In this document: positions 1-64,000 of the stretch, piece after piece
Numbering within the stretch: the first letter of the stretch is position 1
How the letters are laid out: each line of letters starts with the position of its first letter
Assembly (NCBI GenBank): GCA_041687695.1
Contig: JAWLBL010000012.1
Span: 32,001 to 96,000 of the forward strand
Direction: 5' to 3'
Length of the DNA stretch: 64,000 bases
Source of the DNA: Myxococcota bacterium
GTDB taxonomy: Bacteria > Myxococcota_A > UBA9042 > PHBI01 > JAWLBL01
The notes under the pieces: generated by a model
Told to the model about the DNA's origin: nothing
Database searches by the model: none
What the model saw: only the letters and a program-made list of their open reading frames with translations
Position numbers and translations under genes: made by a program

Positions 1-150
1 AGCGCCTGGTCGACCTGGCCTGGGAGGCCCGCGGCGAGCTTCCCGCCCCGACGGTCGGTCGACCGCGGACGACCTCATGAACGGCGCGGGACTACGTCGA
101 CCGTCGGGACCTGCGCGCTGTGAAGTGATGGCGGCCGCCCAGGGGGTCAC

Positions 151-735
151 ATGACTGAGCTGGCGTTGGGCAGTCTGTTCGTGGCTGCGGTGGGGGCTGC
201 TGCGGTCGTCGCTGTCCGGCAACACCGTCGCGACGAACGAGCGATCGCGCGAGTTTGCCATTCCTTTGCAGCCCTCGGGTTCGCGAAGACCGGAGGCTTG
301 GCAGGACACGACACCGGCAAGGGCACCCTCACGAACGGAACCTTGGTGCTTCGTCGCCAGCTGCCGTTCGTGGTCATCGAATGGCGGCTTGGCGCCGACG
401 CTCCCGAGCTGCCTGCGCTCCGTCCTACGCGATTGGCCTTGGCGACCGAGCGGTTGGCCTTCAGACGGCCGCCGCTGAAGCACCCTCCCCTCGAGCTCCA
501 CCGCTTCACCGGCGCCTTGCTCGGTGAACGCCACGAAGACGCGGAACACGCCTCAGGGCTCGCCGCCTGGATGAGCCGTTACTGCCTCTCCTGCGATGGC
601 CGGAAGCTGCAGGTGTTCCTCTCGCTTCACGACCTGACGCCGGCGCGTGCCTCGGACTGCGTCGACTTGCTGCGCGCGCTCGAAGCGCGGGTCCACTCGA
701 ACGCGCGAGTTCCAGGCCTAGGGTCGACTCGCTGA
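151..735 (+). CDS. Hypothetical protein with N-terminal membrane anchor (194 aa)
   Basis: ATG-started ORF with a hydrophobic N-terminus (LALGSLFVAAVGAAAVVAV) and normal amino-acid composition; no recognisable domain. Confidence 0.55.
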   Translation: MTELALGSLFVAAVGAAAVVAVRQHRRDERAIARVCHSFAALGFAKTGGLAGHDTGKGTLTNGTLVLRRQLPFVVIEWRLGADAPELPALRPTRLALATERLAFRRPPLKHPPLELHRFTGALLGERHEDAEHASGLAAWMSRYCLSCDGRKLQVFLSLHDLTPARASDCVDLLRALEARVHSNARVPGLGSTR

Positions 736-757
736 GCCCTCAGCGGAGCGTTCCTCG

Positions 758-1250
758 GCGCGCTCCCTCGGAGCTGAGGGGTCGTCGACGACCTCCGGAG
801 GTCGCTCCCTCGCACCGCGGAGGGCGTCGAGAGGCCTCTCCGAGCCAACTTTCGCTCCGACCGGCCTGTCGACACGCCTCGAGGAGCCACTTCTCGCGCC
901 CGCAGGCGCCCAGTCTGGCCCAATGGGGGCGAAATCTCGCGCGAAGGGCCTGTCGGTGACCTCATGGCCGCGCGCCCGTCGCGCCGAAGGGGTCGTCGAC
1001 GACCTCCGAAGGTCGCTCCCTCGCACCGCGGAGGTCGTCGCGAGGCCTCTCTGAGCCCACTTTCGCTCCGACCGGCCTGTCGAAAGGCTCGCTCGGCCGC
1101 TCCTCGCTCTCGCAGAGGCCCGATTTGGGCCCAGCGGGGGCGAAATCTCGCGCGAACGGCCTGTCGGTGACCCCAATGCTACGCGCCCCTCGCGCCGAAG
1201 GGGTCGTCGACGTCCTGTCGAGGTCGCCCCCCGCGCACCGCGGAGGTCAC
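758..1250. repeat. Non-coding tandem repeat, 211-bp period, about 2.3 copies, rich in palindromes
   Basis: GGGGTCGTCGACG starts at 778, 989 and 1200. Copies 1 and 2 align over their full length with substitutions. Units contain the palindromes GTCGTCGACGAC, GACCTCCGGAGGTC, GAGGCCTC and TCGCGCGA. Confidence 0.9.
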
Positions 1251-1287
1251 CGACGGCCGGTTCGTGCCCGACCCGCGCTGCGGTGGG

Positions 1288-2808
1288 TCAGGCGAGGCCC
1301 GCGGCGGCGCGGCCGACGTGCAGGCCGAGGGCGTAGATGGAGAGCTGGGGCGGGACGCCGATGGAGGTGGGGAAGAGCGAGCCGTCGGCGACCCAGAGGT
1401 TGGACAGCTGGTGGTGGCGGCCGTCGGAGCGGACGGGGCCGAGGGCCGGGTCGTCGGACATGGGGACCGAGCCCATGGGGTGTACGGCGGTGACGGGCTG
1501 ATCGCCCCGCCGTAGCGGCAGGCTGGAGAGTCGGTCTGGGTCGTCCGAGGGGCCGAGCGCGATGGCGGGGTCGGTCGGGACCAGGACGCGGGTGGCGCCG
1601 GCGGCCTGGAGCAGGCGGGCGCAGGCGGCCAGGCCCCGGGTGAGCTGGGCGCGGTCGGAGGGGTCGGGCCAGTAGTCGACCGTCAGGCCCAGGTCGCCGG
1701 AGGGGCGGACGCGGCCGGCCGTGTGGTCGTGCAGCATGGCCGTGAAGACCGCGAGGTGCGGGTAGCGCAGCATGAGGTCGCGGTGGGCGGCGCCGTGGCC
1801 GGGCAGCAGGGTCGCGAAGCCCATCGGGTGGGCGAAGGCGGGCACGATCCAGACGCGGCGGTCGGCGCCCGGGGTGAAGTCGAGCAGCTCGGTGCACTCG
1901 TAGGTCTGCGGGATGCCCTCCCAGGCGCGGACCGGCTCGGCGAAGTCGCCGGCGGCGACCAGCGCGGGGTGCAGCCGCAGGGTGTTGCCGGTCAGCCCCG
2001 AGGCGTCGGGCGCCGCCGAGCGCAGCAGCAGGGCCGGCGTGCCGGTGGCCGAGGCCGACAGCACGAAGCGCTCGGCGGTGATCTCGAGCCGGCCCAGCAC
2101 CTCGCGGGTGGTCGGGTCGAGGGCCACCGCCTCGAGCTGGCGGACGCGGCCCGCGTCGTGGTGGAGGCGCACCGCCTGCGCGTGGACCAGCACCTCGGCG
2201 CCGGCCTTGACGGCGCGCGGGATGAGGACCCGGGCGGCGTTCATCTTGGCGTCGTAGGCGCAGCCCACCTCGCAGAACCCCGAGCCGACGCAGCCGACCC
2301 GGTTGTGGTGCAGGCCCGCGCCGCGCCAGCCCAGGGCCTCGCAGCCGGCCTGCAGCAGGCGGTTGTGCCGGTTCCAGCGGGCCTCGGGCACCGCCGAGAC
2401 GTGCAGCAGGGCCTCGACCTCGGCGTACAGGGCGTCCCAGACCGCGGGGGTCAGGCGCTCGACGCGGTGGTCGGCCTGCCAGGCGTCGCGGATGGGCGCC
2501 GGGATGCGCTTGCACAGGTTCAGGTTGTGCAGGGTCGAGCCGCCGACGCCGCGGCCCTGGTGCACGTGCACCGCGCGGTCGGCCGTGGTGCGGCCGCCCG
2601 ACTCCCACAGGAGGCGCTCGAGCATCTCCTCTTCGCGCTGCGTCATGTCGGCCGGGGTCAGAAAGTCGCCGGGCTCGAGCACCAGCACCCGCAGGCCGGC
2701 CTCGGCGGCCACCATCGCGACGGCCGAGCCGCCGGCGCCGCTGCCGACGACGCACAGATCGGCCCGCAGGCGCGCGGGCAGCGGCAGGTGGGCGGCGTCG
2801 TGGATCAC
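1288..2808 (-). CDS. GMC family FAD-dependent oxidoreductase (about 506 aa)
   Basis: C-terminal part of the 1288..4476 ORF. GTG start overlaps the upstream TGA (GTGA at 2805-2808). Motifs: VVGSGAGG, GRGVGGSTLHN, CVGSGFCEVGC, HPMGS, ADGSLFPTSIGVPPQLSIYALG. Confidence 0.92.
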   Translation of the reverse strand: MIHDAAHLPLPARLRADLCVVGSGAGGSAVAMVAAEAGLRVLVLEPGDFLTPADMTQREEEMLERLLWESGGRTTADRAVHVHQGRGVGGSTLHNLNLCKRIPAPIRDAWQADHRVERLTPAVWDALYAEVEALLHVSAVPEARWNRHNRLLQAGCEALGWRGAGLHHNRVGCVGSGFCEVGCAYDAKMNAARVLIPRAVKAGAEVLVHAQAVRLHHDAGRVRQLEAVALDPTTREVLGRLEITAERFVLSASATGTPALLLRSAAPDASGLTGNTLRLHPALVAAGDFAEPVRAWEGIPQTYECTELLDFTPGADRRVWIVPAFAHPMGFATLLPGHGAAHRDLMLRYPHLAVFTAMLHDHTAGRVRPSGDLGLTVDYWPDPSDRAQLTRGLAACARLLQAAGATRVLVPTDPAIALGPSDDPDRLSSLPLRRGDQPVTAVHPMGSVPMSDDPALGPVRSDGRHHQLSNLWVADGSLFPTSIGVPPQLSIYALGLHVGRAAAGLA

Positions 2809-4454
2809 GCGGCCTCCTCGGGGCGCACCAGGGCGCGCGGCAGGGCGCCGGCCGGAGCGACCAGCGCCTCGTAGTGGGGCGGGCGCGGGCGCGGGCCGCG
2901 GACCCAGGGGCCGCCGTAGCCGATGGCGGGCCAGGTCGCGTTCTGCTGGTAGTAGCCGAGCATCACCAGATCGCGCAGGCCGCGGGCCATGGTGCGGCGC
3001 AGCCCGCCGGCGGTGGCGAGGCCCTCGAGGTGGGCGCGCCGGGCCTCGGGCGACAGGTTGGACAGGCGCCGCAGGTGCAGATCGGTCAGCGGGGTGCCGT
3101 GCTCGACCGCGCCGACCAGCAGGTGGATCTCGGCGCGCAGGCCGGGCGACAGGCCGGCGACGAAGCGGTCGACGGCGGCCGGGACCTGCGCGAAGGCGCC
3201 GGCGTCGGGGGCCGGGGGCAGCAGGGCCTCGGCCAGGGCGGCCAGGACGTGGGCCTGCCAGGAGCCCAGGGTGCGGCCGCGCCAGTCGGGTCGGTCGGGG
3301 TAACCCGAGGTGCGGACGACGGCGCCGAGGGCCAGGGCGGCCGCGCCGCCGATTAGGACGCGGCGGCGGCTCAGGCGCGGGGCGTCGGCCGGGGCGGCGA
3401 GGCGGCGGGCCAGGGCGGGCGGCAGCCGGTCGCGCCAGTCGGGGGCGGCGGGCAGCGGGCCGGCGCGGCGCGGCGTGACCCAGAACAGGACGTGCTCGCC
3501 GCGTGGGGCCTGGGCGCGCAGGGCGGCCAGGGCCTTGCCGGAGTAGACCGGCTCGAGGGGCAGGCCGAAGGCGCGGGCGAGGTCGACGGCGGCCAGCGAG
3601 GCCGGGGTGGGGACGCCGTAGCCGCGGCCCAGGTGGGCGCGGTCGAGGTGCAGGCGGGTGAGATCGACGGCGGCGTCGACCGGGTGGCCGGCGGCGGCGA
3701 GCCAGGCGAGCAGCTCGCGCACGAGGCGGGCCAGGCGGCGGCGGGGCGACAGCAGGCGCTCGACGGTCGCGACGGCGTGGACGCGGGTGGGCAGGCCGGC
3801 GAGGGCGAGGCCGACGAGCAGCCCGGCCGCCGTGCCGCCGGTGCCCAGGGGGACGATCAGGCGGTCGGGCGGCGGGGCCAGGCCGGCGCGGACCTGGCCG
3901 GCCAGCTCGAGGGCGGCCAGGACCAGCCCGGCCATGGCGGGCGCGGTGGTGGCGCCCGGCGGGACGACCGCGACGTCGCCCCGGGCGCCGGCGCCGAGGA
4001 GCCAGGGGCGCGGGGCGATCAGCGTGGTCCGGCGCGAGGCGAAGACCAGCCGCTCGGCGGCGGTGGCGGTGGCGGCCAGGTCCTCGAGGGTGCGCGCGGA
4101 CGGCGGCGTCCAGAACAGGTAGGCGTCGAACGGCCGGCCGGTCAGGAGGCTGGCCGCGGCCAGGGTCGACAGGTGCCCGGACCCGATGGCGCCCACCGAG
4201 GCCCAGCGCTCGGCCCGCCGCCAGGGCGGCTGCGCCAGCAGCACGTCGAGCTTGCGCAGCTTGGTCCCGCCCGGCAGCGCGCCCGCGGCGGCGCCCAGCA
4301 GATCGTCGCGCTTGAAGGTCAGCGACCCGAGCCCCAGCTCGCCGGCCAGCTCCGGCGCCTCGAGCAGCGGGCTCGCCTCGCCGATCCACCCCATCCGCGA
4401 AAGCGACCGGTCGATCATCACCACCTCGCACGCGACGTTCGTCACGGCGGCCAC
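2805..4454 (-). CDS. Fusion of a D-cysteine desulfhydrase/ACC deaminase-like PLP enzyme with a gluconate 2-dehydrogenase subunit-3-like domain
   Basis: N-terminal KRDDL, GGTKLRKL (PLP lysine), LGTGGTAAGL, LEPVYSGKA; then an internal LSRRRVLIGGAAALALG segment; C-terminal GYY...WPAIGYGGP. Exact start uncertain. Confidence 0.8.
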   Translation of the reverse strand: MAAVTNVACEVVMIDRSLSRMGWIGEASPLLEAPELAGELGLGSLTFKRDDLLGAAAGALPGGTKLRKLDVLLAQPPWRRAERWASVGAIGSGHLSTLAAASLLTGRPFDAYLFWTPPSARTLEDLAATATAAERLVFASRRTTLIAPRPWLLGAGARGDVAVVPPGATTAPAMAGLVLAALELAGQVRAGLAPPPDRLIVPLGTGGTAAGLLVGLALAGLPTRVHAVATVERLLSPRRRLARLVRELLAWLAAAGHPVDAAVDLTRLHLDRAHLGRGYGVPTPASLAAVDLARAFGLPLEPVYSGKALAALRAQAPRGEHVLFWVTPRRAGPLPAAPDWRDRLPPALARRLAAPADAPRLSRRRVLIGGAAALALGAVVRTSGYPDRPDWRGRTLGSWQAHVLAALAEALLPPAPDAGAFAQVPAAVDRFVAGLSPGLRAEIHLLVGAVEHGTPLTDLHLRRLSNLSPEARRAHLEGLATAGGLRRTMARGLRDLVMLGYYQQNATWPAIGYGGPWVRGPRPRPPHYEALVAPAGALPRALVRPEEAA

Positions 4455-4500
4455 GCCAGACCATGATCAATGTCACGACGCCAGCCGGGCCGCGCGCGGG

Positions 4501-6210
4501 TCAGGCGGCCGGGGGGCGCAAGGGCAGGTAGACGGTGAAGGTGGCGCCGCGGCCGGGCTCGCCGCCCACGCAGATGGTGCCGCCCAGGGCGCGGACGATC
4601 TCGTTGCAGACGAACAGCCCCAGGCCCAGCCCGCCGTAACGCTGGACCGAGACGGCGCGCTCGAAGCGCTCGAAGATCTTGGCGCGGTCGTCGTGCGCTA
4701 CGCCGATGCCGTGGTCGGCGACCTCGAGGACGGCCTGCTCGTCGGTCGCGCGCAGGCTGATGTCGACCTCCCTGCCGCTGCCGAACTTCATGGCGTTCGA
4801 GAACAGGTTGGTGACGACCTGCCCGAGCCGCAGCGGGTCCCAGTGCCCCACGACGTCGGGCTGGATGTCGACGTGGAGCACGCAGCCGGCCTCGTCGAAC
4901 TCGGCGCGGTGGCGCTCGACCAGCTCGGCCAGCAGATCCGACAGCGAGACCTCGCGCAGGTGCAGGACCAGGCGCTGGTCGCGGGCGCGCGTCATGTCGA
5001 GCAGGACGTCGATGAGGCGCTGCAGGCGCTCGTTGCCGCGCAGGGCGCCGAGGACCAGCGGCTGCAGCTGACCGACCGGCAGGACGCCGTCGCGCGAGCG
5101 CGTGGCGAGCTTGTCGAGGAGCTGCAGCTGCAGGGTGCTGGCCGTCAGCGGCGTGCGCAGCTCGTGCGAGGCGACCGCGATGAAGTCCTCGCGGGCGCGG
5201 ACGGCGTCCTCGAGCCGCGCGCGCGCGCGGGCCTCGGAGCGCAGGAGCAGGGCCCAGCGCAGCCCCGAGAACAGCATCAGCGCGGCCACGCCCAGCAGCA
5301 GGAGCCGGACCTGGCCCTCGATGGCGTCCCAGTAGGTGAAGACGCCGGCGCACAGGGTCGCGAAGAACCCGGCCCAGACCCAGCCCAGCTGGCCGGGGCG
5401 CGGCACCTCGTCGAGGTGGCGTTCGGCCGGGTCGCGGGCGCGGAGCACGGCGGCGAGCAGCAGCAGGCTGAAGGCGATGCACCACAGGACGTCGAAGGCG
5501 CGGCCGACCTCGTAGCTGGCGACCAGGAGCGTCAGGACGAAGACGGTGTAGACCGCGGCGAGCGAGGCCAGCCCGAGCAGGAGCAGCAGGGCGACCGGGG
5601 GCGGCAGCCCGACCGCGCGCTGCGACAGCGCGATGACCCCGAAGAGCAGGGCGAGCGTGTAGGTCGACAGGCGCGCGACGGCCCCGCGCACGTGCGCGGG
5701 GTCGCCGGTGAAGGCGACCGCCTCGTCGTACAGCGTGGCCCCCAGGACGACGAAGATGAGGCTGGCCGCGAGCCCCAGCTCGGTCGCGGCCAGCGGCGTC
5801 GCCCCGGGCGCCGAGGTGGGCGTGCGCATGAGCCAGACGGCCGGCACGAAGAAGAGCGGCGAGGCGATGAAGAACGCGTCGGTCAGCGAACCGATGGGGA
5901 GACGGCGCCCCTCGACCAGCTCGTACCAGGTCCACAGCAGCATCCCGGCGGCCCAGACCGAGGCGCCGGCGCTCCACCACCGCCAGGCGGCCCGCTCGCG
6001 GCGCGAGCTCACCCGGCGCGAGGTCACCCAGCACGCCACCGCGCAGGCCAGGCTGGTCAGCAGCCACATCGCGTCCGACCAGACGTGGCCCGCCCAGGAT
6101 CCGGCAGGCAGCAGCACCAGGCCCGCCAGGATGACCGCGTTGGCGGCCACGGCGGCCAGGATCAGGCGCCAGGGCAGCGGCCGCGTCGACGGACCGAGCG
6201 CGGCCGTCAC
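4501..6210 (-). CDS. Membrane-bound sensor histidine kinase (multi-TM input, HisKA, HATPase)
   Basis: C-terminal part of the 4501..8373 ORF: multiple TM helices, ASHELRTPL (H box), NLFSNAMKF (N), DHGIG (G1), GGLGLGL (G2). Start is GTG 6210 or ATG 6333. Confidence 0.9.
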   Translation of the reverse strand: MTAALGPSTRPLPWRLILAAVAANAVILAGLVLLPAGSWAGHVWSDAMWLLTSLACAVACWVTSRRVSSRRERAAWRWWSAGASVWAAGMLLWTWYELVEGRRLPIGSLTDAFFIASPLFFVPAVWLMRTPTSAPGATPLAATELGLAASLIFVVLGATLYDEAVAFTGDPAHVRGAVARLSTYTLALLFGVIALSQRAVGLPPPVALLLLLGLASLAAVYTVFVLTLLVASYEVGRAFDVLWCIAFSLLLLAAVLRARDPAERHLDEVPRPGQLGWVWAGFFATLCAGVFTYWDAIEGQVRLLLLGVAALMLFSGLRWALLLRSEARARARLEDAVRAREDFIAVASHELRTPLTASTLQLQLLDKLATRSRDGVLPVGQLQPLVLGALRGNERLQRLIDVLLDMTRARDQRLVLHLREVSLSDLLAELVERHRAEFDEAGCVLHVDIQPDVVGHWDPLRLGQVVTNLFSNAMKFGSGREVDISLRATDEQAVLEVADHGIGVAHDDRAKIFERFERAVSVQRYGGLGLGLFVCNEIVRALGGTICVGGEPGRGATFTVYLPLRPPAA

Positions 6211-6380
6211 GCGCGCGCCCGCGGGTGGCGCCTGGGGCGGCGTCGGAGCGCGAGGCCGAGCGCAGCTCGGGGTCGTGGAGCGGGGGCCGGCGTCGTCATG
6301 GAGGTCCGGTAACGCGTGGGACGGCCCCATCATGCGCCAGCGGGCGCCGGTCCGCCACAGGCGCGCCGCGAGGGCCGGCG

Positions 6381-8555
6381 TCAGACCCAGCCGACCGTCT
6401 CGAGATCCCAGCGCTTCCAGGCGCCGTCGACCTCGCCGTAGAGGTCGCGCGAGCCGGCGAGGACCTTGAAGCGGGTGGCGGTCGCGACGGCCGCCGGGTC
6501 GTCGAGGCGGGCGCTGGCCTCGGCCTCGGGCAGGGCGTGGAAGGTCACGACCAGCTCGTCCGCGGAGAGATCGACCACCGCGCAGCCGTGGGAGGCGACC
6601 TCGGCGAAGGCGAGGTGCGGGTTGGGCTTGGTGTCCTTGGCCTCGAGGAAGGACTTGACGCCGGCGGCCAGCGCGACGGCCCCGGCGGCCTTGAGGATCG
6701 GGTCGGCGCTGGCGGCGCGGATGAGGATGGAGCGGTAGGTGGTCGACGAGATGCCCGAGGTGACGAACTCGGGGACGCGGGCGCCCTTGTCGCCTCGCGC
6801 GTGGGGGGTGCCCGCGAAGAAGGCGTGGCGGTCGCCGGTGAGGGCGACGACGTTGTCGACCGGGGCCAGCGCCGTCATGACCTGGTCGGCGCGGTCGGGC
6901 ATGCCGGCCCAGTCCTCGGCCGACAGCAGGAACTTCTGGGCGAAGGCGGGCGGCAGCGATGAGATGGGGCGCAGATCCACGCCCAGCGGCATCAGGCAGT
7001 AGGGGTTGCCCCACAGCTTCCAGGTGCGGGTGGACGTCTGCATCGTCTCGAGGAACCAGGCCTGTTGCGCGTCGCCCAGGATGTGCTGGCTGGCGCCGTC
7101 GGTGTCGGCCCAGCGCTTGGCGGCCCACAGCTCGAAGGGCTCGCGCACGACCAGGTCGCGCGTGCCGATGGAGGCGTAGGGCGTGTTCTTGCCCATGTGG
7201 TGGAAGGCCACGCCGAGCGGGAGGCCGTCGGGATCGATGGACGGGATGACCACCGGATCCGGGTTGGTCTGGTTGAAGCGCTCGACCACGCCGTTGACCC
7301 ACGAGACGCTGAGCAGGCCGGTGATGCGGGCGGGGTCGTAGCCCTCGGCCTCGGCGGCGTTCTTCAGGACGTCGAGGTAGGAGCCCTCGGCGTGGGTGTC
7401 GATGTCGACGTAGGCCGAGGCGTAGCCGGGCACCTCGCCGGCCAGGGCGACGAGGTCGTCCTGGGTCAGCGCGACGGCGCCCGGGAGCGCGTCCTCGGGG
7501 ATGAGGTGGTCGGCGCGGTAGCTGCGCGCGTCGGTCATCACGACGTGGGCGTGGGCGCCCCAGCCGAAGTCGCGGTAGATGCGGAGGTCGCCGGGGAAGG
7601 GGGCGGCCGGGTCGTAGGTCAGCGCCGGCTCGCCGACCGGCATGTGCTCGCTCCAGGCCTGGTTGGCGGCCTTGCGGCGCGCGACGTCGGCCTCGTCGGT
7701 GCGCCCGTTGGCGTAGGTCCCGTGCTGCTGCCAGGCGTCGTTCGAGAACTCGTGGTCGTCCCAGACGGCGATCATCGGCCAGCGCTCGTGGACGGCCTGC
7801 AGATCGGGGTCGGAGCGGTAGATCTTGTAGAGTTCCCGATAGTTGTCGAGTGATCGCGCCGCGTGGTAGGGCGCGGCGGGGTCGCCCAGGGCGATGGCGC
7901 CGTCGACGTCGGTGAAGGCGACGGCGCGGCCGGGGTGGGCGTCCTGGAAGAGCGGGTCCGAGGTGGTCTCGTAGACGTAGTCGCCGAGGTGCAGGACGAA
8001 GTCGAGGTCGGCGTCCTGCTGCAGCAGCAGGCGATAGGGGTTGTAGTACTTGCCGTTGAAGTCCTGGCAGGACACGAAGGCGAAGCGGGCCGGGACGTCG
8101 GCGTCGGCGGCGGGCGCGGTGCGGGTGCGGCCGGCGCGGCTGGCCATGAGGACGTCGCCCGAGGGGACCAGGAAGCGGTAGTAGTAGGTGGTTCCGGCGG
8201 TCAGGCCGGCGACGCGCACCTTGAGGCAGTGGTCGGCGGCGGCCTCGGCGGTGAGGGCCAGCTGCGGGGCGCCGTCGAGCTCGACGAGGGCGGTGAAGTC
8301 GGGGTCGGTCGCGACCTCGAGGAGGATCGCCAGATCGTCGGCGGGCGCGGCGGGGTCGACGGCGCGCGTCCACAGGATGACGCTGTCGGGCCGGGGGTCG
8401 CCCGAGGCGACCGACTGCGGGAACAGGGCCTCGCCGGGTTCGACGGCCTTGGGCTGGGGCTGGGCGGCCCCGTCGTCGTCGCAGCCGGCGCCGCCGCCGA
8501 GCAGGGTCGCGCCGGCCGCCGCCAGGGTGATCTTCAGGAAGGTTCGCCGCTGCAT
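6381..8555 (-). CDS. phoD: Alkaline phosphatase D family protein, Tat-exported lipoprotein (724 aa)
   Basis: MQRRTFLK twin-arginine signal followed by GAGC lipobox; SVASGDP, HLGDYVYE, WDDHEFSND, LTGDRH. Confidence 0.93.
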   Translation of the reverse strand: MQRRTFLKITLAAAGATLLGGGAGCDDDGAAQPQPKAVEPGEALFPQSVASGDPRPDSVILWTRAVDPAAPADDLAILLEVATDPDFTALVELDGAPQLALTAEAAADHCLKVRVAGLTAGTTYYYRFLVPSGDVLMASRAGRTRTAPAADADVPARFAFVSCQDFNGKYYNPYRLLLQQDADLDFVLHLGDYVYETTSDPLFQDAHPGRAVAFTDVDGAIALGDPAAPYHAARSLDNYRELYKIYRSDPDLQAVHERWPMIAVWDDHEFSNDAWQQHGTYANGRTDEADVARRKAANQAWSEHMPVGEPALTYDPAAPFPGDLRIYRDFGWGAHAHVVMTDARSYRADHLIPEDALPGAVALTQDDLVALAGEVPGYASAYVDIDTHAEGSYLDVLKNAAEAEGYDPARITGLLSVSWVNGVVERFNQTNPDPVVIPSIDPDGLPLGVAFHHMGKNTPYASIGTRDLVVREPFELWAAKRWADTDGASQHILGDAQQAWFLETMQTSTRTWKLWGNPYCLMPLGVDLRPISSLPPAFAQKFLLSAEDWAGMPDRADQVMTALAPVDNVVALTGDRHAFFAGTPHARGDKGARVPEFVTSGISSTTYRSILIRAASADPILKAAGAVALAAGVKSFLEAKDTKPNPHLAFAEVASHGCAVVDLSADELVVTFHALPEAEASARLDDPAAVATATRFKVLAGSRDLYGEVDGAWKRWDLETVGWV

Positions 8556-8726
8556 GGTCACTTCTCCGAGGTCCGTCGCGCGCGAGCGTAGCGGAGGCGG
8601 CCGGTCGCGTCGATGGCGGCCGCGAGGGGGCGGCGGCGCCGGCCGCGGCGGCGTCGGCGGGGTCTCCTTGCGCCGGCCGAGCGGCTCTGGTTCCATGGGC
8701 GCAGCTCGGGAAAAGGACGGGGACAC

Positions 8727-10805
8727 ATGCGGAGCGCGTGCGGGTGGTCGGCGTCTGAGGGCGCGGTGCGGGCGGCGGCGCTGGTCGGGATCCTCTCCGC
8801 GGCCCTTTGGGCCTGCGGTGACATCACGGTGCCGTCGGGCGGCGGCGGGGACACGGACGCCGACGGCACGGTGAAGTCCTGCCAGTCGAACGACGACTGT
8901 CAGTCGAACAAGAGCTGCCGCATCGGGACGTGCGAGACCGACGGGACGTGCTCGTACGTCATCGTCGGCGGGTCCTGCTACATCGGTCAGAGCTGCTACC
9001 TGGACGGCCAGGAGCAGCCGGGCAACCGCTGCCGGGTGTGCTCGCCGTCGCTGGTGGCGACCGAGTTCGTCAACAAGTCGTGTCCGACCGGGACGGCCTG
9101 CAACCCGGCCAACGGGCAGTGCGAGGGCGGCGGGATCCCCGACGCGACCGGGGACACGGGCGGAGACGCCGGCGGAGACGTCGCGGCGGACGTGACGGTG
9201 GACGTCGAGCCGGACGAGGGCGGGCCCGACGTGTCGCCCGATGTCGCGGACGTCGAGGAGGACGTCGCGGACGTCACGGACGTCGAGGACGTCGAGGACG
9301 CGGACGACGGCGACACGGTGGCTGACGCGGGCGACGCGGGCGACGTCGAGCCCGACGTGCCGGTGCTGACGTGCGCGGACATCCCGCCGGTCGGGTGCTG
9401 CACGGCGGCGGGGAACGTCAAGCGGTGCGTCGGGGGCGAGGTGGTCGAGCAGAGCTGCGACTACGGCCACATCGGTGTGCAGGCGGCTTGCGGGTACGTC
9501 GCCGAGTTCGACTTCGGGGGTTACCAGTGCGTGCCGGCGGCGATGGCAGGGCCGATGCCCGACGCGCCGTACCTGTGCCCGGGCGAGGTGTGCGACGGGT
9601 CGGTGTGCGAGGGCAAGGACTGCGGGTTCGACTGCGGACAGAGCTGCGGGTCGTGTGAGGACGGGCTGCTGTGCGACTGGGGGACGACGACCTGCACCGG
9701 GTGCGGGTGCGACGGCAAGACGTGCGGGAGCGACCCGTGCACGGGGCAGTCGTGCGGGACGTGCGCGAGCGGGACGTGGTGCCCGTACGACACGTGCGTG
9801 CCGTGCACGTGCGACGGCTACGAGTGCGGCACGAACCCGTGCGGGGAGGACTGCGGGACGTGCGGCGAGGGGGCGTTCTGCGAGTTCCTGGGCGTGTCGA
9901 GCATGTGCTTGCCGTGCTCGTGCGAGGGCAAGGCGTGCGGCGACGACGGGTGCGGCAACAGCTGCGGCGAGTGCGGCGAGGGCGAGACGTGCCAGGAGGG
10001 GGCCGGGGGGCCGTCGCAGTGCGTGGCGTGCGAGTGCGCGCCCGGGCAGACCTGCGGGAGTGACAACTGCGGCAACAGCTGCGGCGAGTGCGAGGCGGGG
10101 GCGTTCTGCAACTGGGACGCGGCGGGGGCGCCGCAGTGCGAGGCCTGCTCGTGCGAGGCCAAGGTCTGCGGATACGACCCCTGCGGTCAGCACTGCGGCG
10201 ACTGCCCCGGTGGGATGTGGTGCAACGAGTCGTGGCTGACCTCGGAGTGCCTGCCGTGCTCGTGCGACGGCAAGGAGTGCGGCTACGACCAGTGCGGCAC
10301 CCTGTGCGGCGACTGCGCTGAGGGCGAGTACTGCCAGGACCAGTGGAACGAGGCCACGTGCCAGGCCTGCAGCTGCGACGGCAAGGAGTGCGGCTACGAC
10401 CAGTGCGGCAACGAGTGTGGGCAGTGCCCGAGCGGCAGCCTGTGCGACTGGCAGGGCCTGTGCCAGCCCTGCACACCGTGCGACCAGGTCTGCGGCTACA
10501 ACGAATGCGGCGAGCTCTGCGGCACGCCCTGCCCCGACGGGCAATACTGCAACCAGAACGGCAGCCCCAACCTGTGCCAGGACTGCAGCTGCGCGGGCTT
10601 CAAGTGCGGCTCCGACCCCTGCGGCAACCTCTGCTCGCCCTGCAACGGTGACTGCTGCACCGTCAACGGCTCGGCCGGCTGCAACGACGAGGCCATCACC
10701 GCCTGCGTCTGCAAGGCCGACCCCTACTGCTGCCAGGTCACCTGGGACAACCTCTGCAAGAACGAGGTGACCAGCCTGGGCTGCGGCACCTGCGCGGCGC
10801 AATAG
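8727..10805 (+). CDS. Cys-rich repeat lipoprotein, myxobacterial surface-protein type (about 692 aa)
   Basis: ATG 8727 after a purine-rich RBS; lipobox LWAC; acidic DV/DA linker; many CxCxGKxCGxDxCGxxCGxC repeats; terminal CVCKADPYCCxxxWDxxC module. Confidence 0.85.
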   Translation: MRSACGWSASEGAVRAAALVGILSAALWACGDITVPSGGGGDTDADGTVKSCQSNDDCQSNKSCRIGTCETDGTCSYVIVGGSCYIGQSCYLDGQEQPGNRCRVCSPSLVATEFVNKSCPTGTACNPANGQCEGGGIPDATGDTGGDAGGDVAADVTVDVEPDEGGPDVSPDVADVEEDVADVTDVEDVEDADDGDTVADAGDAGDVEPDVPVLTCADIPPVGCCTAAGNVKRCVGGEVVEQSCDYGHIGVQAACGYVAEFDFGGYQCVPAAMAGPMPDAPYLCPGEVCDGSVCEGKDCGFDCGQSCGSCEDGLLCDWGTTTCTGCGCDGKTCGSDPCTGQSCGTCASGTWCPYDTCVPCTCDGYECGTNPCGEDCGTCGEGAFCEFLGVSSMCLPCSCEGKACGDDGCGNSCGECGEGETCQEGAGGPSQCVACECAPGQTCGSDNCGNSCGECEAGAFCNWDAAGAPQCEACSCEAKVCGYDPCGQHCGDCPGGMWCNESWLTSECLPCSCDGKECGYDQCGTLCGDCAEGEYCQDQWNEATCQACSCDGKECGYDQCGNECGQCPSGSLCDWQGLCQPCTPCDQVCGYNECGELCGTPCPDGQYCNQNGSPNLCQDCSCAGFKCGSDPCGNLCSPCNGDCCTVNGSAGCNDEAITACVCKADPYCCQVTWDNLCKNEVTSLGCGTCAAQ

Positions 10806-10815
10806 CCGAAACGAT

Positions 10816-10858
10816 GGGGCCGGAGCGAGCGTGCGCTGTGCCCGCTCGCTCCGGCCCC
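10816..10858. terminator. 16-bp perfect hairpin between convergent genes, likely bidirectional terminator
   Basis: GGGGCCGGAGCGAGCG (10816-10831) pairs with CGCTCGCTCCGGCCCC (10843-10858); no U-tract. Confidence 0.6.
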
Positions 10859-10898
10859 GTCCCTCGATGAGACGAACCCAGGCCTGAGGGACGTCGGA

Positions 10899-12245
10899 CT
10901 ACTCGGTGGGCGGCAGCAAGACCGCGTCGATGACGTGGATGATGCCGTTGGAGGCCTCGACGTCGGCCGTCACCACCGTGGCGTCGTTGATCATCACCGT
11001 GCCGTTGGAGACGGTGATGGCGACCGTCTCGCCCTGCACGGTCGTCAGCTCGGCCAGGGTCACGATCTCGCTCGACGGCACCGAGTCGGCGACGACGTGG
11101 TACAGCAGGACCTCCCCGAGCGCGTCGGGATCGGCCAGCAGCGCGTCGAGCGCGCCCTCGGGCAGCGCGTCGAAGGCCGCATCGGTCGGCGCGAACACCG
11201 TGAACGGCCCGTCGCCCGACAGCGTCGCCGTCAGGCCCGCCGCCTCGACGGCCGCCAGCAGCGTCGTGAAGTCGCCCGCCGCCGTCGCCACCTCGATGAT
11301 GGTGCCGGGCCCGGGCTCGGGCGGCAGCAGCACCGCGTCGATGACGTGGATGATGCCGTTGGAGGCCTCGACGTCGGCCGTCACCACCGTGGCGTCGTTG
11401 ATCATCACCGTGCCGTTGGAGACGGTGATCGCGACCGTGTCGCCCTGCACGGTCGTCAGCTCGGCCAGCGTCACGATCTCGCTCGACGGCACCGCGCGGG
11501 CGACGACGTGGTAGAGCAGGACCTCCTCTAGCGCGTCGGGGTCGGCCAGCAGCGCGTCCAGCGCGCCCTCGGGCAGCGCGTCGAAGGCCGCGTCGGTCGG
11601 CGCGAACACCGTGAACGGCCCGTCGCCCGACAGCGTCGCCGTCAGGCCCGCCGCCTCGACGGCCGCCAGCAGCGTCGTGAAGTCGCCCGCCGCCGTCGCC
11701 ACCTCGATGATGGTGCCGGGCCCGGGCTCGGGCGGCAGCAGCACCGCGTCGATGACGTGGATGATGCCGTTGGAGGCCTCGACGTCGGCCGTCACCACCG
11801 TGGCGTCGTTGATCATCACCGTGCCGTTGGAGACGGTGATCGCGACCGTGTCGCCCTGCACGGTCGTCAGCTCGGCCAGCGTCACGATCTCGCTCGACGG
11901 CACCGCGCGGGCGACGACGTGGTAGAGCAGGACCTCCTCTAGCGCGTCGGGGTCGGCCAGCAGCGCGTCCAGCGCGCCCTCGGGCAGCGCGTCGAAGGCC
12001 GCGTCGGTCGGCGCGAACACCGTGAACGGCCCCGCGCCCGTCAGCGTGGCGTTCAGCCCAGCCGCCTCGATGGCCGCCAACAACGTCTCGAAGCGTCCGT
12101 CGGCCTCGGCGACCTCGAGGATGTTGCCTGGTCCGGTCGGTTTCACTTCACCGTCGTCGTCGTCGCAGCCCGCCCCGACGGCGGCCAACATCCCGAGACC
12201 GAGCGCGACGCACGCCCAGCGGCCCATGAGCCCAAGTCGAATCAT
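10899..12245 (-). CDS. Lipoprotein with three fasciclin (FAS1) domains (448 aa)
   Basis: ATG 12245 after AGGAG; lipobox GAGC; three copies of GPFTVFAPTDAAF...LLYHVV...SNGIIHVIDAVLLP. Confidence 0.93.
   Translation of the reverse strand: MIRLGLMGRWACVALGLGMLAAVGAGCDDDDGEVKPTGPGNILEVAEADGRFETLLAAIEAAGLNATLTGAGPFTVFAPTDAAFDALPEGALDALLADPDALEEVLLYHVVARAVPSSEIVTLAELTTVQGDTVAITVSNGTVMINDATVVTADVEASNGIIHVIDAVLLPPEPGPGTIIEVATAAGDFTTLLAAVEAAGLTATLSGDGPFTVFAPTDAAFDALPEGALDALLADPDALEEVLLYHVVARAVPSSEIVTLAELTTVQGDTVAITVSNGTVMINDATVVTADVEASNGIIHVIDAVLLPPEPGPGTIIEVATAAGDFTTLLAAVEAAGLTATLSGDGPFTVFAPTDAAFDALPEGALDALLADPDALGEVLLYHVVADSVPSSEIVTLAELTTVQGETVAITVSNGTVMINDATVVTADVEASNGIIHVIDAVLLPPTE
10909..12125. 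repeat. Intragenic 411-bp tandem repeat, three copies (fasciclin domains)
   Basis: CGGCAGCA..ACCGCGTCGATGACG recurs at 10911, 11322 and 11733 with near nucleotide identity. Confidence 0.92.
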
Positions 12246-12459
12246 CTCGCCTCTCCTATCGGTGTCGTCGGCCTGTAGGGGCCAATCGTGGTGTGCAGCG
12301 GACGGTAGGTGCCTGCCAGACGACGTGTCAACATTCTGAACCGATATACCCTGTTCACAATCTGAATACACCGCCGCTAGGATCGGGAAGTGCTGGACTT
12401 CTGAACCGCTAGTGACCAGATTCCGAGCACCCGGACGCCCGCGAGAGGAGCCCTGGACC

Positions 12460-13401
12460 ATGCCGCCAAGCGACGGCCGCTTTCCGATGCGCGTGGTCAC
12501 GCGCCAGACCGGACTGCCGGCCGACACCATCCGAACCTGGGAGCGCCGCTACGGCGCCGTGGAGCCCGACCGCACGGAGGGTCAGACGCGGCGCTACTCG
12601 TCGGCCGAAATTCGTCGTCTCCTGCTTCTAAAGGCGGCCGTGGGTCAGGGTCACGCCATCGGCGCCATTGCGCAGCTGCCGGACGACGAGCTCGAGGCCC
12701 TCGCCGCCGCGGGCGCAGCTCCTCAGATACCCGCGACGACCACTCCCCTCGCGGTCGACGGCGGCCCGGCCGACCCGCTCGCGCCCCTGCGCGAGCACTA
12801 CCTGGACGCCGTCGCCCGCTTCGCCCCGCGAGAGGCCATGGATCTGCTGGCCCGCGCCGCCGCCCTGGTCCCCGCCCGCGACTTCGCCCTGCACGTGGCC
12901 GCGCCCGTCCTGGCCGCCGTGGGCCACCGCTGGGCCCACCAGGAGCTCGGCGTCGCCCAGGAGCACCTGGTCAGCGCCCAGCTCCGCGACCTGCTGGCCA
13001 CCCTGACCCGCCACCTCCCCACCGACCGCGGCGCCCCGCGCGTCCTGGTGGCGACCCCTGCGGGTCAACGGCACGACTTCGGCGCCCTCATCGGCGCGAT
13101 GCTGGTCGCCGCCCGCGGGCTCGAGCCCATCTTCCTGGGCGCCGACCTGCCGCTCGCCGACCTGCGCTGGGCCGCGCGCATGAGCCGCGCGTCGCTGACC
13201 CTGCTGTCGGTCGTCACCGACCTCGAGGGGCCCGCCGCGGAGGACACGCGCCGGACGATCGAGGCCCTGGCCGAGGAGACCCCGGTGTGGGTCGGCCTGG
13301 CCGAGGGACACGCCCTGACCCGCGCCCCGAGCCGCGCCCGCTGGTTCCACCGCTTCGAGGACCTCGATCTGGCGCTCGCCGACTTCCGTCCCAACCGCTG
13401 A
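12460..13401 (+). CDS. MerR-family regulator with B12-binding domains (CarH/CarA/LitR-type photoreceptor repressor)
   Basis: MerR HTH (TIRTWERRYG, RRYS); exact W-x9-EH motif (WAHQELGVAQEH); QxHxxG (GQRHDFG) and LGADLP cobalamin-binding motifs. Confidence 0.88.
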   Translation: MPPSDGRFPMRVVTRQTGLPADTIRTWERRYGAVEPDRTEGQTRRYSSAEIRRLLLLKAAVGQGHAIGAIAQLPDDELEALAAAGAAPQIPATTTPLAVDGGPADPLAPLREHYLDAVARFAPREAMDLLARAAALVPARDFALHVAAPVLAAVGHRWAHQELGVAQEHLVSAQLRDLLATLTRHLPTDRGAPRVLVATPAGQRHDFGALIGAMLVAARGLEPIFLGADLPLADLRWAARMSRASLTLLSVVTDLEGPAAEDTRRTIEALAEETPVWVGLAEGHALTRAPSRARWFHRFEDLDLALADFRPNR

Positions 13402-13417
13402 GTCGCGGCAGCCGCGG

Positions 13418-14220
13418 TCAGGCGGCGGCGGGGAGGGGCTCGGCGGGGGCGGAGGCGAGGCGGCGGGCGACGAGGCGGCGGACGAAGTGGGCGCCGGCGA
13501 GGAGGAGGGCGCCGAGGGCGACCAGGGCGAGGTCGGTCCAGAAGAGGTAGGGGTTGCCGGTGGGCGCGAGGGGGAGGCGGGCGTTGAGGGCGCCGTCGAG
13601 GGCGGGGAGCAGGAGGAAGGTGAGGCCGGACAAGGCCAGCAGGTGGACCGCCGAGGCCGTGGCGCGCGGGAAGACGAGGGCGTAGCCGACGGAGGCGAGC
13701 CAGGCGCCCCAGAAGACGCGCTGCTCCCACGCGACGCGGTCGGCGAGGGCCTCGGGCAGGAGCTGGTTGGCGAGGAAGATGGCGGCGAGGGCCGCGGCGG
13801 CGCCGGCGCAGCCGCCCGAGGTGAGGCGGGCGATGAAGACGTCGACGCGGCGGCGGTTGCGGGCGCGGCGTTCGAGCCAGATCAGGTTGCCCGAGAGGAT
13901 GGTGAGCGCGCCGAAGAGGGCGAGCAGGGCGTAGAGGAGGCGGACGCCGTAGCCGCCGTACAGGCCCGAGTGCAGGAGGTAGGCCGCCTCGAGGGTCTTG
14001 GAGGTCGCGCCCGGGCCGCCGGGCTGGCCGACGTGGAGGAGCGCGCCGTCGCGGGCTGCGCGGACGCTGGCGAAGTGGTGCAGGCCGTCGTGCGCCCAGC
14101 CGCGGACGTCGATCCAGGCGGCCGCGTCGCCGGCGTGGTGGGCCGACAGGCGGTAGTGCAGCGCGTCCGGCAGAACCTGGCGCGCGGTGGCGAGGGCTGC
14201 GGCCGGATCGGGCGGCGGGG
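13418..14220 (-). pseudogene. C-terminal half of a PepSY-associated TM helix protein; 5' half deleted
   Basis: YLLHSGLYGGYGVRLLYALLALFGALTILSGNLIWLERR is typical of the second half of PepSY-TM proteins. The same frame upstream of about 14220 is shadow sequence of another gene and has no proper start. Confidence 0.7.
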
Positions 14221-14429
14221 CGGGCGCCCGAGCGGGCGAGCAGCGCCAGGCAGGGGGCGGTGGCCAGGGCGGGGACCGCGAGGAGCACGCCGACGAGGTA
14301 GCGGAGGTCGCCCGAGGCGGGCAGGAGCGCCGGCAGGGCGATCGCGACGAGCAGCGCGGCGAGCGGGGCGCCGAGGACGGTGGCGGTGATGCGGCCGAGG
14401 CCGTGGCGGTGGTCACGGGCGCCGCTCAC
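14221..14429 (-). pseudogene. Small membrane protein (DUF3649-like, iron-uptake associated), 3'-truncated
   Basis: GTG 14429 overlaps the upstream TGA. GRITATVLGAPLAALLVAIALPALLP...LVGVLLAVPALATAPCLALLARSG is followed by a loss of coding character at about 14220. Confidence 0.55.
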
Positions 14430-14761
14430 GGCAGGGCCTCGAGCAGGCCGAAGAGGCCCCCGACGGCGCACAGGGCGCGAGGACGAAGGGGGGGGCGGCG
14501 GGCGAGCGGGGTCAGGACGGCCATGGCCGACACGGCGCCGGTGAAATGGCCGATGGCGGCGGTGACGGCGGCGCCCCACGGCCCCGCGGCGATCGCGAGC
14601 CCGAGGACGGCGGCGGCGAGCGCCCAACCGGCGAGGGACAGCTGGCGGGCGCCAGGCGGCTGGCCTCCGCGGAGATCGCGTCGCCGCAGCCAGGCTCCGT
14701 ACAGCAGCGCGGCGGCGATCCAGAGCAGCAGTGGGGCGAGCGCGATCCTCGGCGCGACCAT
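14426..14761 (-). CDS. Small integral membrane protein (DUF3325-like, PepSY/iron-uptake associated)
   Basis: About 111 aa, 3-4 hydrophobic helices, first gene of the PepSY-type operon; family inferred from context. Confidence 0.6.
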   Translation of the reverse strand: MVAPRIALAPLLLWIAAALLYGAWLRRRDLRGGQPPGARQLSLAGWALAAAVLGLAIAAGPWGAAVTAAIGHFTGAVSAMAVLTPLARRPPLRPRALCAVGGLFGLLEALP

Positions 14762-14782
14762 GTTGAACTCCATTCTCAACAT
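14760..14782. promoter_or_regulatory. Fur-box-like inverted repeat
   Basis: ATGTTGA-ACTCCATTC-TCAACAT; minus strand reads TTGAGAATGGAGTTCAA. AT-rich island directly at the start of the PepSY-type operon. Confidence 0.55.
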
Positions 14783-14886
14783 CAACCAAGATCCCTGCGA
14801 CCGCTGGGCGTCCCGACGCGCAGGCGCGTCCGGACGGGCCGCGCGCGGCTTGTGGAGCGGCGCGGACGCGTGCCAGGCTGCGCCCC

Positions 14887-16137
14887 ATGGCCCACCTCCC
14901 CTCTCCCGAGCGCCAGGAGCTCCTCCTGACGCGACTCGCGACCCTGATCCGCCAGCGCGGCTGCGGCCCGTGGGTCAACGCGCCGCTGCTGACCCCGGAC
15001 GACCGGTGGTTCCCGGACCGCTGGACGCCCGACGCGGCGGGCGCGCGCGTGGTCTTGCGGCGCCTGATGCGCTACGCCGGCCTCGACCGCCTCGACCTGC
15101 ACCTGCAGGTCGTCCAGCGCCGAGGCAAGGTCCAGGCCCTCGACGCCTACGGCCGCCCCAGCCAGACCTGGCACTCGGGCGCCATCGGCTGGTTCGCCGG
15201 CATCGACGAGCTCGGCAAGTGCCACTTCGGGCTCGACGCTTCCCAGGTCGTCGACCCCGAGGCCCTCGTCGGCACGCTGGCCCACGAGGTCGCCCACGCC
15301 TACCGCCGCCACCACGCCCTCGAGGCGCCCGATCAGGGCGTCGAAGAGGAGCTGACCGACCTCACCACCGTCTTCTTGGGCTTCGGCCTCTTCACGACCA
15401 ACGGCAGCTACCGCTACCGCGCCAGCGGCCTGGACGGCGACGCGCTCGCGGGCGTGCAGTGGAGCCACCAGCAGGCCGGCTACCTGCCCCCCGAGGAGTT
15501 CTCGTTCCTGCTGGCCGCGCAGACCGTCTCGCGCGACGCGGCCCCCGCCCAGGTCAAGGCGCTCGCCGCCTCGCTCGAGCCCAACCAGCGCGCCTTCTTC
15601 AAGACGGCCCGCAAGCACCTGGGCCGCGACCGCCAGGCCCTGCGCGACCGGCTGGGCGTCCCGCCGCGCGACGCCTGGCCGCCCCCGCCCGATCTCGCGC
15701 GCCTGACCCGGCCGCAGGAGAGCAGCGAGCCCGCCCGCCCCGCTCCAACAAGCGCGCGGCCGGCCATCAACCAGGGCATGCCGGTCTTCCGCGTGCCGAC
15801 GCATCGCGGGGACGTCATCGGTCCGTTCGGGGCCGTGGCCGGGCTGGTCGCGGCGCTGGTCGCAGGCCTGGGCGGCCTCGCCGCGCTGGCCGTCATCGGC
15901 GCGAGCTGGCTCGGCGCCCGCGGGGCGGGGCGCGCGCTGACGCTGCGCGACGAGTGCTCGGATCCCGACTGCGCCGAGGTCATCCCGGCCGGCGCCGAGG
16001 TGTGCCCGGCGTGTGGCGGGTTGGTCGCCGGGAGCATCCGGTCGCGCAACGACCGCCTCGAGGCCGAAGAGGACTGGCTCGCGCGCCAGGGGCCGGCGAT
16101 CGAGCTCGAGGCGCGCTCGGAAGACGTCGTGGGCTGA
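14887..16137 (+). CDS. Hypothetical protein with HExxH metallopeptidase-like motif, TM hairpin and C-terminal Zn ribbon
   Basis: LAHEVAH followed by EELTD; two hydrophobic helices; CSDPDC...CPACG. Confidence 0.7.
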   Translation: MAHLPSPERQELLLTRLATLIRQRGCGPWVNAPLLTPDDRWFPDRWTPDAAGARVVLRRLMRYAGLDRLDLHLQVVQRRGKVQALDAYGRPSQTWHSGAIGWFAGIDELGKCHFGLDASQVVDPEALVGTLAHEVAHAYRRHHALEAPDQGVEEELTDLTTVFLGFGLFTTNGSYRYRASGLDGDALAGVQWSHQQAGYLPPEEFSFLLAAQTVSRDAAPAQVKALAASLEPNQRAFFKTARKHLGRDRQALRDRLGVPPRDAWPPPPDLARLTRPQESSEPARPAPTSARPAINQGMPVFRVPTHRGDVIGPFGAVAGLVAALVAGLGGLAALAVIGASWLGARGAGRALTLRDECSDPDCAEVIPAGAEVCPACGGLVAGSIRSRNDRLEAEEDWLARQGPAIELEARSEDVVG

Positions 16138-16153
16138 GCGGGGGCTGAGCGGG

Positions 16154-17362
16154 TCAGCCGCCGGCGGGGGTCTCGCGGGCGGTCAGGCGGTCGATGAGGA
16201 CCTCGGACAGGCGCCACAGAAGGCGCGTGCCCAGGCGCGGGTGCTGCGCGATGAGCGCCTGGAAGTCGATGTCGCTCATGGACAGGATCTGGCACTCGGT
16301 CAGCGTCGTCACCGTGGCGCTGCGCGGGCGCTGCGAGACCAGGGCCATCTCGCCGAAGTGGGCGCCCTCGCCGAGGCGGTTGATCTCGCGGCCGTTCTGG
16401 ACGACCGCGACCTGCCCGTCGAGCACGATGTACAGGCGGTCGCCCGGCTCGCCCTGGGTCAGGATCGTCTCGCCGGGCGGCAGCGACGAGGCGCGCAGCT
16501 TGGCGACCACCAGCGAGATCTCGGCCAGCGACAGCGACTCGAACAGCCACACGCGGTTCAGGGTCGCGAGCTTGCGCAGCGTCATCCGGTCGCGGGCCTG
16601 CTCGGCCGGGCGGACGTCCTTGGGGTGCTCGACCGTGACGACGACGGCCGTCACGTTGTCGCGGGTGCCGCTGGCGATGGCGAGGGCGATGAGCGCCTCG
16701 GGCGGGGCGCCGGCCTCGAGGCGGGCCTTCAGCTCGGGGAGGGCGTCGCCCTTGCCGATGAGCCCGTCGGAGCACACGAGCAGCCGGTCGCCGTCGATGA
16801 GGTCGATGACCAGGGTGTCCACCTCGACCGAGGGCTGGGTGCCGACGGCGCGCGTCAGCTGGTGGCCGAGCGACGGGTTCAGCTTGTCGCGCGGCAGCCC
16901 CTGGCGCACCAGCTCCTCGAGCACGGTGTGGTCGCGCGTCAGCTGGTGCAGCTCGCCCCGCCGCGACAGGTACACGCGGCTGTCGCCCACGTGCCCGACC
17001 GCCGCGACGCGCCCCTGCACCAGCACCAGGCTCATCGTGCAGCCCATCCCGGCCCGGCCCTGCCCGTCGCGCGCCATGCGGTAGACGGCCCCCGCCGCCT
17101 CGGTCACCGCCGTCCGCACCAGCTCCATCAGCCGCGCGCGCCCCGCCGGCCCATCGTCCAGCCCCGCCAGCTCGGCCGCGCGCCCCCGGACGAAGGCCTG
17201 CACCGCCTGCGCCGCCGCCTGCGAGGCCACCTCGCCCGCCGCGTGCCCGCCCATCCCGTCGCACACGACGTACAGGCGCAGCCCCTCGTCGATGACGTAG
17301 TAGTCCTCGTTGTGCGGCCGGACCGGCCCGACGTCGGTGGCGCCCACGCCGCGTGTCTTCAT
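16154..17362 (-). CDS. PP2C/Stp1 Ser/Thr phosphatase with C-terminal cyclic nucleotide-binding domain
   Basis: RPHNED, CDGMGGHAAGEVAS, HVGDSR, QLTRDH, CSDGL, RDNVT; cNMP motif FGEMAL...RSATV. Confidence 0.93.
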   Translation of the reverse strand: MKTRGVGATDVGPVRPHNEDYYVIDEGLRLYVVCDGMGGHAAGEVASQAAAQAVQAFVRGRAAELAGLDDGPAGRARLMELVRTAVTEAAGAVYRMARDGQGRAGMGCTMSLVLVQGRVAAVGHVGDSRVYLSRRGELHQLTRDHTVLEELVRQGLPRDKLNPSLGHQLTRAVGTQPSVEVDTLVIDLIDGDRLLVCSDGLIGKGDALPELKARLEAGAPPEALIALAIASGTRDNVTAVVVTVEHPKDVRPAEQARDRMTLRKLATLNRVWLFESLSLAEISLVVAKLRASSLPPGETILTQGEPGDRLYIVLDGQVAVVQNGREINRLGEGAHFGEMALVSQRPRSATVTTLTECQILSMSDIDFQALIAQHPRLGTRLLWRLSEVLIDRLTARETPAGG

Positions 17363-17410
17363 CGCGTCTCTCCCAAGTGGCGTCGCGAGCCTAGCACGCC
17401 GCCGCCGGCG

Positions 17411-18586
17411 CTACTCCCACTCGTCGGTCATCTCGCGCCGGAGCATCGCGTCCATCTGCTTGAGCCCCTCGAGCAGCTCGTTCAGCTGCGCCGGGCTGGC
17501 CAGCATCGCCGCGCACTCGCGCTCGTCCTCGGCCGTGACCTGACCGGCCTCGGCCCGCATCTCCTTGCACATCGGCTTCGAGACGACCGCGCACATCCTA
17601 TCGAGCAGCACCGAGCACGACGACGCCGCCGGTGGGGGCGACGGCCGCGGCGCTGGCTCCGGCTGGGTCACCTTGGGCCCCGGCGTCGGCCCCGGCGTCG
17701 GCGCGGGCCCCAGCACCATCGCCGCCAGATCGGGCCCCGCCTCGCGCCCGCTCTTGCCCAGCACCCGCGCCGGGCCGTGGCGCTCGGGCGTCTGCTCGCG
17801 GTCCTTGACCGTCACCCGCAGCACCTTGTGCGCGTAGGTCACCACCTCGTCGGCCGTCACCTGCCCGTCGGCGTCGGCGTCACCCCACCCTCGCAGCGCC
17901 CCCAGCACCAGGTAGCTGAACGCCGGCCGCCCCGCCCCCGGCAGCGGCCCGGCGAGCTGGTGCGCCTTGCCCGCCGACAGCACCGTGACCGGCGACGCCG
18001 CGGCCTTCGCGTCGGCCACCGGCAGCATCGGCTGCAGCCCCGGCGCCAGCGGCGCGCCGTCTCCCGCGCGCCCCGAGAAGCACGCGTCCAGCACCACCAC
18101 GGCCTCCACGCGCTCGCCCTTCCCCACCGCCTTCAGCAGCTCGGCCCGCGGCAGGCTGCGCGCGTACAGCGTCTTGGCGTTCTGCTGCGCGTCGAAGCCG
18201 ACCAGGACCCCGTCCTGCCCGTCCAGCGCCGGCGCCCCGTGGCCCACGAAGACGAACCACAGGGTCCCGCCCGGCTTGGCGTACCCGGCCGCCTTGGCCA
18301 GCGCGTCGCGCAGGTTCTCGAGGTTGGCCTCGCTGTTGCGCAGCAGGATCACGTTCTCGATCGGCACCTTGCGGTCGCGCGTCAGGTGGCGGTACCAGTC
18401 CTCGGCGTTCCTCGCGGCGCCCGGGACGTCGGGGACGAAGGCGTAGTCCTCGATGCCGACCACGACCGCCGCGTCCTTGGCGCCGCCGCCGAGCGCCGCC
18501 TTGGGCGGGGAGGTCAGATCGGGCCAGGCCGGGGCGGGCTGCGCGAGGGCGGCCGCCGCCGCGAACAGCGGGACGAGCAGGTGCAT
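17411..18586 (-). CDS. Secreted caspase-family (peptidase C14) protein
   Basis: Signal peptide; VVVGIEDY, FVGHG (catalytic His), LDACFSG (catalytic Cys), DADADGQVT; Pro-rich linker and small Cys-containing C-terminal domain. Confidence 0.85.
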   Translation of the reverse strand: MHLLVPLFAAAAALAQPAPAWPDLTSPPKAALGGGAKDAAVVVGIEDYAFVPDVPGAARNAEDWYRHLTRDRKVPIENVILLRNSEANLENLRDALAKAAGYAKPGGTLWFVFVGHGAPALDGQDGVLVGFDAQQNAKTLYARSLPRAELLKAVGKGERVEAVVVLDACFSGRAGDGAPLAPGLQPMLPVADAKAAASPVTVLSAGKAHQLAGPLPGAGRPAFSYLVLGALRGWGDADADGQVTADEVVTYAHKVLRVTVKDREQTPERHGPARVLGKSGREAGPDLAAMVLGPAPTPGPTPGPKVTQPEPAPRPSPPPAASSCSVLLDRMCAVVSKPMCKEMRAEAGQVTAEDERECAAMLASPAQLNELLEGLKQMDAMLRREMTDEWE

Positions 18587-18782
18587 CGGGGCTCCCGGGC
18601 GTGGGGTGCGAACGCGACCTTACCGAGTCCGGGCGCCGCTCGCCACCTGCGGCGGCCACCGCGGCCTCGCGCCGGGTTGTCTCGACCGCACGACGTGACG
18701 CCCTTATCAGCTTCGGGGTGGGCGTCCAGGCCGCGAGCCGCTAGCGTGGCGCCCCCTCCCGAACCGACGACGAGGATCCACG

Positions 18783-20672
18783 ATGACGCTTGCAGGGCAC
18801 TGGACCACGCGCTTTTCCGACAAGGTCGTCACGGTCGAGCAGGCGATCCGGGCCATCCGCCCCGGACGCCGCGTCCTGGTCGGCTCGGGCGCGGGGGAGC
18901 CCGAGCGGCTGGTCCAGGGCCTCATCGAGCACGGCGCGCACCTGGCGGACAACGAGATCGTGCACCTGCTGACGCTGGGCGCGGCGCCGTACGTCGACCC
19001 CGGGCTCGAGCGGCGCTTCCGACACGTGGCCTTCTTCATCGGGCCCAACGTCCGCAAGGCCGTGCAGGAGGGGCGCGCCGACTTCATGCCGGTGTTCTTG
19101 AGCGAGATCCCGCAGCTCATCCGCAGCCGGCGCGTGCGCATCGACGTCGCGCTGGTGCAGGTCAGCGAGCCCGACGCCCACGGCTACGTCAGCCTGGGCG
19201 TCTCGGTCGACATCGTGCGCGCGGCCGTCGACTCGGCGGCCCTGGTCATCGCCGAGGTCAACCCGCGCATGCCCCGCACCCTGGGCGACTCGTTCGTCCA
19301 CGTCAGCCGCCTGGCCCACCTGGTCCCGGTGGACGCCCCGCTGCCCGAGCTGAAGGCCGAGCCGCTCGACGAGGTCACGCGCACCATCGGCCAGCACGTC
19401 GCCAGCCTCATCCCGGACGGCGCGACCATCCAGACCGGCATCGGCAAGATCCCCCACGCCGTCCTCGAGGCCCTGCGCGACCACCAGGACCTGGGCGTCC
19501 ACACCGAGATGCTGAGCGACAGCGTCATCGATCTGGTCGAGCGCGGCGTCATCAACGGGCGCCGCAAGACGCTGCTGCCCGGCAAGCTGGTGACCTCGTT
19601 CATCATGGGCACCCAGCGCCTGTACGACTGGGCCCACGACAACCCGGCCATCGAGATGCGCCCGTCCGACTTCACCAACGACCCGGTCACCGTCGCCCGC
19701 AACGACTGCATGATGGCCATCAACTCGGCGGTCGCCATCGATCTCACCGGGCAGGTGGCCAGCGACACCGTGCGCGGGCGCTTCTTCAGCGGCATCGGCG
19801 GGCAGGTCGACTTCATCCGGGGCGCGGCGCGCAGCCGGGCGGGCAAGCCCATCATCGCGCTGCCGTCGACGGCGCGCGGCGGGACGGTCAGCCGCATCGT
19901 GCCGACGCTGGACGAGGGCGCGGGGGTCGTCACCAGCCGCGGCGACGTGCGCTACGTGGTGACCGAGTTCGGCGTCGCGGATCTGTGGGGCAAGAACATC
20001 CGGCAGCGCGCGATGGCGCTCATCGAGGTGGCGCACCCGGACTTCCGCGACGCGCTGCTCGAGGCCGCCAAGGGGCGGCGCTACGTGTTCCCGGACCAGC
20101 TGGTGCCGCGGGCGCGCTACCCGTGGGAGGAGGCGTGCGAGGCGAAGACCCGCGACGGCGAGGCCATCGTGGTGCGCCCGGCGCGGGTGGCCGATCACGA
20201 GGCGCTGCAGGACTTCTTCTACGGCTTGAGCGACAAGACCGTGTACCGGCGCTTCATGCAGCACAAGCGGCGCCATCCCCACGCCGAGATCCAGGCGCTG
20301 GTCGACCAGGACTACGAGAGCAGCATGGCGCTGGTGGCGACGCCGGCCGAGCGCCCCGACGAGATCGTGGCGATGGCCCGCTACGATCTGGACCCGGCGA
20401 CCCGGCTGGCCGACATCGCCTTCGTGGTGGCCGACGCCTGGCAGGGCAAGGGGCTGGGGACGTTCCTGATGCGGCGGATGGCCGAGGTCGGGCGCTCGCG
20501 CGACATCGCGGGCTTTTCGGCCGACGTGCTGGCGACCAACCTGGACATGCTAGAGATCTTCAACCGCAGCGGGATGCAGGTGCACGCGGACCTCGACGGG
20601 TCCGAGTACCACGTGACCCTGACCTTCCCGCAGGGCGAGCCGGCCGGCGGAGGCGACGCGGCGGGCGGCTGA
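18783..20672 (+). CDS. Acetyl-CoA hydrolase/transferase fused to a GNAT acetyltransferase
   Basis: IQTGIGKIP, LGVHTEM, SGIGGQVDFIRGA, VVTEFGVADL; C-terminal VADAWQGKGLG GNAT motif A. Confidence 0.92.
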   Translation: MTLAGHWTTRFSDKVVTVEQAIRAIRPGRRVLVGSGAGEPERLVQGLIEHGAHLADNEIVHLLTLGAAPYVDPGLERRFRHVAFFIGPNVRKAVQEGRADFMPVFLSEIPQLIRSRRVRIDVALVQVSEPDAHGYVSLGVSVDIVRAAVDSAALVIAEVNPRMPRTLGDSFVHVSRLAHLVPVDAPLPELKAEPLDEVTRTIGQHVASLIPDGATIQTGIGKIPHAVLEALRDHQDLGVHTEMLSDSVIDLVERGVINGRRKTLLPGKLVTSFIMGTQRLYDWAHDNPAIEMRPSDFTNDPVTVARNDCMMAINSAVAIDLTGQVASDTVRGRFFSGIGGQVDFIRGAARSRAGKPIIALPSTARGGTVSRIVPTLDEGAGVVTSRGDVRYVVTEFGVADLWGKNIRQRAMALIEVAHPDFRDALLEAAKGRRYVFPDQLVPRARYPWEEACEAKTRDGEAIVVRPARVADHEALQDFFYGLSDKTVYRRFMQHKRRHPHAEIQALVDQDYESSMALVATPAERPDEIVAMARYDLDPATRLADIAFVVADAWQGKGLGTFLMRRMAEVGRSRDIAGFSADVLATNLDMLEIFNRSGMQVHADLDGSEYHVTLTFPQGEPAGGGDAAGG

Positions 20673-20961
20673 GCGCCGGGAGCGGGCGGAGATCTACGGA
20701 CCTGGGTCGAAGCGGGGGGAGTGGGCATCGGCTCTCGCCAGCGGGGATCCAGCTGACCGGGTAGCCATTGGGGACCGCTGTCGGGGTTCAGCGTCCGCCG
20801 GGCGCCCTGCCGGGCCGTGGGTCGATGCGCGATGCCACTCGGGGTTCGACACGTCCGCGTGGGGAGCGCGGACGCTGACGGGGCGTCGGGGAGGGCGCCA
20901 CCGTCACGAGGTCTGGATGTCAGAGGCCACCGGGGAGGGAGGCCAGCGACGCCCAGAGAGA

Positions 20962-20979
20962 TTGCACGACCCGTGCCAA
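20962..20979 (-). promoter_or_regulatory. Sigma54 (-24/-12) promoter with no downstream ORF
   Basis: Minus strand reads TTGGCACGGGTCGTGCAA (GG-N10-GC). Confidence 0.6.
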
Positions 20980-21192
20980 CCGAACCGATGGCCAGCAACT
21001 TGGCGGCCTTCGCGCGAAACCGGGGCGGGCGAGCCGCTCACAACCCGGCGAAAACGCGTCGGTTTGCGAGATTTCTCGCTCCTGAGTGGGGGACGCCCCG
21101 GCGGGCGCAGACGCCAAGCGGCCGAACCGGTCCCCAGCGGTCGGTCAAGGGGGGAGCGGCGGATTCCGGTGGCAGGCGCGGCGTCGCCGGGC

Positions 21193-23469
<2,277 letters not shown>

Positions 23470-23853
23470 GAGGGGGCGGCTCCGCGGGTCGCTGCAGGGG
23501 GTCGGGGGCGCGACTTTGAAGCCGATCGCCGCGCGAGTCCACGACGATTGCGCATTCGGGCTTGCGCCGGTGCCGCCCGCTTCCCATACTGCGCGCTCTC
23601 AGGAGACCCCCTATGATTCGCCTCGGCTTTCAGAACCGACACGAGTAGCGGGCGCCGCCGGATGGCCGCGCGTCGCTGACGCACGGTCCCTTCCTGTCGC
23701 CCACATCGCTTCGTTGGTCCCCTCGGCGAGCCTCGCCGTGAACGCGCGCGCCCTGCCCCATCGCGCAGGCGCCGCGCCGCGTTCGCGCCCTCGCGCGCCG
23801 ACCTGCCGCCAGCCCGCCGCCACGCGCGACGCGGGCTGTCCGAACGCCGAGCC

Positions 23854-26742
23854 ATGTCCAGAAGTCGCCACCCGTCGCGGCCGCGTCCGCCGCGTCGCGT
23901 CTCGTCGCTGCAAAGACAGCTGTCGGGCCCCGCCGTCGTGGCGGGCGCCCAGGTCGTCGTCCTGTCCGAGACGCCGCCGCGTCCGCCCGACCCGCTCGCG
24001 CTGGCGCGCGCCCTGCTGACGCCGCAGCTGCCCGACGTGGACGAGCTGGCCAGGCGAGTGGGCGCCAAGCAGGCCGTCCCGCTGTCGCCGGAGCTGCAGG
24101 TCCAGGCCTGGCGCCAGGGCGCCGCGTTGGCGTCCTTGCCGGAGCTGGTCCGGCGCGCGGCCGCCCACGGCCCTCCGCAGACGCGCGTCGGGCTGGCCGC
24201 CGAGGCGCTGATCTCGCTGGACGCCCCGGAGCGGCACGCGCCCCTGCTGGCGCGGCTGCTCGCCGAGGCGCCGCCCGCGCCCGGTCAGCGGCCTCCGGGA
24301 CCGGGTGGGCCGGCGGTCGCCTCGCGCGTCGCGGCGAGGCGGGCCCTGGCCGCGCTGAGGGCCGGCGTGCTGTACGGCCCGGCCGTGGCCGCCCACGCCG
24401 CGGCGGTGCTGGCCGCGCGCGAAGCGCCGCCGGGCGATGACGAGCTCGTGCTGGCGGCGCTGCTGCTCGTGCCGTCGGCGCGCGCGACGCCGCCGGACGT
24501 CGACGCGGACGGGCTGAGGCTGTTGGTGCGGGGGCTGAGGCACCAGGAGACCGAGCGCGCCGTGGCCTTGCTGAGCGCCCTCTCCGGTCTGCCGCGCGAG
24601 GCGCTCGGGCGGCTGCGCTGGTGGCATCTGAGGTGCGTGTCGCGGCCCGAGCTGCTCGGCGATCTCCTGCAGCGGGGCATCGAGCCGACGTCCCACGAGG
24701 CGCTGCGGGCCTCGGCGCCCGCGCGGCGCTGGCTGGCGCTGGCGACCGACCTCGCGGCCGCCGCGGGCGGGGGCGCGGAGCCGGACTTCGCCGGGCTCGC
24801 GCCGGACGAGGACGCCGTGGTGCGCCTGTCGGCCCGCCGCCGCGCCGACGACCCGCTGAGCGTGCTGGGCGCGCTGGCGCTGGTCCGCCAGGCGCTGCGC
24901 CACGGGCACGACGCCGAGGCCGTCGCCGCGCGCGCGATCGCGCTGGGGCGTCGCTGCGCGCCGCTGATGCGGGTCCTGGACGCGTGGCGGACCGTCGACC
25001 TGGCCGCGCCGCCGCCCGAGCTGGCGGAGGTGGCCCGGGTGACGGGGCTCGCGCCCGAGGTGGTGGCGCGTTATCTGAGGTTCCGCGAGCTGACCGGCGA
25101 GGGGGCGACCTTCTCGCGGGCGCTGCGAGAGGCGCTGCAGGCGCCGCCGGAGCGGGTCGAGGCGGCCGGCAAGCGGGCGCGGCGACGGCTGGAGCGGGCG
25201 CTGCCCGAGCTGGGGCGCGAGGCCTTGAAGCAACTGGTCGAGGACGCTGCGTTGCGAGCCCTTGGCGACGTGGTCGGCCGGCGCGCCGCGGCGCGGCCGC
25301 TGTCACGCGAGGATCTGGGGCGGCTGCAGGGCCTCTTCGTCGACTTGCGGACGCGGTTGCCGCTGGTCGGGGCGCTGGTGCGGGAGGCGGTCGGCCGGCA
25401 GGCGCTGGCGTCGCGGCCGCCGAACGCCGCCTGGTGCGAGCGGGCGCGGGCCGCGGGGGTCGACGTCGAGGCGTGGCTGGGCGGGCTGGACGTCGAGGTC
25501 GAGGTCGCGGGCGAGCGGCTGCGCGTGCAGACCGAGGCGGATCCCTGGGCCGTGCTGGACATGGGGACCTGGTTCGGCACCTGCCTGAGCCTGGAGGGCG
25601 GCTTCAACTGCGCGTCGACGCTGGTCAACGCGCTGGACGTGAACAAGCACCTGGTGGTCGCGCGGCGCGCCGACGGGAAGGTCTTCGGACGCAAGCTGAT
25701 CGGGGCGACCGCGCGCGGCGAGCTGGCCGGCTACCACACCTACGCGCACGAGCACGGGTTGGCGTTGCGTGAGGCCCTGTCCGAGGCGCTGCGCGGGTTC
25801 GCGGCGCGGTGTGGGCTGCGGCCGTCGGACCGGGCGACGCCCGAGGTGCTGCACGACGGGTTCTGGTACGACGACGGCAACGAGGGCTGGCAGGCGCGCA
25901 CGGCGGCCGGGCCGCATGCGGGCGAGGTGGCGCGGGCCTTGCGGGCCGGGCGGGCGCCGACGGCGGCCGGGCGCACGTTCGGGGACGACCTGGCCTGGCG
26001 GCTGGCGGTCTACGGCGTGCCGGCGTGTCGACCGGCGGTGGCTCGGCTGGCCGGTCTGGGGCCGGAGGCCGCCGTGAGGATCGCGGTCGACGCGCTGGTC
26101 CGGCGGCGTCCCGACGCGGGGGCCCTGCGGCTGCTGGCGCGGGCGAGCCGTGAAGCGGCGCGGCGCGGCGGCAGGTTGCCGCCGGTGCCGATCGAGGCAG
26201 GCGAGTGCTCGGTGGATTGGCTGACGGCGCTGCTGGAGGCGCTGCCCGACGCGCCCGAGGGCGGGGTGGTGACGCGGTGGGCGGACGCGCTGGCGACGGC
26301 GGGACGGCGCGAGGGGACGCTGGCGGCGTTCGCGGGGTCGCGGGCGGTGCCGGGAGTGGCGCGGGGGTTGCTGGTGGCGGCGCTGGAGGCGCGCGGGTGC
26401 TGGCCCGAGCCGACGGTGCGCGGTGGGCGGCGCGACGCGGGGCCGAGGCCGGCGGACCGGCTGCGGGCGTGCCTGGGCGAGGCCGAGGGGCCGAGCCGGT
26501 CCTGGGCGGTGAGGGCGGCGGCCTGCGCGGCGCGCATGGACGCCGGGGAGGTGGCGACGGTGGTGGCCGGGAGCGAGACGCTGGGCGAGGCCAAGGTGGT
26601 CGACCTGGCGATCGCCGAGGACGCGGCGGGGCGGCCGTGGGGGCCGCTGACGCGGGCGGCGTTGGGGGCGCTGGGCGAGGCGACGCGCCGGAGGGCGCTG
26701 GCCGAGGTGAAGCGCTGGCTGGGCGACGGTGGGGGCTGCTAG
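23854..26742 (+). CDS. Large hypothetical protein (962 aa) with a conserved-looking core
   Basis: Ala/Leu/Arg-rich helical protein with one well-structured segment (MGTWFGTCLSLEGGFN...NALDVNKHLVVARRADGKVFGRKLIG...WYDDG); start uncertain. Confidence 0.7.
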   Translation: MSRSRHPSRPRPPRRVSSLQRQLSGPAVVAGAQVVVLSETPPRPPDPLALARALLTPQLPDVDELARRVGAKQAVPLSPELQVQAWRQGAALASLPELVRRAAAHGPPQTRVGLAAEALISLDAPERHAPLLARLLAEAPPAPGQRPPGPGGPAVASRVAARRALAALRAGVLYGPAVAAHAAAVLAAREAPPGDDELVLAALLLVPSARATPPDVDADGLRLLVRGLRHQETERAVALLSALSGLPREALGRLRWWHLRCVSRPELLGDLLQRGIEPTSHEALRASAPARRWLALATDLAAAAGGGAEPDFAGLAPDEDAVVRLSARRRADDPLSVLGALALVRQALRHGHDAEAVAARAIALGRRCAPLMRVLDAWRTVDLAAPPPELAEVARVTGLAPEVVARYLRFRELTGEGATFSRALREALQAPPERVEAAGKRARRRLERALPELGREALKQLVEDAALRALGDVVGRRAAARPLSREDLGRLQGLFVDLRTRLPLVGALVREAVGRQALASRPPNAAWCERARAAGVDVEAWLGGLDVEVEVAGERLRVQTEADPWAVLDMGTWFGTCLSLEGGFNCASTLVNALDVNKHLVVARRADGKVFGRKLIGATARGELAGYHTYAHEHGLALREALSEALRGFAARCGLRPSDRATPEVLHDGFWYDDGNEGWQARTAAGPHAGEVARALRAGRAPTAAGRTFGDDLAWRLAVYGVPACRPAVARLAGLGPEAAVRIAVDALVRRRPDAGALRLLARASREAARRGGRLPPVPIEAGECSVDWLTALLEALPDAPEGGVVTRWADALATAGRREGTLAAFAGSRAVPGVARGLLVAALEARGCWPEPTVRGGRRDAGPRPADRLRACLGEAEGPSRSWAVRAAACAARMDAGEVATVVAGSETLGEAKVVDLAIAEDAAGRPWGPLTRAALGALGEATRRRALAEVKRWLGDGGGC

Positions 26743-26751
26743 GGTGCGGGG

Positions 26752-28278
26752 ATGAAGCGCTTCGGGTGGGTGATGGTGGGGCTGGCCGCCGCGTGCGGGG
26801 GCGAGCCGGCGGGAGAGGCCGAGACGGTGGCCGACGTCGTGGCCGAGGCGGAGACCGCGGCGGACGCCGAGGCCGAGGCCGGGGCCGACGCCGAGACGGG
26901 GACCGGGGGCGACGCCGAGGCCGAGACGGTGGCCGACGCCGAGGCCGAGACGGTGGCCGACGCCGAGGCCGAGACGGTGGCCGGACCGGTCCCGGGTGCT
27001 CTCGAGGGGTTGCCGACGCTGGGCGAGACGCTGTGTCTGGCGCACCCGCCGCAGTGGACCGACGTCGAGCGGCAGGCGGCGGTCGAGCGGCTGCTGGAGG
27101 CCGGCGTCGGGACGGTGCGGTTCGATCTCCGCTGGGCCTACACCGAGAAGCAGCCGGGGACCTTCGACTGGAGCTGGATCGACGCCAGCGCCGAGGTGTA
27201 CGCGGGCGCGGGGCTCGAGCTGCTGGGGCTCCTGTGGGCTGGCAACCCCTGGGCCAGCAGCCACCCGAAGGCGGACCAGTTCTACCCACCGGACGACCCG
27301 GCCGAGTTCGGCGACTTCGTCGAGGCGGCCGTCACCCACCTGGGCGACCGGGCCTGGCGCTTCGAGATCTGGAACGAGCCCAACGCCGGCTACCGGTTCT
27401 GGAAGGGCGTGCCGTCGGGCGGGATCGTGTCCAAGGGCGACCCGGCGGCCTTCGGGGCGCTGCTGAAGGAGGCCACCGCGCGCGGGCGCGCCGCCTGCCC
27501 GGATTGCGAGTTCGCCTTTGGCGGCCCGTTCTTCCACGACCTGGGCATCGACGGGCACGTGACGTTCCTGGCCGACGCCTTCGCCGCGCACCCGGACCTG
27601 GGCGAGTCGTTCGACGCGATGGGCTTTCACCCCTACGCGATGTACCCGCCGCTGGCGGCGCCCGAGGAGGGCGAGTCCGAGCTGGAGCTGCCGGTCTGGG
27701 AGATGGCGGCGCAGGTGCGCGCGGTGATGGCCGCGCACGGGGCCGGCGACCGGCCGCTGTGGACGACCGAGATCGGATGGCCGGTCTGGGGCGAGACCAC
27801 GCCCGAGCGGCAGGCCGTCTATCTGGTGCGCGCGCACTTGCATCTGGTCGCCCTGGCCGCCGCGCCGGTCTGCTGGTACGAGCTGTACGACGGCCCCGAA
27901 CCGGACGGCTTCCCGCCCGAGGACGCCTTCGGGCTGCTCAGTCACCTGGACCCGGCGACCGGGCTGGGCGGCGAGCCGAAGCCGGCCTTCCACGCCCTGG
28001 CGCAGCTGGGCAACCGCTTCGCCGCCCACCGCCCGACCCGCGATCTGGCCGCGGGCGGCGCCCTGCCGGCCGGCGCCTTCGGCTACGAGCTGCGCGCCGA
28101 CGGGGGCGACGACGTCTGGTGGGCTTTGTGGACGCACCCAGCGAAGGCGCTCACCGCCGCCCTGCCCGCGCCGGTCGCCGAGGCGCGCGCCCTGACCGGC
28201 GAGCCGCTGCAGGCGCTGGTCGGCCAGACGACCGCCACGCTGGGCGAGGCGCCGATCTTCTTGCGGCTCGCGCCGTAA
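26752..28278 (+). CDS. Clan GH-A glycoside hydrolase lipoprotein (GH39/GH5-like)
   Basis: Lipobox LAAAC; acidic AEAETVAD repeat linker; EIWNEPN (acid/base), FHPY, WTTEIGW (nucleophile), FGLL...KPAF. Confidence 0.85.
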   Translation: MKRFGWVMVGLAAACGGEPAGEAETVADVVAEAETAADAEAEAGADAETGTGGDAEAETVADAEAETVADAEAETVAGPVPGALEGLPTLGETLCLAHPPQWTDVERQAAVERLLEAGVGTVRFDLRWAYTEKQPGTFDWSWIDASAEVYAGAGLELLGLLWAGNPWASSHPKADQFYPPDDPAEFGDFVEAAVTHLGDRAWRFEIWNEPNAGYRFWKGVPSGGIVSKGDPAAFGALLKEATARGRAACPDCEFAFGGPFFHDLGIDGHVTFLADAFAAHPDLGESFDAMGFHPYAMYPPLAAPEEGESELELPVWEMAAQVRAVMAAHGAGDRPLWTTEIGWPVWGETTPERQAVYLVRAHLHLVALAAAPVCWYELYDGPEPDGFPPEDAFGLLSHLDPATGLGGEPKPAFHALAQLGNRFAAHRPTRDLAAGGALPAGAFGYELRADGGDDVWWALWTHPAKALTAALPAPVAEARALTGEPLQALVGQTTATLGEAPIFLRLAP

Positions 28279-28359
28279 CCCCCTCCCGCGATCCCGGCGC
28301 TCCCGGAGTCTCCGGCGGCGCGGTATGGTGCGGCCTCCGCCTCCCCTGAAAGGCCCGCG

Positions 28360-29436
28360 ATGGACAACCTGCTGCTGCACCCCGAGGCGCGCGCGACCGT
28401 GTGGGACCGCGTCTGCGACCACTTCCCGCGCCAGCCCGCGACCTGGGACATCTCGGCCGACGGCCGCGTCCCCATCGACGACGACGCCCCGCTGCTCCGC
28501 CACGGCGCGCCGGTGCTGGGCCTGTCGTTCTCGCCCGACGGCCTGTGGCTCGCCGCAGCCGGCGGCGGCGCCATCCCGCGCGCCGACGCCACCGTGCGCT
28601 GCTGGAACGTCGAGACCGGCGACACCCTGGTCTGCCGCGGCCACGCCGCCGGCGTCTTCGCCGTCGCCTTCGACCCGCGCACGGGCGTGCTCGCCTCGGC
28701 CAGCCACGACTTCTCGGTCCTTCTGTGGAACCTCGAGGCCGGCGACGCCGTGTTCCTGCTGGGCGAGGACTCGGTGGCCAAGCAGGGCCTGGCGTTTGCG
28801 ACCACGCGCCCGTGGCTGGCCATCGGCGACGGCCACGCCTACCGAGGCCGCCAGGCCGCCCTGCGCGTGCTGGATCTGACCACCGGACAGACCGTCTTCC
28901 AGCACACGCTGCCCCCCGGCGAGCACGTGCAGCACCTGGCCCTGTCGCCCGACGGGACCACGCTGGTCGCCGCCACCCTGGACGCCGACGCCTACGCGCG
29001 CGAGGTCGTGGCCTGGCGGCTGCCCGAGGGCGAGGTCCTGTGGCGCTTCGATCGGCCCGAGGGCGCCGCCTGGCAGGGGCTGGCCCTGGACCCCGCCCGC
29101 GACCGCGTCCTGCTGGCCTGGCGCGACGCCGACGACGTGCGCTGGTTGACCCCGCACGCGCTCGCAGACGGCCGCGCGCTGGACCCGGTCTCGGTGGGGC
29201 GCGGGCTGTTGGGCGCCCTGGCCGTCAGCCACGAGGCCGATCTCGCCGCCACCGTGGGCGAGGACGCGCTGGTCCGCGTCTTCGAGCTGGGCTCGCTGAC
29301 CCCGACCGCCGAGCTGCCGGTCGCCGCCACCGGCCCCACCGCCCTCGCCTTCTCACCCGCGGGCGATCTGCTGGCGGTCGGCACCGTCCGCCGCACCGTC
29401 GCCCTGCTGCGCGGCCCCTTCCGCGGCCGCGACTGA
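28360..29436 (+). CDS. WD40 repeat beta-propeller protein
   Basis: HGAPVLGLSFSPDG, GHAAGVFAVAFDP...LASASHDFSVLLWN, LALSPDG, LAFSPAG. Confidence 0.88.
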   Translation: MDNLLLHPEARATVWDRVCDHFPRQPATWDISADGRVPIDDDAPLLRHGAPVLGLSFSPDGLWLAAAGGGAIPRADATVRCWNVETGDTLVCRGHAAGVFAVAFDPRTGVLASASHDFSVLLWNLEAGDAVFLLGEDSVAKQGLAFATTRPWLAIGDGHAYRGRQAALRVLDLTTGQTVFQHTLPPGEHVQHLALSPDGTTLVAATLDADAYAREVVAWRLPEGEVLWRFDRPEGAAWQGLALDPARDRVLLAWRDADDVRWLTPHALADGRALDPVSVGRGLLGALAVSHEADLAATVGEDALVRVFELGSLTPTAELPVAATGPTALAFSPAGDLLAVGTVRRTVALLRGPFRGRD

Positions 29437-29443
29437 CCGCGCG

Positions 29444-30805
29444 TCAGCCGCGGGTCGACAGGGCGCCCAGCATGGCGTCGACCAGCCAGATCCAGCCGCG
29501 GAAGCCCAGGGTCGGCGCGTCGAACAGCGCGTGGCGGTGGAACGACGGGAAGCCCAGCTCGAGCAGGCGCGGGCGCGGGTGGGCGTCGGTGACCGACAGG
29601 TGGGCCGTGCTGTTGCCGACGAAGAGATCGAGGCCGGGGGCGGCCTGGGCCTCGGCGACGACGCGGTCGAGCATGGTGTGCGAGGGGGCGAAGCAGGCGC
29701 GGACCGGCTCGAAGCCCTCGGGCGAGAAGTCCAGGCCCTCGGGGCGGCGGGCCGAGGCGGCGAGCAGCGGGACCGTCATGCCCAGCTCCTCGCAGGTCGC
29801 GAGGAAGCCGGGGAAGCAGTGCGGGTCGCCAGCGAAGGCGACGCGCTTGCCGGCGAAGTAGTGGGGCACGACCCACTCGAGGCGCGGGACGGCGCGGGCG
29901 AGCTCGGCCTCGCAGAGGGCGTCGGCGCGGTCGAGGCGGCCGACGGCGCGGCCCAGCCCGCGGACGAAGCGGCGGGTGGCGCGCAGGCCGAAGGGCAGCG
30001 GCAGGTCCAGGACGCGCGCGCCGGAGCGGCCGGCCAGGGCGTGGGCGGCGCGCTTGCCGTGGGGCAAGGCGACGACCAGCTCGGCCTCGCCGGCGGCGGC
30101 CAGGTCCTCGTAGCGCGAGCCGTCGAGCCAGACGGAGGTGACCTCGAGCCCGAGCGCCTCGCACAGCCGCCGCAGCTCGGCGGTGTTGGCGCGGTTGTCC
30201 TCTTCGTTGCGGTCGAAGAGGTAGCCGACCAGGGCGACCCGGCCGGGGCGCGGGGCCGCGGAGGGCAGCGCGATGTGGCGGGCGATGGCGAGCAGGGTCT
30301 CGTCGTAGCCGTCGAGCCAGTCGCCGTCGAGCGAGCGGCTGGGGACCTCTAGCATCGGGAAGGGGATCTCGGGCTGCAGATCGGCCAGGATGCGGTCGTA
30401 CTGCGTGCCGATGATCATGACGTGGGGCATCGAGCAGACGAGCGCGGCGCCGACCTTCGGGATGCGCGCGACGCGGCGGATGCGGTCGCGGACCTCGCTG
30501 CCGTCGCTCTTGATGACCCGCGAGGAGTACAAGAGCGTCGAGACGATGCGGTGCTCGCCCATGGCGTCGAGCAGGGTCGAGTTGAGGTCGTGCTTGCCGT
30601 GGACCCACTCGGCCTTGCGGTACAGGCAGTCGGGGCCGTCGATGACCGCGTAGGCGTCGGAGATGGCGTTGATGGCCGTGTACAGGCCCAGCTGGTAGGG
30701 CAGCCGGTACGAGCGGGTGTGGCGCTCGGCGGGCAGCGGCTCGAGCAGCTCGACGCCGGGGCGGTCGGTCGGGAAGACGGCCTCGGGGACGCGCGCGGTG
30801 GTCAT
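29444..30805 (-). CDS. Nitrogenase component-1-like oxidoreductase subunit (NifK/BchB-like, divergent; 453 aa)
   Basis: ATG 30805 overlaps the upstream TGA. VIDGPDC (cf. HGPxGC), CSMPHVMIIGTQYD, SLDGDWLDGYDETL, ELRRLCEALGL, LPFGLRAT, GKRVAFAGDP, LGFPSF...PTLGFRG. Confidence 0.85.
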   Translation of the reverse strand: MTTARVPEAVFPTDRPGVELLEPLPAERHTRSYRLPYQLGLYTAINAISDAYAVIDGPDCLYRKAEWVHGKHDLNSTLLDAMGEHRIVSTLLYSSRVIKSDGSEVRDRIRRVARIPKVGAALVCSMPHVMIIGTQYDRILADLQPEIPFPMLEVPSRSLDGDWLDGYDETLLAIARHIALPSAAPRPGRVALVGYLFDRNEEDNRANTAELRRLCEALGLEVTSVWLDGSRYEDLAAAGEAELVVALPHGKRAAHALAGRSGARVLDLPLPFGLRATRRFVRGLGRAVGRLDRADALCEAELARAVPRLEWVVPHYFAGKRVAFAGDPHCFPGFLATCEELGMTVPLLAASARRPEGLDFSPEGFEPVRACFAPSHTMLDRVVAEAQAAPGLDLFVGNSTAHLSVTDAHPRPRLLELGFPSFHRHALFDAPTLGFRGWIWLVDAMLGALSTRG

Positions 30806-32580
30806 GGGCGGCCTCCTTCGAGGCCGAAGGCGCTGCCGAGGTAGCGGCCGTACAGGCGGTAGAAGGGCATGGCGCAGCGGCTGAGCAGGGCCTCGGCGGT
30901 GCGGACGGCCCCGGCGGGCCCGCAGTCGACGTCGCGCAGCGAGAACACGTTCTTGCCGAGGCGGGTCAGGCGCTTGTCGAAGAAGATCTCGGAGTAGAAG
31001 GCGACCGCCGGGGCGCGGCGCAGGGCGTCCTGCAGCTCGGCGGGCGAGGCGAAGCCGTGCAGGACGTGGCCGGGCAGGGTCGGCGGCGGCGGCGGGCCGG
31101 TGGCCGTGAAGGCCAGGATGTCTACGCCGGAGAAGCCGATCTCGGCCACGAGGTCGAACAGCGGCACGCCCATCAGGCGGCTGGCGGTGAACAGGCCCCG
31201 CCAGTCGGCCCGGTCGCTGACGACGCCCAGGCGGTAGGCGCGGGCGCGGCCACGCAGGGCGTCCCAGCGCTCGGCGACGCGGGCCTCTTCGAGGTCCCAG
31301 ACGTCGCAGGCGCGCTCGAGCAGCCCCAGCGGCTCGGCGATGGCCAGCAGCCACCGGCGCGTGCCGTCGAGCCCGAAGGGGGCCGGCGGGCGGAGCAGCG
31401 GGATGTCGGGGAAGCGCTCGGCGAGGCCTTCGACGGGGCGGGCGTAGCGGTCCCAGCCGTAGGCGACGTTGAGCGCGGCCTCGCCCAGGCCCACCAGCCC
31501 CTCGGGGCTGACGTCGGGGAAGACCGAGCAGCCGATCTCGACGCCGATGGCCTCGAGCAGGCGCACCAGATCCGCGCGCCCCGGCATGTCCGGGAAGCCC
31601 AGCAGGTTCACGCGGTTGGCCACGCGGCGGGACCCGCGCACGCGGGGGTCCGCGCTGAGCTTTTGCAGCAGGACGTCCTGCGGGTTGTTCTCGTTGCCGA
31701 CGACCACGATGGGTACGCCGATGCGGGTCTGGGCGCGGGCGGCCGCGGCCTCGAGGTCGTCGCCGGTCACCATCGGGACGCAGCTGTTGTAGACGACGAC
31801 CATGTTGGGCTTGGACGGCAGGTCGGCCACCCCCTCGAGCACCTCTTGCAGCTTGGCGTCGCCGCCCTTGATGACGTCCAAGTCCGACAGATCGGTGATG
31901 AGCCCCTCGTCGGCGGGGCGGCGCTCCTTCTGGGTGTTCGGCGCGACGGTGTTGAAGAACCCGACGGTGCCTCGGTCGGCCACGGTCGCGTTGAAGCTGC
32001 ACTCGTGCTCTTCGTGCTTGACCGACAGGGCGTCGCCGTCGATGGCCTCGCACACGGCGCGGTACAGCTCGCGGTGCTCGACGAAGGTGCGCCACGCCTT
32101 GCCGGTGCCGTACGAGTAGAACAGGCTCTCGGCGTCGTCCCAGGGCAGCGCGAAGGCGTCGCCGCCCTCGGGGACGACCAGGCCGGCGAGCTGGGCCAGC
32201 GGGACCTGGCCGTAGCGACGGATGAAGCGGCGCACGGCCTTGTCGAGCTCGGGGTGGGGCTCGGCCGAGCGGGTGTGGACCACGGCGAAGCCGGGGGCCT
32301 CGAGCCAGCCGCTGCGGTCGGGCGGGATGAAGGCGAAGTCGACGACGGCGCCCGGCGCGACCTCGGCCCGCAGCTCGATCTCGCCCTCGGCGCCGATCTG
32401 CATCGACTGCAGGCGCCCCTCGAGGCCCAGCGCCTTGCCGAAGCGGGCCAGCGAGTCGGGGCCGGCGGTGGTGCCGGGGCGCGCGGGCGGCGGGGCGGCC
32501 GGCCTCTCGGACACGGCCGGGGCCGCCTGGTCGGGGGCCTCGGGCGCGTAGCCGGCCAGCTCGGGGAAGAGCGTGCTCAC
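30802..32580 (-). CDS. Nitrogenase component-1-like oxidoreductase subunit (NifD/NifE/BchN-like, divergent, with N-terminal extension; 592 aa)
   Basis: AVCEA, KHEEHEC, ITDLSDLDVIKGGDAKL (cf. STDLxExDVVFGGExKL), NSCVPMVTGDD (cf. TCxxxxIGDD), VNLLGF, APFGLDGTRRWL. Confidence 0.82.
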   Translation of the reverse strand: MSTLFPELAGYAPEAPDQAAPAVSERPAAPPPARPGTTAGPDSLARFGKALGLEGRLQSMQIGAEGEIELRAEVAPGAVVDFAFIPPDRSGWLEAPGFAVVHTRSAEPHPELDKAVRRFIRRYGQVPLAQLAGLVVPEGGDAFALPWDDAESLFYSYGTGKAWRTFVEHRELYRAVCEAIDGDALSVKHEEHECSFNATVADRGTVGFFNTVAPNTQKERRPADEGLITDLSDLDVIKGGDAKLQEVLEGVADLPSKPNMVVVYNSCVPMVTGDDLEAAAARAQTRIGVPIVVVGNENNPQDVLLQKLSADPRVRGSRRVANRVNLLGFPDMPGRADLVRLLEAIGVEIGCSVFPDVSPEGLVGLGEAALNVAYGWDRYARPVEGLAERFPDIPLLRPPAPFGLDGTRRWLLAIAEPLGLLERACDVWDLEEARVAERWDALRGRARAYRLGVVSDRADWRGLFTASRLMGVPLFDLVAEIGFSGVDILAFTATGPPPPPTLPGHVLHGFASPAELQDALRRAPAVAFYSEIFFDKRLTRLGKNVFSLRDVDCGPAGAVRTAEALLSRCAMPFYRLYGRYLGSAFGLEGGRP

Positions 32581-33647
32581 CCCAGCAGATCCGATGGGCT
32601 CAGGTGCCGCGCCTCGTTGGGGAAGGCGCCGCGCAGGCGCGCGATGGCCTCGTCGACGCTGACCAGGCCCAGCCGGACGGCGCGGCCGCCGTTGTCCAGC
32701 TCGGTGGCGAAGACGCGGCCGCCGTCCTGGGCGCCTCGGGCGCGCCCCATCAGGCGCGAGGACGACACCAGGGCGCCGGCGGCCTCGGGCGGGGGCTCCT
32801 TGGCGGCCGCGGCGGCCTGCCCGCCCTGGGGCCGGATGAAGCGGCGCTGGGCCAGCTCGTAGAACTCGGTCTCGCTCAGCGGCGTCGGCAGCGGCAGGCT
32901 GCTCGCGTCCAGCGCCCGCACGTCCTGGGCGATCTGCCCGTAGCAGCGCGCGATGGGCGAGGCGGGCGCGTGCTCGACGACGGTCATGCGGCGGTACTCG
33001 GCGTCGCGGACCAGCGGGTCGCGCGGGATGTAGCCGATGATGCGGGCGCCGATGAGGGCGGCGAAGCGCTCGAGCATCGCCCGGTCGGCGGCGTTGTCCT
33101 TGAGGTTGTAGACGATGCCCGCCAGCGCGATGCCGTTGGTGGCGTAGTGGACGACCGCCTTGGCGATGTTGTTGGCCGCGTACAGGGCCATCAGCTCTTC
33201 CGAGGCGACGATGACGACCTTCTCGCCGACGCCGCGCCGCAGCGGGGCCGCAAAGCCCCCGCAGACCACGTCGCCCAGCACGTCGTACAGCGCCACGTCG
33301 TAGCGGTCCGGCGACAGGAGCCCGGCCTCGTTGAAGATCTCGAGCATGCGGGTGATGCCGCGCCCGCCGCAGCCGACCCCCGCGCCGGGCCCGCCCGCCT
33401 CGACGCAGTCGACGCCCAGGGGCGAGCGGGTCACGATGTCGTCGGGCTTGACGCCGCGCACCTGCGAGATGCGGTCGACGACCGGCTCGATCATCCGCCC
33501 GCCCAGCAGCGCCACGGTCGAGTCGTGCTTGGGATCACAGCCGACGTGCAGGACCCGCTGGCCCTCGGCGGCCAGGCTGGCGCTGATCCCGGTGGCCACC
33601 GTGGACTTGCCGATGCCGCCCTTGCCGAAGATGACGATGCGCTCCAC
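32577..33647 (-). CDS. Nitrogenase iron protein family ATPase (NifH/BchL/CfbC-like) with C-terminal extension (356 aa)
   Basis: GTG 33647 after AGGGG. FGKGGIGKST, GCDPKHDST, CVEAGGPGAGVGCGGRG, YDVLGDVVCGGFAAP, MALYAANNI; both [4Fe-4S] Cys ligands present. Confidence 0.95.
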   Translation of the reverse strand: MERIVIFGKGGIGKSTVATGISASLAAEGQRVLHVGCDPKHDSTVALLGGRMIEPVVDRISQVRGVKPDDIVTRSPLGVDCVEAGGPGAGVGCGGRGITRMLEIFNEAGLLSPDRYDVALYDVLGDVVCGGFAAPLRRGVGEKVVIVASEELMALYAANNIAKAVVHYATNGIALAGIVYNLKDNAADRAMLERFAALIGARIIGYIPRDPLVRDAEYRRMTVVEHAPASPIARCYGQIAQDVRALDASSLPLPTPLSETEFYELAQRRFIRPQGGQAAAAAKEPPPEAAGALVSSSRLMGRARGAQDGGRVFATELDNGGRAVRLGLVSVDEAIARLRGAFPNEARHLSPSDLLG

Positions 33648-33770
33648 GCCTGTCCCCCTGCTACGGCGACGAGGCGCCCCCGCCTCGCCCGAGCCGGTGG
33701 GCAACCTAGCACACCACCCCCGTCGGGACAAAGCGGACCCCCGGACGCGCCGCCGCAGACCTTGGCGCCC

Positions 33771-34868
33771 TCAGCGCGGCGCGCAGCGGCTCAGGGCGGC
33801 GTCGCGCGCCGATCCGGCGACACCGCCGGCCTCGAGGGCGGCGCGGGCCTCGTCGCAGCGCCCCAGCTTCACCAGCACGTCGCCGTGCAGCCGCGACAGC
33901 TCCGCCCGGCGCGAGGCGAAGTCGGCCCCCTCGCGCAGGCTGCGGACCACCCGCTCGGCCTCCTCGAGCCGCCGCGCCCGCACCAGCGCCTCGAGCCGGC
34001 TCAAGGTCGCCTCGCGCCACAGGGCCCCCCGAGGCCACCGCGCCAGGTACCCCTCGAACCCCGCGACCGCGGCCCCGTGCTCGCCCGCCTTCAGCGCCGC
34101 CTCCGCCGCCTCGTAGGCCGCCAGCTCGGCCGCCAACGACGACTCGGCCGCCGGCGCCTCGACCGCCTCCGGCTCGCCCGGCGCCGTGGCCTGCTCCGCC
34201 GGCTCGTCCGAGGGTTGCGTCTCGCCCACCGCTGGCTTGCTGCCCACCGTCCGCCGCGCCCGCGCCGCTGGCGCCTTCTCCTCGTCAGCCTCAGCCTCCG
34301 GCTCGGCCACGGCCACGCGCTCGGCCTCGACCACGGCCTCCGGCTCGGCCACGGCCACGGCCTCCGCCTCGGCCACAGCCTCCGCCTCGGCCACGGCCTC
34401 TGTCTCGGCCTCGGCCACAGCCTCCGCCTCGGCCACGACCTCCGCCTCGGCCACGGCCACGCGCTCGGCCTCGGCCTCCCGGTTCGCCACGGCCACGCTC
34501 TCGGCCTCCGCTTCGCGCTCGGCCACCGCTGCTCGCTCGACCGCCCCCTCCCCCGCCGTCACGACCAGCACCCCGGCGACCACGCCGGCGACCACCAGCC
34601 CCAGCACGCCCGCCGCCTTGGCCCCCAGCGCCCCTCCGGCCGCCTGCGGGTCGAACCGGGGCGCCTGCCCCGCCGCGGCCTCCGCCAACACCCGCCGCCG
34701 CAGCTCGGGCAGCGCGGCGTCCACCTCGGCCCCGACCCGCGCCTGGGCGGCCCTCAGGTCGAGGCCCGTCCGCGCCGCGAAGGCCGGATCGTCGGCCAGC
34801 CGCGCCGGCGCCGGCGGCGACGACTTGTGGGGCGTCCCTGGGTGCCTCGTGCCCGTCGTGCGCTTCAT
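33771..34868 (-). CDS. Putative anti-sigma factor: single TM, acidic AEAEAV repeat stalk, C-terminal TPR-like domain
   Basis: ATG 34868 overlaps the sigma stop. TM GVLGLVVAGVVAGVLVV; SLAAELAAYEAA...YLARWPRGAL...E, the myxobacterial ECF-partner pattern. Confidence 0.75.
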   Translation of the reverse strand: MKRTTGTRHPGTPHKSSPPAPARLADDPAFAARTGLDLRAAQARVGAEVDAALPELRRRVLAEAAAGQAPRFDPQAAGGALGAKAAGVLGLVVAGVVAGVLVVTAGEGAVERAAVAEREAEAESVAVANREAEAERVAVAEAEVVAEAEAVAEAETEAVAEAEAVAEAEAVAVAEPEAVVEAERVAVAEPEAEADEEKAPAARARRTVGSKPAVGETQPSDEPAEQATAPGEPEAVEAPAAESSLAAELAAYEAAEAALKAGEHGAAVAGFEGYLARWPRGALWREATLSRLEALVRARRLEEAERVVRSLREGADFASRRAELSRLHGDVLVKLGRCDEARAALEAGGVAGSARDAALSRCAPR

Positions 34869-35443
34869 GGGGCCTCTCCTTCGACCAGGGCGCGCTGGCG
34901 CCACAGCCTCTCGAACGTGCGCCGGGCGTCGTGGAGCCGGCGCCAGACCGTGCCTTCGGGGACCTCGAGCAGGGCGGCGACCTCGCGCCCTTCGAGCGCC
35001 TCGAGCTCGTAGAGGACCAGCACCTCGCGCTGCGGCAGCGGCATGCGCGCCAGGCAGTCCTCGAGCCGCCGGGCGCGGTCGCGGGCCTCGAGGCCGTCGT
35101 CCGGGCGCGGGGCGGCGGGGGCGACCTCGCGCGACAGCAGGCGCTCGAGGAGGCCGCGCTGGCGCTGGCGCGCGCGGTGGTGGTGCTGGACCAGGTGGAC
35201 GGTCGTCCGATACAGCCACGCGCGGGCGTCGGGCGCGGCGGCCAGGGCGTCGCGGCGGCGGTGCGCGACCAGGAAGGCGTCCTGGACGAGGTCCTCGGCG
35301 GCGGCCTGGCTGCCCGTGAGGCGGCGCGCGACGCGGACCAGGAAGGCGGCGTGCGCGGCGAAGAGCGCGCCCAGGTCGGCGAGCGCCGCGGAGGTCGCGG
35401 CGGGCGGCGGGTCGGGCGCGGGGTCGGGGGCGGCTGCGGTCAC
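34865..35443 (-). CDS. ECF RNA polymerase sigma factor
   Basis: AEDLVQDAF, ARAWLY (region 2); REVLVLYELEALEGREVAALLEVPEGTVWRRLHDAR (region 4); GTG start at 35443. Confidence 0.92.
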   Translation of the reverse strand: MTAAAPDPAPDPPPAATSAALADLGALFAAHAAFLVRVARRLTGSQAAAEDLVQDAFLVAHRRRDALAAAPDARAWLYRTTVHLVQHHHRARQRQRGLLERLLSREVAPAAPRPDDGLEARDRARRLEDCLARMPLPQREVLVLYELEALEGREVAALLEVPEGTVWRRLHDARRTFERLWRQRALVEGEAP

Positions 35444-35520
35444 GGGCCTTCCGGGCGGGGGTCCACGGAGAGGTGGTTCCCGGAGCGCGGCGGGGCCTTC
35501 GGACTTTTTGTGAGGGGCGG

Positions 35521-36354
35521 TCAAAAGGTGAGCCCGAGGGTCAGCTCGAAGCGGGCGGGCGGCTCGGTGGCGGCGGCGTCGGCGGGGGCCAGCAGGCGGG
35601 CGCGCGCGAGCGGGACGCGGGCGAGCAGCTCGGCGAAGAGGGCGCGGGTGGACAGGCGCAGGCCGGCCAGGGCGTCGAGGACGGGCAGCAGGGCGGTGGC
35701 GTCGGTCGGGTAGCCCGAGCCCCAGGCGAGCTGGGCGCCGGCGGCGAGGCGGGCGAGCGGGGTGAGGGCGAGCGCGTCGTCGCCCAGGGTGAGGCCGGCG
35801 CCGGCCTCGAGGGCTAGGCCGGAGAGGGTGGCGTCGCCGGCGCCGAGGGCGATGGCGGGGCGGAGGTGGGCGGCGAGGCGGGCGTCGAGGGCCAGGCGCG
35901 CGCGGCGGGCCGAGAGGCCGGCGGCGAGGAGCCAGCGGGGCGAGGGGTCGGCCGGGGCGAGCGAGGCGCCGAGGGCGGCGGCGCCCGACCAGCGCCAGGC
36001 GGAGGGCGGTGGCGGGGGCGGTCGGGGGGGCGGCGGGTCCCAGGTCTCGCGGGGCAGCTCGTCGAGGCGGCGGCGCACGATGCCGGCGACCAGGCGGGGC
36101 ACGTGGGGGCAGTCGGCCGGGGCGACGGCGAGGGTGCGCTGGATGATGACGACGTCGGCGACGGTGACGCGGAGATCCAGGGCGCCGGGGGCGGCCGCGG
36201 GTGTCAGCTGGACGAGGAGCGGGGCGTCGACGCCGGCCTCGGTGAGGGCGCGGGAGAGCGCGGCCGGGTCGGGGCAGGCCGCGTCGTCCGCGACCTCGAC
36301 GCGGGGGGCGGCGCACGACAAGGCGACGAGCAGGCCGGCGAGCGCAGGAGACAT
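35521..36354 (-). CDS. Secreted or outer-membrane hypothetical protein, first gene of the ECF triad
   Basis: Signal-like N-terminus, paired Cys (ACPD...DCP), Pro linker, amphipathic beta strands ending in terminal Phe (LTLGLTF). Confidence 0.65.
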   Translation of the reverse strand: MSPALAGLLVALSCAAPRVEVADDAACPDPAALSRALTEAGVDAPLLVQLTPAAAPGALDLRVTVADVVIIQRTLAVAPADCPHVPRLVAGIVRRRLDELPRETWDPPPPRPPPPPPSAWRWSGAAALGASLAPADPSPRWLLAAGLSARRARLALDARLAAHLRPAIALGAGDATLSGLALEAGAGLTLGDDALALTPLARLAAGAQLAWGSGYPTDATALLPVLDALAGLRLSTRALFAELLARVPLARARLLAPADAAATEPPARFELTLGLTF

Positions 36355-36454
36355 CGACCGCGCATGCTGGCCTACCCCGGACGCGCGCGCAACGGCGGTT
36401 CGTGGTAGTCGGCGGAGAGGGCGGCGGTCGTGGAGCCGTCGGGAGGAGCCGAGG

Positions 36455-37315
36455 ATGAGGTCGATGGCGAAGGGCGTGTGGGTGGCCGGCCTGGTGGTGG
36501 CCGTCGGCGGGTTGGCGGGCTGCAAGGGCCAGCCTGAGACGCCGGTCGCGGCGGCGCCCCCGGTCGAGGCGGCGAGCCCGGTGGCCGAGGCGACACCGAA
36601 CGCGCCGACGCCCGCGCCCAGCGTGGCCGCCGAGGCGCCCGTCGAGGCGCCGCCCGCCGACGACGCGCGGCAGGCCGAGGTCACCATCACGATCGTGCAC
36701 GACACCATCTGCCCGTGGTGCCGCATCGGCCATCACCGCCTGAAGCAGGCGCTGGGTGAGCTGCCCGGGGTGAGGGCGCGGATCGTCTACGAGCCGTTCC
36801 TGCTCGACCCCGACACGCCGCCCGAGGGGCAGGACATGCGCGAGCGGCTGGCGGCCAAGTACGGGGCCGAGCGGATCGAGGGCATGTTCGCGCGGGTCAC
36901 CCAGGTCGGGGCGGCAGACGGGCTGACCTTCGCCTTCGACAAGGTGCGGCGCTCGCCCGACACCACGCGGTCGCACGTGCTCGTCGCCGCGGCGCCCGAG
37001 GCGGTGCGGCCGGCGATCGTCGACGCCATCCACGCGGCCTACTTCGAGCGCGGCGAGGACACGGGAGACGTCGCTGTGCTGGCGCGGCTGGCGGCGGAGG
37101 CCGGCTGGGACGCGGCGGCGGCGCGCGCGGCCCTCGAGGACGCCGAGGCGGCGCGTCGGACGCGGGAGCAGGCGCTGGCGGCGTCGCGGCGTGGGGTGCG
37201 GGGCGTGCCCCACTTCACGATCAGCGGCCGCGAGGGGGTGGCGCCGCGGGTGCTGTCGGGCGCGCAGCCGGTGGCGGCCTTGAAGGACGCCGTGCAGGCG
37301 GTCGCGGCGCCCTAG
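36455..37315 (+). CDS. DsbA family (FrnE-like) thiol oxidoreductase lipoprotein
   Basis: Lipobox LAGC; HDTICPWC; GVRGVPHF; LSGAQP. Confidence 0.9.
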   Translation: MRSMAKGVWVAGLVVAVGGLAGCKGQPETPVAAAPPVEAASPVAEATPNAPTPAPSVAAEAPVEAPPADDARQAEVTITIVHDTICPWCRIGHHRLKQALGELPGVRARIVYEPFLLDPDTPPEGQDMRERLAAKYGAERIEGMFARVTQVGAADGLTFAFDKVRRSPDTTRSHVLVAAAPEAVRPAIVDAIHAAYFERGEDTGDVAVLARLAAEAGWDAAAARAALEDAEAARRTREQALAASRRGVRGVPHFTISGREGVAPRVLSGAQPVAALKDAVQAVAAP

Positions 37316-37542
37316 GAGGCTGTAGTGAATAAGCTGATTTGCCGGCTCCGGCCGATCTTGGGCAGCTCCGGCCCCGGGAGACGCTGCGGCCGTGCGAAGC
37401 GCGGCCGTGCTGGCCCACAGGGCCAGAAGAACCGGCGACCGAAGGGAGCCGGTGAACCGCCCGGTTCACCTCGGTCTCCCGGAACCGGATCTGCTCCAAC
37501 CTCGGCTCGGATCCGACAAATCCCATTATTCACTACAGCCTC
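37316..37542. mobile_element. 227-bp MITE (IS5-like ends) with 17-bp terminal inverted repeats and CTAG target duplication
   Basis: GAGGCTGTAGTGAATAA (37316-37332) and TTATTCACTACAGCCTC (37526-37542); CTAG at 37312-37315 and 37543-37546; imperfect arm symmetry continues for about 65 bp; no transposase. Confidence 0.85.
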
Positions 37543-40287
<2,745 letters not shown>

Positions 40288-40388
40288 GGCGTGGGCGTGG
40301 GCCGGTCGGTCGCGGTGGACCGCCGATGATGCCGTGCGAGCGCCGCGGGCCCGAGAGCGCGGTCACGCCAGCCGGTCGCGACCGTCGA

Positions 40389-41180
40389 TCAGCGCAGCGC
40401 GCGCCACGCCGGGCCGAGCATCTTCCAGGCCTGCCCGTCCCAGAAGAAGAGGTGGTACTTCATGCCGACGTCCTTGCCCGGCTCTGTGAACTCGATCTCG
40501 TAGAAGGTGACGCCCGGCCGCAGGACCTCGAGGGCGAGCTTGCGCGCGCCGCCGGGGAACTCGGCGTAGGCGACCGAGCCCTGGGCGTAGGCGGCGATCT
40601 CCTCGGTGGTGGCCGCGTGGACCGCGAGCTCGGTGCGTTCGGGCGGCGGGACGAGCGCGCGCGCCAGCGCCGACTTGTGGGCCGGGACCATGCGCTGGTA
40701 CTGCATGATCAGGGTCCCGATGGTCTCGGCGGGGGTCTCGTCCTTAAACGCCTTCTTGACGCTGGCCTCGTCGGGGATGAGCCCGCGCGTCAACCCGGCC
40801 GCCTTGTCGTCCTCGCCGGCGGTCGCGGCGCGGACGATCTCCTGCAGCAGGCCCTTCAGGTTGTCGGGCGTGTTCTCCATGGTCCAGGCGCTCGCGGGCG
40901 GGGCCTCGGCGGCCGGGGCCTCGGCGGCCGGGGCCTCGGCGGGCGGGGCCTCGGCGGCCGGCTGGGGCGAGGCGGCCGGCTGGGGCGAGGCGGGCGGGGC
41001 TTCGGCGGGCGGGGCGGCGGCGGGCGGCGCGGGCGGGGCCTCGGCGGCCGCGGGGGTGGGCGTCGGCGGGGCCTCGGCGGTCTTGCCGCACCCGGCGACG
41101 CTCGGCAGCGCGAGGGCGACCATGAGCCCGGCGCCGGTCAGCGCGCGTCCGATCCTTCGAGACGAGTTTCCGTGCTGCAT
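40389..41180 (-). CDS. Hypothetical lipoprotein with Pro/Ala-rich linker
   Basis: Lipobox VAGC; AEAPP repeats; globular C-terminal domain (EFPGGA...W...WR). Confidence 0.8.
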   Translation of the reverse strand: MQHGNSSRRIGRALTGAGLMVALALPSVAGCGKTAEAPPTPTPAAAEAPPAPPAAAPPAEAPPASPQPAASPQPAAEAPPAEAPAAEAPAAEAPPASAWTMENTPDNLKGLLQEIVRAATAGEDDKAAGLTRGLIPDEASVKKAFKDETPAETIGTLIMQYQRMVPAHKSALARALVPPPERTELAVHAATTEEIAAYAQGSVAYAEFPGGARKLALEVLRPGVTFYEIEFTEPGKDVGMKYHLFFWDGQAWKMLGPAWRALR

Positions 41181-41347
41181 CGCGTCCTCCCCTTCGCGTC
41201 AGGTCTCGCGCCGTCCGGACCGACCCCGGACCGCGAGCAACCTAAATCGCGGTCCGGCGACGGTCAAACCCCGGCGCCGGTCCGCCGCGGCGCGTTCGGG
41301 CCCGCCCGCCTGTTGCCCCGCCCGCCAAAGGGAGGTAGGGACTCGGC

Positions 41348-42748
41348 GTGCCCTCGGACTCCCCCCCACACTCGCCCACGTCGCATGACGCCTGCAGCCT
41401 GACGGACGCGCGCCTGCTCGCCCCGCGGGGCCCCTACGGCGACTTCGCGGATCGGCTGCTCGCGTCGTGCCTCGTCAAGGATCCCTGGATCGACGGCGCC
41501 CCGCGCTTTCATCCGGCGCCGCTGGTCCTCGCCCCTGCGCTGCGCGATCGCCTCTACGACGCCGCCTCCCGCCTGGGCGCCGCCTTCGACGCCCTGGTCG
41601 CCCTGGTCGCCGCCGAGCCCGCGCTGCTGGACGACTTCTTCGGGTTGACGCCCTGGCAGAAGCTGATGGTCCTGGGCTCCGACGCCTGGTGGCACGGCTT
41701 CGCGCGGGTCGACCTGTTCGTCTGCGAGGACGGGCGGCTGCAGGCCTGCGAGATCAACGCCGACACGCCCAGCGGGCAGGTCGAGGCGACGCTGCTGGGC
41801 GCCCTGTTCGCGCCCGAGCACCCCGCGCTCGAGGATCCCAACGCCGACTACCCCGAGCGGCTGTGGCGCATGATGATCCGCGCCTTCCAGGCCCGCACCG
41901 GCCGACCGGGCGCGCCGACGCGCATCGGAATCGTCTTCCCCAGCGATCTGCCCGAGGACATCACGCTGGTGCGCCTGTACCAGCGCTGGTTCCAGGAACG
42001 CGGGGCACAGGTCGTGCTGGGCTCGCCCTTCAACCTGGGGGTGGCCGACGACGGGGCGGTGACGCTGCTGGGGCGGCCGATCGAGCTGGTGTTCCGGCAC
42101 TACAAGACCGACTGGTGGGCCGAGCGCGAGCCCGTCTGGGCCGACGAGCCGCCGTACGCCGACCCCGATCCGATCGCCGACCAGTTGGCGCTGCTCATCG
42201 CCGCCGAGCGCGAGGGCCGGGTCGCCGTCGTGAACCCGTTCGGGGCGCTGCTGCCGCAGGACAAGCGGGCGCTGGCGCTGTTCTGGGAGCACCTGGACCG
42301 CTTCGCGCCCGAGGTGCAGGCGACGGTGCGCGCGCTGATCCCCGAGACGCGGCGGCTGGACGCGGTGGGGCGCGAGCGCCTGTCGGCCGAGCGCGAGCGG
42401 TGGGTCCTGAAGGCGGCCTGGGGCTGCGAGGGTGACGACGTCCTGGTGGGCCCCTTCATGACGCAGGAGGCCTGGGACAAGGCCCTGCGGCTGGCCTTGG
42501 AAGGTCCGTGGGTCGCGCAGCGGTTCTTCCGGGTGGCGCCGGTTCGGAGCGACGCCGCCGCCGACGCCGCCGCCGACGCCGACGCCGGCGCGCTTTGGCT
42601 GCCCAACCTCGGAGTCTACTTGATCGCCGGCGCGCCCAGCGGGATGCTGGTGCGCCTCACGTCCCCTCGCACGGTCACGGACACGCGCGCGCTCGTCGCG
42701 CCGGTCCTGGTCGGCGCCCCGACCGGAGCCTTCGATGAAGCACCCTGA
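41348..42748 (+). CDS. Glutathionylspermidine synthase-like ATP-grasp protein
   Basis: ARVDLF, CEINADTPSG, VVNPFGALLPQDKRALA, WVLKAAWGCEG, WVAQRFF; GGAGG RBS before GTG. Confidence 0.85.
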   Translation: MPSDSPPHSPTSHDACSLTDARLLAPRGPYGDFADRLLASCLVKDPWIDGAPRFHPAPLVLAPALRDRLYDAASRLGAAFDALVALVAAEPALLDDFFGLTPWQKLMVLGSDAWWHGFARVDLFVCEDGRLQACEINADTPSGQVEATLLGALFAPEHPALEDPNADYPERLWRMMIRAFQARTGRPGAPTRIGIVFPSDLPEDITLVRLYQRWFQERGAQVVLGSPFNLGVADDGAVTLLGRPIELVFRHYKTDWWAEREPVWADEPPYADPDPIADQLALLIAAEREGRVAVVNPFGALLPQDKRALALFWEHLDRFAPEVQATVRALIPETRRLDAVGRERLSAERERWVLKAAWGCEGDDVLVGPFMTQEAWDKALRLALEGPWVAQRFFRVAPVRSDAAADAAADADAGALWLPNLGVYLIAGAPSGMLVRLTSPRTVTDTRALVAPVLVGAPTGAFDEAP

Positions 42749-44114
42749 CGACCGACGCCCCGATCCCGTGACCGACGCCGACGACGCGCCCGCGGCGGCG
42801 CCCCCGCGTGAAGGCTGGTGGGAGGCGGCGCTGACGCGGCGCGAGGCGGCCCAGCGCGCGGGCGTCGGGCTCGGCGGGCTGGCGGTGCTGCTGGGCGCGG
42901 CCGGGCTGGGCGGCGTGGCGGCCTGCGGGCGGTCCGACGACGAGGGGCTCGACGACGACAAGGTCGAGCCGCGCGACGCGATCGAGGTGCAAAAGCAGGT
43001 CGGGTGGGCCGTGGGCGCCGAAGACCAGACGCTGCGCTTCAACACGACGCCCATGGTCAGCGACAGCCAGAAGGGCACGGACTGGCAGCGGTACAAGCAG
43101 CCGGCGAGCCTGCTCGGTGCGACCAGCCCGAAGCAGGAGGCGTGGCGAGGGTTCGCGGCGCCGACGCTGTTCCAGGCGCTCGAGCAGAAGACGCTGGCCG
43201 ACCAGATGCGGCCGACGCGCAGCGGCGACGTCATCGGGGCCTATGCGCGCGGGCCGGCGCTCGCTTCGCTGATGGCGGCCGCCGAGGAGCCGGGCAAGAC
43301 GCTGCTCATCGTGGACATGCCGGGCCCGCAGGCGGTCGGGCTCGCGGCGGGCATGGCCGACAAGGTCGAGCCGGTGTTCCACTTCGACAACTGGCCACAC
43401 CCGCGGGGCGTGGTGCCCAGCCACGACACGCTGGGCGCGACGCTGTACTACGCGGCCGAGCTCGAGGCGAAGAAGGCGCAGCGCCCCGAGGGCGCGCCCG
43501 TGGCCCTGGTGCTCGACAAGCAACGGCTGAGCCAGCCGACCAGCGAGTCGACGCAGTTCGACAACCGCTACGTGGCGACGCTGCCCAGCGCGAAGGCGCT
43601 GAAAGAGCGCGGCATCGAGCGCGTGATGTACGTCACCGAGCGGCCGATTCAGACCGAGTCGGACGACCTGAACGACGACATGGTGGCCTACGCAGACGCG
43701 GGCCTGAAGACGGCCATGGTGCCGCTGAGCGCCTTCGAGCGGGACGAGTCGGTGGCGCAGGCCGACAGCGAGACGAACGGGTACTACTACGGCGGCAGCC
43801 GGCAGACGCACGGCGGGTTCTACGCCTACTATCCGATGTTCATCTGGCTGCCCGGGCCGTCGCCGCGCTGGGGCAGCGCGACGCCGCGGACGGTGGCGCG
43901 CCCGCAGTACCGGCCGGCCCCGCGGCCGACCGTGTTCTCGGCGCGGACGACCGGCGGCGCGGCCGGCGTGGGGCGGACCAAGCCGACCGGCTTCGGGCGC
44001 GTGTCGGCGCGCGTCAACGCCAGCGGGCACGTCGTCGGGACGCGCTACGGGACGACGAGCCGCGGCACGTCGGGGTCGTACGGGCGGTCGCGCAGCAACT
44101 TCGGCGGCGGCTGA
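42735..44114 (+). CDS. Tat-exported lipoprotein with Gly/Arg/Ser-rich tail
   Basis: LTRREAA, hydrophobic stretch, VAAC lipobox; FDNWPHPRGVV; ends in GSYGRSRSNFGGG; overlaps the Gsp-like gene. Confidence 0.8.
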   Translation: MKHPDDRRPDPVTDADDAPAAAPPREGWWEAALTRREAAQRAGVGLGGLAVLLGAAGLGGVAACGRSDDEGLDDDKVEPRDAIEVQKQVGWAVGAEDQTLRFNTTPMVSDSQKGTDWQRYKQPASLLGATSPKQEAWRGFAAPTLFQALEQKTLADQMRPTRSGDVIGAYARGPALASLMAAAEEPGKTLLIVDMPGPQAVGLAAGMADKVEPVFHFDNWPHPRGVVPSHDTLGATLYYAAELEAKKAQRPEGAPVALVLDKQRLSQPTSESTQFDNRYVATLPSAKALKERGIERVMYVTERPIQTESDDLNDDMVAYADAGLKTAMVPLSAFERDESVAQADSETNGYYYGGSRQTHGGFYAYYPMFIWLPGPSPRWGSATPRTVARPQYRPAPRPTVFSARTTGGAAGVGRTKPTGFGRVSARVNASGHVVGTRYGTTSRGTSGSYGRSRSNFGGG

Positions 44115-44134
44115 GCCAGGTCGGGTAGGCAGCG

Positions 44135-44788
44135 ATGGGGAACAAGCCCTTCATGAGCCGCCGCGGCTTCTTCCAGCGCCTGTTCGGCGCCGAGGGCCGC
44201 GTCGAGACCACGTTCTTCGCCCTGCAGCTGGCGCTCGAGGTGGGCGCCGGGTCGGATCTGCGCGACCGGCTGCACGGCGTCATCGACGCGCCGGTGACCG
44301 GGGCCGAGACCCCGGCGGACAAGCGGCGCTTCTACAAGCGGCTGACCAGCATCGTCCACGAGGCCGAGCCGTACTACGAGCTGGGGTTCTTCCAGTACGA
44401 GACGGACGCCGAGGCGGCGCGCGAGGCGTTCGGGACTTGGGTCCGCGAGATCGAGGCCAGCGTCGCGACCGAGGACGACGAGGTGGGCGAGGACGTCGAC
44501 GGCTACCACCGGCTGTCGAGCGAGTCGACCTACGTCGTGGTGTCGATGCTGTTCCTGATGCACGCCAAGCATCCGCTCCATGGGGCCGAGACCGACGAGG
44601 ACGAGCTGTACTCGCGGCCGGGGATGGGCAAGCTGGTCGACAGCGTCAACCGCCTGGACTTCGAGGCGCTCGAGGCGGACGCGGCCTTTGTCATCCCGGG
44701 CAGCGCGCAAGACGGGCTGTCGCACATGGATCTGATGGACGAGGGCTGGGGCTACCTGAAGATGCTCAAGAGCGACATGGTCGCCTGA
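44135..44788 (+). CDS. DUF1517-like protein
   Basis: FALQLAL...AREAF...YVVVSMLF...IPG..QDGLS..DL...YL pattern resembles DUF1517; N-terminal SRRGFF. Confidence 0.6.
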   Translation: MGNKPFMSRRGFFQRLFGAEGRVETTFFALQLALEVGAGSDLRDRLHGVIDAPVTGAETPADKRRFYKRLTSIVHEAEPYYELGFFQYETDAEAAREAFGTWVREIEASVATEDDEVGEDVDGYHRLSSESTYVVVSMLFLMHAKHPLHGAETDEDELYSRPGMGKLVDSVNRLDFEALEADAAFVIPGSAQDGLSHMDLMDEGWGYLKMLKSDMVA

Positions 44789-44927
44789 GCGGCGCCGCCC
44801 GACGCGCCGGTCGGCCGCGGGGCGCGCGGCTTGACGGCGGGGCTGGGGCCCGGCTAACAGGGGAGGCGCCCGCGGCCTCGCAGCGGGCGCGAGACGCTGG
44901 GCTCGAGACCAGCGGCGAGGAGTTCGG

Positions 44928-46745
44928 GTGCGCAACGTCCGCCTGGCGCCCTTCACCGGCGACGACCTCATCTATCGGTTCTGCAGCGTCGCGGGCGCCG
45001 CCGGCCGAGCCATGGTCCCCTTCGAGGCGCTCGCGGCCCAGGTGGACGCCCTGGACGTCGAGCGCGCGCCCCTGGTGACGCTCGCCGGCAGCGACCCGCT
45101 CGAGCATCCCGACTTCCCCGAGCTGGTGGCGCGTTGCCGCGCGCGCGGGCTGACCCGCTTTCGCCTGGTCACCGACGGCTACGGCCTCGCCTCGGACACG
45201 GTGATCGCCTTCCTGCGCGACAGCGGCATCGACGAGGTCCGCGTCGTCTTCCCGACCCACGACCCGCGCACCTACGCCCGCGCCATGCGCACCCGCACCC
45301 GCTTCGACGCGTGCGCCGCCGGCCTCCGCAAGGCGGCCGAGAGCGGCCTGGAGACCCACGTCGTCGTCCCGCTGACCACGTTCGCGCGCGAGCACGCCGA
45401 CGCCTTCCTCGACTGGCTCCGCCCGCTGCCCCTGTCGGGCCTGCTCGTCGAGGCGCCCGAGGTCCACCGCGTCCCCGAGCGCTTCCGCGACGCGCTGCTC
45501 CCCTACGCCGACGCCGCCCGCCTCACCGCCGCCCTGTTCGCCGAGAGCCGCCGGCAGCGCCGCGTCATCGGCGTCTTCGAGCGCTGGATCGTCCCCCCGT
45601 GCGGCGCCGACGGCGCCCTCGACGACTACGGCGACCTCTTCAACCAGCGCTACAAGCACTACCGCGCCCACGCCGACACCCCGACCACGCGCGTCGCCGC
45701 CTGCGCGACCTGCGACCTCACCTCGGCCTGCCCCGGCGTCGAGCCCGACTACCTCGCCGTGTACGGCGACGCCGCCCTGCGCCCCATCCCGCTCGACGAA
45801 GCCAACACCTGGTACACCAAGCCCATCAACCGCCTCGACGAGATCCCCTTCAAGCGCGTCTCGGCCTTCGACAACCAGGAGCGCTCGGGCAAGCGCGGCC
45901 TCCTCCGCATCAACGGCCACTGCAACATGGGCTGCTCCTTCTGCTTCGTCGACCTCAGCCAGCCCAACGTCGACGTCGCCGCGCTCACCGCCGAGCTCGA
46001 CCGCCTCGCCGCCACCGGCGTCACCGAGCTCGTCCTCTCGGGCGGCGAGCCGACCCTCCACCCCGGCCTCCCCGAGGTCGTCGCCCACGGCAAGCGCCTG
46101 GGCTTTGCCACCATCGAGCTCCAATCCAACGGCGTCCGCCTCGCCCACCCCGACTACGCCGCCCAGCTCGCCTCCGCCGGCCTCGACGTCGCCTGCCTCT
46201 CCCTGCACTCCCACGACCCCGACGTCTCCGACCGCATCACCAAGCGCCCCCGCGCCTTCGCCAAGACCGTCCAGGGCCTGCACAACCTCCGCGCCCTCGG
46301 CGTCCAGACCCGCATCTCCCACGTCATCAGCCGCCTCAACTACCGCGATCTCCCCGCCTTCGTCCGCTTCGCCCGCGCCGAGTTCGCCGACGGCCCCCTC
46401 GACATCTGCTTCGCCATCGCCCAGGAGATCTCCAGCCAGACCTCCACCTGGGTCCTGCCCACCTTCACCGACATCAAGCCCTTCGTCCGCGAGGCCCTCG
46501 ACCACTGCCTCGCCCACGGCGTCACCTTCAGCGGCCTCATCGGCCAGGGCAGCTACCCGCCCTGCATGCTCGACGGCGACCTCCGCTACTACGAGCGCGC
46601 CCTGCAAGAGGTCCACCTCAGCCGCGACACCCCCGACTGGGTCAAACCCGACCGCTGCCGCACCTGCGCCTTCGACACCCGCTGCCTCGGCGTCCGCCGC
46701 TCCTACGTCGCCACCTACGGTGACGCCGAGATCCGCCCCTTCTGA
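44928..46745 (+). CDS. Tandem-domain radical SAM protein (degenerate N-terminal rSAM, intact C-terminal rSAM)
   Basis: Domain 1: DDLIYRFC, GSDP, TDG, CATCDLTSACPG. Domain 2: CNMGCSFC, SGGEPTLHP, QSNG, CRTCAFDTRCLG. Confidence 0.9.
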   Translation: MRNVRLAPFTGDDLIYRFCSVAGAAGRAMVPFEALAAQVDALDVERAPLVTLAGSDPLEHPDFPELVARCRARGLTRFRLVTDGYGLASDTVIAFLRDSGIDEVRVVFPTHDPRTYARAMRTRTRFDACAAGLRKAAESGLETHVVVPLTTFAREHADAFLDWLRPLPLSGLLVEAPEVHRVPERFRDALLPYADAARLTAALFAESRRQRRVIGVFERWIVPPCGADGALDDYGDLFNQRYKHYRAHADTPTTRVAACATCDLTSACPGVEPDYLAVYGDAALRPIPLDEANTWYTKPINRLDEIPFKRVSAFDNQERSGKRGLLRINGHCNMGCSFCFVDLSQPNVDVAALTAELDRLAATGVTELVLSGGEPTLHPGLPEVVAHGKRLGFATIELQSNGVRLAHPDYAAQLASAGLDVACLSLHSHDPDVSDRITKRPRAFAKTVQGLHNLRALGVQTRISHVISRLNYRDLPAFVRFARAEFADGPLDICFAIAQEISSQTSTWVLPTFTDIKPFVREALDHCLAHGVTFSGLIGQGSYPPCMLDGDLRYYERALQEVHLSRDTPDWVKPDRCRTCAFDTRCLGVRRSYVATYGDAEIRPF

Positions 46746-46799
46746 CCGCCCCGGCGCCCTCCTTGCCGCGCCGCCCCTCCCTCGGGCATCCTCCCCCTC

Positions 46800-48644
46800 G
46801 TGAAGCGCGCCTCGCCAGCCGGCCGCACGGCCCTCCTCACCCTGCAGAGCCACGGGGACCGCTCCTTCCTCGACGGCCGCGACGAGGCCCTGCTCTCCGG
46901 CGATCTGCGCGCCCTCGGCCTGCCCGCCGACATCGTCCACGCCATCCTCGACCCCCGCGGCGGCGACGGCCCCGCCGGCCTCCCCGCCCAGGACCGCCTC
47001 GCGGCCACCCTCGCCGCCTACGACGTCGTCCTCTTCGAGCGCGTCTGGGACCCCGCCCTCGTCGCCCGCCTCCGCGCCGCCCACCCCACCGCCGTCTGGG
47101 TCTGGTGGCAGGGCGAGCACGCCCTCGCCGACCCGCCCGCCGACTGGGTCGTCCTCGGCACGCCGCGCCACACCGTCCCGGCCCTCCTCCGCTTCTTGCG
47201 CCACCAGACCGCCGCCCCGCCCGCCGAGGCCCGCTTCCGCCAGGGCGACGCCTTCACCCCCGCCGCGGACGCCCGCCCCGCCCCGCGCCTCCCCCTCGGC
47301 TTCACGCCCAACCTCCACCCGGTGGTCGTCAACCCCGAGGCCGCCCCCGGCTTCCGCACCTTCTCGGTCGTCGGCAACCAGGGCTGCCCCTACCAGGCCG
47401 ACGCCCGCGCCAACCCGCTGTACGCCGGCGTCACCATCCCCGACGGCCTCGGCCGCGGCTGCGCCTTCTGCACGACCGGCAACCACTACGTCGGCGCCCC
47501 CGCCGCCGAGACCGCCGCCCGCGTCGCGGCCGAGATCCGCTACCTCCGCCAGCACGCCCCCGCCCTCGACCACCTGGTCCTGCTCGACCAGAACCCGTTC
47601 GCCTACCTCACCGAGGTCGTCGAGGGCCTCGCCGCCGAGGGCACCCCGCCCTTCACCCTGCTGCTCGAGACCCGCGCCGACTGGTTCCGCCGCTCGCGCC
47701 GCCGCTTCGAGCAGGCCCTCGCCGCCGCCCGCGAGGCCGGCTTCACCCTCGCCCCCTTCCTCATCGGCATCGAGAGCTTCTCGCAGACCGAGCTGGACCG
47801 CTTCAACAAGGGCATCACCGCCGAGGAGAACCTCGCCTTCCTCGAGACCCTGTGGGAGTGGCGCGACCGCTTCGCCCCCGCCCTCACCCTCGACCACGCG
47901 GCCTTCGGCTTCATCCTCCTGTCCCCCTGGACCACCCGCGCCGACCTCCGCGACAACCTCGCCGGCATCCGCCGCACCCGCCTCGACCAGCTCCGCGGCA
48001 GCCTGCTCGTCTCGCGCGCCCGCCTGTACCCCGACACCGCCCTGTACTACCTCGCCCAGCGCGACGGCCTGTTGCTCGACGCCTTCACCCACCCCGACGA
48101 GGACAACTCCGCCCGCTACGGCTACTACCCCTCGCAGCCCTGGCGCTTCCTCCACGACGACGTCGCCCACTTCTCGGCCCTCGCCGCCGAGCTGACCCGC
48201 CGCCTCGGCAGCCGCGACCAGGTCCTCGTCTTCCAGACCCTGCTCGACGCCTTCGACGCCGCCGACGACTGGCGCGACGTCACGGCCGACCAGATCCTGG
48301 CCGCCCTGCGCCCCGCCCCCCAGGCCGCCTCCTCCGACGCCACCGCCGCCTCCCCCGAGCTCCGCGCCCGCTTCGCCCGCCTGATCCGCCCACTGCAGCT
48401 CGACGCCCCCTTCGCCGACGGCTGGCGCTTCGGCCCCCTCGCCCTCTCCGAGGGCCGCCTGCGCCTGCGCCTCGACCACGACGACGAGCCCGCCCTCCAG
48501 GTCGACCTCGCCCCGCGCAAGAGCGGCCCCCGCTACGCCGCCTCGCGCCACTACGACATCGCCTACCTCAGCCCGTCGCTCTCGCCCGCCCAGGCCCGCG
48601 CCCTCGACGCCGTCTGCCAGGCCATCGTCGCCAACGACCGCTGA
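46800..48644 (+). CDS. Radical SAM protein with split C-x24-C-x2-C motif, resembling the B12-dependent class
   Basis: GCPY...GRGCAFC; IGIESFSQTELDRFNKG; GFILLSPWTT; about 180-aa N-terminal domain. Confidence 0.8.
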   Translation: MKRASPAGRTALLTLQSHGDRSFLDGRDEALLSGDLRALGLPADIVHAILDPRGGDGPAGLPAQDRLAATLAAYDVVLFERVWDPALVARLRAAHPTAVWVWWQGEHALADPPADWVVLGTPRHTVPALLRFLRHQTAAPPAEARFRQGDAFTPAADARPAPRLPLGFTPNLHPVVVNPEAAPGFRTFSVVGNQGCPYQADARANPLYAGVTIPDGLGRGCAFCTTGNHYVGAPAAETAARVAAEIRYLRQHAPALDHLVLLDQNPFAYLTEVVEGLAAEGTPPFTLLLETRADWFRRSRRRFEQALAAAREAGFTLAPFLIGIESFSQTELDRFNKGITAEENLAFLETLWEWRDRFAPALTLDHAAFGFILLSPWTTRADLRDNLAGIRRTRLDQLRGSLLVSRARLYPDTALYYLAQRDGLLLDAFTHPDEDNSARYGYYPSQPWRFLHDDVAHFSALAAELTRRLGSRDQVLVFQTLLDAFDAADDWRDVTADQILAALRPAPQAASSDATAASPELRARFARLIRPLQLDAPFADGWRFGPLALSEGRLRLRLDHDDEPALQVDLAPRKSGPRYAASRHYDIAYLSPSLSPAQARALDAVCQAIVANDR

Positions 48645-48695
48645 ACGACCGCTGAATGGCGGCCCCGACGCGCCGGCCCCGATCGTCCGGCCGGC

Positions 48696-50468
48696 TCACC
48701 CGAACGGCGCGACGAACCCCAGCCCCGGGTCGGTCCGCGACAGCTCGAAGACCAGCGCGTCGCCCCGCCACACCGACAGCCGCGCCTCGTCCAGCCGCAG
48801 CCGGTCCCCCAGCGCCAGCGCCCCGCCGAACCGCGCCAACGCCCGACTCGCCGGCCCTGGCACCGCCACCCCGCGATGGCGCACCGCCCCGTCCGCCTCG
48901 ACCGCCCCGTCGAACACCAGCTGGTGGTCGTGGTCGAAGTACAGCACCGGCCGCCCCAGCCCCGCCCGCAGCCGCGCCGCCGCCCCCGGGTGTGCCCGCT
49001 CCAGCTCGCCCAGCGCCGCCCGCGCCTGCGCCAGCGCCGCCGGGCAGTCGTACCGGCACGGATAGAACGGCAGCAGCATCACGCTCAGGTTCGCCAGCTC
49101 CCACGGCCACGGCCCCGGCGCCCGCGTTCGCCCCGCCGTCGCGTAGCGGTTGCGCGTGTTGTTCGCGCGGTCGTCCTGCGCGGCGAAGGCTTCGACGCAG
49201 CAGGGCGGGTAGCCCATCAGCGCGCCCATCTGCCGCAGCTGCGCGCTGGGGTCACCCTCGGCCTGCAGCCGCGCCGCCCGCCGCGCCAGCTCGGCCTCGC
49301 GCGCCACGTACAGCTCGACCCGCGGCTCGCCCCGGTCGCGCCGGTCCACCCACGCGTCCTGCGCGCCCACCTCGACCCGCCGCTCGCGCCGCTCGACGTG
49401 CACCGGCCCGCCGCCGTCGGCGAACGGCGCCACCGCCCGCGCCTCCTCCCCCGGCCGCACCGTCAGGAAGGCCACCGGCTTGAGCCCCGCCCGGAACAGC
49501 CACAGCTCGGCCTCCTCGCTGGGCAGCCCCACGTCCAGCGCCGGCGCCGCCGCCGCCGCGGGCACCTCGCCCCGCAGCCCGAACGCCTCCAGCGGCCCCG
49601 CCCCGCGCGCCATCGCCGCGCGCGCCGTCGCGAACCGCCGCCGCCCCGGCGCCAGCCGCCCCGGCAGCGCCTCCAGCGCCGCCGCCGTCAGCCGCGCCAC
49701 CTCGGCCGCCTCGACCAGCGAGTCCCCCGCCGCCTCGCCCCCGGCCAGCTGCCCCAGCGCCCGCGCCTCGCCCCCACCCAGCTCGGCCGTCGCCGGTCGC
49801 CGCTGCGTCTTCGCCGCCCCGCGCGCCGGCCTCACCGTCACCGCCTCGGCCCCGTCCTCCCAGCGCCACTGCGCCCCGGCCCGCGCCCCCTCGAGCCGCA
49901 CGTCCACCCGCGCCCCGCTGGTCACCACCCGCAGCGCCACCGGGAACCCGGCCTCCAGCGCGACCTCGAAGCGCGACGCCCCGACCTGCCGCGCCCCGAC
50001 CACCCGCGCCCCCGGCGCCACCCGCCGCGCCAGCGCCAGCGCGTGCCACAGGCACTCCTCGGGGTCCCCTTCGCGCGCCTCGGGCAGCCCGCGCACCTCG
50101 ATCTCGGCCCGCGTCACCTCCGCCCCGCCAACGAACCGCTCGCAGAACGCGCGCCCGCTCAGCGTCACCCACCCGTGCGCCACCCGCACGCCCGCCGCGC
50201 CCTCCGGCAACGCCGCCTGCCCCAGCGCCAGCCCCAGCGGCGCCTCGACCACCGCCGGACGCCCCGCCTCGGCCAGCGCCAGCGCCGCCTCGAGCCCCGC
50301 CCGCGGCGGCAACGCGACCGCCACCGCCGCCCCGGGCCAGCGCGCCAGCGCCTCGTCGACCCGCCCGACCTGCCCGACCACCCGCAGGACGCCGCTGCCC
50401 GCCGCCACCTCCGCCCAGGCCCGCGCCCGCCGCCCCTGCCCGACGACGACCAGCTCGACCTCGCTCAC
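48696..50468 (-). CDS. Degenerate Gfo/Idh/MocA-like domain fused to a DUF483-like Cys-motif domain (590 aa)
   Basis: GTG 50468 overlaps the upstream TGA. LVVVGQGRRA, VVEAPL (EKP variant); C-terminal GLKP, LMGYPPCCVEAF, PFYPCRYDC. Confidence 0.72.
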   Translation of the reverse strand: MSEVELVVVGQGRRARAWAEVAAGSGVLRVVGQVGRVDEALARWPGAAVAVALPPRAGLEAALALAEAGRPAVVEAPLGLALGQAALPEGAAGVRVAHGWVTLSGRAFCERFVGGAEVTRAEIEVRGLPEAREGDPEECLWHALALARRVAPGARVVGARQVGASRFEVALEAGFPVALRVVTSGARVDVRLEGARAGAQWRWEDGAEAVTVRPARGAAKTQRRPATAELGGGEARALGQLAGGEAAGDSLVEAAEVARLTAAALEALPGRLAPGRRRFATARAAMARGAGPLEAFGLRGEVPAAAAAPALDVGLPSEEAELWLFRAGLKPVAFLTVRPGEEARAVAPFADGGGPVHVERRERRVEVGAQDAWVDRRDRGEPRVELYVAREAELARRAARLQAEGDPSAQLRQMGALMGYPPCCVEAFAAQDDRANNTRNRYATAGRTRAPGPWPWELANLSVMLLPFYPCRYDCPAALAQARAALGELERAHPGAAARLRAGLGRPVLYFDHDHQLVFDGAVEADGAVRHRGVAVPGPASRALARFGGALALGDRLRLDEARLSVWRGDALVFELSRTDPGLGFVAPFG

Positions 50469-53449
50469 GACCCGACGCGCTCGCGCAGGGGCCCCGACGC
50501 GACCCGCATGGGCGCCGCCGCCCGGTCGAAGGGCGCCCCGGCCTCCTCCAGCGCCCGCAGCATCTCGGACGCCAAGCGCATCGCCGCCACGCCCGCCGCG
50601 CCGTCGGCCGGCGACGCCCCGCCCCGCAGGTGCTCGCGCCACGCCGTCAGCAGCCGCTCCAGATCCCCGCCCCGCGGCGGCGTCCGCGTCCGCCCGCCGG
50701 CCGCCTCGGTCACCTCGAGCTCGTCGCGCCCGTCCTCGCGCACCCAGGTCAGCCCGCGCCCGTCGGCGAACCGCACCCCGACCCGCAGCCCGTCGGCCGG
50801 CGCGTCCAGCGCCAGCTCGATCGTCGCCTCGACCCCGGTCCGCCCCTGCCCCCGGCTGGTCACCACGACGCGCTCGGGCCGCCCGCCGCCCGACGCGCTG
50901 GCCCTGCGCGGCGTCAGCGGCTCGTCGGCCAGCGCCAGCGCCACGTCGCCCAGGTGGATCAGCAGCTCGTACAGCGCCCGTCGCGACCACGCCCGCAGGC
51001 TGCCCGGCGAGGTCGCCGTCGCCCGGTGCACCACCTCGATGGCCACCGGCCGCCGCGGCCCCTTGCGGTCGCCCAGCGCCTCGAGCAGCGCCGCCACGCC
51101 GCTCGACGCCCGCAGCTGCTGCGCCACCGACAGCCGGCCCGCGCCCTCGGCCGCCAGCGCTTCGGCCTCGTCCAACGCCCCCGCCAGGGGCTTTTCGACC
51201 AGACAGGGCAGCCCGCGCGCCAGCGCCACCCGCGCCGCCTCGGCGTGGTGGGCGGTCCGCGACGCGACGATCACGGCGTCGGCCGCGACCTGGTCCAGCA
51301 GCGCCCCCAGGTCGCGCGCCCGCGGCAGCCCCTCGGGCAGCTCGGGCAACTCCTTGTCCGGCGCGTGGGGCGAGGCGACCCCGACCAGCGCGAACCCGCC
51401 GACCCGCGCCATCGTCCGCGCGAACAGCAGCGCCCGCGTCCCGGTCCCGACCAGCGCCACCCGCACCGGCGCCCCGCCTCCCGTCGAAGCCGCCTCGGCC
51501 GCCGCCTCGCCCGGCAGCGGGATCTCGTGGCTGCGCGGCATCCGACCGTCGCCGTAACGCAGCGCCTCGCTCAGCCCCAGGTCGCCGCGTCCCGACTCGG
51601 CCTCGGCCTTGGCCTCGGCGGGCGTCAGCTTCGGCCCCGGCAGCGCCACCAGCTCGTCCGTCCCGTAAAGCGCCGCGTACTGCTTCCACACCCCGGTGCA
51701 CACCTGCTCGAAGCGGCAGTCGGCGCACGCGGGCCCCTGCTGCTTCTGGTGCGCGTCCTCGGTCAGCGCCCCGCTCACCGACGACAGGATGTCGCTCAGC
51801 GGCAGGAACTCGCCCAGCTGGCACGGCGGCACGCCCTGCCGCGACCCGACGATGACGCCGATGCCCAGCTCGACCGCCCGCGCCAGCGCGCGCTTCAGGT
51901 ACGGCACCACCTCGGAGTACCGCGGGACCTTGTCACCCAGGTGCTCGAGCGCCTTGTACTGCGGCGTCACGAAGGCCAGCGACACGCCGATGCGGTCGCC
52001 GAACTCGGCGTGCAGCCACTCGAAAAAGCGCACCAGCGACCGGTAGTTCGCGCCCGACACCACGTGGTTGACGTCGATGCGCAGCCCCTCGTGGCGGGCG
52101 AACAGCTTCAGCGCCGCCACGGTCCGGGCGTGGTCGCCGATCTTGCGCGTCTGCAGGCGCGACAGCGGCTCGTCGTGCGCGTGCAGCGACACGAACAGGT
52201 GCGTCAGCCCGGCCTCCATCAGCGCCTCGACCTTGCGCGGCTTGTCCAGCAGCACCGCGTTGGTCACCAGCTCGACCCGCGACACGCCCAGCCGCCGCGC
52301 CACCTTCACGTACGAGGCCAGGTGCCGCGACAGGGTCGGCTCGCCGCCGCTGAACGAGATCTGCTGGACGCCCGCCCGCGCCAGGCGCGAGATGCGCCGC
52401 AGCATCTTCCCCGGGTCCTCGTAGACGTTGCGCGAGGTCTCGTTGGCGCTGCAGAACCAGCAGTCCTGGTTGCAGTGCACCGTCGGCCGCAGCACCGTCA
52501 GGAAGGCCGTCCGCGCCGCCTGCCGCTTCGTCGCGTCCCACCCCTGCCCGCCCGACACCTGCGGCAGCGCCGGCAGGGGCGCCAGCCCGGCGTCGCCGTG
52601 CCGCGACAGGTACAGCGTCGTCGTCCCGGGGCACATCCGCGCCGCCGGGCAGCCGTCACAGACCGCGCCCAGCGACGACGTGTCGCGCCGCGGCATCGGG
52701 CGGCCGCCGCGCTCGCTCAGCAGGCCCTCGGGCACGGTGACCTGCCCGGCGTCGTCGACGGTGGCCAGGGCGCACAGCGGCACCCCGTCGCGCTCGTTGA
52801 ACGAGACCTCGAGCCCCCGCTCGCGCGCGAAGGCGATGGCCTGCCCGAGCGGCCCGCGCACCCGGTCCCAGCGCGGCGGCGACGCCTTGGCCGAAACCTT
52901 GCCGTCCACCGAGCGCAGCGCCACGGGCGAGTACAGCCGCAGCCGCCGCGCCTCCGGCGCCACCTCCAGCACCTGGGTCAGCAGCGCCCGCAGGTCCTGC
53001 ACGGCCGGGTCCAGCACGGGCACCTCGAGCGAGACCTCGAGCCCGGCCTCGACCAGCGCCTTCAGCCCGGCCAGGCCCGCCGCGTGGGCGCCCCGCACCC
53101 GCGCGATGGCGTCGTGCACCTCGGGCCGCTCGCTGGCGACGAAGAACACCACCCCGTCGACGCCCAGGGCCGCCAGCTCGCGCGCCCGCCCCGGCGCCGC
53201 GTAGGCGACGCCGTTGGTCCGCACCCGCACGCTGCGCCAGCCGCCCTCGCGCGCGCGCCGCACGTGCTCGCCCAGATCCGTCTGCAGGGCCGCCTCGCCG
53301 CGCACCTCGAGCAGCGCCCCGCCGCGGTCCATGGTCCGCAGCACCTCGGCCGGCGCCGTCTCGCGCGCGCGGCAGTCACAGACGGGGCACGCCAGCGTGC
53401 ACCCCGCCGCCAGGACCACCGTCGCCTCGTACGAGCTCGATCGCGCCAT
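50465..53449 (-). CDS. Double radical SAM plus Gfo/Idh/MocA oxidoreductase fusion (994 aa)
   Basis: CTLACPVC...RTNG...CDGCPAARMCPG; CNQDCWFC, SGGEPTL, VTNA, CADCRFEQVCTG; then VRVALVGTG and LVEKPLA. Confidence 0.9.
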   Translation of the reverse strand: MARSSSYEATVVLAAGCTLACPVCDCRARETAPAEVLRTMDRGGALLEVRGEAALQTDLGEHVRRAREGGWRSVRVRTNGVAYAAPGRARELAALGVDGVVFFVASERPEVHDAIARVRGAHAAGLAGLKALVEAGLEVSLEVPVLDPAVQDLRALLTQVLEVAPEARRLRLYSPVALRSVDGKVSAKASPPRWDRVRGPLGQAIAFARERGLEVSFNERDGVPLCALATVDDAGQVTVPEGLLSERGGRPMPRRDTSSLGAVCDGCPAARMCPGTTTLYLSRHGDAGLAPLPALPQVSGGQGWDATKRQAARTAFLTVLRPTVHCNQDCWFCSANETSRNVYEDPGKMLRRISRLARAGVQQISFSGGEPTLSRHLASYVKVARRLGVSRVELVTNAVLLDKPRKVEALMEAGLTHLFVSLHAHDEPLSRLQTRKIGDHARTVAALKLFARHEGLRIDVNHVVSGANYRSLVRFFEWLHAEFGDRIGVSLAFVTPQYKALEHLGDKVPRYSEVVPYLKRALARAVELGIGVIVGSRQGVPPCQLGEFLPLSDILSSVSGALTEDAHQKQQGPACADCRFEQVCTGVWKQYAALYGTDELVALPGPKLTPAEAKAEAESGRGDLGLSEALRYGDGRMPRSHEIPLPGEAAAEAASTGGGAPVRVALVGTGTRALLFARTMARVGGFALVGVASPHAPDKELPELPEGLPRARDLGALLDQVAADAVIVASRTAHHAEAARVALARGLPCLVEKPLAGALDEAEALAAEGAGRLSVAQQLRASSGVAALLEALGDRKGPRRPVAIEVVHRATATSPGSLRAWSRRALYELLIHLGDVALALADEPLTPRRASASGGGRPERVVVTSRGQGRTGVEATIELALDAPADGLRVGVRFADGRGLTWVREDGRDELEVTEAAGGRTRTPPRGGDLERLLTAWREHLRGGASPADGAAGVAAMRLASEMLRALEEAGAPFDRAAAPMRVASGPLRERVGS

Positions 53450-53592
53450 CCCTCACCGCCCCCGCGCGGCGGGGCTGCTCCCTCGGCCCGGCCCGGCGCC
53501 CCCGTGCGCGGGCGCGCTGCTGCGTCCAAGCGCCACGGCGGCACCCTACACCATCGCCCCGAGCGAGTCACACTCGCGCGGCGCCGCCGCGC

Positions 53593-55005
53593 TCACAGCC
53601 CCTCGAGGAGGGGCCGCATCACGCCCCGGCGCCCGCTCACGAACGCCCGCAGGGCGTCGACCGCGTCCTCGAAGTCGGCGTCCCGGTCCCACAGCGCCAG
53701 GTCCGCCTTCGCGGCCTGCTCGATCGCCGCCGCCATCGCCTCCACGCGGCTCAGCAGGGCCGCCTCGCTCAACGCGCCGTCCAGCGCGGCCAGATAGCGC
53801 GCTCGGTACTCGGCGCGATACGCGGCGATGGCGAACAGCCGGGGCGAGAACGCGTCGCTGCCGTGCCAGGACGGGGGCCTGGGCGGCGCCGGCGCGCCGT
53901 CCCAGTTGAGGCCGAAGGTCGCGTCGGCGTCCCAGCTGATGAGCTCGAACGCCGCCGCCTCGGTGCCCGGCGGCGCCGCGAGGTCGTGGTAGAGGTAGTA
54001 GTTCTTGGTGAAGGTGTCGCGGTTGTCGGCGAAGGTGTGGACCGCCTGCCACAGCATGAAGGCGTCCAGGTCCAGCACCGGCTCGACCTCGGCCTCGAAC
54101 GCGGCCTGGGTGGCGGGCGTGTCGCTCAGGGTCGCCAGCAGCTCGCCCAGGTCGTCGGTCGGGTTGTCCTCGTTGACCTTCAGCTCGTAGCCGTTCATGG
54201 GGGCCGCCTTCTTCGCCCAGTTCGCCCTGTGGTCGACGGCCTTGTAGACGTTGCCGTCGCGATGGAGCCCGCGCCGCTTCAGGAAGGGGCGGTCGATGCG
54301 CTCGATGGCGACGTACAGGCCCATGTCCTGCCCGTTGACGCGCAGCCACACGAAGGACATCCGTGGGGCCAGGCCGCCCAGGGCGCTGACGACATCCATC
54401 GTCAGCTTGTTGCGCATCCAGGTCGGGTCGATCCAGCTGGCGTGCAACACCAGCCGCCGATGCTCCTCGGGCCGCCCCGAGAACCAGGGCACCTCGGGCT
54501 CGTCGTCGTCCGGGAAGGTCAGCCGATAGGACTTCTTGGGGAAGCTCCGCGACAGCCCGCCGTGCAGCTGCATCGTGACCTTCGGCCATGTGTCGCCCAG
54601 CATCTGGACCCGCGCGGTGATCGCGTAGCCGTCGGAGCCCTCGTCGCGCCCATGCAGCTCGGCGAGCTCGGCCGCGGGCACCCTCACCGCGATGAGCGGC
54701 AACCCGCCGGGGCCCTGTTCGGAGACGACGTCCAGGCCGGTGCCGTCGATGTCGAGCCCCGTGTCGCCCGAATCCTCTCCTGCGACGTCCGACGTGTCAT
54801 CGGACGTGTCTCCCACCGTCTCCGAGCCGCTCGGGCCCGGATCACACGCCGCGAGGGCCAACAGCAGCCAAGCCAGCCCGGCCCAGCGGCCCGACCGCGG
54901 CAGCCTCCACGGCCCGGCGCCGCCTCCGCGGCGACCGTCCCTGCCCATCGCGGCTCCGAGGCGTGTCGCCCCACCCTGGTCACTCCGGTCGTGGTCTCGC
55001 TTCAT
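53593..55005 (-). CDS. CotH kinase family lipoprotein
   Basis: Lipobox LAAC; GGLSRSFPKKSY, DPTWMRNKL, GLYVAIERID, KNYYLY, ISWDADATFG; start may be 54948. Confidence 0.9.
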   Translation of the reverse strand: MKRDHDRSDQGGATRLGAAMGRDGRRGGGAGPWRLPRSGRWAGLAWLLLALAACDPGPSGSETVGDTSDDTSDVAGEDSGDTGLDIDGTGLDVVSEQGPGGLPLIAVRVPAAELAELHGRDEGSDGYAITARVQMLGDTWPKVTMQLHGGLSRSFPKKSYRLTFPDDDEPEVPWFSGRPEEHRRLVLHASWIDPTWMRNKLTMDVVSALGGLAPRMSFVWLRVNGQDMGLYVAIERIDRPFLKRRGLHRDGNVYKAVDHRANWAKKAAPMNGYELKVNEDNPTDDLGELLATLSDTPATQAAFEAEVEPVLDLDAFMLWQAVHTFADNRDTFTKNYYLYHDLAAPPGTEAAAFELISWDADATFGLNWDGAPAPPRPPSWHGSDAFSPRLFAIAAYRAEYRARYLAALDGALSEAALLSRVEAMAAAIEQAAKADLALWDRDADFEDAVDALRAFVSGRRGVMRPLLEGL

Positions 55006-55019
55006 GCCGACGGGGCCTC

Positions 55020-55036
55020 AGCACGAACCGTGCCGA
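55020..55036 (-). promoter_or_regulatory. Sigma54 promoter upstream of the first CotH gene
   Basis: Minus strand TCGGCACGGTTCGTGCT (GG-N10-GC). Confidence 0.6.
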
Positions 55037-55156
55037 GCCAGCTTCGCTTTCGTTTCGCCCACTTACGCGGCACCCCCGGCAGGTCGACTCGGCGAGCGCA
55101 TAGACGGCCTCCGGCGAGTGGGAACTATCTCCACACCCCTTCGCCGCGAGGGCTCC

Positions 55157-55831
55157 TCAGAGGACCGCGCCGAACCCGAAAGAGACGACCAGCAGGTCGG
55201 CCACCCCGTCGAAGGCGTGCCACTCGGCGCCGACCGTGACGGCCGGCTCGCCCGCCTCTCCCAGGGCGAGGCGCACCCCCAGGCGCCGCTCGGGGCGGGT
55301 CAGCTCCATCCAGCCGACCTCGAGCAGGGCCGGTCCGCCCAGCGGCGCCGCGATCCGCGCCAGCAGGTACCCGTACGGCCCGGCCGACGCGTCCAGATCG
55401 CCCCCGAGGACGCCGGTGCCCCCCAACCCGCCGCCGCCCACCAGCGCCAGCATCAGCCCGCCGGCGTGCACGCCCGAGCCGAGCGCGGCGTGCAGATCCG
55501 CCACGGCCCCGGCGCGCCCGACCCAGCCCAGCGCGCCGCCCATGTGCATCGCCAGGCCCAGCTCGCCCTCGCTGTCGACGTGGGCCACGTCCAGCCGCAG
55601 GCCGCCGCCCCACCCCGCCGCGCCGGGCGCCTCGGTCGCCAGCCGGTGGACGCTGGCGACGGTCCAGACCCCGGTCCAGCTCGCCGCCTCGGGCACGTCC
55701 CACGCGGCCATCCCGTCGCCCGGGGCCAGCAGCGCGGCCACCCCGGCCAGCGCGCCAACCCAGGGACGACGCCCGCCCCGACCGATCTCACGGCCGGGGC
55801 TTCGCTGGTGCTCGTTCGCCGCGCCTCGCAT
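55157..55831 (-). CDS. Hypothetical secreted or outer-membrane beta-strand protein
   Basis: Signal-like segment followed by Gly-rich alternating strands, ending FGFGAVL. Confidence 0.55.
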   Translation of the reverse strand: MRGAANEHQRSPGREIGRGGRRPWVGALAGVAALLAPGDGMAAWDVPEAASWTGVWTVASVHRLATEAPGAAGWGGGLRLDVAHVDSEGELGLAMHMGGALGWVGRAGAVADLHAALGSGVHAGGLMLALVGGGGLGGTGVLGGDLDASAGPYGYLLARIAAPLGGPALLEVGWMELTRPERRLGVRLALGEAGEPAVTVGAEWHAFDGVADLLVVSFGFGAVL

Positions 55832-55882
55832 GACGTCAGCCTAGTCCAGCGCCCCTGGCGGCGCCATGGGCCGCGGCCCCGG

Positions 55883-57412
55883 TCACTCGCCCAGGATCGG
55901 CCCCGGCAGCGTCAGGGTCACCGCCGGGTCGTCGAACCAGGGCGTCAGCACGTGGTGGGCCCCGGCGACCCGGTCGGTGAAGACCAGCAGCCCGTCGTCG
56001 GGCGAGGCCAGCAGGTGGTCGCCGGTCAGCCCCGGGGCCAGCGGCGCGACGGCCGCGGCGTCCGGGGTCAGGCGGTGCAGCGCGCTCGCGTCGGCGACGT
56101 ACAGCGCGGCGTCGTCGGTCAGGGCGCGGCTCTGCCCGAGGCGCACCGGGGCGCCGCCCAGCTCGGTCAGCGCGCCCGTGGCGACGTCGACCCGGCCCAG
56201 CCGCGGCGCGCCGGCGGCGGTCGTGCGGACGAACAGGGCGGCGCCGCTCGGGGCGAAGCGGTAGTCGGGGCGGGTGTCGCCGACCTCGGTGACGCGCCAC
56301 TTCAGCGTCGCCGCCTCGACGGTGACCACCCCGAAGGGCGCGTCGATGAAGGTGTTCCACTCGACCATCAGCGTGTCGCGGTCGACGAAGCCGGCGACCC
56401 GCGCGCCGTCGGCCGACCACTCGGCGGGCCCGAAGCCCGGCAGGTTGCCCAGGTGCGTGATGGTGTCGAGGTCGACCAGCGAGATGGGGTCCGCGGCCGG
56501 CGGCGGGACGTCGGACCAGTCCTCCCAGGGCTCGGCGACCTCGGGCTGGGCCAGCACCACGTCGCGCAGGTGGCAGGTGCGCGGCGCCAGGGCCGCCAGG
56601 TTGCCGCCGGGCTGCAGGCGCAGGTCGTCGGCGCAGTTGGCGAACTCCAGCTCGGTCTCGTAGGTCATGCCGTCGCGCTGGAAGATCTGCAGCAGGGCGC
56701 GCGGCAGCCCCAGCTGGTTCCAGTAGCTGGTCGTGACCACCATGCGCGTCGGCGTGAAGTCGACGTCACGCGCCGCCCAAGCGGTGACGAAGGGCTGGGC
56801 GGCGCCGCTGGCCACGTCGACCAGGACCACGCGCCGCAGCGGCAGCGCCTCGAGGTCCTGCTCCCAGGCGACCAGCTGGCCCGGGGTCTCGGGCAGGTTG
56901 GCCAGGGCGAGCTGCGCGCCGTCGGGGGCGACCGTCAAGCTGGTGAACGAAACGCCGGAAGTGTAAACCTGGTGAACAGCTCCGGCCAGCGGGTCGACGC
57001 CCCAGACGGTCGCGCCATCGGCGGACAGGGCCAGCAGGCGCCCCGGGGCGCCGGCCGACAGGGCGCGCAGGCCGCACAGGTCGCCGCGGCGGGTCACCTC
57101 GAGCGTCTCGAGGTCGGCGACGGTCAGGCAGCGGCCGCCCGGGCCGGCGGTCAGGCTGGCGACGAAGCGGCCGTCCGAGGTCATGACGACGGCCTCGGTG
57201 CCGTTGGGCGAGGCGGGCGCTGGGGCCTCGGCCCAGGGATCGACCGTGGGCGTCTCGTCGGCCGGCGGCGAGGCGGGCGGGGTGACGGAAGGCGGCGGCG
57301 GGGGGAGCGGGTGCGGCTCGACGACCGGCAGGCAGGCGGCCAGCAAGGCGGGCAGGCCGGCCGTCAGGATCGCGGCGAATAGGGCGGCGCCAAAGGGGGT
57401 GCGGAGCGTCAT
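55883..57412 (-). CDS. Beta-propeller lipoprotein (WD40/YVTN/TolB-like)
   Basis: Lipobox LAAC; Pro linker; repeated TSDG, SADG, APDG, SPDD blade turns. Confidence 0.75.
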   Translation of the reverse strand: MTLRTPFGAALFAAILTAGLPALLAACLPVVEPHPLPPPPPSVTPPASPPADETPTVDPWAEAPAPASPNGTEAVVMTSDGRFVASLTAGPGGRCLTVADLETLEVTRRGDLCGLRALSAGAPGRLLALSADGATVWGVDPLAGAVHQVYTSGVSFTSLTVAPDGAQLALANLPETPGQLVAWEQDLEALPLRRVVLVDVASGAAQPFVTAWAARDVDFTPTRMVVTTSYWNQLGLPRALLQIFQRDGMTYETELEFANCADDLRLQPGGNLAALAPRTCHLRDVVLAQPEVAEPWEDWSDVPPPAADPISLVDLDTITHLGNLPGFGPAEWSADGARVAGFVDRDTLMVEWNTFIDAPFGVVTVEAATLKWRVTEVGDTRPDYRFAPSGAALFVRTTAAGAPRLGRVDVATGALTELGGAPVRLGQSRALTDDAALYVADASALHRLTPDAAAVAPLAPGLTGDHLLASPDDGLLVFTDRVAGAHHVLTPWFDDPAVTLTLPGPILGE

Positions 57413-57449
57413 GGTCGGGGCCTCCAGGCGGTGTGCGAGCGCCTGGTGA

Positions 57450-57466
57450 AGCAAAGGACGTGCCGA
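57450..57466 (-). promoter_or_regulatory. Sigma54 promoter for the propeller lipoprotein operon
   Basis: Minus strand TCGGCACGTCCTTTGCT. Confidence 0.65.
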
Positions 57467-57482
57467 GGCCCGGGCGGCGGCG

Positions 57483-57570
57483 TGGCACGGTCCGTGCGGA
57501 CGTCCAGGCCCAGAACACCGCTCATATGGCGAGGCGGGCGACGGCGACCTCTACTGGCACGGTCCATGCA
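57483..57570 (+). promoter_or_regulatory. Two tandem sigma54 promoters upstream of the VWA gene
   Basis: TGGCACGGTCCGTGC (57483-57497) and TGGCACGGTCCATGCA (57555-57570). Confidence 0.7.
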
Positions 57571-57618
57571 AATGTCCCGGCCCAGGACACGGTCACACTC
57601 GCGACGAGGGAGGATGCG

Positions 57619-59496
57619 ATGAAGGGGACGCGGTCGGGGATCGGCTTGGGGGCGCTGGCGCTGCTGATGGTGGCGGCCGGGTGCGGGGACATCTCCGTGG
57701 AGTCGGCCGGGGCGGCGCCGGGCTGGACGGACACGGCCGGGGCTTCGGACGGGTTCGGCGCGTGGGACTCGGGGCAGCAGGCGCCGCACGCGGACGCCGG
57801 GCCGACGCCGGGCGGGGGGCAGCCGGGCGACGGCAGCTGCGTACCGGTGTGTGACGGCAAGCAGTGCGGCCCCGACGGGTGCGGCGGCAGCTGCGGGTGG
57901 TGCAGCGGCAACGACTCGTGCCAGGACGGCGTGTGCGTGCTGGTCGCCGGGTGCGTGCCGGCCTGCGCCGGCAAGATGATCGGCCTCGAGGACGGCTGCG
58001 GCGGCGTGTGCGCGGGCAGCGGCATGGGCATCGGCCTCGCCCCCGGCGGCGCGCAGGACGCAGCCTACTTCCGCGCGCTGGTCCAGCAGGGCCAGGTCCC
58101 CTCGCCCGACGTGCTGCCCATCGAGGGCTGGCTGACCGAGCACGGCACCTCGCTGCCGCCGCCCCAGACCGACCGCTTCGTCAGCCTGCACGGCTTCTTG
58201 GGCCTGTTCTACGACCCGGCCGACGCCGCGCCGACGGTCGCCCTGCAGCTGGGCATGAACTCGGCCGTCCCGCCCGAGGCCATCGAGGCGGGCCGCTTCA
58301 ACCTGTGCGTCGTGGTCGACAAGAGCGGCTCGATGCACGGCGACAAGATGGAGATGACCCGCGCGGGGCTGCTGCAGATGCTCGACGCGCTCGACGAGGA
58401 CGACTACCTGTCCATCGTCACCTACGACGACACGGCGCAGCTGGCCCTGCCGCCCCAGAAGCTGACCGACAAGGCCAAGGCGACCGCCGTCATCCAAGGC
58501 ATCATGGCCGGCGGTTCGACCAACATCCACCAGGGGCTGAGCCTGGGTTACGAGCAGGTGATGAAGCACATCGCCGACCAGGGCGCCATGCCGCGCGTGA
58601 TGCTGGTGAGCGACGGCGTAGCGACGGCGGGCATCATGGAGACGCCGGCCATCCTGGCGATGAGCGGCAGCTACAACGCCGAGGGCATCGGCCTGACCAC
58701 CATCGGGGTCGGCCAGGACTTCAACTTCGAGCTGATGCACCTGCTCGCGACCCAGGGCCTGGGCAACTTCTACTTCATCGAGAGCGGCGCCAAGCTCGCG
58801 CAGGTCTTCACCGAGGAGATCCACTACCTGCTGACGCCGGTCGCCAACAACCTGCGCCTGTGGTTCCGCCTGCCCGACGGCTTCGGCGTCGAGGACGTCT
58901 ACGGCTTCGAGTACGCCGAAGAGGACGGCGAGTTCCACCTGCTCGGGCCCAAGCCGCAGTACACCGTCGAGCCGGGCGGCACGCCCACCGATCCCGGCCA
59001 GGGCGGCGACGAGACCCCGCAGGTGGCCGTGTCGACCCTGTTCGCCAGCAAGAAGAACGGCCTGGTCATGGTGAAGGTCGCCACGCCCGGCGTCGGGCCG
59101 GTCAAGGCGCTCGAGGGCCTGCACTTCGCCAGCCTCCACTACGCCTACGACCTGGTCGAGACCGGCGAGACCGAGAGCTTCGACATCGACGTCCCGCTCG
59201 GCGCGATGGACTTCGACGCCGACGGCGGCTTCTCGCACTTCTCGGGCGCCATCATGCAGCGCAACTTCTGCGTCCTGCGGGCCGGCCTCGCCATGAAGGA
59301 GGCCGCGCGCCTGTTCCACGAGGCGCCCGACCAGGCCGCGAGCCGCTCGGCCGCCATCGCCCAGCTGGCGACCGCCACCACCCTGTGCGAGGGCATCAAC
59401 CTGGTCGTCAACGACCCGCGCCTGACCGAGGACGTCGCCCTGATGGCCCAGCTGATGGACAACGTCTGCGGCGACGACTGCCTCCCGCAGCCCTGA
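57619..59496 (+). CDS. VWA domain lipoprotein (YfbK-like) with Cys-rich module
   Basis: ATG after GGAGG; lipobox AAGC; CDGKQCGPDGCGGSCG; MIDAS VVDKSGSM, GGSTNI, SDG, IGVGQDFN, GNFYFIE. Confidence 0.9.
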   Translation: MKGTRSGIGLGALALLMVAAGCGDISVESAGAAPGWTDTAGASDGFGAWDSGQQAPHADAGPTPGGGQPGDGSCVPVCDGKQCGPDGCGGSCGWCSGNDSCQDGVCVLVAGCVPACAGKMIGLEDGCGGVCAGSGMGIGLAPGGAQDAAYFRALVQQGQVPSPDVLPIEGWLTEHGTSLPPPQTDRFVSLHGFLGLFYDPADAAPTVALQLGMNSAVPPEAIEAGRFNLCVVVDKSGSMHGDKMEMTRAGLLQMLDALDEDDYLSIVTYDDTAQLALPPQKLTDKAKATAVIQGIMAGGSTNIHQGLSLGYEQVMKHIADQGAMPRVMLVSDGVATAGIMETPAILAMSGSYNAEGIGLTTIGVGQDFNFELMHLLATQGLGNFYFIESGAKLAQVFTEEIHYLLTPVANNLRLWFRLPDGFGVEDVYGFEYAEEDGEFHLLGPKPQYTVEPGGTPTDPGQGGDETPQVAVSTLFASKKNGLVMVKVATPGVGPVKALEGLHFASLHYAYDLVETGETESFDIDVPLGAMDFDADGGFSHFSGAIMQRNFCVLRAGLAMKEAARLFHEAPDQAASRSAAIAQLATATTLCEGINLVVNDPRLTEDVALMAQLMDNVCGDDCLPQP

Positions 59497-59737
59497 CCCG
59501 CCGTCGACGGCCACCTGACGCCTCGCTCGCGCTCGCGGGCGGGGCGTCCCGTCGCAGGGCGCGCCGCTCGCTCCCTCTCCTGCGCCGCACCGGCCCCTTG
59601 CCTTTGCGCCGTCCTCCACCCGAAGCGGTTGCCACCCGCCCCTGACCGGTGCTATCCCCGCGCGGAACCTCGCCCGCCGCCGCCCGTCGACGCTCGACGC
59701 ATCGGTGACGCGGGCCCCGGCTCCCCGAGGGGACCTC

Positions 59738-60417
59738 ATGACGCTCGCTCCGCGCCTCAGCATGTCCGCCGCCAAGCGCGCCCTCACCCGGGCTGGCCTC
59801 GCCGGCGGCCTGGCCCTCGCCGCCGGCGCCTGCGCGACCGTGCCGCACTCGGTCGAGACGACCCCGGCCGCCCTGGCGCTCGGACGACCCGACGTCACGC
59901 CGACCCACCGCCAGGAGGAGGCCTGCGCGACCTGGCTCTTCGGCCTCATCCCGCTCGGCGGCGACGCAGGGCTCGCCTCGCTCGAGGACCGCCTGAACCC
60001 GCCCGAAGGCACGGCGCTCGCCCGGCTCACGGTCGACCGGAGCACCGCCTTCTACTTGATCGCGTCCCAGACCTGCACCCAGGCCCGCGCCACCTTCGTC
60101 GAGCGCCGCTTCGTCCCCGGCCTCGAGGGCGAGCCGACCTCCGCGCGTCAGGCCCCCGCCGGCCGCCCAGGCCGCGCCCGACCGACGGGCCCCTCCCCGA
60201 CGAGGTCGTCGTCGCCGAAGACGCCCCCACCGCGGCCGTCGCCGAGCTGGCCGCCCTGGTCGACCAGCCCGTCGAGGTCCACCTGCGCGTCGGCGGCAGC
60301 TTCCGTGGCGTCATCACCCAAGCCAACGCCAGCTTCGTCGTGGTCAAGCCCGACACCGGCCCGACCCGGACCTTGCGGCTGTCGGACATCGCCAAGGTCG
60401 TCCGCGTCGCGCCGTGA
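59738..60417 (+). pseudogene. TRL-like lipoprotein apparently frameshifted from a C-terminal Sm/LSm-like domain
   Basis: Frame A: AGAC lipobox, EACATWLFGLIPLGGD, CT. Near 60180 coding character moves to frame B (VEVHLRVGGSFRGVITQANASFVVV...LSDIAKV, stop 60417), which has no start codon. Confidence 0.55.
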
Positions 60418-60553
60418 CCCGCCGCCCCAGCCGGGCCCGTCCACACCCCGCTGGGGCTCGCCTCCACAGTCTCCGCGCCCCTGTCTACCTGCTCGACGCC
60501 TCGCGCGGCGCCCCGCTGGCCGTGGCGCCCCCGCGAACGCTGACCCGCAGCGC

Positions 60554-60570
60554 TTGGCACGGTCCCTGCT
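60554..60570 (+). promoter_or_regulatory. Sigma54 promoter upstream of the second CotH gene
   Basis: TTGGCACGGTCCCTGCT. Confidence 0.65.
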
Positions 60571-60583
60571 GTAGGCGCAGGGC

Positions 60584-61909
60584 ATGGTCCCGCTCGATCC
60601 CAAGCGTTTCGGCCCCTTCGCCCTGCTCTTCCTGTCCCTGGTGGCCTGCGACGTCTCGCTGGTAGGCGACGCGCCGCCCGGATGCTGCGCGCCCGATGAG
60701 CCGCCGCTGCCCACTCCCGGCGCCTGCACCGACGCCGAAGCCGCGTTGGGAGACCTCGACAACCCGGTCTACCACCTGTGCGTCGCCCCCGCCGACCTCG
60801 CGCGGCTCGACGCCGACGTCCACGGCGACCTCGAGGTCCCCGGCGTCCTGCACGCCCAGGGCCGCAGCTACGCCGTCACGGTCGAGTACCAGGGCGCGCG
60901 CACGCGGCAATTTCCGAAGAAATCGTTCCACGTCAAATTCGACGACTCGGACCGCTTCCGCGGCGATCCCTTCGGCGACGGCGGCGACGCCAAGGGCTTC
61001 GAGGATCTGGTCCTCAAGAGCATGTGGATCGACCAGAGCCTGATGCGCGAGGCCCTGGCCTTCGCCGTCATGGAGCGCCTCGGCGGCCCCGCGCCCCGGG
61101 TCGGCTGGGCCAACCTGACGCTCAACGGCGACTACTGGGGGCTGTACGCCGTCGTCGAGCGCGTGGACAAGCGCTTTTTGCGGCGCCGCTTCATCGCGCC
61201 GAGCGGCGACATGTACAAGGGCGTCGCCCAGTCGGCGCACCTCGACCCCGGCAGCGACTTGTCCAAGGGCTTCCGCAAGACGGTCGGCGAGGGGGCGCCC
61301 TGGGACGATCTCCACGCGCTGGTCGAGACGCTGCAGAAGACCCCGCTCACGGCCGAGGCCTTCGCCGCCCGCATCGACCCCATCTTCCCGCTGGACGCGT
61401 GGACGCGGCGCATGACCTGGATCGCCTACACGCAGAACCTCGACGCCACCACCCAGAACTACTACCTGTACCGCGAGCCGTCGGACGCCGACGACGGCCG
61501 CTGGCGCGTCCTGCCCTGGGACTCGGACATCGCCTTCGCCAACCACTGGGTCGTCGAACGCCCTCACTTCCCCGTGACCGAAAAGCACATGCTGGTCGGC
61601 AACCACCACTTCTCGCGCCGGCTGGTCAAGGTCACCCCGCTGCGCCACGCCTACGTCGACCAGTTCCACGCCCTGCTCGACGACGCGCTCTCCCCAAAGG
61701 CCGTCCGCCCGCTCGCCCTGGCCCTCTACCGGCGCGTCGCGAACGACCTCGCCCGCGACCACGCCCGCTGGGAGCGCCCCTCGACCCCCGCGCAGGAGCT
61801 GGCCGAGATCCTGGACTTCATCGATCGCCGCCCCGCCTACCTGCGCGACCAGCTCGACGCCCTGCGCGGCGACCCCAACCTGCCCGACCCCTTCATCGAC
61901 GGCCTCTGA
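60584..61909 (+). CDS. CotH kinase family lipoprotein
   Basis: Lipobox LVAC; RQFPKKSF, DQSLMRE, GLYAVVERVD, QNYYLY, LPWDSDIAF. Confidence 0.9.
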   Translation: MVPLDPKRFGPFALLFLSLVACDVSLVGDAPPGCCAPDEPPLPTPGACTDAEAALGDLDNPVYHLCVAPADLARLDADVHGDLEVPGVLHAQGRSYAVTVEYQGARTRQFPKKSFHVKFDDSDRFRGDPFGDGGDAKGFEDLVLKSMWIDQSLMREALAFAVMERLGGPAPRVGWANLTLNGDYWGLYAVVERVDKRFLRRRFIAPSGDMYKGVAQSAHLDPGSDLSKGFRKTVGEGAPWDDLHALVETLQKTPLTAEAFAARIDPIFPLDAWTRRMTWIAYTQNLDATTQNYYLYREPSDADDGRWRVLPWDSDIAFANHWVVERPHFPVTEKHMLVGNHHFSRRLVKVTPLRHAYVDQFHALLDDALSPKAVRPLALALYRRVANDLARDHARWERPSTPAQELAEILDFIDRRPAYLRDQLDALRGDPNLPDPFIDGL

Positions 61910-61922
61910 CCCGCGCGGCCTT

Positions 61923-63920
61923 TCACGCCGCCCCCCGCGCCGCCTCGGCGCCGGGCTCGAAGACCGCCACCCGATACTCGCGCCCGTGTTTGCCCGTCAG
62001 CCGCAGGTCACGCCGCGCGAACGGCTCGCCCGGCAGCGCGGCGGCCAGCGCCTCGGCCAGCACCACGCGCGTCCCCTCGCCCTCGACGGCGCGCTCGAGA
62101 TCGGCCAGGCGGGCCGCGTCGACGAAGGCGTTGCTGGCGCCGACCTCGCTCCACCCCGGGGCCCGCGTGTCACCCAGCTGGTGCCACACGGGGCGGATGG
62201 CCCCCACCGACAGGCCGCCGCGGAAACGCAGCGCCTCGGGCAGCCCGCGCAGCCGCCGTTCGCGCAGCTGCCGCGACAGCTCCGCGAGCCGCGCGTCCAT
62301 CTCGCGGACGGCCTGCAGGGCGGCGCCGGCCGGAGACGCGTGGTCCCCGGCCGCGAAGAACGCGGTCACCGCGTCGCCCTCGGTCTGCAGGACCGTCCCG
62401 CCCCGCGCGATCGCCGCCGCGCACAGGACCGCCAGGCACTCCTCGGCCAGGGCTCCCGCCTGTCCCAACCGGGCGCCCTCGCGGAACAGGGCCTCGGACC
62501 CCTTGAGGTCCACCACCAGCAGGGCGCCGTCCAGCGCTTCGGGGAGCTCCGGGCCGCGGTGATACTTCGACACCGGCGTGCGCTGGATGAGCTGCCGCTC
62601 GCGGTGCAGCTCGAGCGAGGCCAGCGCCCCCAGGCCGAGCAGCAGCGCGAGGTGCCCGGCGCCGTGCCAGGTCATCACGTCGATGACGTCGAGCTCCTCG
62701 ACCAGCCCGAGCGCGCCGACCGTGGCCAGCCCCGCCCCGAACAGCACGAGGCGCCGGCGGCGGACCGGGAAGGTCCCCGCGCGCCGACCCGACAGGTCGA
62801 ACGCCTGCACGAAGCAGAACAGCGCGCCGGCGATGTGCCCCAGGGGGACCCACCAGTCGGCGGCCACGACGCGGACGGCGAGCAGCGCCTCGCGGTCGGG
62901 CGCCAGGAGCACGGCCAGCGCGGGGGCGACGGCGGTCCCGACCACCAGCCAGGCCAGCAGCTTGCGGCGTCCTCGGGCGAAGGCCAGGCCCAGGGCCATG
63001 GCGAAGCCGCCGGCGAGCAGGTGGGCGCTGGCGGCCAGCGTCATGGCCGCGTCGCGCGACAGCGTCAGGAACACCAGGTCGACCTTGCGCAGGTGCATCA
63101 CGGCGTTGGCCAGCGCGTACAGGGCCAGATACCAGTACTCGAGGCGCTCGCGGGCCGAGGACCAGAAGATGAAGAAGGCCAGCGCGAAGACCAGGCTGGC
63201 GGCGAACAGCCCCATGGGCCGCCCGGCGAGCCAGAAGAACATCTGGCGGCGGTACGCGGTCGCGTCACTGCGCGTCATGAAGCCCTGCCCGCGGCCATAG
63301 TGCAGGTCGGGCGACGAGGCGCCGGCGTCGTCGACGATGCGCACCGCCACGTGCAGGGGCCGCGGCTGCCTCAGGCGGCCGTGAGAGAGGCCCACGATGA
63401 TGGGCTCGGTGTCCGAGAAGCCCCCCTCGAGCACCAGCTCGCCGTCGATCCAGAGGCGGTGCGAGGCGTTGACCCAGCCGAGCACGAGCTGGTTCGCCCC
63501 GGCCTCGGCCGCGGCCTGCAGGGTGTCCACGGAGACACGCGCCCCGACCCAGTAGGTGCCGCCGCGGCGCCCCAGCACGCGCTCGCGGTGGCGCTGGTCA
63601 CGCTGCGGGTGCGGGCTGTCGAACAGGGCCGCCACCCCAGGCGCGGCCGGGCACGGCGCCCGCGCCTGGTCGGGCGCGCAGCCTTCGTCGTCGCCGTCAT
63701 AGGCGGCGCGCCAGCGCTCGGCCGGGATCGTGACGGCCGGCCGCAGCCCCTGCCAGCGCCCCAGCACCTCGGTGAACGCCACGACCCACACGCCCGAGAC
63801 CAGGGCCAGCAGCGCCAGAAAGAACGCGCCCTTGCTCCACGCATCGCGCCGCGTCGACAGCAGCCGCGCCTCGGCCGGGGTGCGCCGCAGCAGGGCCGCC
63901 AACCGCGACAGTCCGTGCAT
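61923..63920 (-). CDS. Membrane sensor (extracellular domain plus about 7 TM) with atypical class III nucleotidyl cyclase domain
   Basis: LLVVDLKGSE, QTEGDAV, FRGGLSVG, FVDAARL, LTGK; multiple TM helices upstream; start 63920 or further upstream. Confidence 0.75.
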   Translation of the reverse strand: MHGLSRLAALLRRTPAEARLLSTRRDAWSKGAFFLALLALVSGVWVVAFTEVLGRWQGLRPAVTIPAERWRAAYDGDDEGCAPDQARAPCPAAPGVAALFDSPHPQRDQRHRERVLGRRGGTYWVGARVSVDTLQAAAEAGANQLVLGWVNASHRLWIDGELVLEGGFSDTEPIIVGLSHGRLRQPRPLHVAVRIVDDAGASSPDLHYGRGQGFMTRSDATAYRRQMFFWLAGRPMGLFAASLVFALAFFIFWSSARERLEYWYLALYALANAVMHLRKVDLVFLTLSRDAAMTLAASAHLLAGGFAMALGLAFARGRRKLLAWLVVGTAVAPALAVLLAPDREALLAVRVVAADWWVPLGHIAGALFCFVQAFDLSGRRAGTFPVRRRRLVLFGAGLATVGALGLVEELDVIDVMTWHGAGHLALLLGLGALASLELHRERQLIQRTPVSKYHRGPELPEALDGALLVVDLKGSEALFREGARLGQAGALAEECLAVLCAAAIARGGTVLQTEGDAVTAFFAAGDHASPAGAALQAVREMDARLAELSRQLRERRLRGLPEALRFRGGLSVGAIRPVWHQLGDTRAPGWSEVGASNAFVDAARLADLERAVEGEGTRVVLAEALAAALPGEPFARRDLRLTGKHGREYRVAVFEPGAEAARGAA

Positions 63921-64000
63921 CGGGCGTCTCCGGACCCGGCGCCGTTCGGTCCGGCGCGACCGTCGCGCCGAGGCCTCGCGACCCACCGCGGCGCATTGTG

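Follow-up and report, generated by a model that had tools for sequence, protein, structure and literature searches.

A probable Group VI nitrogenase-like H-D-K operon in a Myxococcota bacterium and its possible connection with radical SAM enzymes

The operon and its genomic surroundings

The stretch of DNA analysed, here called the window, comprises 64,000 nucleotides of contig JAWLBL010000012.1 from a Myxococcota bacterium (assembly GCA_041687695.1). At positions 29444-33647 three translationally coupled open reading frames were found on the minus strand, encoding a NifH-family ATPase (H) and two subunits with a PF00148 domain (D and K). The following features of the window are referred to below.

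29444-30805, minus strand: nflK-like gene, beta-type PF00148 subunit, 453 aa
30802-32580, minus strand: nflD-like gene, alpha-type PF00148 subunit, 592 aa, with an N-terminal add-on module, a linker and the catalytic core
32185-32484, minus strand: add-on module of NflD, D residues 33-132, a beta-alpha-beta4-alpha2 domain
32577-33647, minus strand: nflH-like gene, 356 aa from GTG at 33647; TTG at 33731 is a possible start
33771-34868, minus strand: anti-sigma-like protein, between the ECF sigma factor gene and nflH
34865-35443, minus strand: ECF sigma factor with Sigma70_r2 and r4_2 domains (TIGR02937, 82.5 bits, cut-off 42.9)
44928-46745, plus strand: radical SAM protein, HxsC/MoaA-like, 605 aa (PF04055, 7.5e-34), a possible partner with a weak link
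46800-48644, plus strand: radical SAM protein with the module, 614 aa (PF04055, 6e-7); the module is C-terminal, at 48324-48632
50465-53449, minus strand: fusion of a radical SAM protein and a GFO/IDH/MocA oxidoreductase, 994 aa (PF04055, 2.8e-32; PF01408, 9e-13), weak link

All three operon frames were recovered by a self-trained gene caller and showed a strong third-position GC periodicity. The H stop and the D start share a GTGA overlap, the D stop and the K start an ATGA overlap; GGAGG lies 8 nt ahead of the K start and AGGGGGA ahead of the H start. These data agree with the coupled minus-strand H-D-K genes described by the first-pass annotation. Its term “stand-alone” holds for the immediate neighbours, but at a distance of 11-20 kb the window contains three radical SAM genes, one of which shares a domain with D. 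The sigma/anti-sigma pair is located upstream on the same strand and ends 123 nt before nflH; no homologue of either gene was found in any related locus compared.

The whole genome (7.97 Mb, 99.3% completeness) yielded two PF00148 matches, both from the operon, and one strong PF00142 match. No TIGR01290 (NifB) match, no bch gene and no further PF00148 gene able to encode NifE or NifN were detected in it. The lack of nif and bch genes noted earlier for the window thus extends to the complete genome.

Subunits, cluster ligands and family placement

The H protein matched PF00142 (3e-83; residues 31-295, counted in the longer version with the TTG start) and carries the P-loop GKGGIGKST, the motif CDPKHDST, and GVGCGGRG and DVVCGGFA with both cluster cysteines (equivalents of Cys97 and Cys132). 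Beyond the NifH fold it extends by about 90 aa at the C terminus. Compared with the NCBIfam equivalog models, H stayed below every cut-off: 277.5 bits for nifH (cut-off 394), 276.6 for CfbC (402), 199 for BchL (345) and 175.5 for BchX (331). Its identity to annotated plasmid NifH proteins was 38.7-43.3%, and more than 100 clusters of the long form were found at 52-78% identity.

PF00148 was matched by D over residues 202-444 only (8e-25) and by K over the full length (1e-42). Both remained below the cut-offs for nifD (27.8 versus 654) and nifK (35.5 versus 427), and the Bch models gave the same picture (BchN 43 versus 420, BchB 34.7 versus 490, BchZ 38.9 versus 529). For CfbD (TIGR03282) D reached 21.6 at a cut-off of 268.4. 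An AlphaFold model of D was obtained with a pLDDT of 88.8 and a pTM of 0.84. Its best solved folds were methylthio-alkane reductase (MAR) of R. rubrum (9d9u_A, E 7e-18, TM 0.74 on target), NifD and NifE. Because NifD and NifE scored almost as well, we read the MAR match as a shared fold only.

In the D alignment a Gly occupies the column of NifD Cys275 (LNVAYGWDRY) and an Arg that of His442. Only C194 (H-x-x-x-E-C) and C267 (C-V-P..GDD) were invariant cysteines of D in alignments of 22 and 90 rows. In K, the single invariant cysteine among 22 sequences was C60 (DGPDC), accompanied by invariant D50, K64, D73 and D162. By alignment, D-C194 corresponds to NifD C88, D-C267 to NifD C154, and K-C60 to NifK C70 and to BchB D36, a DPOR ligand. 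Equivalents of NifD C62, NifK C95 and NifK C153 are missing, and three of the six P-cluster positions are kept across D and K. The intact NifH-family Fe protein and the lost Cys275 position had both been recognised in the first-pass annotation; the changed His442 column comes in addition. Of the three cluster-type cysteines which it had proposed for D, those in HEEHEC and SCVPMVTGDD are invariant, but the one in “AVC” is not conserved in the family. With three conserved interface cysteines, no FeMo-cofactor ligands and no NifB, the NflD/NflK interface should, judged from sequence, bear a cluster of the [4Fe-4S] type in which one ligand is not a Cys, rather than a P-cluster plus M-cluster. K-D162 and D-H189 are candidates for the fourth ligand.

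An alignment search with K yielded 63 loci, mostly from Myxococcota MAGs, at least 6 of which carry Elusimicrobia-titled records including GWA2_69_24; all three subunits cluster with these records. The nearest relatives of the operon are found in Nannocystaceae and Enhygromyxa, and the long-H subclade includes the named and presumably cultured strain Enhygromyxa salina SWB007. In the H tree (careful method, 36 NFL rows and 4 references) the window fell inside a long-H clade of 10 rows (95/97), whose sister group consists of 5 Elusimicrobia-type rows (81/92, not starred), with the NifH references set apart by a branch of 1.41 (99/99). The D/K tree, built by a quick method from 24 of the 51 D-like rows, 24 of the 58 K-like rows and Nif and Bch references, united the D-like rows in one clade (SH-aLRT 100) and the K-like rows in another (SH-aLRT 97). 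Each of them includes GWA2_69_24 and RIFCSPLOWO2_12_FULL_59_9, and neither contains the Nif and Bch references. The first-pass annotation had described a nitrogenase-like H-D-K reductase other than DPOR, COR or Cfb and had made this depend on PF00148; the PF00142 match, the two PF00148 matches, the equivalog scores and the position of the Bch references are all in line with it. Nesting of the subunits in Nif or Bch clades, which it had named as contrary evidence, was looked for and not observed, and the rest of the genome contains no nif or bch pathway.

Group VI nitrogenase-like (NFL) proteins were reported from groundwater Elusimicrobia, GWA2_69_24 being named among them, from Gracilibacteria and from aquatic Myxococcales (Meheust et al., 2020, bioRxiv 10.1101/765248); the description of this clade there agrees with that in the first-pass annotation. 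The group was reviewed recently (Chem Rev 2026, PMC13474568, section 7). The operon shares with Group VI an H protein with the P-loop and both cysteines, divergent D and K without FeMo-co ligands, and the lack of NifB; Group VI keeps at most four of the six P-cluster cysteines in D and K, the operon three. It differs by the C-terminal tail of H and by the lack of adjacent radical SAM genes. Such genes are mostly absent from the other long-H loci, where the operon stands in varied, unconserved contexts, and many of them occur in short-H loci. We consider the operon very probably a member of Group VI on the basis of these sequence comparisons, where the separation from Group IV (CfbCD, Mar, Isr) comes from the NCBIfam scores only, the references in the trees being Nif and Bch sequences. 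As such it would belong to an already described but uncharacterised group.

The add-on module of NflD, radical SAM proteins and HxsA4

Modelled alone, the NflD module reached a pLDDT of 94.9. No Pfam family recurred across 63 module copies at E<=10; there were isolated single-member hits, the best with E 0.005. Among solved structures there was no clear counterpart (best Z 4.7, no Foldseek match at E<=0.001), and neither a recognisable peptide-binding fold (RRE/PqqD) nor another known fold was seen in the module. An HMM of the module region matched all 51 D-like proteins of the named set, as well as several NFL-adjacent radical SAM proteins and some small stand-alone proteins. Some D subunits contain tandem copies, and radical SAM proteins of about 436 aa carry the module beside NFL genes in loci L053, L087, L107, L046, L045, L094 and L050.

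In a six-frame translation of the genome, clear module matches were restricted to nflD and the radical SAM gene at 46800-48644, 14 kb from the operon, whose product matched the NflD N-terminal HMM with E 8e-10 at residues 516-608. The CxxxCxxC motif was found in 5 of the 9 next-best weaker matches compared to 193 of 12202 ORFs of at least 300 aa. One of the weaker matches is a radical SAM gene directly after the gene for HxsA4, a His-Gly-Ser repeat protein (E 0.064 genome-wide). In 3 of 4 other long-H genomes searched, the module was also present on further proteins outside the operon, mostly with a radical SAM motif. For the other two radical SAM proteins of the window the best NCBIfam family was HxsC4, far under its cut-off of 500 (133 bits for 44928-46745, 128.8 bits for 50465-53449). 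The former was 25-35% identical to radical SAM proteins encoded next to NFL genes in 28 named loci. The resemblance of these two proteins to NFL-adjacent ones is at a generic level only.

A single ORF with at least three HxS repeats was found in the 8 Mb genome, and it scored as HxsA4 (128.6 bits, cut-off 55). A true HxsC4 gene (545.3 bits, cut-off 500) and five more radical SAM genes adjoin it on contig C19, not on the contig of the NFL operon, C12. In the module search no member of this group of six radical SAM genes reached genome-wide significance, and three long-H relatives have their module-bearing radical SAM genes off the HxsA4 contigs. HGS-repeat ORFs were present inside 3 of 83 NFL loci of about 20 kb (1.30 Mb in total), several of which are the same contigs and therefore not independent.

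The co-occurrence of NflD and HxsA4 was tallied by hand in a sample of 401 Myxococcota genomes. HxsA4 above cut-off was found in 44 of the 46 genomes with a strong D-like protein compared to about 81 of 355 others; these roughly 81 genomes have HxsA4 but no NflD. Outside the class of the window the figures were 11 of 13 and about 50 of 306. The D-like counts are minimum values, since the first look of that search was stricter. Furthermore, 4 of 5 named NFL genomes contain HxsA4, including E. salina SWB007 and Elusimicrobia GWA2_69_24. Kinship is a confounding factor for this co-occurrence; within the class of the window HxsA4 is common without NflD (about 31 of 49 genomes). Literature searches yielded no paper that connects NFL enzymes with His-Xaa-Ser systems.

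Candidate substrates and implications

By analogy with the family, ATP would be hydrolysed by a dimer of NflH bridged by a [4Fe-4S] cluster, and low-potential electrons would pass from it to the cluster at the NflD/NflK interface. The NflD module may be a shared substrate- or carrier-recognition domain, and if so, NflHDK and the module-bearing radical SAM enzymes would act on one substrate. That a substrate is shared with radical SAM enzymes we regard as reasonably probable. The fuller reading, in which an ATP-driven reductase and radical SAM enzymes work together on a common and probably peptide substrate, has slightly less than an even chance of being right. The leading candidate is the ribosomal peptide HxsA4, on which NflHDK would reduce a bond or ring made by radical SAM enzymes; its identification as the common substrate is tentative and rather doubtful. 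Generalised to Group VI, with peptide-modifying reductases recruited to HxsA4 by the NflD module and reducing a radical-SAM-made cross-link or imidazole-derived ring, the proposal is more speculative still.

In the described HXS systems the repeat protein HxsA is matured by the radical SAM enzymes HxsB and HxsC, and type 1 HXS acts against phages in E. coli (Nat Commun 2026, PMC13128918). HxsA4 is a relative of the effector of this anti-phage system, and the genome has in common with HXS systems a repeat peptide of the HxsA4 type and a true HxsC4. The HXS system as described, however, contains no NFL enzyme. The type-4 peptide, with about 17 HGS repeats, has no reported function and is unlinked to the operon here; its tie to NflHDK consists of co-occurrence statistics and a weak domain match only.

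For Group VI, reduction of a porphyrinoid C=C bond on the way to a novel cofactor, in the manner of DPOR, COR and CfbCD, has been proposed (Meheust et al., 2020, bioRxiv 10.1101/765248); here it appears unlikely. According to the review, those three enzymes act on tetrapyrroles, and MAR and ISR do not (PMC13474568). Meheust et al. cited B12-binding and HemN_C neighbours (bioRxiv 10.1101/765248). B12-binding radical SAM genes adjoin NFL genes in the Myxococcota loci L041 and L043 as well, but such enzymes are common peptide and lipid methylases. DPOR (BchL/BchN/BchB) and COR (BchX/BchY/BchZ) also combine an ATP-driven Fe protein with a heterodimeric PF00148 core, and the pattern of three cysteines plus probably one other ligand recalls the NB-cluster of DPOR. 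The cysteines are, however, split 2 (D) + 1 (K) here, compared to 3 (N) plus Asp (B) in DPOR. The scores lie far under the BchL/N/B/X/Z cut-offs, bch genes are missing, and the extra N-terminal module of D, which also occurs on radical SAM enzymes, is missing from the aligned Bch references. CfbCD (Ni-sirohydrochlorin a,c-diamide reductive cyclase, Group IV-B) resembles the operon in that H scored about as high for CfbC as for nifH. Its Fe protein and catalytic subunit form a persistent complex (PMC13474568), and H-D fusions in Elusimicrobia-type loci point the same way. Nevertheless, the CfbC and CfbD cut-offs were missed, a K subunit is present, and the host is a bacterium without methanogenesis context. 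Inspection by eye of the Pfam output of the window and of 15 related loci, in whole or part, revealed no tetrapyrrole-specific family (chelatase, HemN_C, Cob/Cbi, Bch), and the cofactor or tetrapyrrole substrate suggested by the first-pass annotation thus receives no support from gene context.

NflHDK might also be a tailoring reductase of non-ribosomal secondary metabolites (lipid, sugar or polyketide-like), the D module docking a carrier protein or scaffold. Myxobacteria are generally rich in such pathways, and related loci contain methyltransferase, carbamoyltransferase, glycosyltransferase, enoyl-CoA hydratase, CoA-transferase and SDR genes, with GDSL lipases after K in two Byssovorax loci and a P450 nearby in two other long-H loci. 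We nonetheless find this quite unlikely: radical SAM genes aside, no such neighbour recurs across most loci, the operon context in the long-H subclade is wholly unconserved, and the Pfam output of the window and related loci showed neither carrier-protein nor PKS/NRPS domains adjacent to the operon.

Cleavage of C-S or similar bonds of small molecules for nutrient acquisition, as by MAR or isethionate reductase (Group IV-C/F), is improbable. MarHDK (Group IV-C; PDB 9d9u, 9fmg) does not fix N2 either and provides the top solved match of the D model, and no other kind of model gives H a higher score than the NifH/CfbC-type ones. But NifD and NifE fit D nearly as well, and MAR, according to the review, keeps P-cluster cysteines and uses a complex carbide cluster made by NifB/MarB (PMC13474568). 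Both are missing here along with the equivalents of Cys62, Cys275 and His442, and no sulfur-metabolism or transporter genes flank the operon. A genuine, very divergent N2-fixing nitrogenase, to which the gene order H-D-K and a NifH-like Fe protein would point, has next to no probability given nif equivalog scores far under the cut-offs, only three of six P-cluster positions and the absence of FeMo-co ligands, NifB and any NifE/NifN-capable gene; NflHDK is almost certainly not a nitrogenase, and the earlier view that it was not built for N2 fixation stands.

Group VI is, according to the 2026 review, the sole nitrogenase-like group without a characterised member, and its hosts lack culturing methods (PMC13474568), whereas the long-H subclade of this compact, self-contained H-D-K operon reaches the named strain E. 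salina SWB007, a possible experimental host. The three conserved cysteines at the D/K interface provide a concrete cluster model, and the occurrence of the NflD N-terminal module on radical SAM enzymes offers a domain-level handle on the substrate. If NflHDK indeed acted on a peptide, the nitrogenase superfamily would gain its first member with a protein substrate. If the tie to HxsA4 were true, the substrates of the superfamily, so far N2, tetrapyrroles and organosulfur compounds, would extend to proteins, and NFL enzymes could be connected with a newly described anti-phage system.

The H-D-K operon and its assignment to Group VI

The window has a G+C content of about 75%, so that spurious long open reading frames are abundant. 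Using third-position GC periodicity and a self-trained gene caller, three consecutive genes of a nitrogenase-like (NFL) system were singled out:

32577-33647, minus strand: H (nflH-like), 356 aa
30802-32580, minus strand: D (nflD-like), 592 aa
29444-30805, minus strand: K (nflK-like), 453 aa

The stop codon of H overlaps the start of D in GTGA, the stop of D overlaps the start of K in ATGA, and purine-rich ribosome-binding sites precede H and K. H matched PF00142 (3e-83) and contains the P-loop, the switch motifs and both cluster Cys residues. For K the PF00148 match covered the entire length (1e-42), for D it was limited to residues 202-444 (8e-25). In the entire 7.97-Mb assembly (99.3% complete) D and K were the sole PF00148 genes and H the sole strong PF00142 gene; NifB gave zero matches. 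The first-pass annotation had described an H-D-K reductase at this position, and this observation was borne out, because coding signal with gene overlaps, family matches and the genome-wide scan agree; both large subunits proved to be PF00148 members, on which that annotation had depended. No RNA data set was listed as containing the operon, and only four sequencing runs matched about 5-6% of the sampled words.

With the NCBIfam equivalog models for nifH/D/K/E/N, BchL/N/B/X/Z and CfbC/D all scores stayed far under the cut-offs. The operon does not encode a nitrogenase, DPOR, COR or CfbCD. For phylogenetic analysis, NifHDK(E), BchLNB and BchXYZ references were taken from annotated plasmid records. 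The H tree was calculated by a careful method from all 36 H-like proteins (window and named loci) and 4 references. Here, the window sequence paired with a Nannocystaceae metagenome-assembled genome (MAG; 98/89) inside a 9-row (98/94) and a 10-row clade (95/97), the latter joining five Elusimicrobia-type rows (81/92, unstarred). A branch of 1.41 (99/99) set the NifH references apart, and BchL and BchX lay on very long branches of unsure placement. For the PF00148 tree, calculated by a quick method with SH-aLRT support only, the key loci were supplemented by a random draw: 22 of 51 D-like proteins and the D portions of two H-D fusions gave 24 D-like rows, which were combined with 24 of 58 K-like rows and 9 references. 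A single D-like clade (100) and a single K-like clade (97) were obtained, and in each the sister of the window's subclade was formed by Elusimicrobia sequences (support 91 and 94, respectively). Nesting of the subunits within Nif or DPOR/COR clades, which would have contradicted the first-pass reading, was not observed, all Nif and Bch references lying outside. As the trees carry Nif and Bch references, it is the model scores alone that suggest apartness from Group IV (CfbCD, Mar, Isr, Nfa).

Group VI nitrogenase paralogs were defined in a 2020 paper from Elusimicrobia, from two Gracilibacteria and from fourteen genomes of aquatic Myxococcales (bioRxiv 10.1101/765248); this is the Elusimicrobia study to which the first pass referred. 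The window operon very probably belongs to this group. According to a 2026 review, Group VI is without a characterised member and its hosts are without culturing methods (PMC13474568). Our literature search on Group VI function found nothing newer.

When species-representative genomes were searched with an 8-row K alignment, 63 loci were obtained, the majority from Myxococcota MAGs. Elusimicrobia appears in at least six of the record titles, including GWA2_69_24, RIFCSPLOWO2_12_FULL_59_9, RBG_16_66_12, a groundwater MAG and MAG 13; GWA2_69_24 is an Elusimicrobia genome named in the 2020 paper (bioRxiv 10.1101/765248). A Desulfobacter MAG, an Oligoflexales MAG and the named strain Enhygromyxa salina SWB007 were also found. 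The closest locus, in the Nannocystaceae MAG, showed identities of 71% (H), 46% (D) and 57% (K). D-like matches occurred in 57 of the 401 phylum genomes searched (46 among the 340 of high quality), counts which represent a floor as the search began with a stricter first look. Many matching genomes carried several paralogs, and the top match was only 37% identical. Among 1.84 billion representative proteins the D-like family numbered 810 clusters at E<=0.001, of which 199 remained at E<=1e-30.

Metal sites and subunit architecture

In 22-row and 90-row alignments of D, only C194 (H-x-x-x-E-C) and C267 (C-V-P..G-D-D) were invariant Cys residues. The Cys of an 'AVC' motif in D, counted as cluster-type in the first pass, is not conserved in either alignment. 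For K (22 sequences) the only invariant Cys was C60 (DGPDC), accompanied by invariant D50, K64, D73 and D162.

Nitrogenase metal-site positions and their counterparts in the window subunits (alignment to references, except where stated)
NifD C62: no Cys in D
NifD C88: D-C194
NifD C154: D-C267
NifD C275: Gly in D
NifD H442: Arg in D
NifK C70 (BchZ GC): K-C60, placed by the flanking DGP/HGS motif
NifK C95: Ile in K
NifK C153: Pro in K
NifK S188: invariant K-D162

In BchB the position matching NifK C70 and K-C60 is occupied by Asp. Because three Cys and a probable non-Cys ligand are available, the cluster at the D/K interface would fit a [4Fe-4S] type; judged from these residues, a P-cluster or M-cluster would not fit. 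The structural model of D was confident (pLDDT 88.8, pTM 0.84), with methylthio-alkane reductase, NifD and NifE as top solved matches, which reflects the common alpha-subunit fold.

In Elusimicrobia-type loci, NifH-like and NflD-like parts form a single open reading frame of 768-994 aa, in which H residues 1-272 are joined to the D core through either a linker or one or two copies of the N-terminal NflD module described below:

L098:7619-9988, H-D fusion
L112:7755-10061, H-D fusion
L120:1649-4027, H-D fusion
L072:135-3119, H-D fusion
L112:3967-5706, noted in addition
L080:1696-3675, noted in addition

These natural fusions suggest a persistent complex of Fe protein and catalytic subunit in Group VI.

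Gene neighbourhood and the module of NflD

H of the window extends about 90 residues past the NifH fold. This long form was found in more than 100 protein clusters of 52-78% identity, with Nannocystaceae, Byssovorax and Enhygromyxa among the source names. Unlike long-H loci, short-H loci are crowded with radical SAM enzymes, B12-radical SAM enzymes and methyltransferases. In a Pfam scan of six long-H loci (L059, L060, L062, L063, L084, L117) the neighbours varied by locus and none was a radical SAM gene; none was found at a further long-H locus (L039/G249) either, and one divergent radical SAM gene was present at another (G109). A cytochrome P450 gene lies just past K in two long-H loci (L084:13066-14487, L063:6059-7486) and two Byssovorax loci have GDSL-type lipase/acylhydrolase genes downstream of K (L060:11400-12554, L062:8153-10641); neither is found in the window. 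E. salina SWB007, which we take to be a cultured strain, carries a long-H operon (L084, NZ_PVNL01000142.1, locus 6817-11353) with identities of 61% (H), 35% (D) and 49% (K).

The operon of the window is surrounded by genes for an ECF sigma factor, an anti-sigma-like protein, DsbA, a P-type ATPase and a WD40 protein, counterparts of which stood beside the operon in none of the related loci compared. A dedicated regulation of the operon by the sigma/anti-sigma pair is therefore unsupported. The anti-sigma-like protein (33771-34868, upstream of nflH) has a long acidic region of Ala, Glu and Val repeats and, at its C-terminus, a part resembling YbgF/TPR (TIGR02795, 27.7 bits, under cut-off). The gap before the P-type ATPase gene holds a short direct repeat (40177-40329, plus strand), which, read as translation only, gives VGVGCGLRRWWFGGFGHG twice. 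The gene at 12487-13401 encodes a MerR-type regulator that includes a B12-binding domain, the architecture of CarH-like light-responsive regulators.

The window also contains a radical SAM cluster:

41348-54816 and 60584-61909: radical SAM cluster

It encodes a glutathionylspermidine-synthase-like ATP-grasp protein, three radical SAM proteins, of which one carries a fused GFO/IDH/MocA oxidoreductase domain, and also two proteins and one 590-aa protein without family match. Two CotH kinase genes and one VWA protein gene flank the cluster. Its radical SAM proteins were rejected as evidence of orthology to NFL-adjacent ones, given 25-35% identity and generic HxsC/MoaA-type scores. No clear precursor peptide candidate was found in this cluster and its counterparts: an all-against-all BLAST of small open reading frames with composition correction off returned low-complexity noise only, and the intergenic gaps held no convincing small open reading frame.

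NflD carries an N-terminal module of about 100 aa (residues 33-132). An HMM of the NflD N-terminus, run against all six-frame open reading frames of the genome, gave two matches, nflD itself and, with E 8e-10 over C-terminal residues 516-608, the radical SAM protein at 46800-48644. A shorter HMM of about 100 positions added weak matches; CxxxCxxC occurred in 5 of the 9 next-best ones versus 193 of 12202 open reading frames of at least 300 aa. The module HMM matched all 51 D-like proteins of the named set. In related loci, radical SAM proteins of about 436 aa encoded next to NFL genes carry the module at the N-terminus; some D subunits contain it in tandem, and small stand-alone proteins have it too. 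Far from the operon, three of four other long-H genomes searched carried it C-terminally on additional proteins, mostly with a radical SAM motif; in the fourth, the Nannocystaceae MAG, no additional copy was found. Modelled alone, it is confidently predicted as a beta-alpha-beta4-alpha2 domain (pLDDT 94.9). Pfam searches with 63 copies at E<=10 yielded isolated single-member matches and no recurring family, Foldseek gave no PDB match at E<=0.001, and VIA-align against 48,161 chains revealed no clear solved relative (top Z 4.7; Mdm12, KA1-type domains). An RRE/PqqD-like fold was absent among the fold matches listed. Most simply, a module common to several enzymes of one pathway would recognise a joint substrate or carrier.

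Candidate substrates and significance of the operon

Exactly one open reading frame of the genome contains at least three consecutive H-x-S units. It lies on another contig (C19), consists of a conserved leader, about 17 HGS repeats and a Trp at the end, and scored 128.6 bits for the repeat peptide HxsA4 (cut-off 55):

C19:27799-37652 (L131:5800-15653): type-4 HXS cluster, HxsA4 gene followed by six radical SAM genes

The six include a true HxsC4 (545, cut-off 500), a fusion with a B12-binding-type domain and another with a methyltransferase. For this large type-4 HXS cluster no function has been reported. Type-1 HXS has been described as an anti-phage system in which radical SAM enzymes mature HxsA, an SHRSS motif changing by +8 Da (PMC13128918). 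No literature tying NFL enzymes to an HXS system was found.

HxsA4 is our leading, still tentative, candidate for a peptide substrate of the operon. Of the 401 genomes sampled from the phylum, 125 had it above the cut-off. By hand tally, it was present in 44 of the 46 genomes whose D-like match was strong (E<=1e-15) versus about 81 of 355 others; of the two exceptions one is 79% complete and one has a sub-threshold match.

HxsA4 in genomes with and without D-like matches
Outside the window's class (7 families): 11/13 with, about 50/306 without
Inside the window's class: 33/33 with, about 31/49 without

We are aware that these tallies treat kin as independent, which kin are not, and that the class-level signal is weak. 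HxsA4 was present in 4 of 5 named NFL genomes, among them E. salina SWB007 and Elusimicrobia GWA2_69_24; in the latter, the fetched HxsA4 and NFL-locus stretches were without overlap. The HxsA4-type gene of E. salina is on a different contig from its NFL operon. HGS-repeat open reading frames with the same leader occurred in 3 of 83 fetched NFL loci (1.30 Mb), a set which includes repeat fetches of some contigs, the three positives being different records. The first radical SAM gene after HxsA4 showed a weak module match (E 0.064 genome-wide, 2.5e-5 within its own neighbourhood). Against HxsA4 as substrate, its gene (C19) is unlinked to the operon (contig C12), in three relatives the radical SAM genes that carry the module lie off the HxsA4 contigs, and many genomes are HxsA4-positive without NflD. 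A complex prediction of the NflD module with HxsA4 leader residues 1-72 scored 0.00, without controls, and speaks neither for nor against. A tetrapyrrole substrate, proposed by the authors who defined Group VI (bioRxiv 10.1101/765248), is a somewhat less likely alternative to HxsA4.

Whatever its substrate, the operon of the window is a genuine Group VI NFL operon and an additional member of a known, functionally blank group. Of most use are its compact and stand-alone form, its placement in a subclade with a named strain, the putative three-Cys cluster and the module tying NflD to radical SAM enzymes; the named strain, E. salina SWB007, may serve as an experimental host for Group VI.

Follow-up and report, generated by a model that had tools for sequence, protein, structure and literature searches.

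Candidate role of a Group VI nitrogenase-like reductase and a nearby radical SAM gene cassette in His-Xaa-Ser peptide maturation in a Myxococcota bacterium

Within the 64,000 nt stretch of Myxococcota DNA analysed here (the window), a nitrogenase-like reductase operon lies near a four-gene cassette encoding radical SAM (rSAM) domains. Our preferred reading, judged from sequence comparisons to have about an even chance of being right, is that both blocks are dispersed accessory parts of HxsA4-type ribosomal-peptide maturation, with the reductase as an optional reductive tailoring enzyme and tetrapyrrole synthesis disfavoured. The reductase itself is a Group VI nitrogenase-like NflHDK and thus belongs to a known family: the initial annotation had proposed an undescribed system, but such a reductase with an rSAM suite was already published as Group VI (Meheust et al. 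2020, bioRxiv 10.1101/765248; reviewed in PMC13474568, section 7).

Layout of the two gene blocks

The reductase operon consists of three minus-strand genes with 4-nt overlaps, and the distance from the start of nflH to the start of R1, the first gene of the convergent cassette, is 11.28 kb, which confirmed the genes and the spacing of about 11 kb given in the initial annotation.

29444..30805, minus strand: nflK-like subunit (453 aa), Oxidored_nitro 147 bits
30802..32580, minus strand: nflD-like subunit (592 aa), Oxidored_nitro 88 bits, N-terminal accessory domain followed by the component-1 core
32170..32463, minus strand: N-terminal accessory domain of NflD (residues 40-137), common to R2 and other tailoring enzymes in profile searches
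32577..33647, minus strand: nflH, Group VI Fe-protein (356 aa), Pfam Fer4_NifH 280 bits
33771..44788, strand not applicable: intervening genes, comprising an ECF sigma factor with two flanking genes, DsbA, a P-type ATPase, a lipoprotein-like gene and a GSP_synth module
44928..46745, plus strand: R1 (605 aa), HxsC4-like rSAM domain preceded by an rSAM fold that lacks a triad, both with a Cys-rich tail at the end
46800..48644, plus strand: R2 (614 aa), Pfam Radical_SAM 30 bits, C-terminal accessory domain
48366..48626, plus strand: C-terminal accessory domain of R2 (residues ~523-609), a homologue of the domain at the N-terminus of NflD
48696..50468, minus strand: GD (590 aa), degenerate Gfo-like domain and DUF483-like domain
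50465..53449, minus strand: R3 (994 aa), two HxsC4-like rSAM domains and an intact-looking Gfo/Idh/MocA domain

The intervening genes, also recognised as unrelated in the initial annotation, are not considered part of the system, and no ECF or Gsp match adjoined nflHDK at the six closest nflHDK loci.

Five rSAM domains had been assigned to the cassette; five such folds are present, but only four carry a cluster triad, as CxxxCxxC is missing from the N-terminal fold of R1 and from that of the aligned R1 orthologues of genomes G068 and G069 (41%). The best NCBIfam match of R1 was HxsC4 (133 bits), as was that of R3 (129 bits), both far under the cut-off for HxsC4 equivalogs (NF038332, ≥500 bits); the true HxsC4 of this genome is on contig C19. 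The first triad of R3 is atypical, and that of R2 is widely spaced (C196-x24-C221xxC224) and invariant in 35/35 aligned sequences. R2 also shows weak matches to HpnJ, BchE and RiPP C-methyltransferases, a faint likeness to B12-dependent (class B) enzymes.

Gfo/Idh/MocA oxidoreductases are characterised by a Rossmann fold with EKP and H-x-x-D motifs. Two such domains had been proposed, and the one in R3 held up (Pfam 49.5 bits, cut-off 24, both motifs kept), whereas the N-terminal domain of GD is degenerate, with no Pfam match at E 0.1 and with the Lys and Asp of the Gfo motifs lost in the alignment. The predicted model of GD (pLDDT 87) matched PDB entries 2guk (Z 10.0, rmsd 3.8, 104 aligned) and 4r29 (Z 7.2, rmsd 3.0, 104 aligned) with its N-terminal half. 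The proposed DUF483-like Cys domain of GD scored 18.8 bits, under the Pfam gathering cut-off of 25 (PF04467), but it has Atlas matches (0.93-0.94) with clusters where DUF483 is carried by 28-41% of the members, and its four Cys (C423, C424, C471, C475) are invariant in 22/22 sequences; two related library proteins do pass the cut-off (33 and 26.5 bits).

Assignment of the reductase to Group VI

NflH has a Walker A P-loop (GxGxxG) at residues 8-15 and two cluster cysteines (Cys93 and Cys129), shares 39-43% identity with plasmid NifH, and ends in an extension of ~85 aa that is common to its closest clade. In NflD, C194 and C267 are kept in 74/74 aligned sequences and C569 in 60/74, with no conserved Cys between residues 267 and 569, while NflK has one conserved Cys (C60) among 82 aligned sequences. 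With equivalence to NifD, NifK and BchN positions read off an alignment with added references, the D/K pair has three conserved P-cluster-type cysteines (D C194, D C267 and K C60), within the Group VI limit of four of the six, and no FeMo-co ligand. NifB (TIGR01290) gave no match in the window's own genome, which is 99% complete, and was found in 2/14 control genomes. The P-loop, the two bridging cysteines, the ~40% identity to NifH, the very divergent D and K subunits with at most four P-cluster Cys and the absence of NifB are all shared with Group VI, which has been reported in Myxococcales and has rSAM neighbours, with 0 to 13 copies allowed (10.1101/765248). The window differs in having a single stand-alone operon with the nearest rSAMs 11 kb away, and in the C-terminal extension of NflH.

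Other nitrogenase-like classes were rejected. For a Mo, V or Fe nitrogenase, the nifH score was 278 (cut-off 394), the D and K matches were far under the cut-offs and NifB was missing; DPOR, COR and CfbCD models likewise scored under the family cut-offs (BchL 199/345, BchX 176/331, CfbC 277/402, CfbD 22/268). The window reductase does resemble DPOR (BchLNB), COR and CfbCD as a two-component ATP-driven reductase with enough Cys for one [4Fe-4S] per D/K pair, but D provides two of the ligands and K one, whereas BchN supplies three, and a photosynthesis or F430 context is lacking. Isethionate reductase IsrBHDK (Group IV-F; PMC13474568, PMC11423573) likewise combines a nitrogenase-like enzyme and a radical SAM protein, and its substrate is not a tetrapyrrole, but its rSAM is described as a NifB homologue.

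In a tree of 50 of the 88 NflH rows, a 95/95 split separated 24 rows, including the window and GWF2_62_30 proteins, from 26 rows that include NifH and BchL; FastTree on all 88 rows was concordant, and neither tree had a CfbC or BchX reference. Matches to nflH were found in 63/107 genomes of the window's own class, a count that, like the other class and phylum counts of nflH, includes a divergent subgroup (G055, family f18) branching nearer NifH. The locus is an ordinary member of a widespread family rather than a unique cluster.

In the published view, a new cofactor arises when Group VI reduces a tetrapyrrole, and the rSAMs act as tailoring enzymes (10.1101/765248; PMC13474568). The 2026 review lists no reaction for Group VI in its section on the group. 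The nearest characterised relatives with a simple [4Fe-4S] (DPOR, COR and CfbCD) reduce tetrapyrroles, and Group VI clusters hold B12-binding and HemN_C domains (10.1101/765248; PMC13474568). BchL was placed among the Group VI-like rows in both our trees, on a long branch, which also fits this view, and a cluster of genome G298 (Elusimicrobiota) contains five HemN-like rSAMs. Against it, class B and class C rSAM methyltransferases of RiPP pathways typically have B12-binding and HemN-like folds as well. Precursor synthesis is reported in only five genomes in the Group VI paper (10.1101/765248).

Links between the reductase and the radical SAM families

The initial annotation had placed both blocks in one biosynthetic system. 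The gene families are coupled, but the evidence does not support a self-contained, conserved seven-gene pathway. An R2-type rSAM and NflD occur in one continuous frame in two phyla (G067:C114 and G284:C27), and NflK is fused to the accessory domain and an rSAM in G067:C26; together with the common domain described below, these fusions support a functional coupling of the reductase and the rSAM/DUF483 families. The neighbourhood and co-occurrence check proposed earlier gave a divided outcome: R2-like or DUF483-like genes adjoined nfl genes at 7/49 unselected class loci (11/53 when including four loci fetched for this very co-location), but R2-like genes track nflH only weakly, with nflH present in 41/59 R2-positive and 22/48 R2-negative genomes, and 18/59 R2-positive genomes without an nflH match. 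An rSAM gene was located near nflHDK at 16/18 Elusimicrobiota loci, 27/53 other class loci and 1/6 of the closest loci, hence the window's own nflHDK clade stands alone.

The two blocks could be chance neighbours with different products, the common domain being a general module of myxobacterial tailoring enzymes acting, for instance, on lipids or surface glycans. The arrangement is indeed not kept among relatives: at the six closest nflHDK loci the 11-kb spacing was not conserved (0/6) and R2, DUF483-like and Gfo genes were absent (0/6), the orthologous cassette of two genomes, with the only full-length R1 orthologues (G068, G069), is on contigs other than those with their nflHDK, and a search with the window R2, a query with no positive control, recovered no R2-like gene in the five genomes holding the closest nflHDK loci. 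The fusions in two phyla and the 7/49 loci argue against chance, as does the presence of R2-like and DUF483-like genes within HxsC/HExxH clusters of G048, G052, G053 and G056. In addition, the stretches within 11.3 kb of any of the 18 genes of the kind considered here make up ~2.1% of the genome, a post hoc estimate of chance proximity. We consider chance neighbourhood improbable.

The ~100-aa accessory domain has no family in Pfam or NCBIfam, and is not mentioned in the Group VI passages of the original paper (10.1101/765248) and the review (PMC13474568). A profile built from 59 NflD domains only retrieved R2 as top non-self match among 5,896 own proteins (iE 8e-8; best reversed decoy 0.0094), and the reverse profile from rSAM-borne domains found R2 (8e-10), but did not recover the window NflD domain at E 0.1. 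The AlphaFold model (pLDDT 93.6), considered against the winged-helix fold of a PqqD-like RiPP recognition element, has a helix, three-to-five strands and two helices, with no clear match in the PDB (best Z 4.5, rmsd 3.2, 75 aligned). The domain is also present on proteins outside Hxs clusters (flavin-halogenase-like, PhyH/amidohydrolase, membrane protein and B12-rSAM), so recognition of HxsA4 by it is not required; its occurrence at loci whose genes are of non-Hxs types, membrane and PhyH genes among them, is compatible with chance neighbours.

NflHDK may instead assist the many rSAMs of the Hxs machinery without ever touching the peptide, whether as an ATP-driven electron donor, an Fe-S/cobalamin activase or a NifEN-like scaffold. 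The rSAM fusions and the docking-type common domain fit enzyme-enzyme contact equally well as substrate sharing, the best NCBIfam match of NflD is NifE (63 bits), and a cysteine desulfurase is present in the G107 cluster. However, nflDK is present in many genomes as a set of divergent paralogues, with as many as 15 nflK matches in G034, and these have the look of substrate-specific enzymes, conservation of NflK residues H72-D73, R86, D198-R199-x-E201-x-D203 and H425 suggests a catalytic pocket, and the rSAMs operate without an nflH match in 24/83 HxsA4 genomes of the class. Such an indirect role seems to us unlikely, if still worth weighing.

A His-Xaa-Ser peptide as candidate substrate

No precursor peptide had been noticed in the window, and indeed there is no His-x-Ser repeat in it, but the reading as a cofactor or metabolite pathway missed the HxsA4 encoded on contig C19 of the same genome. 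HxsA4 (128.6 bits, cut-off 55) and HxsC4 (545 bits, cut-off 500) are located there among about ten rSAMs, and HxsB, HxsD and an HExxH hydroxylase score over cut-off on C1 and C19; none of the four Hxs components is inside the window. The precursor has a 112-aa leader followed by 18 His-x-Ser repeats. The canonical system (HxsD-HxsB-HxsC-HxsA; Li et al. 2026, PMC13128918; HxsA4 NF038313, HxsC4 NF038332) also uses HxsC-type rSAM maturases, HxsB and HxsD, with HxsB/C modifying the His-x-Ser motif post-translationally, but its four genes form one operon, 99.7% of which is in Pseudomonadota, and it has five repeats plus an effector that binds peptidoglycan, whereas here the parts are spread over several contigs with many extra rSAMs.

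Group VI and HxsA4 also occur together in other genomes. HxsA4 was detected in 21/201 Elusimicrobiota genomes; of the 22 with a NifH-like gene, we assigned 10 to the NifH or NifB-linked type and the remaining 12 to Group VI, and 11/12 of the latter had HxsA4. In seven of these, among them GWF2_62_30, which is named in the Group VI paper (10.1101/765248), nflH and HxsA4 share a contig at a distance of 6-21 kb, and nflDK of G286 is two genes away from HxsA4, giving eight linked cases. Outside the window's class, HxsA4 was present in 13/15 Myxococcota genomes with Group VI-like nflH (51/243 overall), and within the class nflH was present in 59/83 genomes with HxsA4 over cut-off and 4/24 without; kinship of related genomes means that these counts overstate the link. 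HxsA4 was not found beside nflHDK in Myxococcota (0/59 loci), and nflH occurs without an HxsA4 match in G260, G091, G012, G408 and G448. The Group VI passages of 10.1101/765248 and PMC13474568 do not mention the His-Xaa-Ser system or the R2-type/NflD fusions.

These clusters weigh against a tetrapyrrole substrate. The rSAMs match His-Xaa-Ser maturase models best, HxsD, HxsB, HxsA4 and an aKG-HExxH peptide hydroxylase score over cut-off in them, and none of the 54 proteins scanned from three Elusimicrobiota clusters (picked from 100 called ORFs) was over a tetrapyrrole-enzyme cut-off, making tetrapyrrole reduction a rather remote prospect.

In the preferred reading of dispersed peptide maturation, HxsB/C/D and the many HxsC-like rSAMs, including R1 and R3, would cross-link or oxidise His/Ser of the (His-Gly-Ser)n core, and R2 would probably methylate or rearrange it. 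An NflH dimer would then use ATP to feed a single [4Fe-4S] cluster between NflD and NflK with low-potential electrons, with NflD C194 and C267, NflK C60 and a fourth ligand predicted. NflDK would in turn reduce a conjugated or heteroaromatic unit formed on the peptide by two electrons, much as DPOR and CfbD do. The common domain may dock these enzymes on the peptide or on each other, and the reductase would be optional since many HxsA4 genomes lack it.

More tentatively, and with a somewhat less than even chance of being correct, Group VI NflHDK could be the first nitrogenase-family enzyme acting on a ribosomal peptide, by ATP-driven reduction of modified His/Ser in (His-Gly-Ser)n. It would be recruited by an undescribed domain of ~100 aa, which would likewise serve as a tag on rSAMs, DUF483-like Cys proteins and halogenase-like and 2OG-dioxygenase-like enzymes genome-wide, forming a dispersed, combinatorial tailoring network. 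If true, this would bring nitrogenase-type low-potential chemistry into the peptide-modification toolbox, and the common domain would be a handle for dispersed pathway members that neighbourhood mining misses. The HxsA4 link would give Group VI, a named branch of the nitrogenase family, a candidate substrate which, being small and genetically encoded, makes the question of the Group VI reaction directly testable.

The reductase operon and the rSAM cassette

Codon-usage gene calls and family scans of the window confirmed the initial annotation in placing a reductase operon and a convergent four-gene cassette about 11 kb apart, the cassette (R1, R2, GD, R3) beginning 11.28 kb from the operon. 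The nitrogenase-like operon consists of three genes with 4-nt overlaps:

32577-33647: nflH, the first gene
same operon: D-like subunit (NflD), 592 aa
same operon: K-like subunit (NflK), 453 aa

NflHDK is the sole reductase of its kind in its own genome (G000, 99% complete), which lacks NifB; nitrogen fixation, DPOR/COR activity and F430 synthesis were ruled out by family cut-offs and the missing NifB. The reductase belongs to Group VI NFL, and the K-subunit query retrieved a locus from the Elusimicrobia genome GWF2_62_30, which 10.1101/765248 mentions by name. In the NflH tree, the window protein and those of GWF2_62_30 were on one side of a 95/95 split and NifH on the other (50/88 rows), with BchL on a long branch of unsure placement and CfbC and BchX rows absent. 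Two Cys residues of NflD are invariant (74/74 each) and one is conserved in NflK (80/82); together these would suffice for a single interface [4Fe-4S] cluster, which we infer from sequence. The association of this reductase family with rSAM proteins is already published: Meheust et al. (10.1101/765248) describe a previously unrecognised NifH group that has divergent D/K subunits and many rSAM neighbours and is hosted by Elusimicrobia, Gracilibacteria and fourteen Myxococcales genomes.

Several other nitrogenase-like genes were observed in the genomes compared. A divergent subgroup with two or three component-1 chains of ~445 aa and a NifH-like protein branching nearer true NifH (G055:C11, G072:C7, G083:C23 and G104:C196; stretches L078, L079, L098 and L100) may represent a separate group. 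Expansions of nflK-like genes were large in G034 (up to 15 matches), G008 and G020-G024. In four Myxococcota genomes (G446:C4, G470:C10, G478:C12, G521:C10), two weak NifH-like matches lie 7-25 kb from each other; these may be BchL and BchX from photosynthesis gene clusters. In Elusimicrobiota, NifH-like genes of G293, G140, G122, G287 and G143 (L187, L191, L196, L194, L190) adjoin a short rSAM gene, NifB-like in the two scanned, and no D/K match was found within the examined stretches around them.

The cassette was annotated with five rSAM domains, and all five folds are present, but the cluster triad is found in only four, being absent from the first fold of R1 and likewise in both R1 orthologues. 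The R2 triad is widely spaced and invariant in 35/35 sequences. One of the two annotated Gfo/Idh/MocA-like domains, that of R3, looks intact; the other, in GD, does not. The DUF483-like domain retains four invariant Cys residues (22/22) although it scores under the Pfam cut-off, and the best family match of both R1 and R3 was HxsC4, far under its cut-off. For the N-terminal half of the modelled DUF483-like domain, VIA-align gave Z 10.0 with an uncharacterised protein and Z 7.2 with a SAM-dependent cysteine methyltransferase, the matches spanning residues 2-123 only; Foldseek gave no match for the model at E 0.001, and these likenesses are leads only.

Over 44001-56000, a stretch that takes in the rSAM cassette, GC skew is negative (to -0.32), against positive values upstream. 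Between operon and cassette lies a glutathionylspermidine-synthase-like module unrelated to the reductase and peptide finding, and two genes resemble CotH kinase-family lipoproteins:

41348-44788 (+): GSP_synth-like ATP-grasp gene, a 459-aa protein with twin-arginine-like start and Gly/Arg-rich tail, and a 217-aa protein without assignment
53593-55005 (-): CotH kinase-family lipoprotein-like gene
60584-61909 (+): CotH kinase-family lipoprotein-like gene

Coupling of the families and a shared domain

The initial annotation assigned both blocks to one system. A conserved seven-gene cluster was rejected: none of the six closest nflHDK loci had R2-like, DUF483-like or Gfo genes nearby (one contig being only 7.7 kb), one of the six had any rSAM nearby, and the full-length R1 orthologues were on other contigs than nflHDK. 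The six loci come from G044, G075, an uncultured Myxococcales and a pair of Byssovorax genomes, of which one carries two copies. In the five genomes concerned, an R2 query, run without a positive control, gave no match, while the DUF483-like profile matched in 4/5 and HxsC4 was above cut-off in 4/5. Full-length R1 orthologues were detected in two of the 106 remaining class genomes; both carry a cassette made up of R1, R2 and an R3-like/DUF483-like fusion that lacks Gfo, with nflHDK on a different contig.

At the level of families, NflHDK and the R2-type and DUF483-like proteins are coupled. Among the 107 class genomes, nflH was found in 63, nflK in 56, R2 in 59 and the DUF483-like domain in 67, and nflH was present in 41/59 R2-positive versus 22/48 R2-negative genomes. 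R2-like or DUF483-like genes adjoined nfl genes in 7/49 unselected class loci (11/53 if four loci chosen for nfl/R2/DUF483 co-location are added). G067:C114 and the elusimicrobial contig G284:C27 each encode an R2-type rSAM and NflD without an intervening stop, in a single frame of even codon bias; the R2-type parts were recognised by BLAST (E 5e-24 and 4e-18) plus the triad and not by Pfam. G067:C26 encodes a fusion of NflK with an rSAM. Such fusions would also fit a role of NflHDK as activase or scaffold for the rSAM proteins, a role we consider rather unlikely.

A domain of ~100 aa is present at the N-terminus of most NflD proteins. A profile of 59 such domains (28/87 segments, truncated, H-fused or divergent, were left out), searched against the 5,896 predicted proteins of the own genome, gave the C-terminal tail of R2 as best non-self match (iE 8e-8; best reversed decoy 0.0094), with two further rSAMs and one halogenase-like protein ranking next. 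Iteration, with scores that are partly self-matches, extended the set to more rSAMs, among them the one adjoining the peptide gene on contig C19, and to one PhyH, one membrane and one small twin-arginine protein. Conversely, a profile of 32 rSAM-borne domains from other genomes placed R2 top (8e-10; best decoy 6.5e-4) without recovering the window NflD domain, and the two profiles align with 98.2% probability, the second set having been chosen using the first. Single-sequence iteration from the R2 tail or the NflD N-terminus yielded almost nothing, the family profile alone succeeding, and Atlas gave no usable match for the R2 tail.

The domain was matched in 80/107 class genomes and 473 times in a library of 1.84 billion proteins. 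Among the best 150 of these matches 98 were NflD, the seeds being NflD-heavy; Pfam scanning left out 21 of the 52 others (20 short, one >5,000 aa), and the 31 longer proteins comprised 20 rSAM, 2 DUF483, 1 halogenase-like and 7 without family, one being counted twice and 2 looking like repeat artefacts. No Pfam or NCBIfam family covers the domain. Its predicted model is confident (pLDDT 93.6); fold searches against PDB gave no RRE/PqqD or other clear match, which does not in itself argue for a new fold, and it did not align with HxsD (probability 0.6%). The fusions and the shared domain support a coupling of the families; the closest loci and the R1 orthologues do not support a conserved cluster. 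That reductase and cassette are simply unrelated neighbours seems quite improbable.

Other carriers are scattered in the genome, including halogenase-like, PhyH/amidohydrolase, rSAM, B12-rSAM and membrane proteins; the C57 and C1 carriers seem to belong to small biosynthetic loci of their own:

C41:26756-28858
C57:3226-5583
C42:41056-42270
C1:487287-489233
C9:196042-198009
C55:314-1609
C58:8330-9694
C19:43548-44063 (L002:3548-4063, minus): 171-aa protein with apparent twin-arginine signal and the shared domain only, a weak match before iteration

A homologue of the 171-aa protein lies directly upstream of an R2-like gene in G048, G052, G053 and G056.

A His-x-Ser repeat peptide as candidate substrate

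No obvious precursor peptide had been seen by the initial annotation. In the window, a six-frame search limited to His-x-Ser repeats found none; the genome encodes an HxsA4 peptide of 112 aa with 18 His-x-Ser repeats:

C19:27799-49218 (L001, L002): Hxs region that encodes HxsA4, a genuine HxsC4, an aKG-HExxH hydroxylase and about ten rSAM proteins
C19:93929: HxsD
C1:78877: HxsB

With Hxs parts on both C19 and C1, the system is dispersed in this genome, and detached modules are therefore unsurprising.

HxsA4 distribution was compared with that of the reductase, in counts where kin are not independent and repeats assemble badly; because of the kinship, no weight is placed on Fisher tests of these counts. 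In the Elusimicrobiota sample, HxsA4 was present in 21/201 genomes and, after 10 genomes classed as NifH or NifB-linked had been dropped (9 scanned, G143 by locus), in 11/12 Group VI genomes; nflH was 6-21 kb from HxsA4 in 7, in one more HxsA4 was two genes from nflDK, and three clusters contained HxsD, HxsB and HxsA4. In Myxococcota outside the class, HxsA4 occurred in 13/15 Group VI-like genomes versus 51/243 overall (14/19 with G446, G470, G478 and G521, whose paired weak matches have 35-40% identity). Within the class, nflH was found in 59/83 genomes with HxsA4 versus 4/24 without. The two distributions are nested: where the reductase occurs, the peptide is nearly always present, whereas the peptide is often found without the reductase. 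HxsA4 was beside nflHDK in none of 59 Myxococcota loci; in G048, G052, G053 and G056, which belong to the same order, R2-like and DUF483-like genes lie within the HxsC/HExxH cluster of a genome without nflH match. The C19 peptide is probably the substrate of the window system.

Proposed function of NflHDK

A 2026 review (PMC13474568) lists Group VI as still without assigned function, and 10.1101/765248 proposes tetrapyrrole reduction. Among 54 proteins scanned from three Elusimicrobiota clusters, five were HemN-like and none passed a tetrapyrrole-enzyme cut-off; a tetrapyrrole as the compound reduced by NflHDK is a decidedly doubtful prospect. A literature search that covered few subscription papers found no publication joining the Group VI reductase to His-Xaa-Ser peptides; for the Hxs motif, PMC9062424 points to Haft and Basu. 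In the canonical antiphage system, HxsB/C are described in PMC13128918 as producing a +8 Da change on the His-x-Ser motif of HxsA. By analogy, the expanded rSAM set would generate cross-linked or oxidised units on the His-x-Ser repeat, and NflHDK would carry out an ATP-driven, DPOR-like reduction of these units. We give about even chances to this reading, in which the rSAM proteins would build the repeat units and NflHDK would then reduce them.
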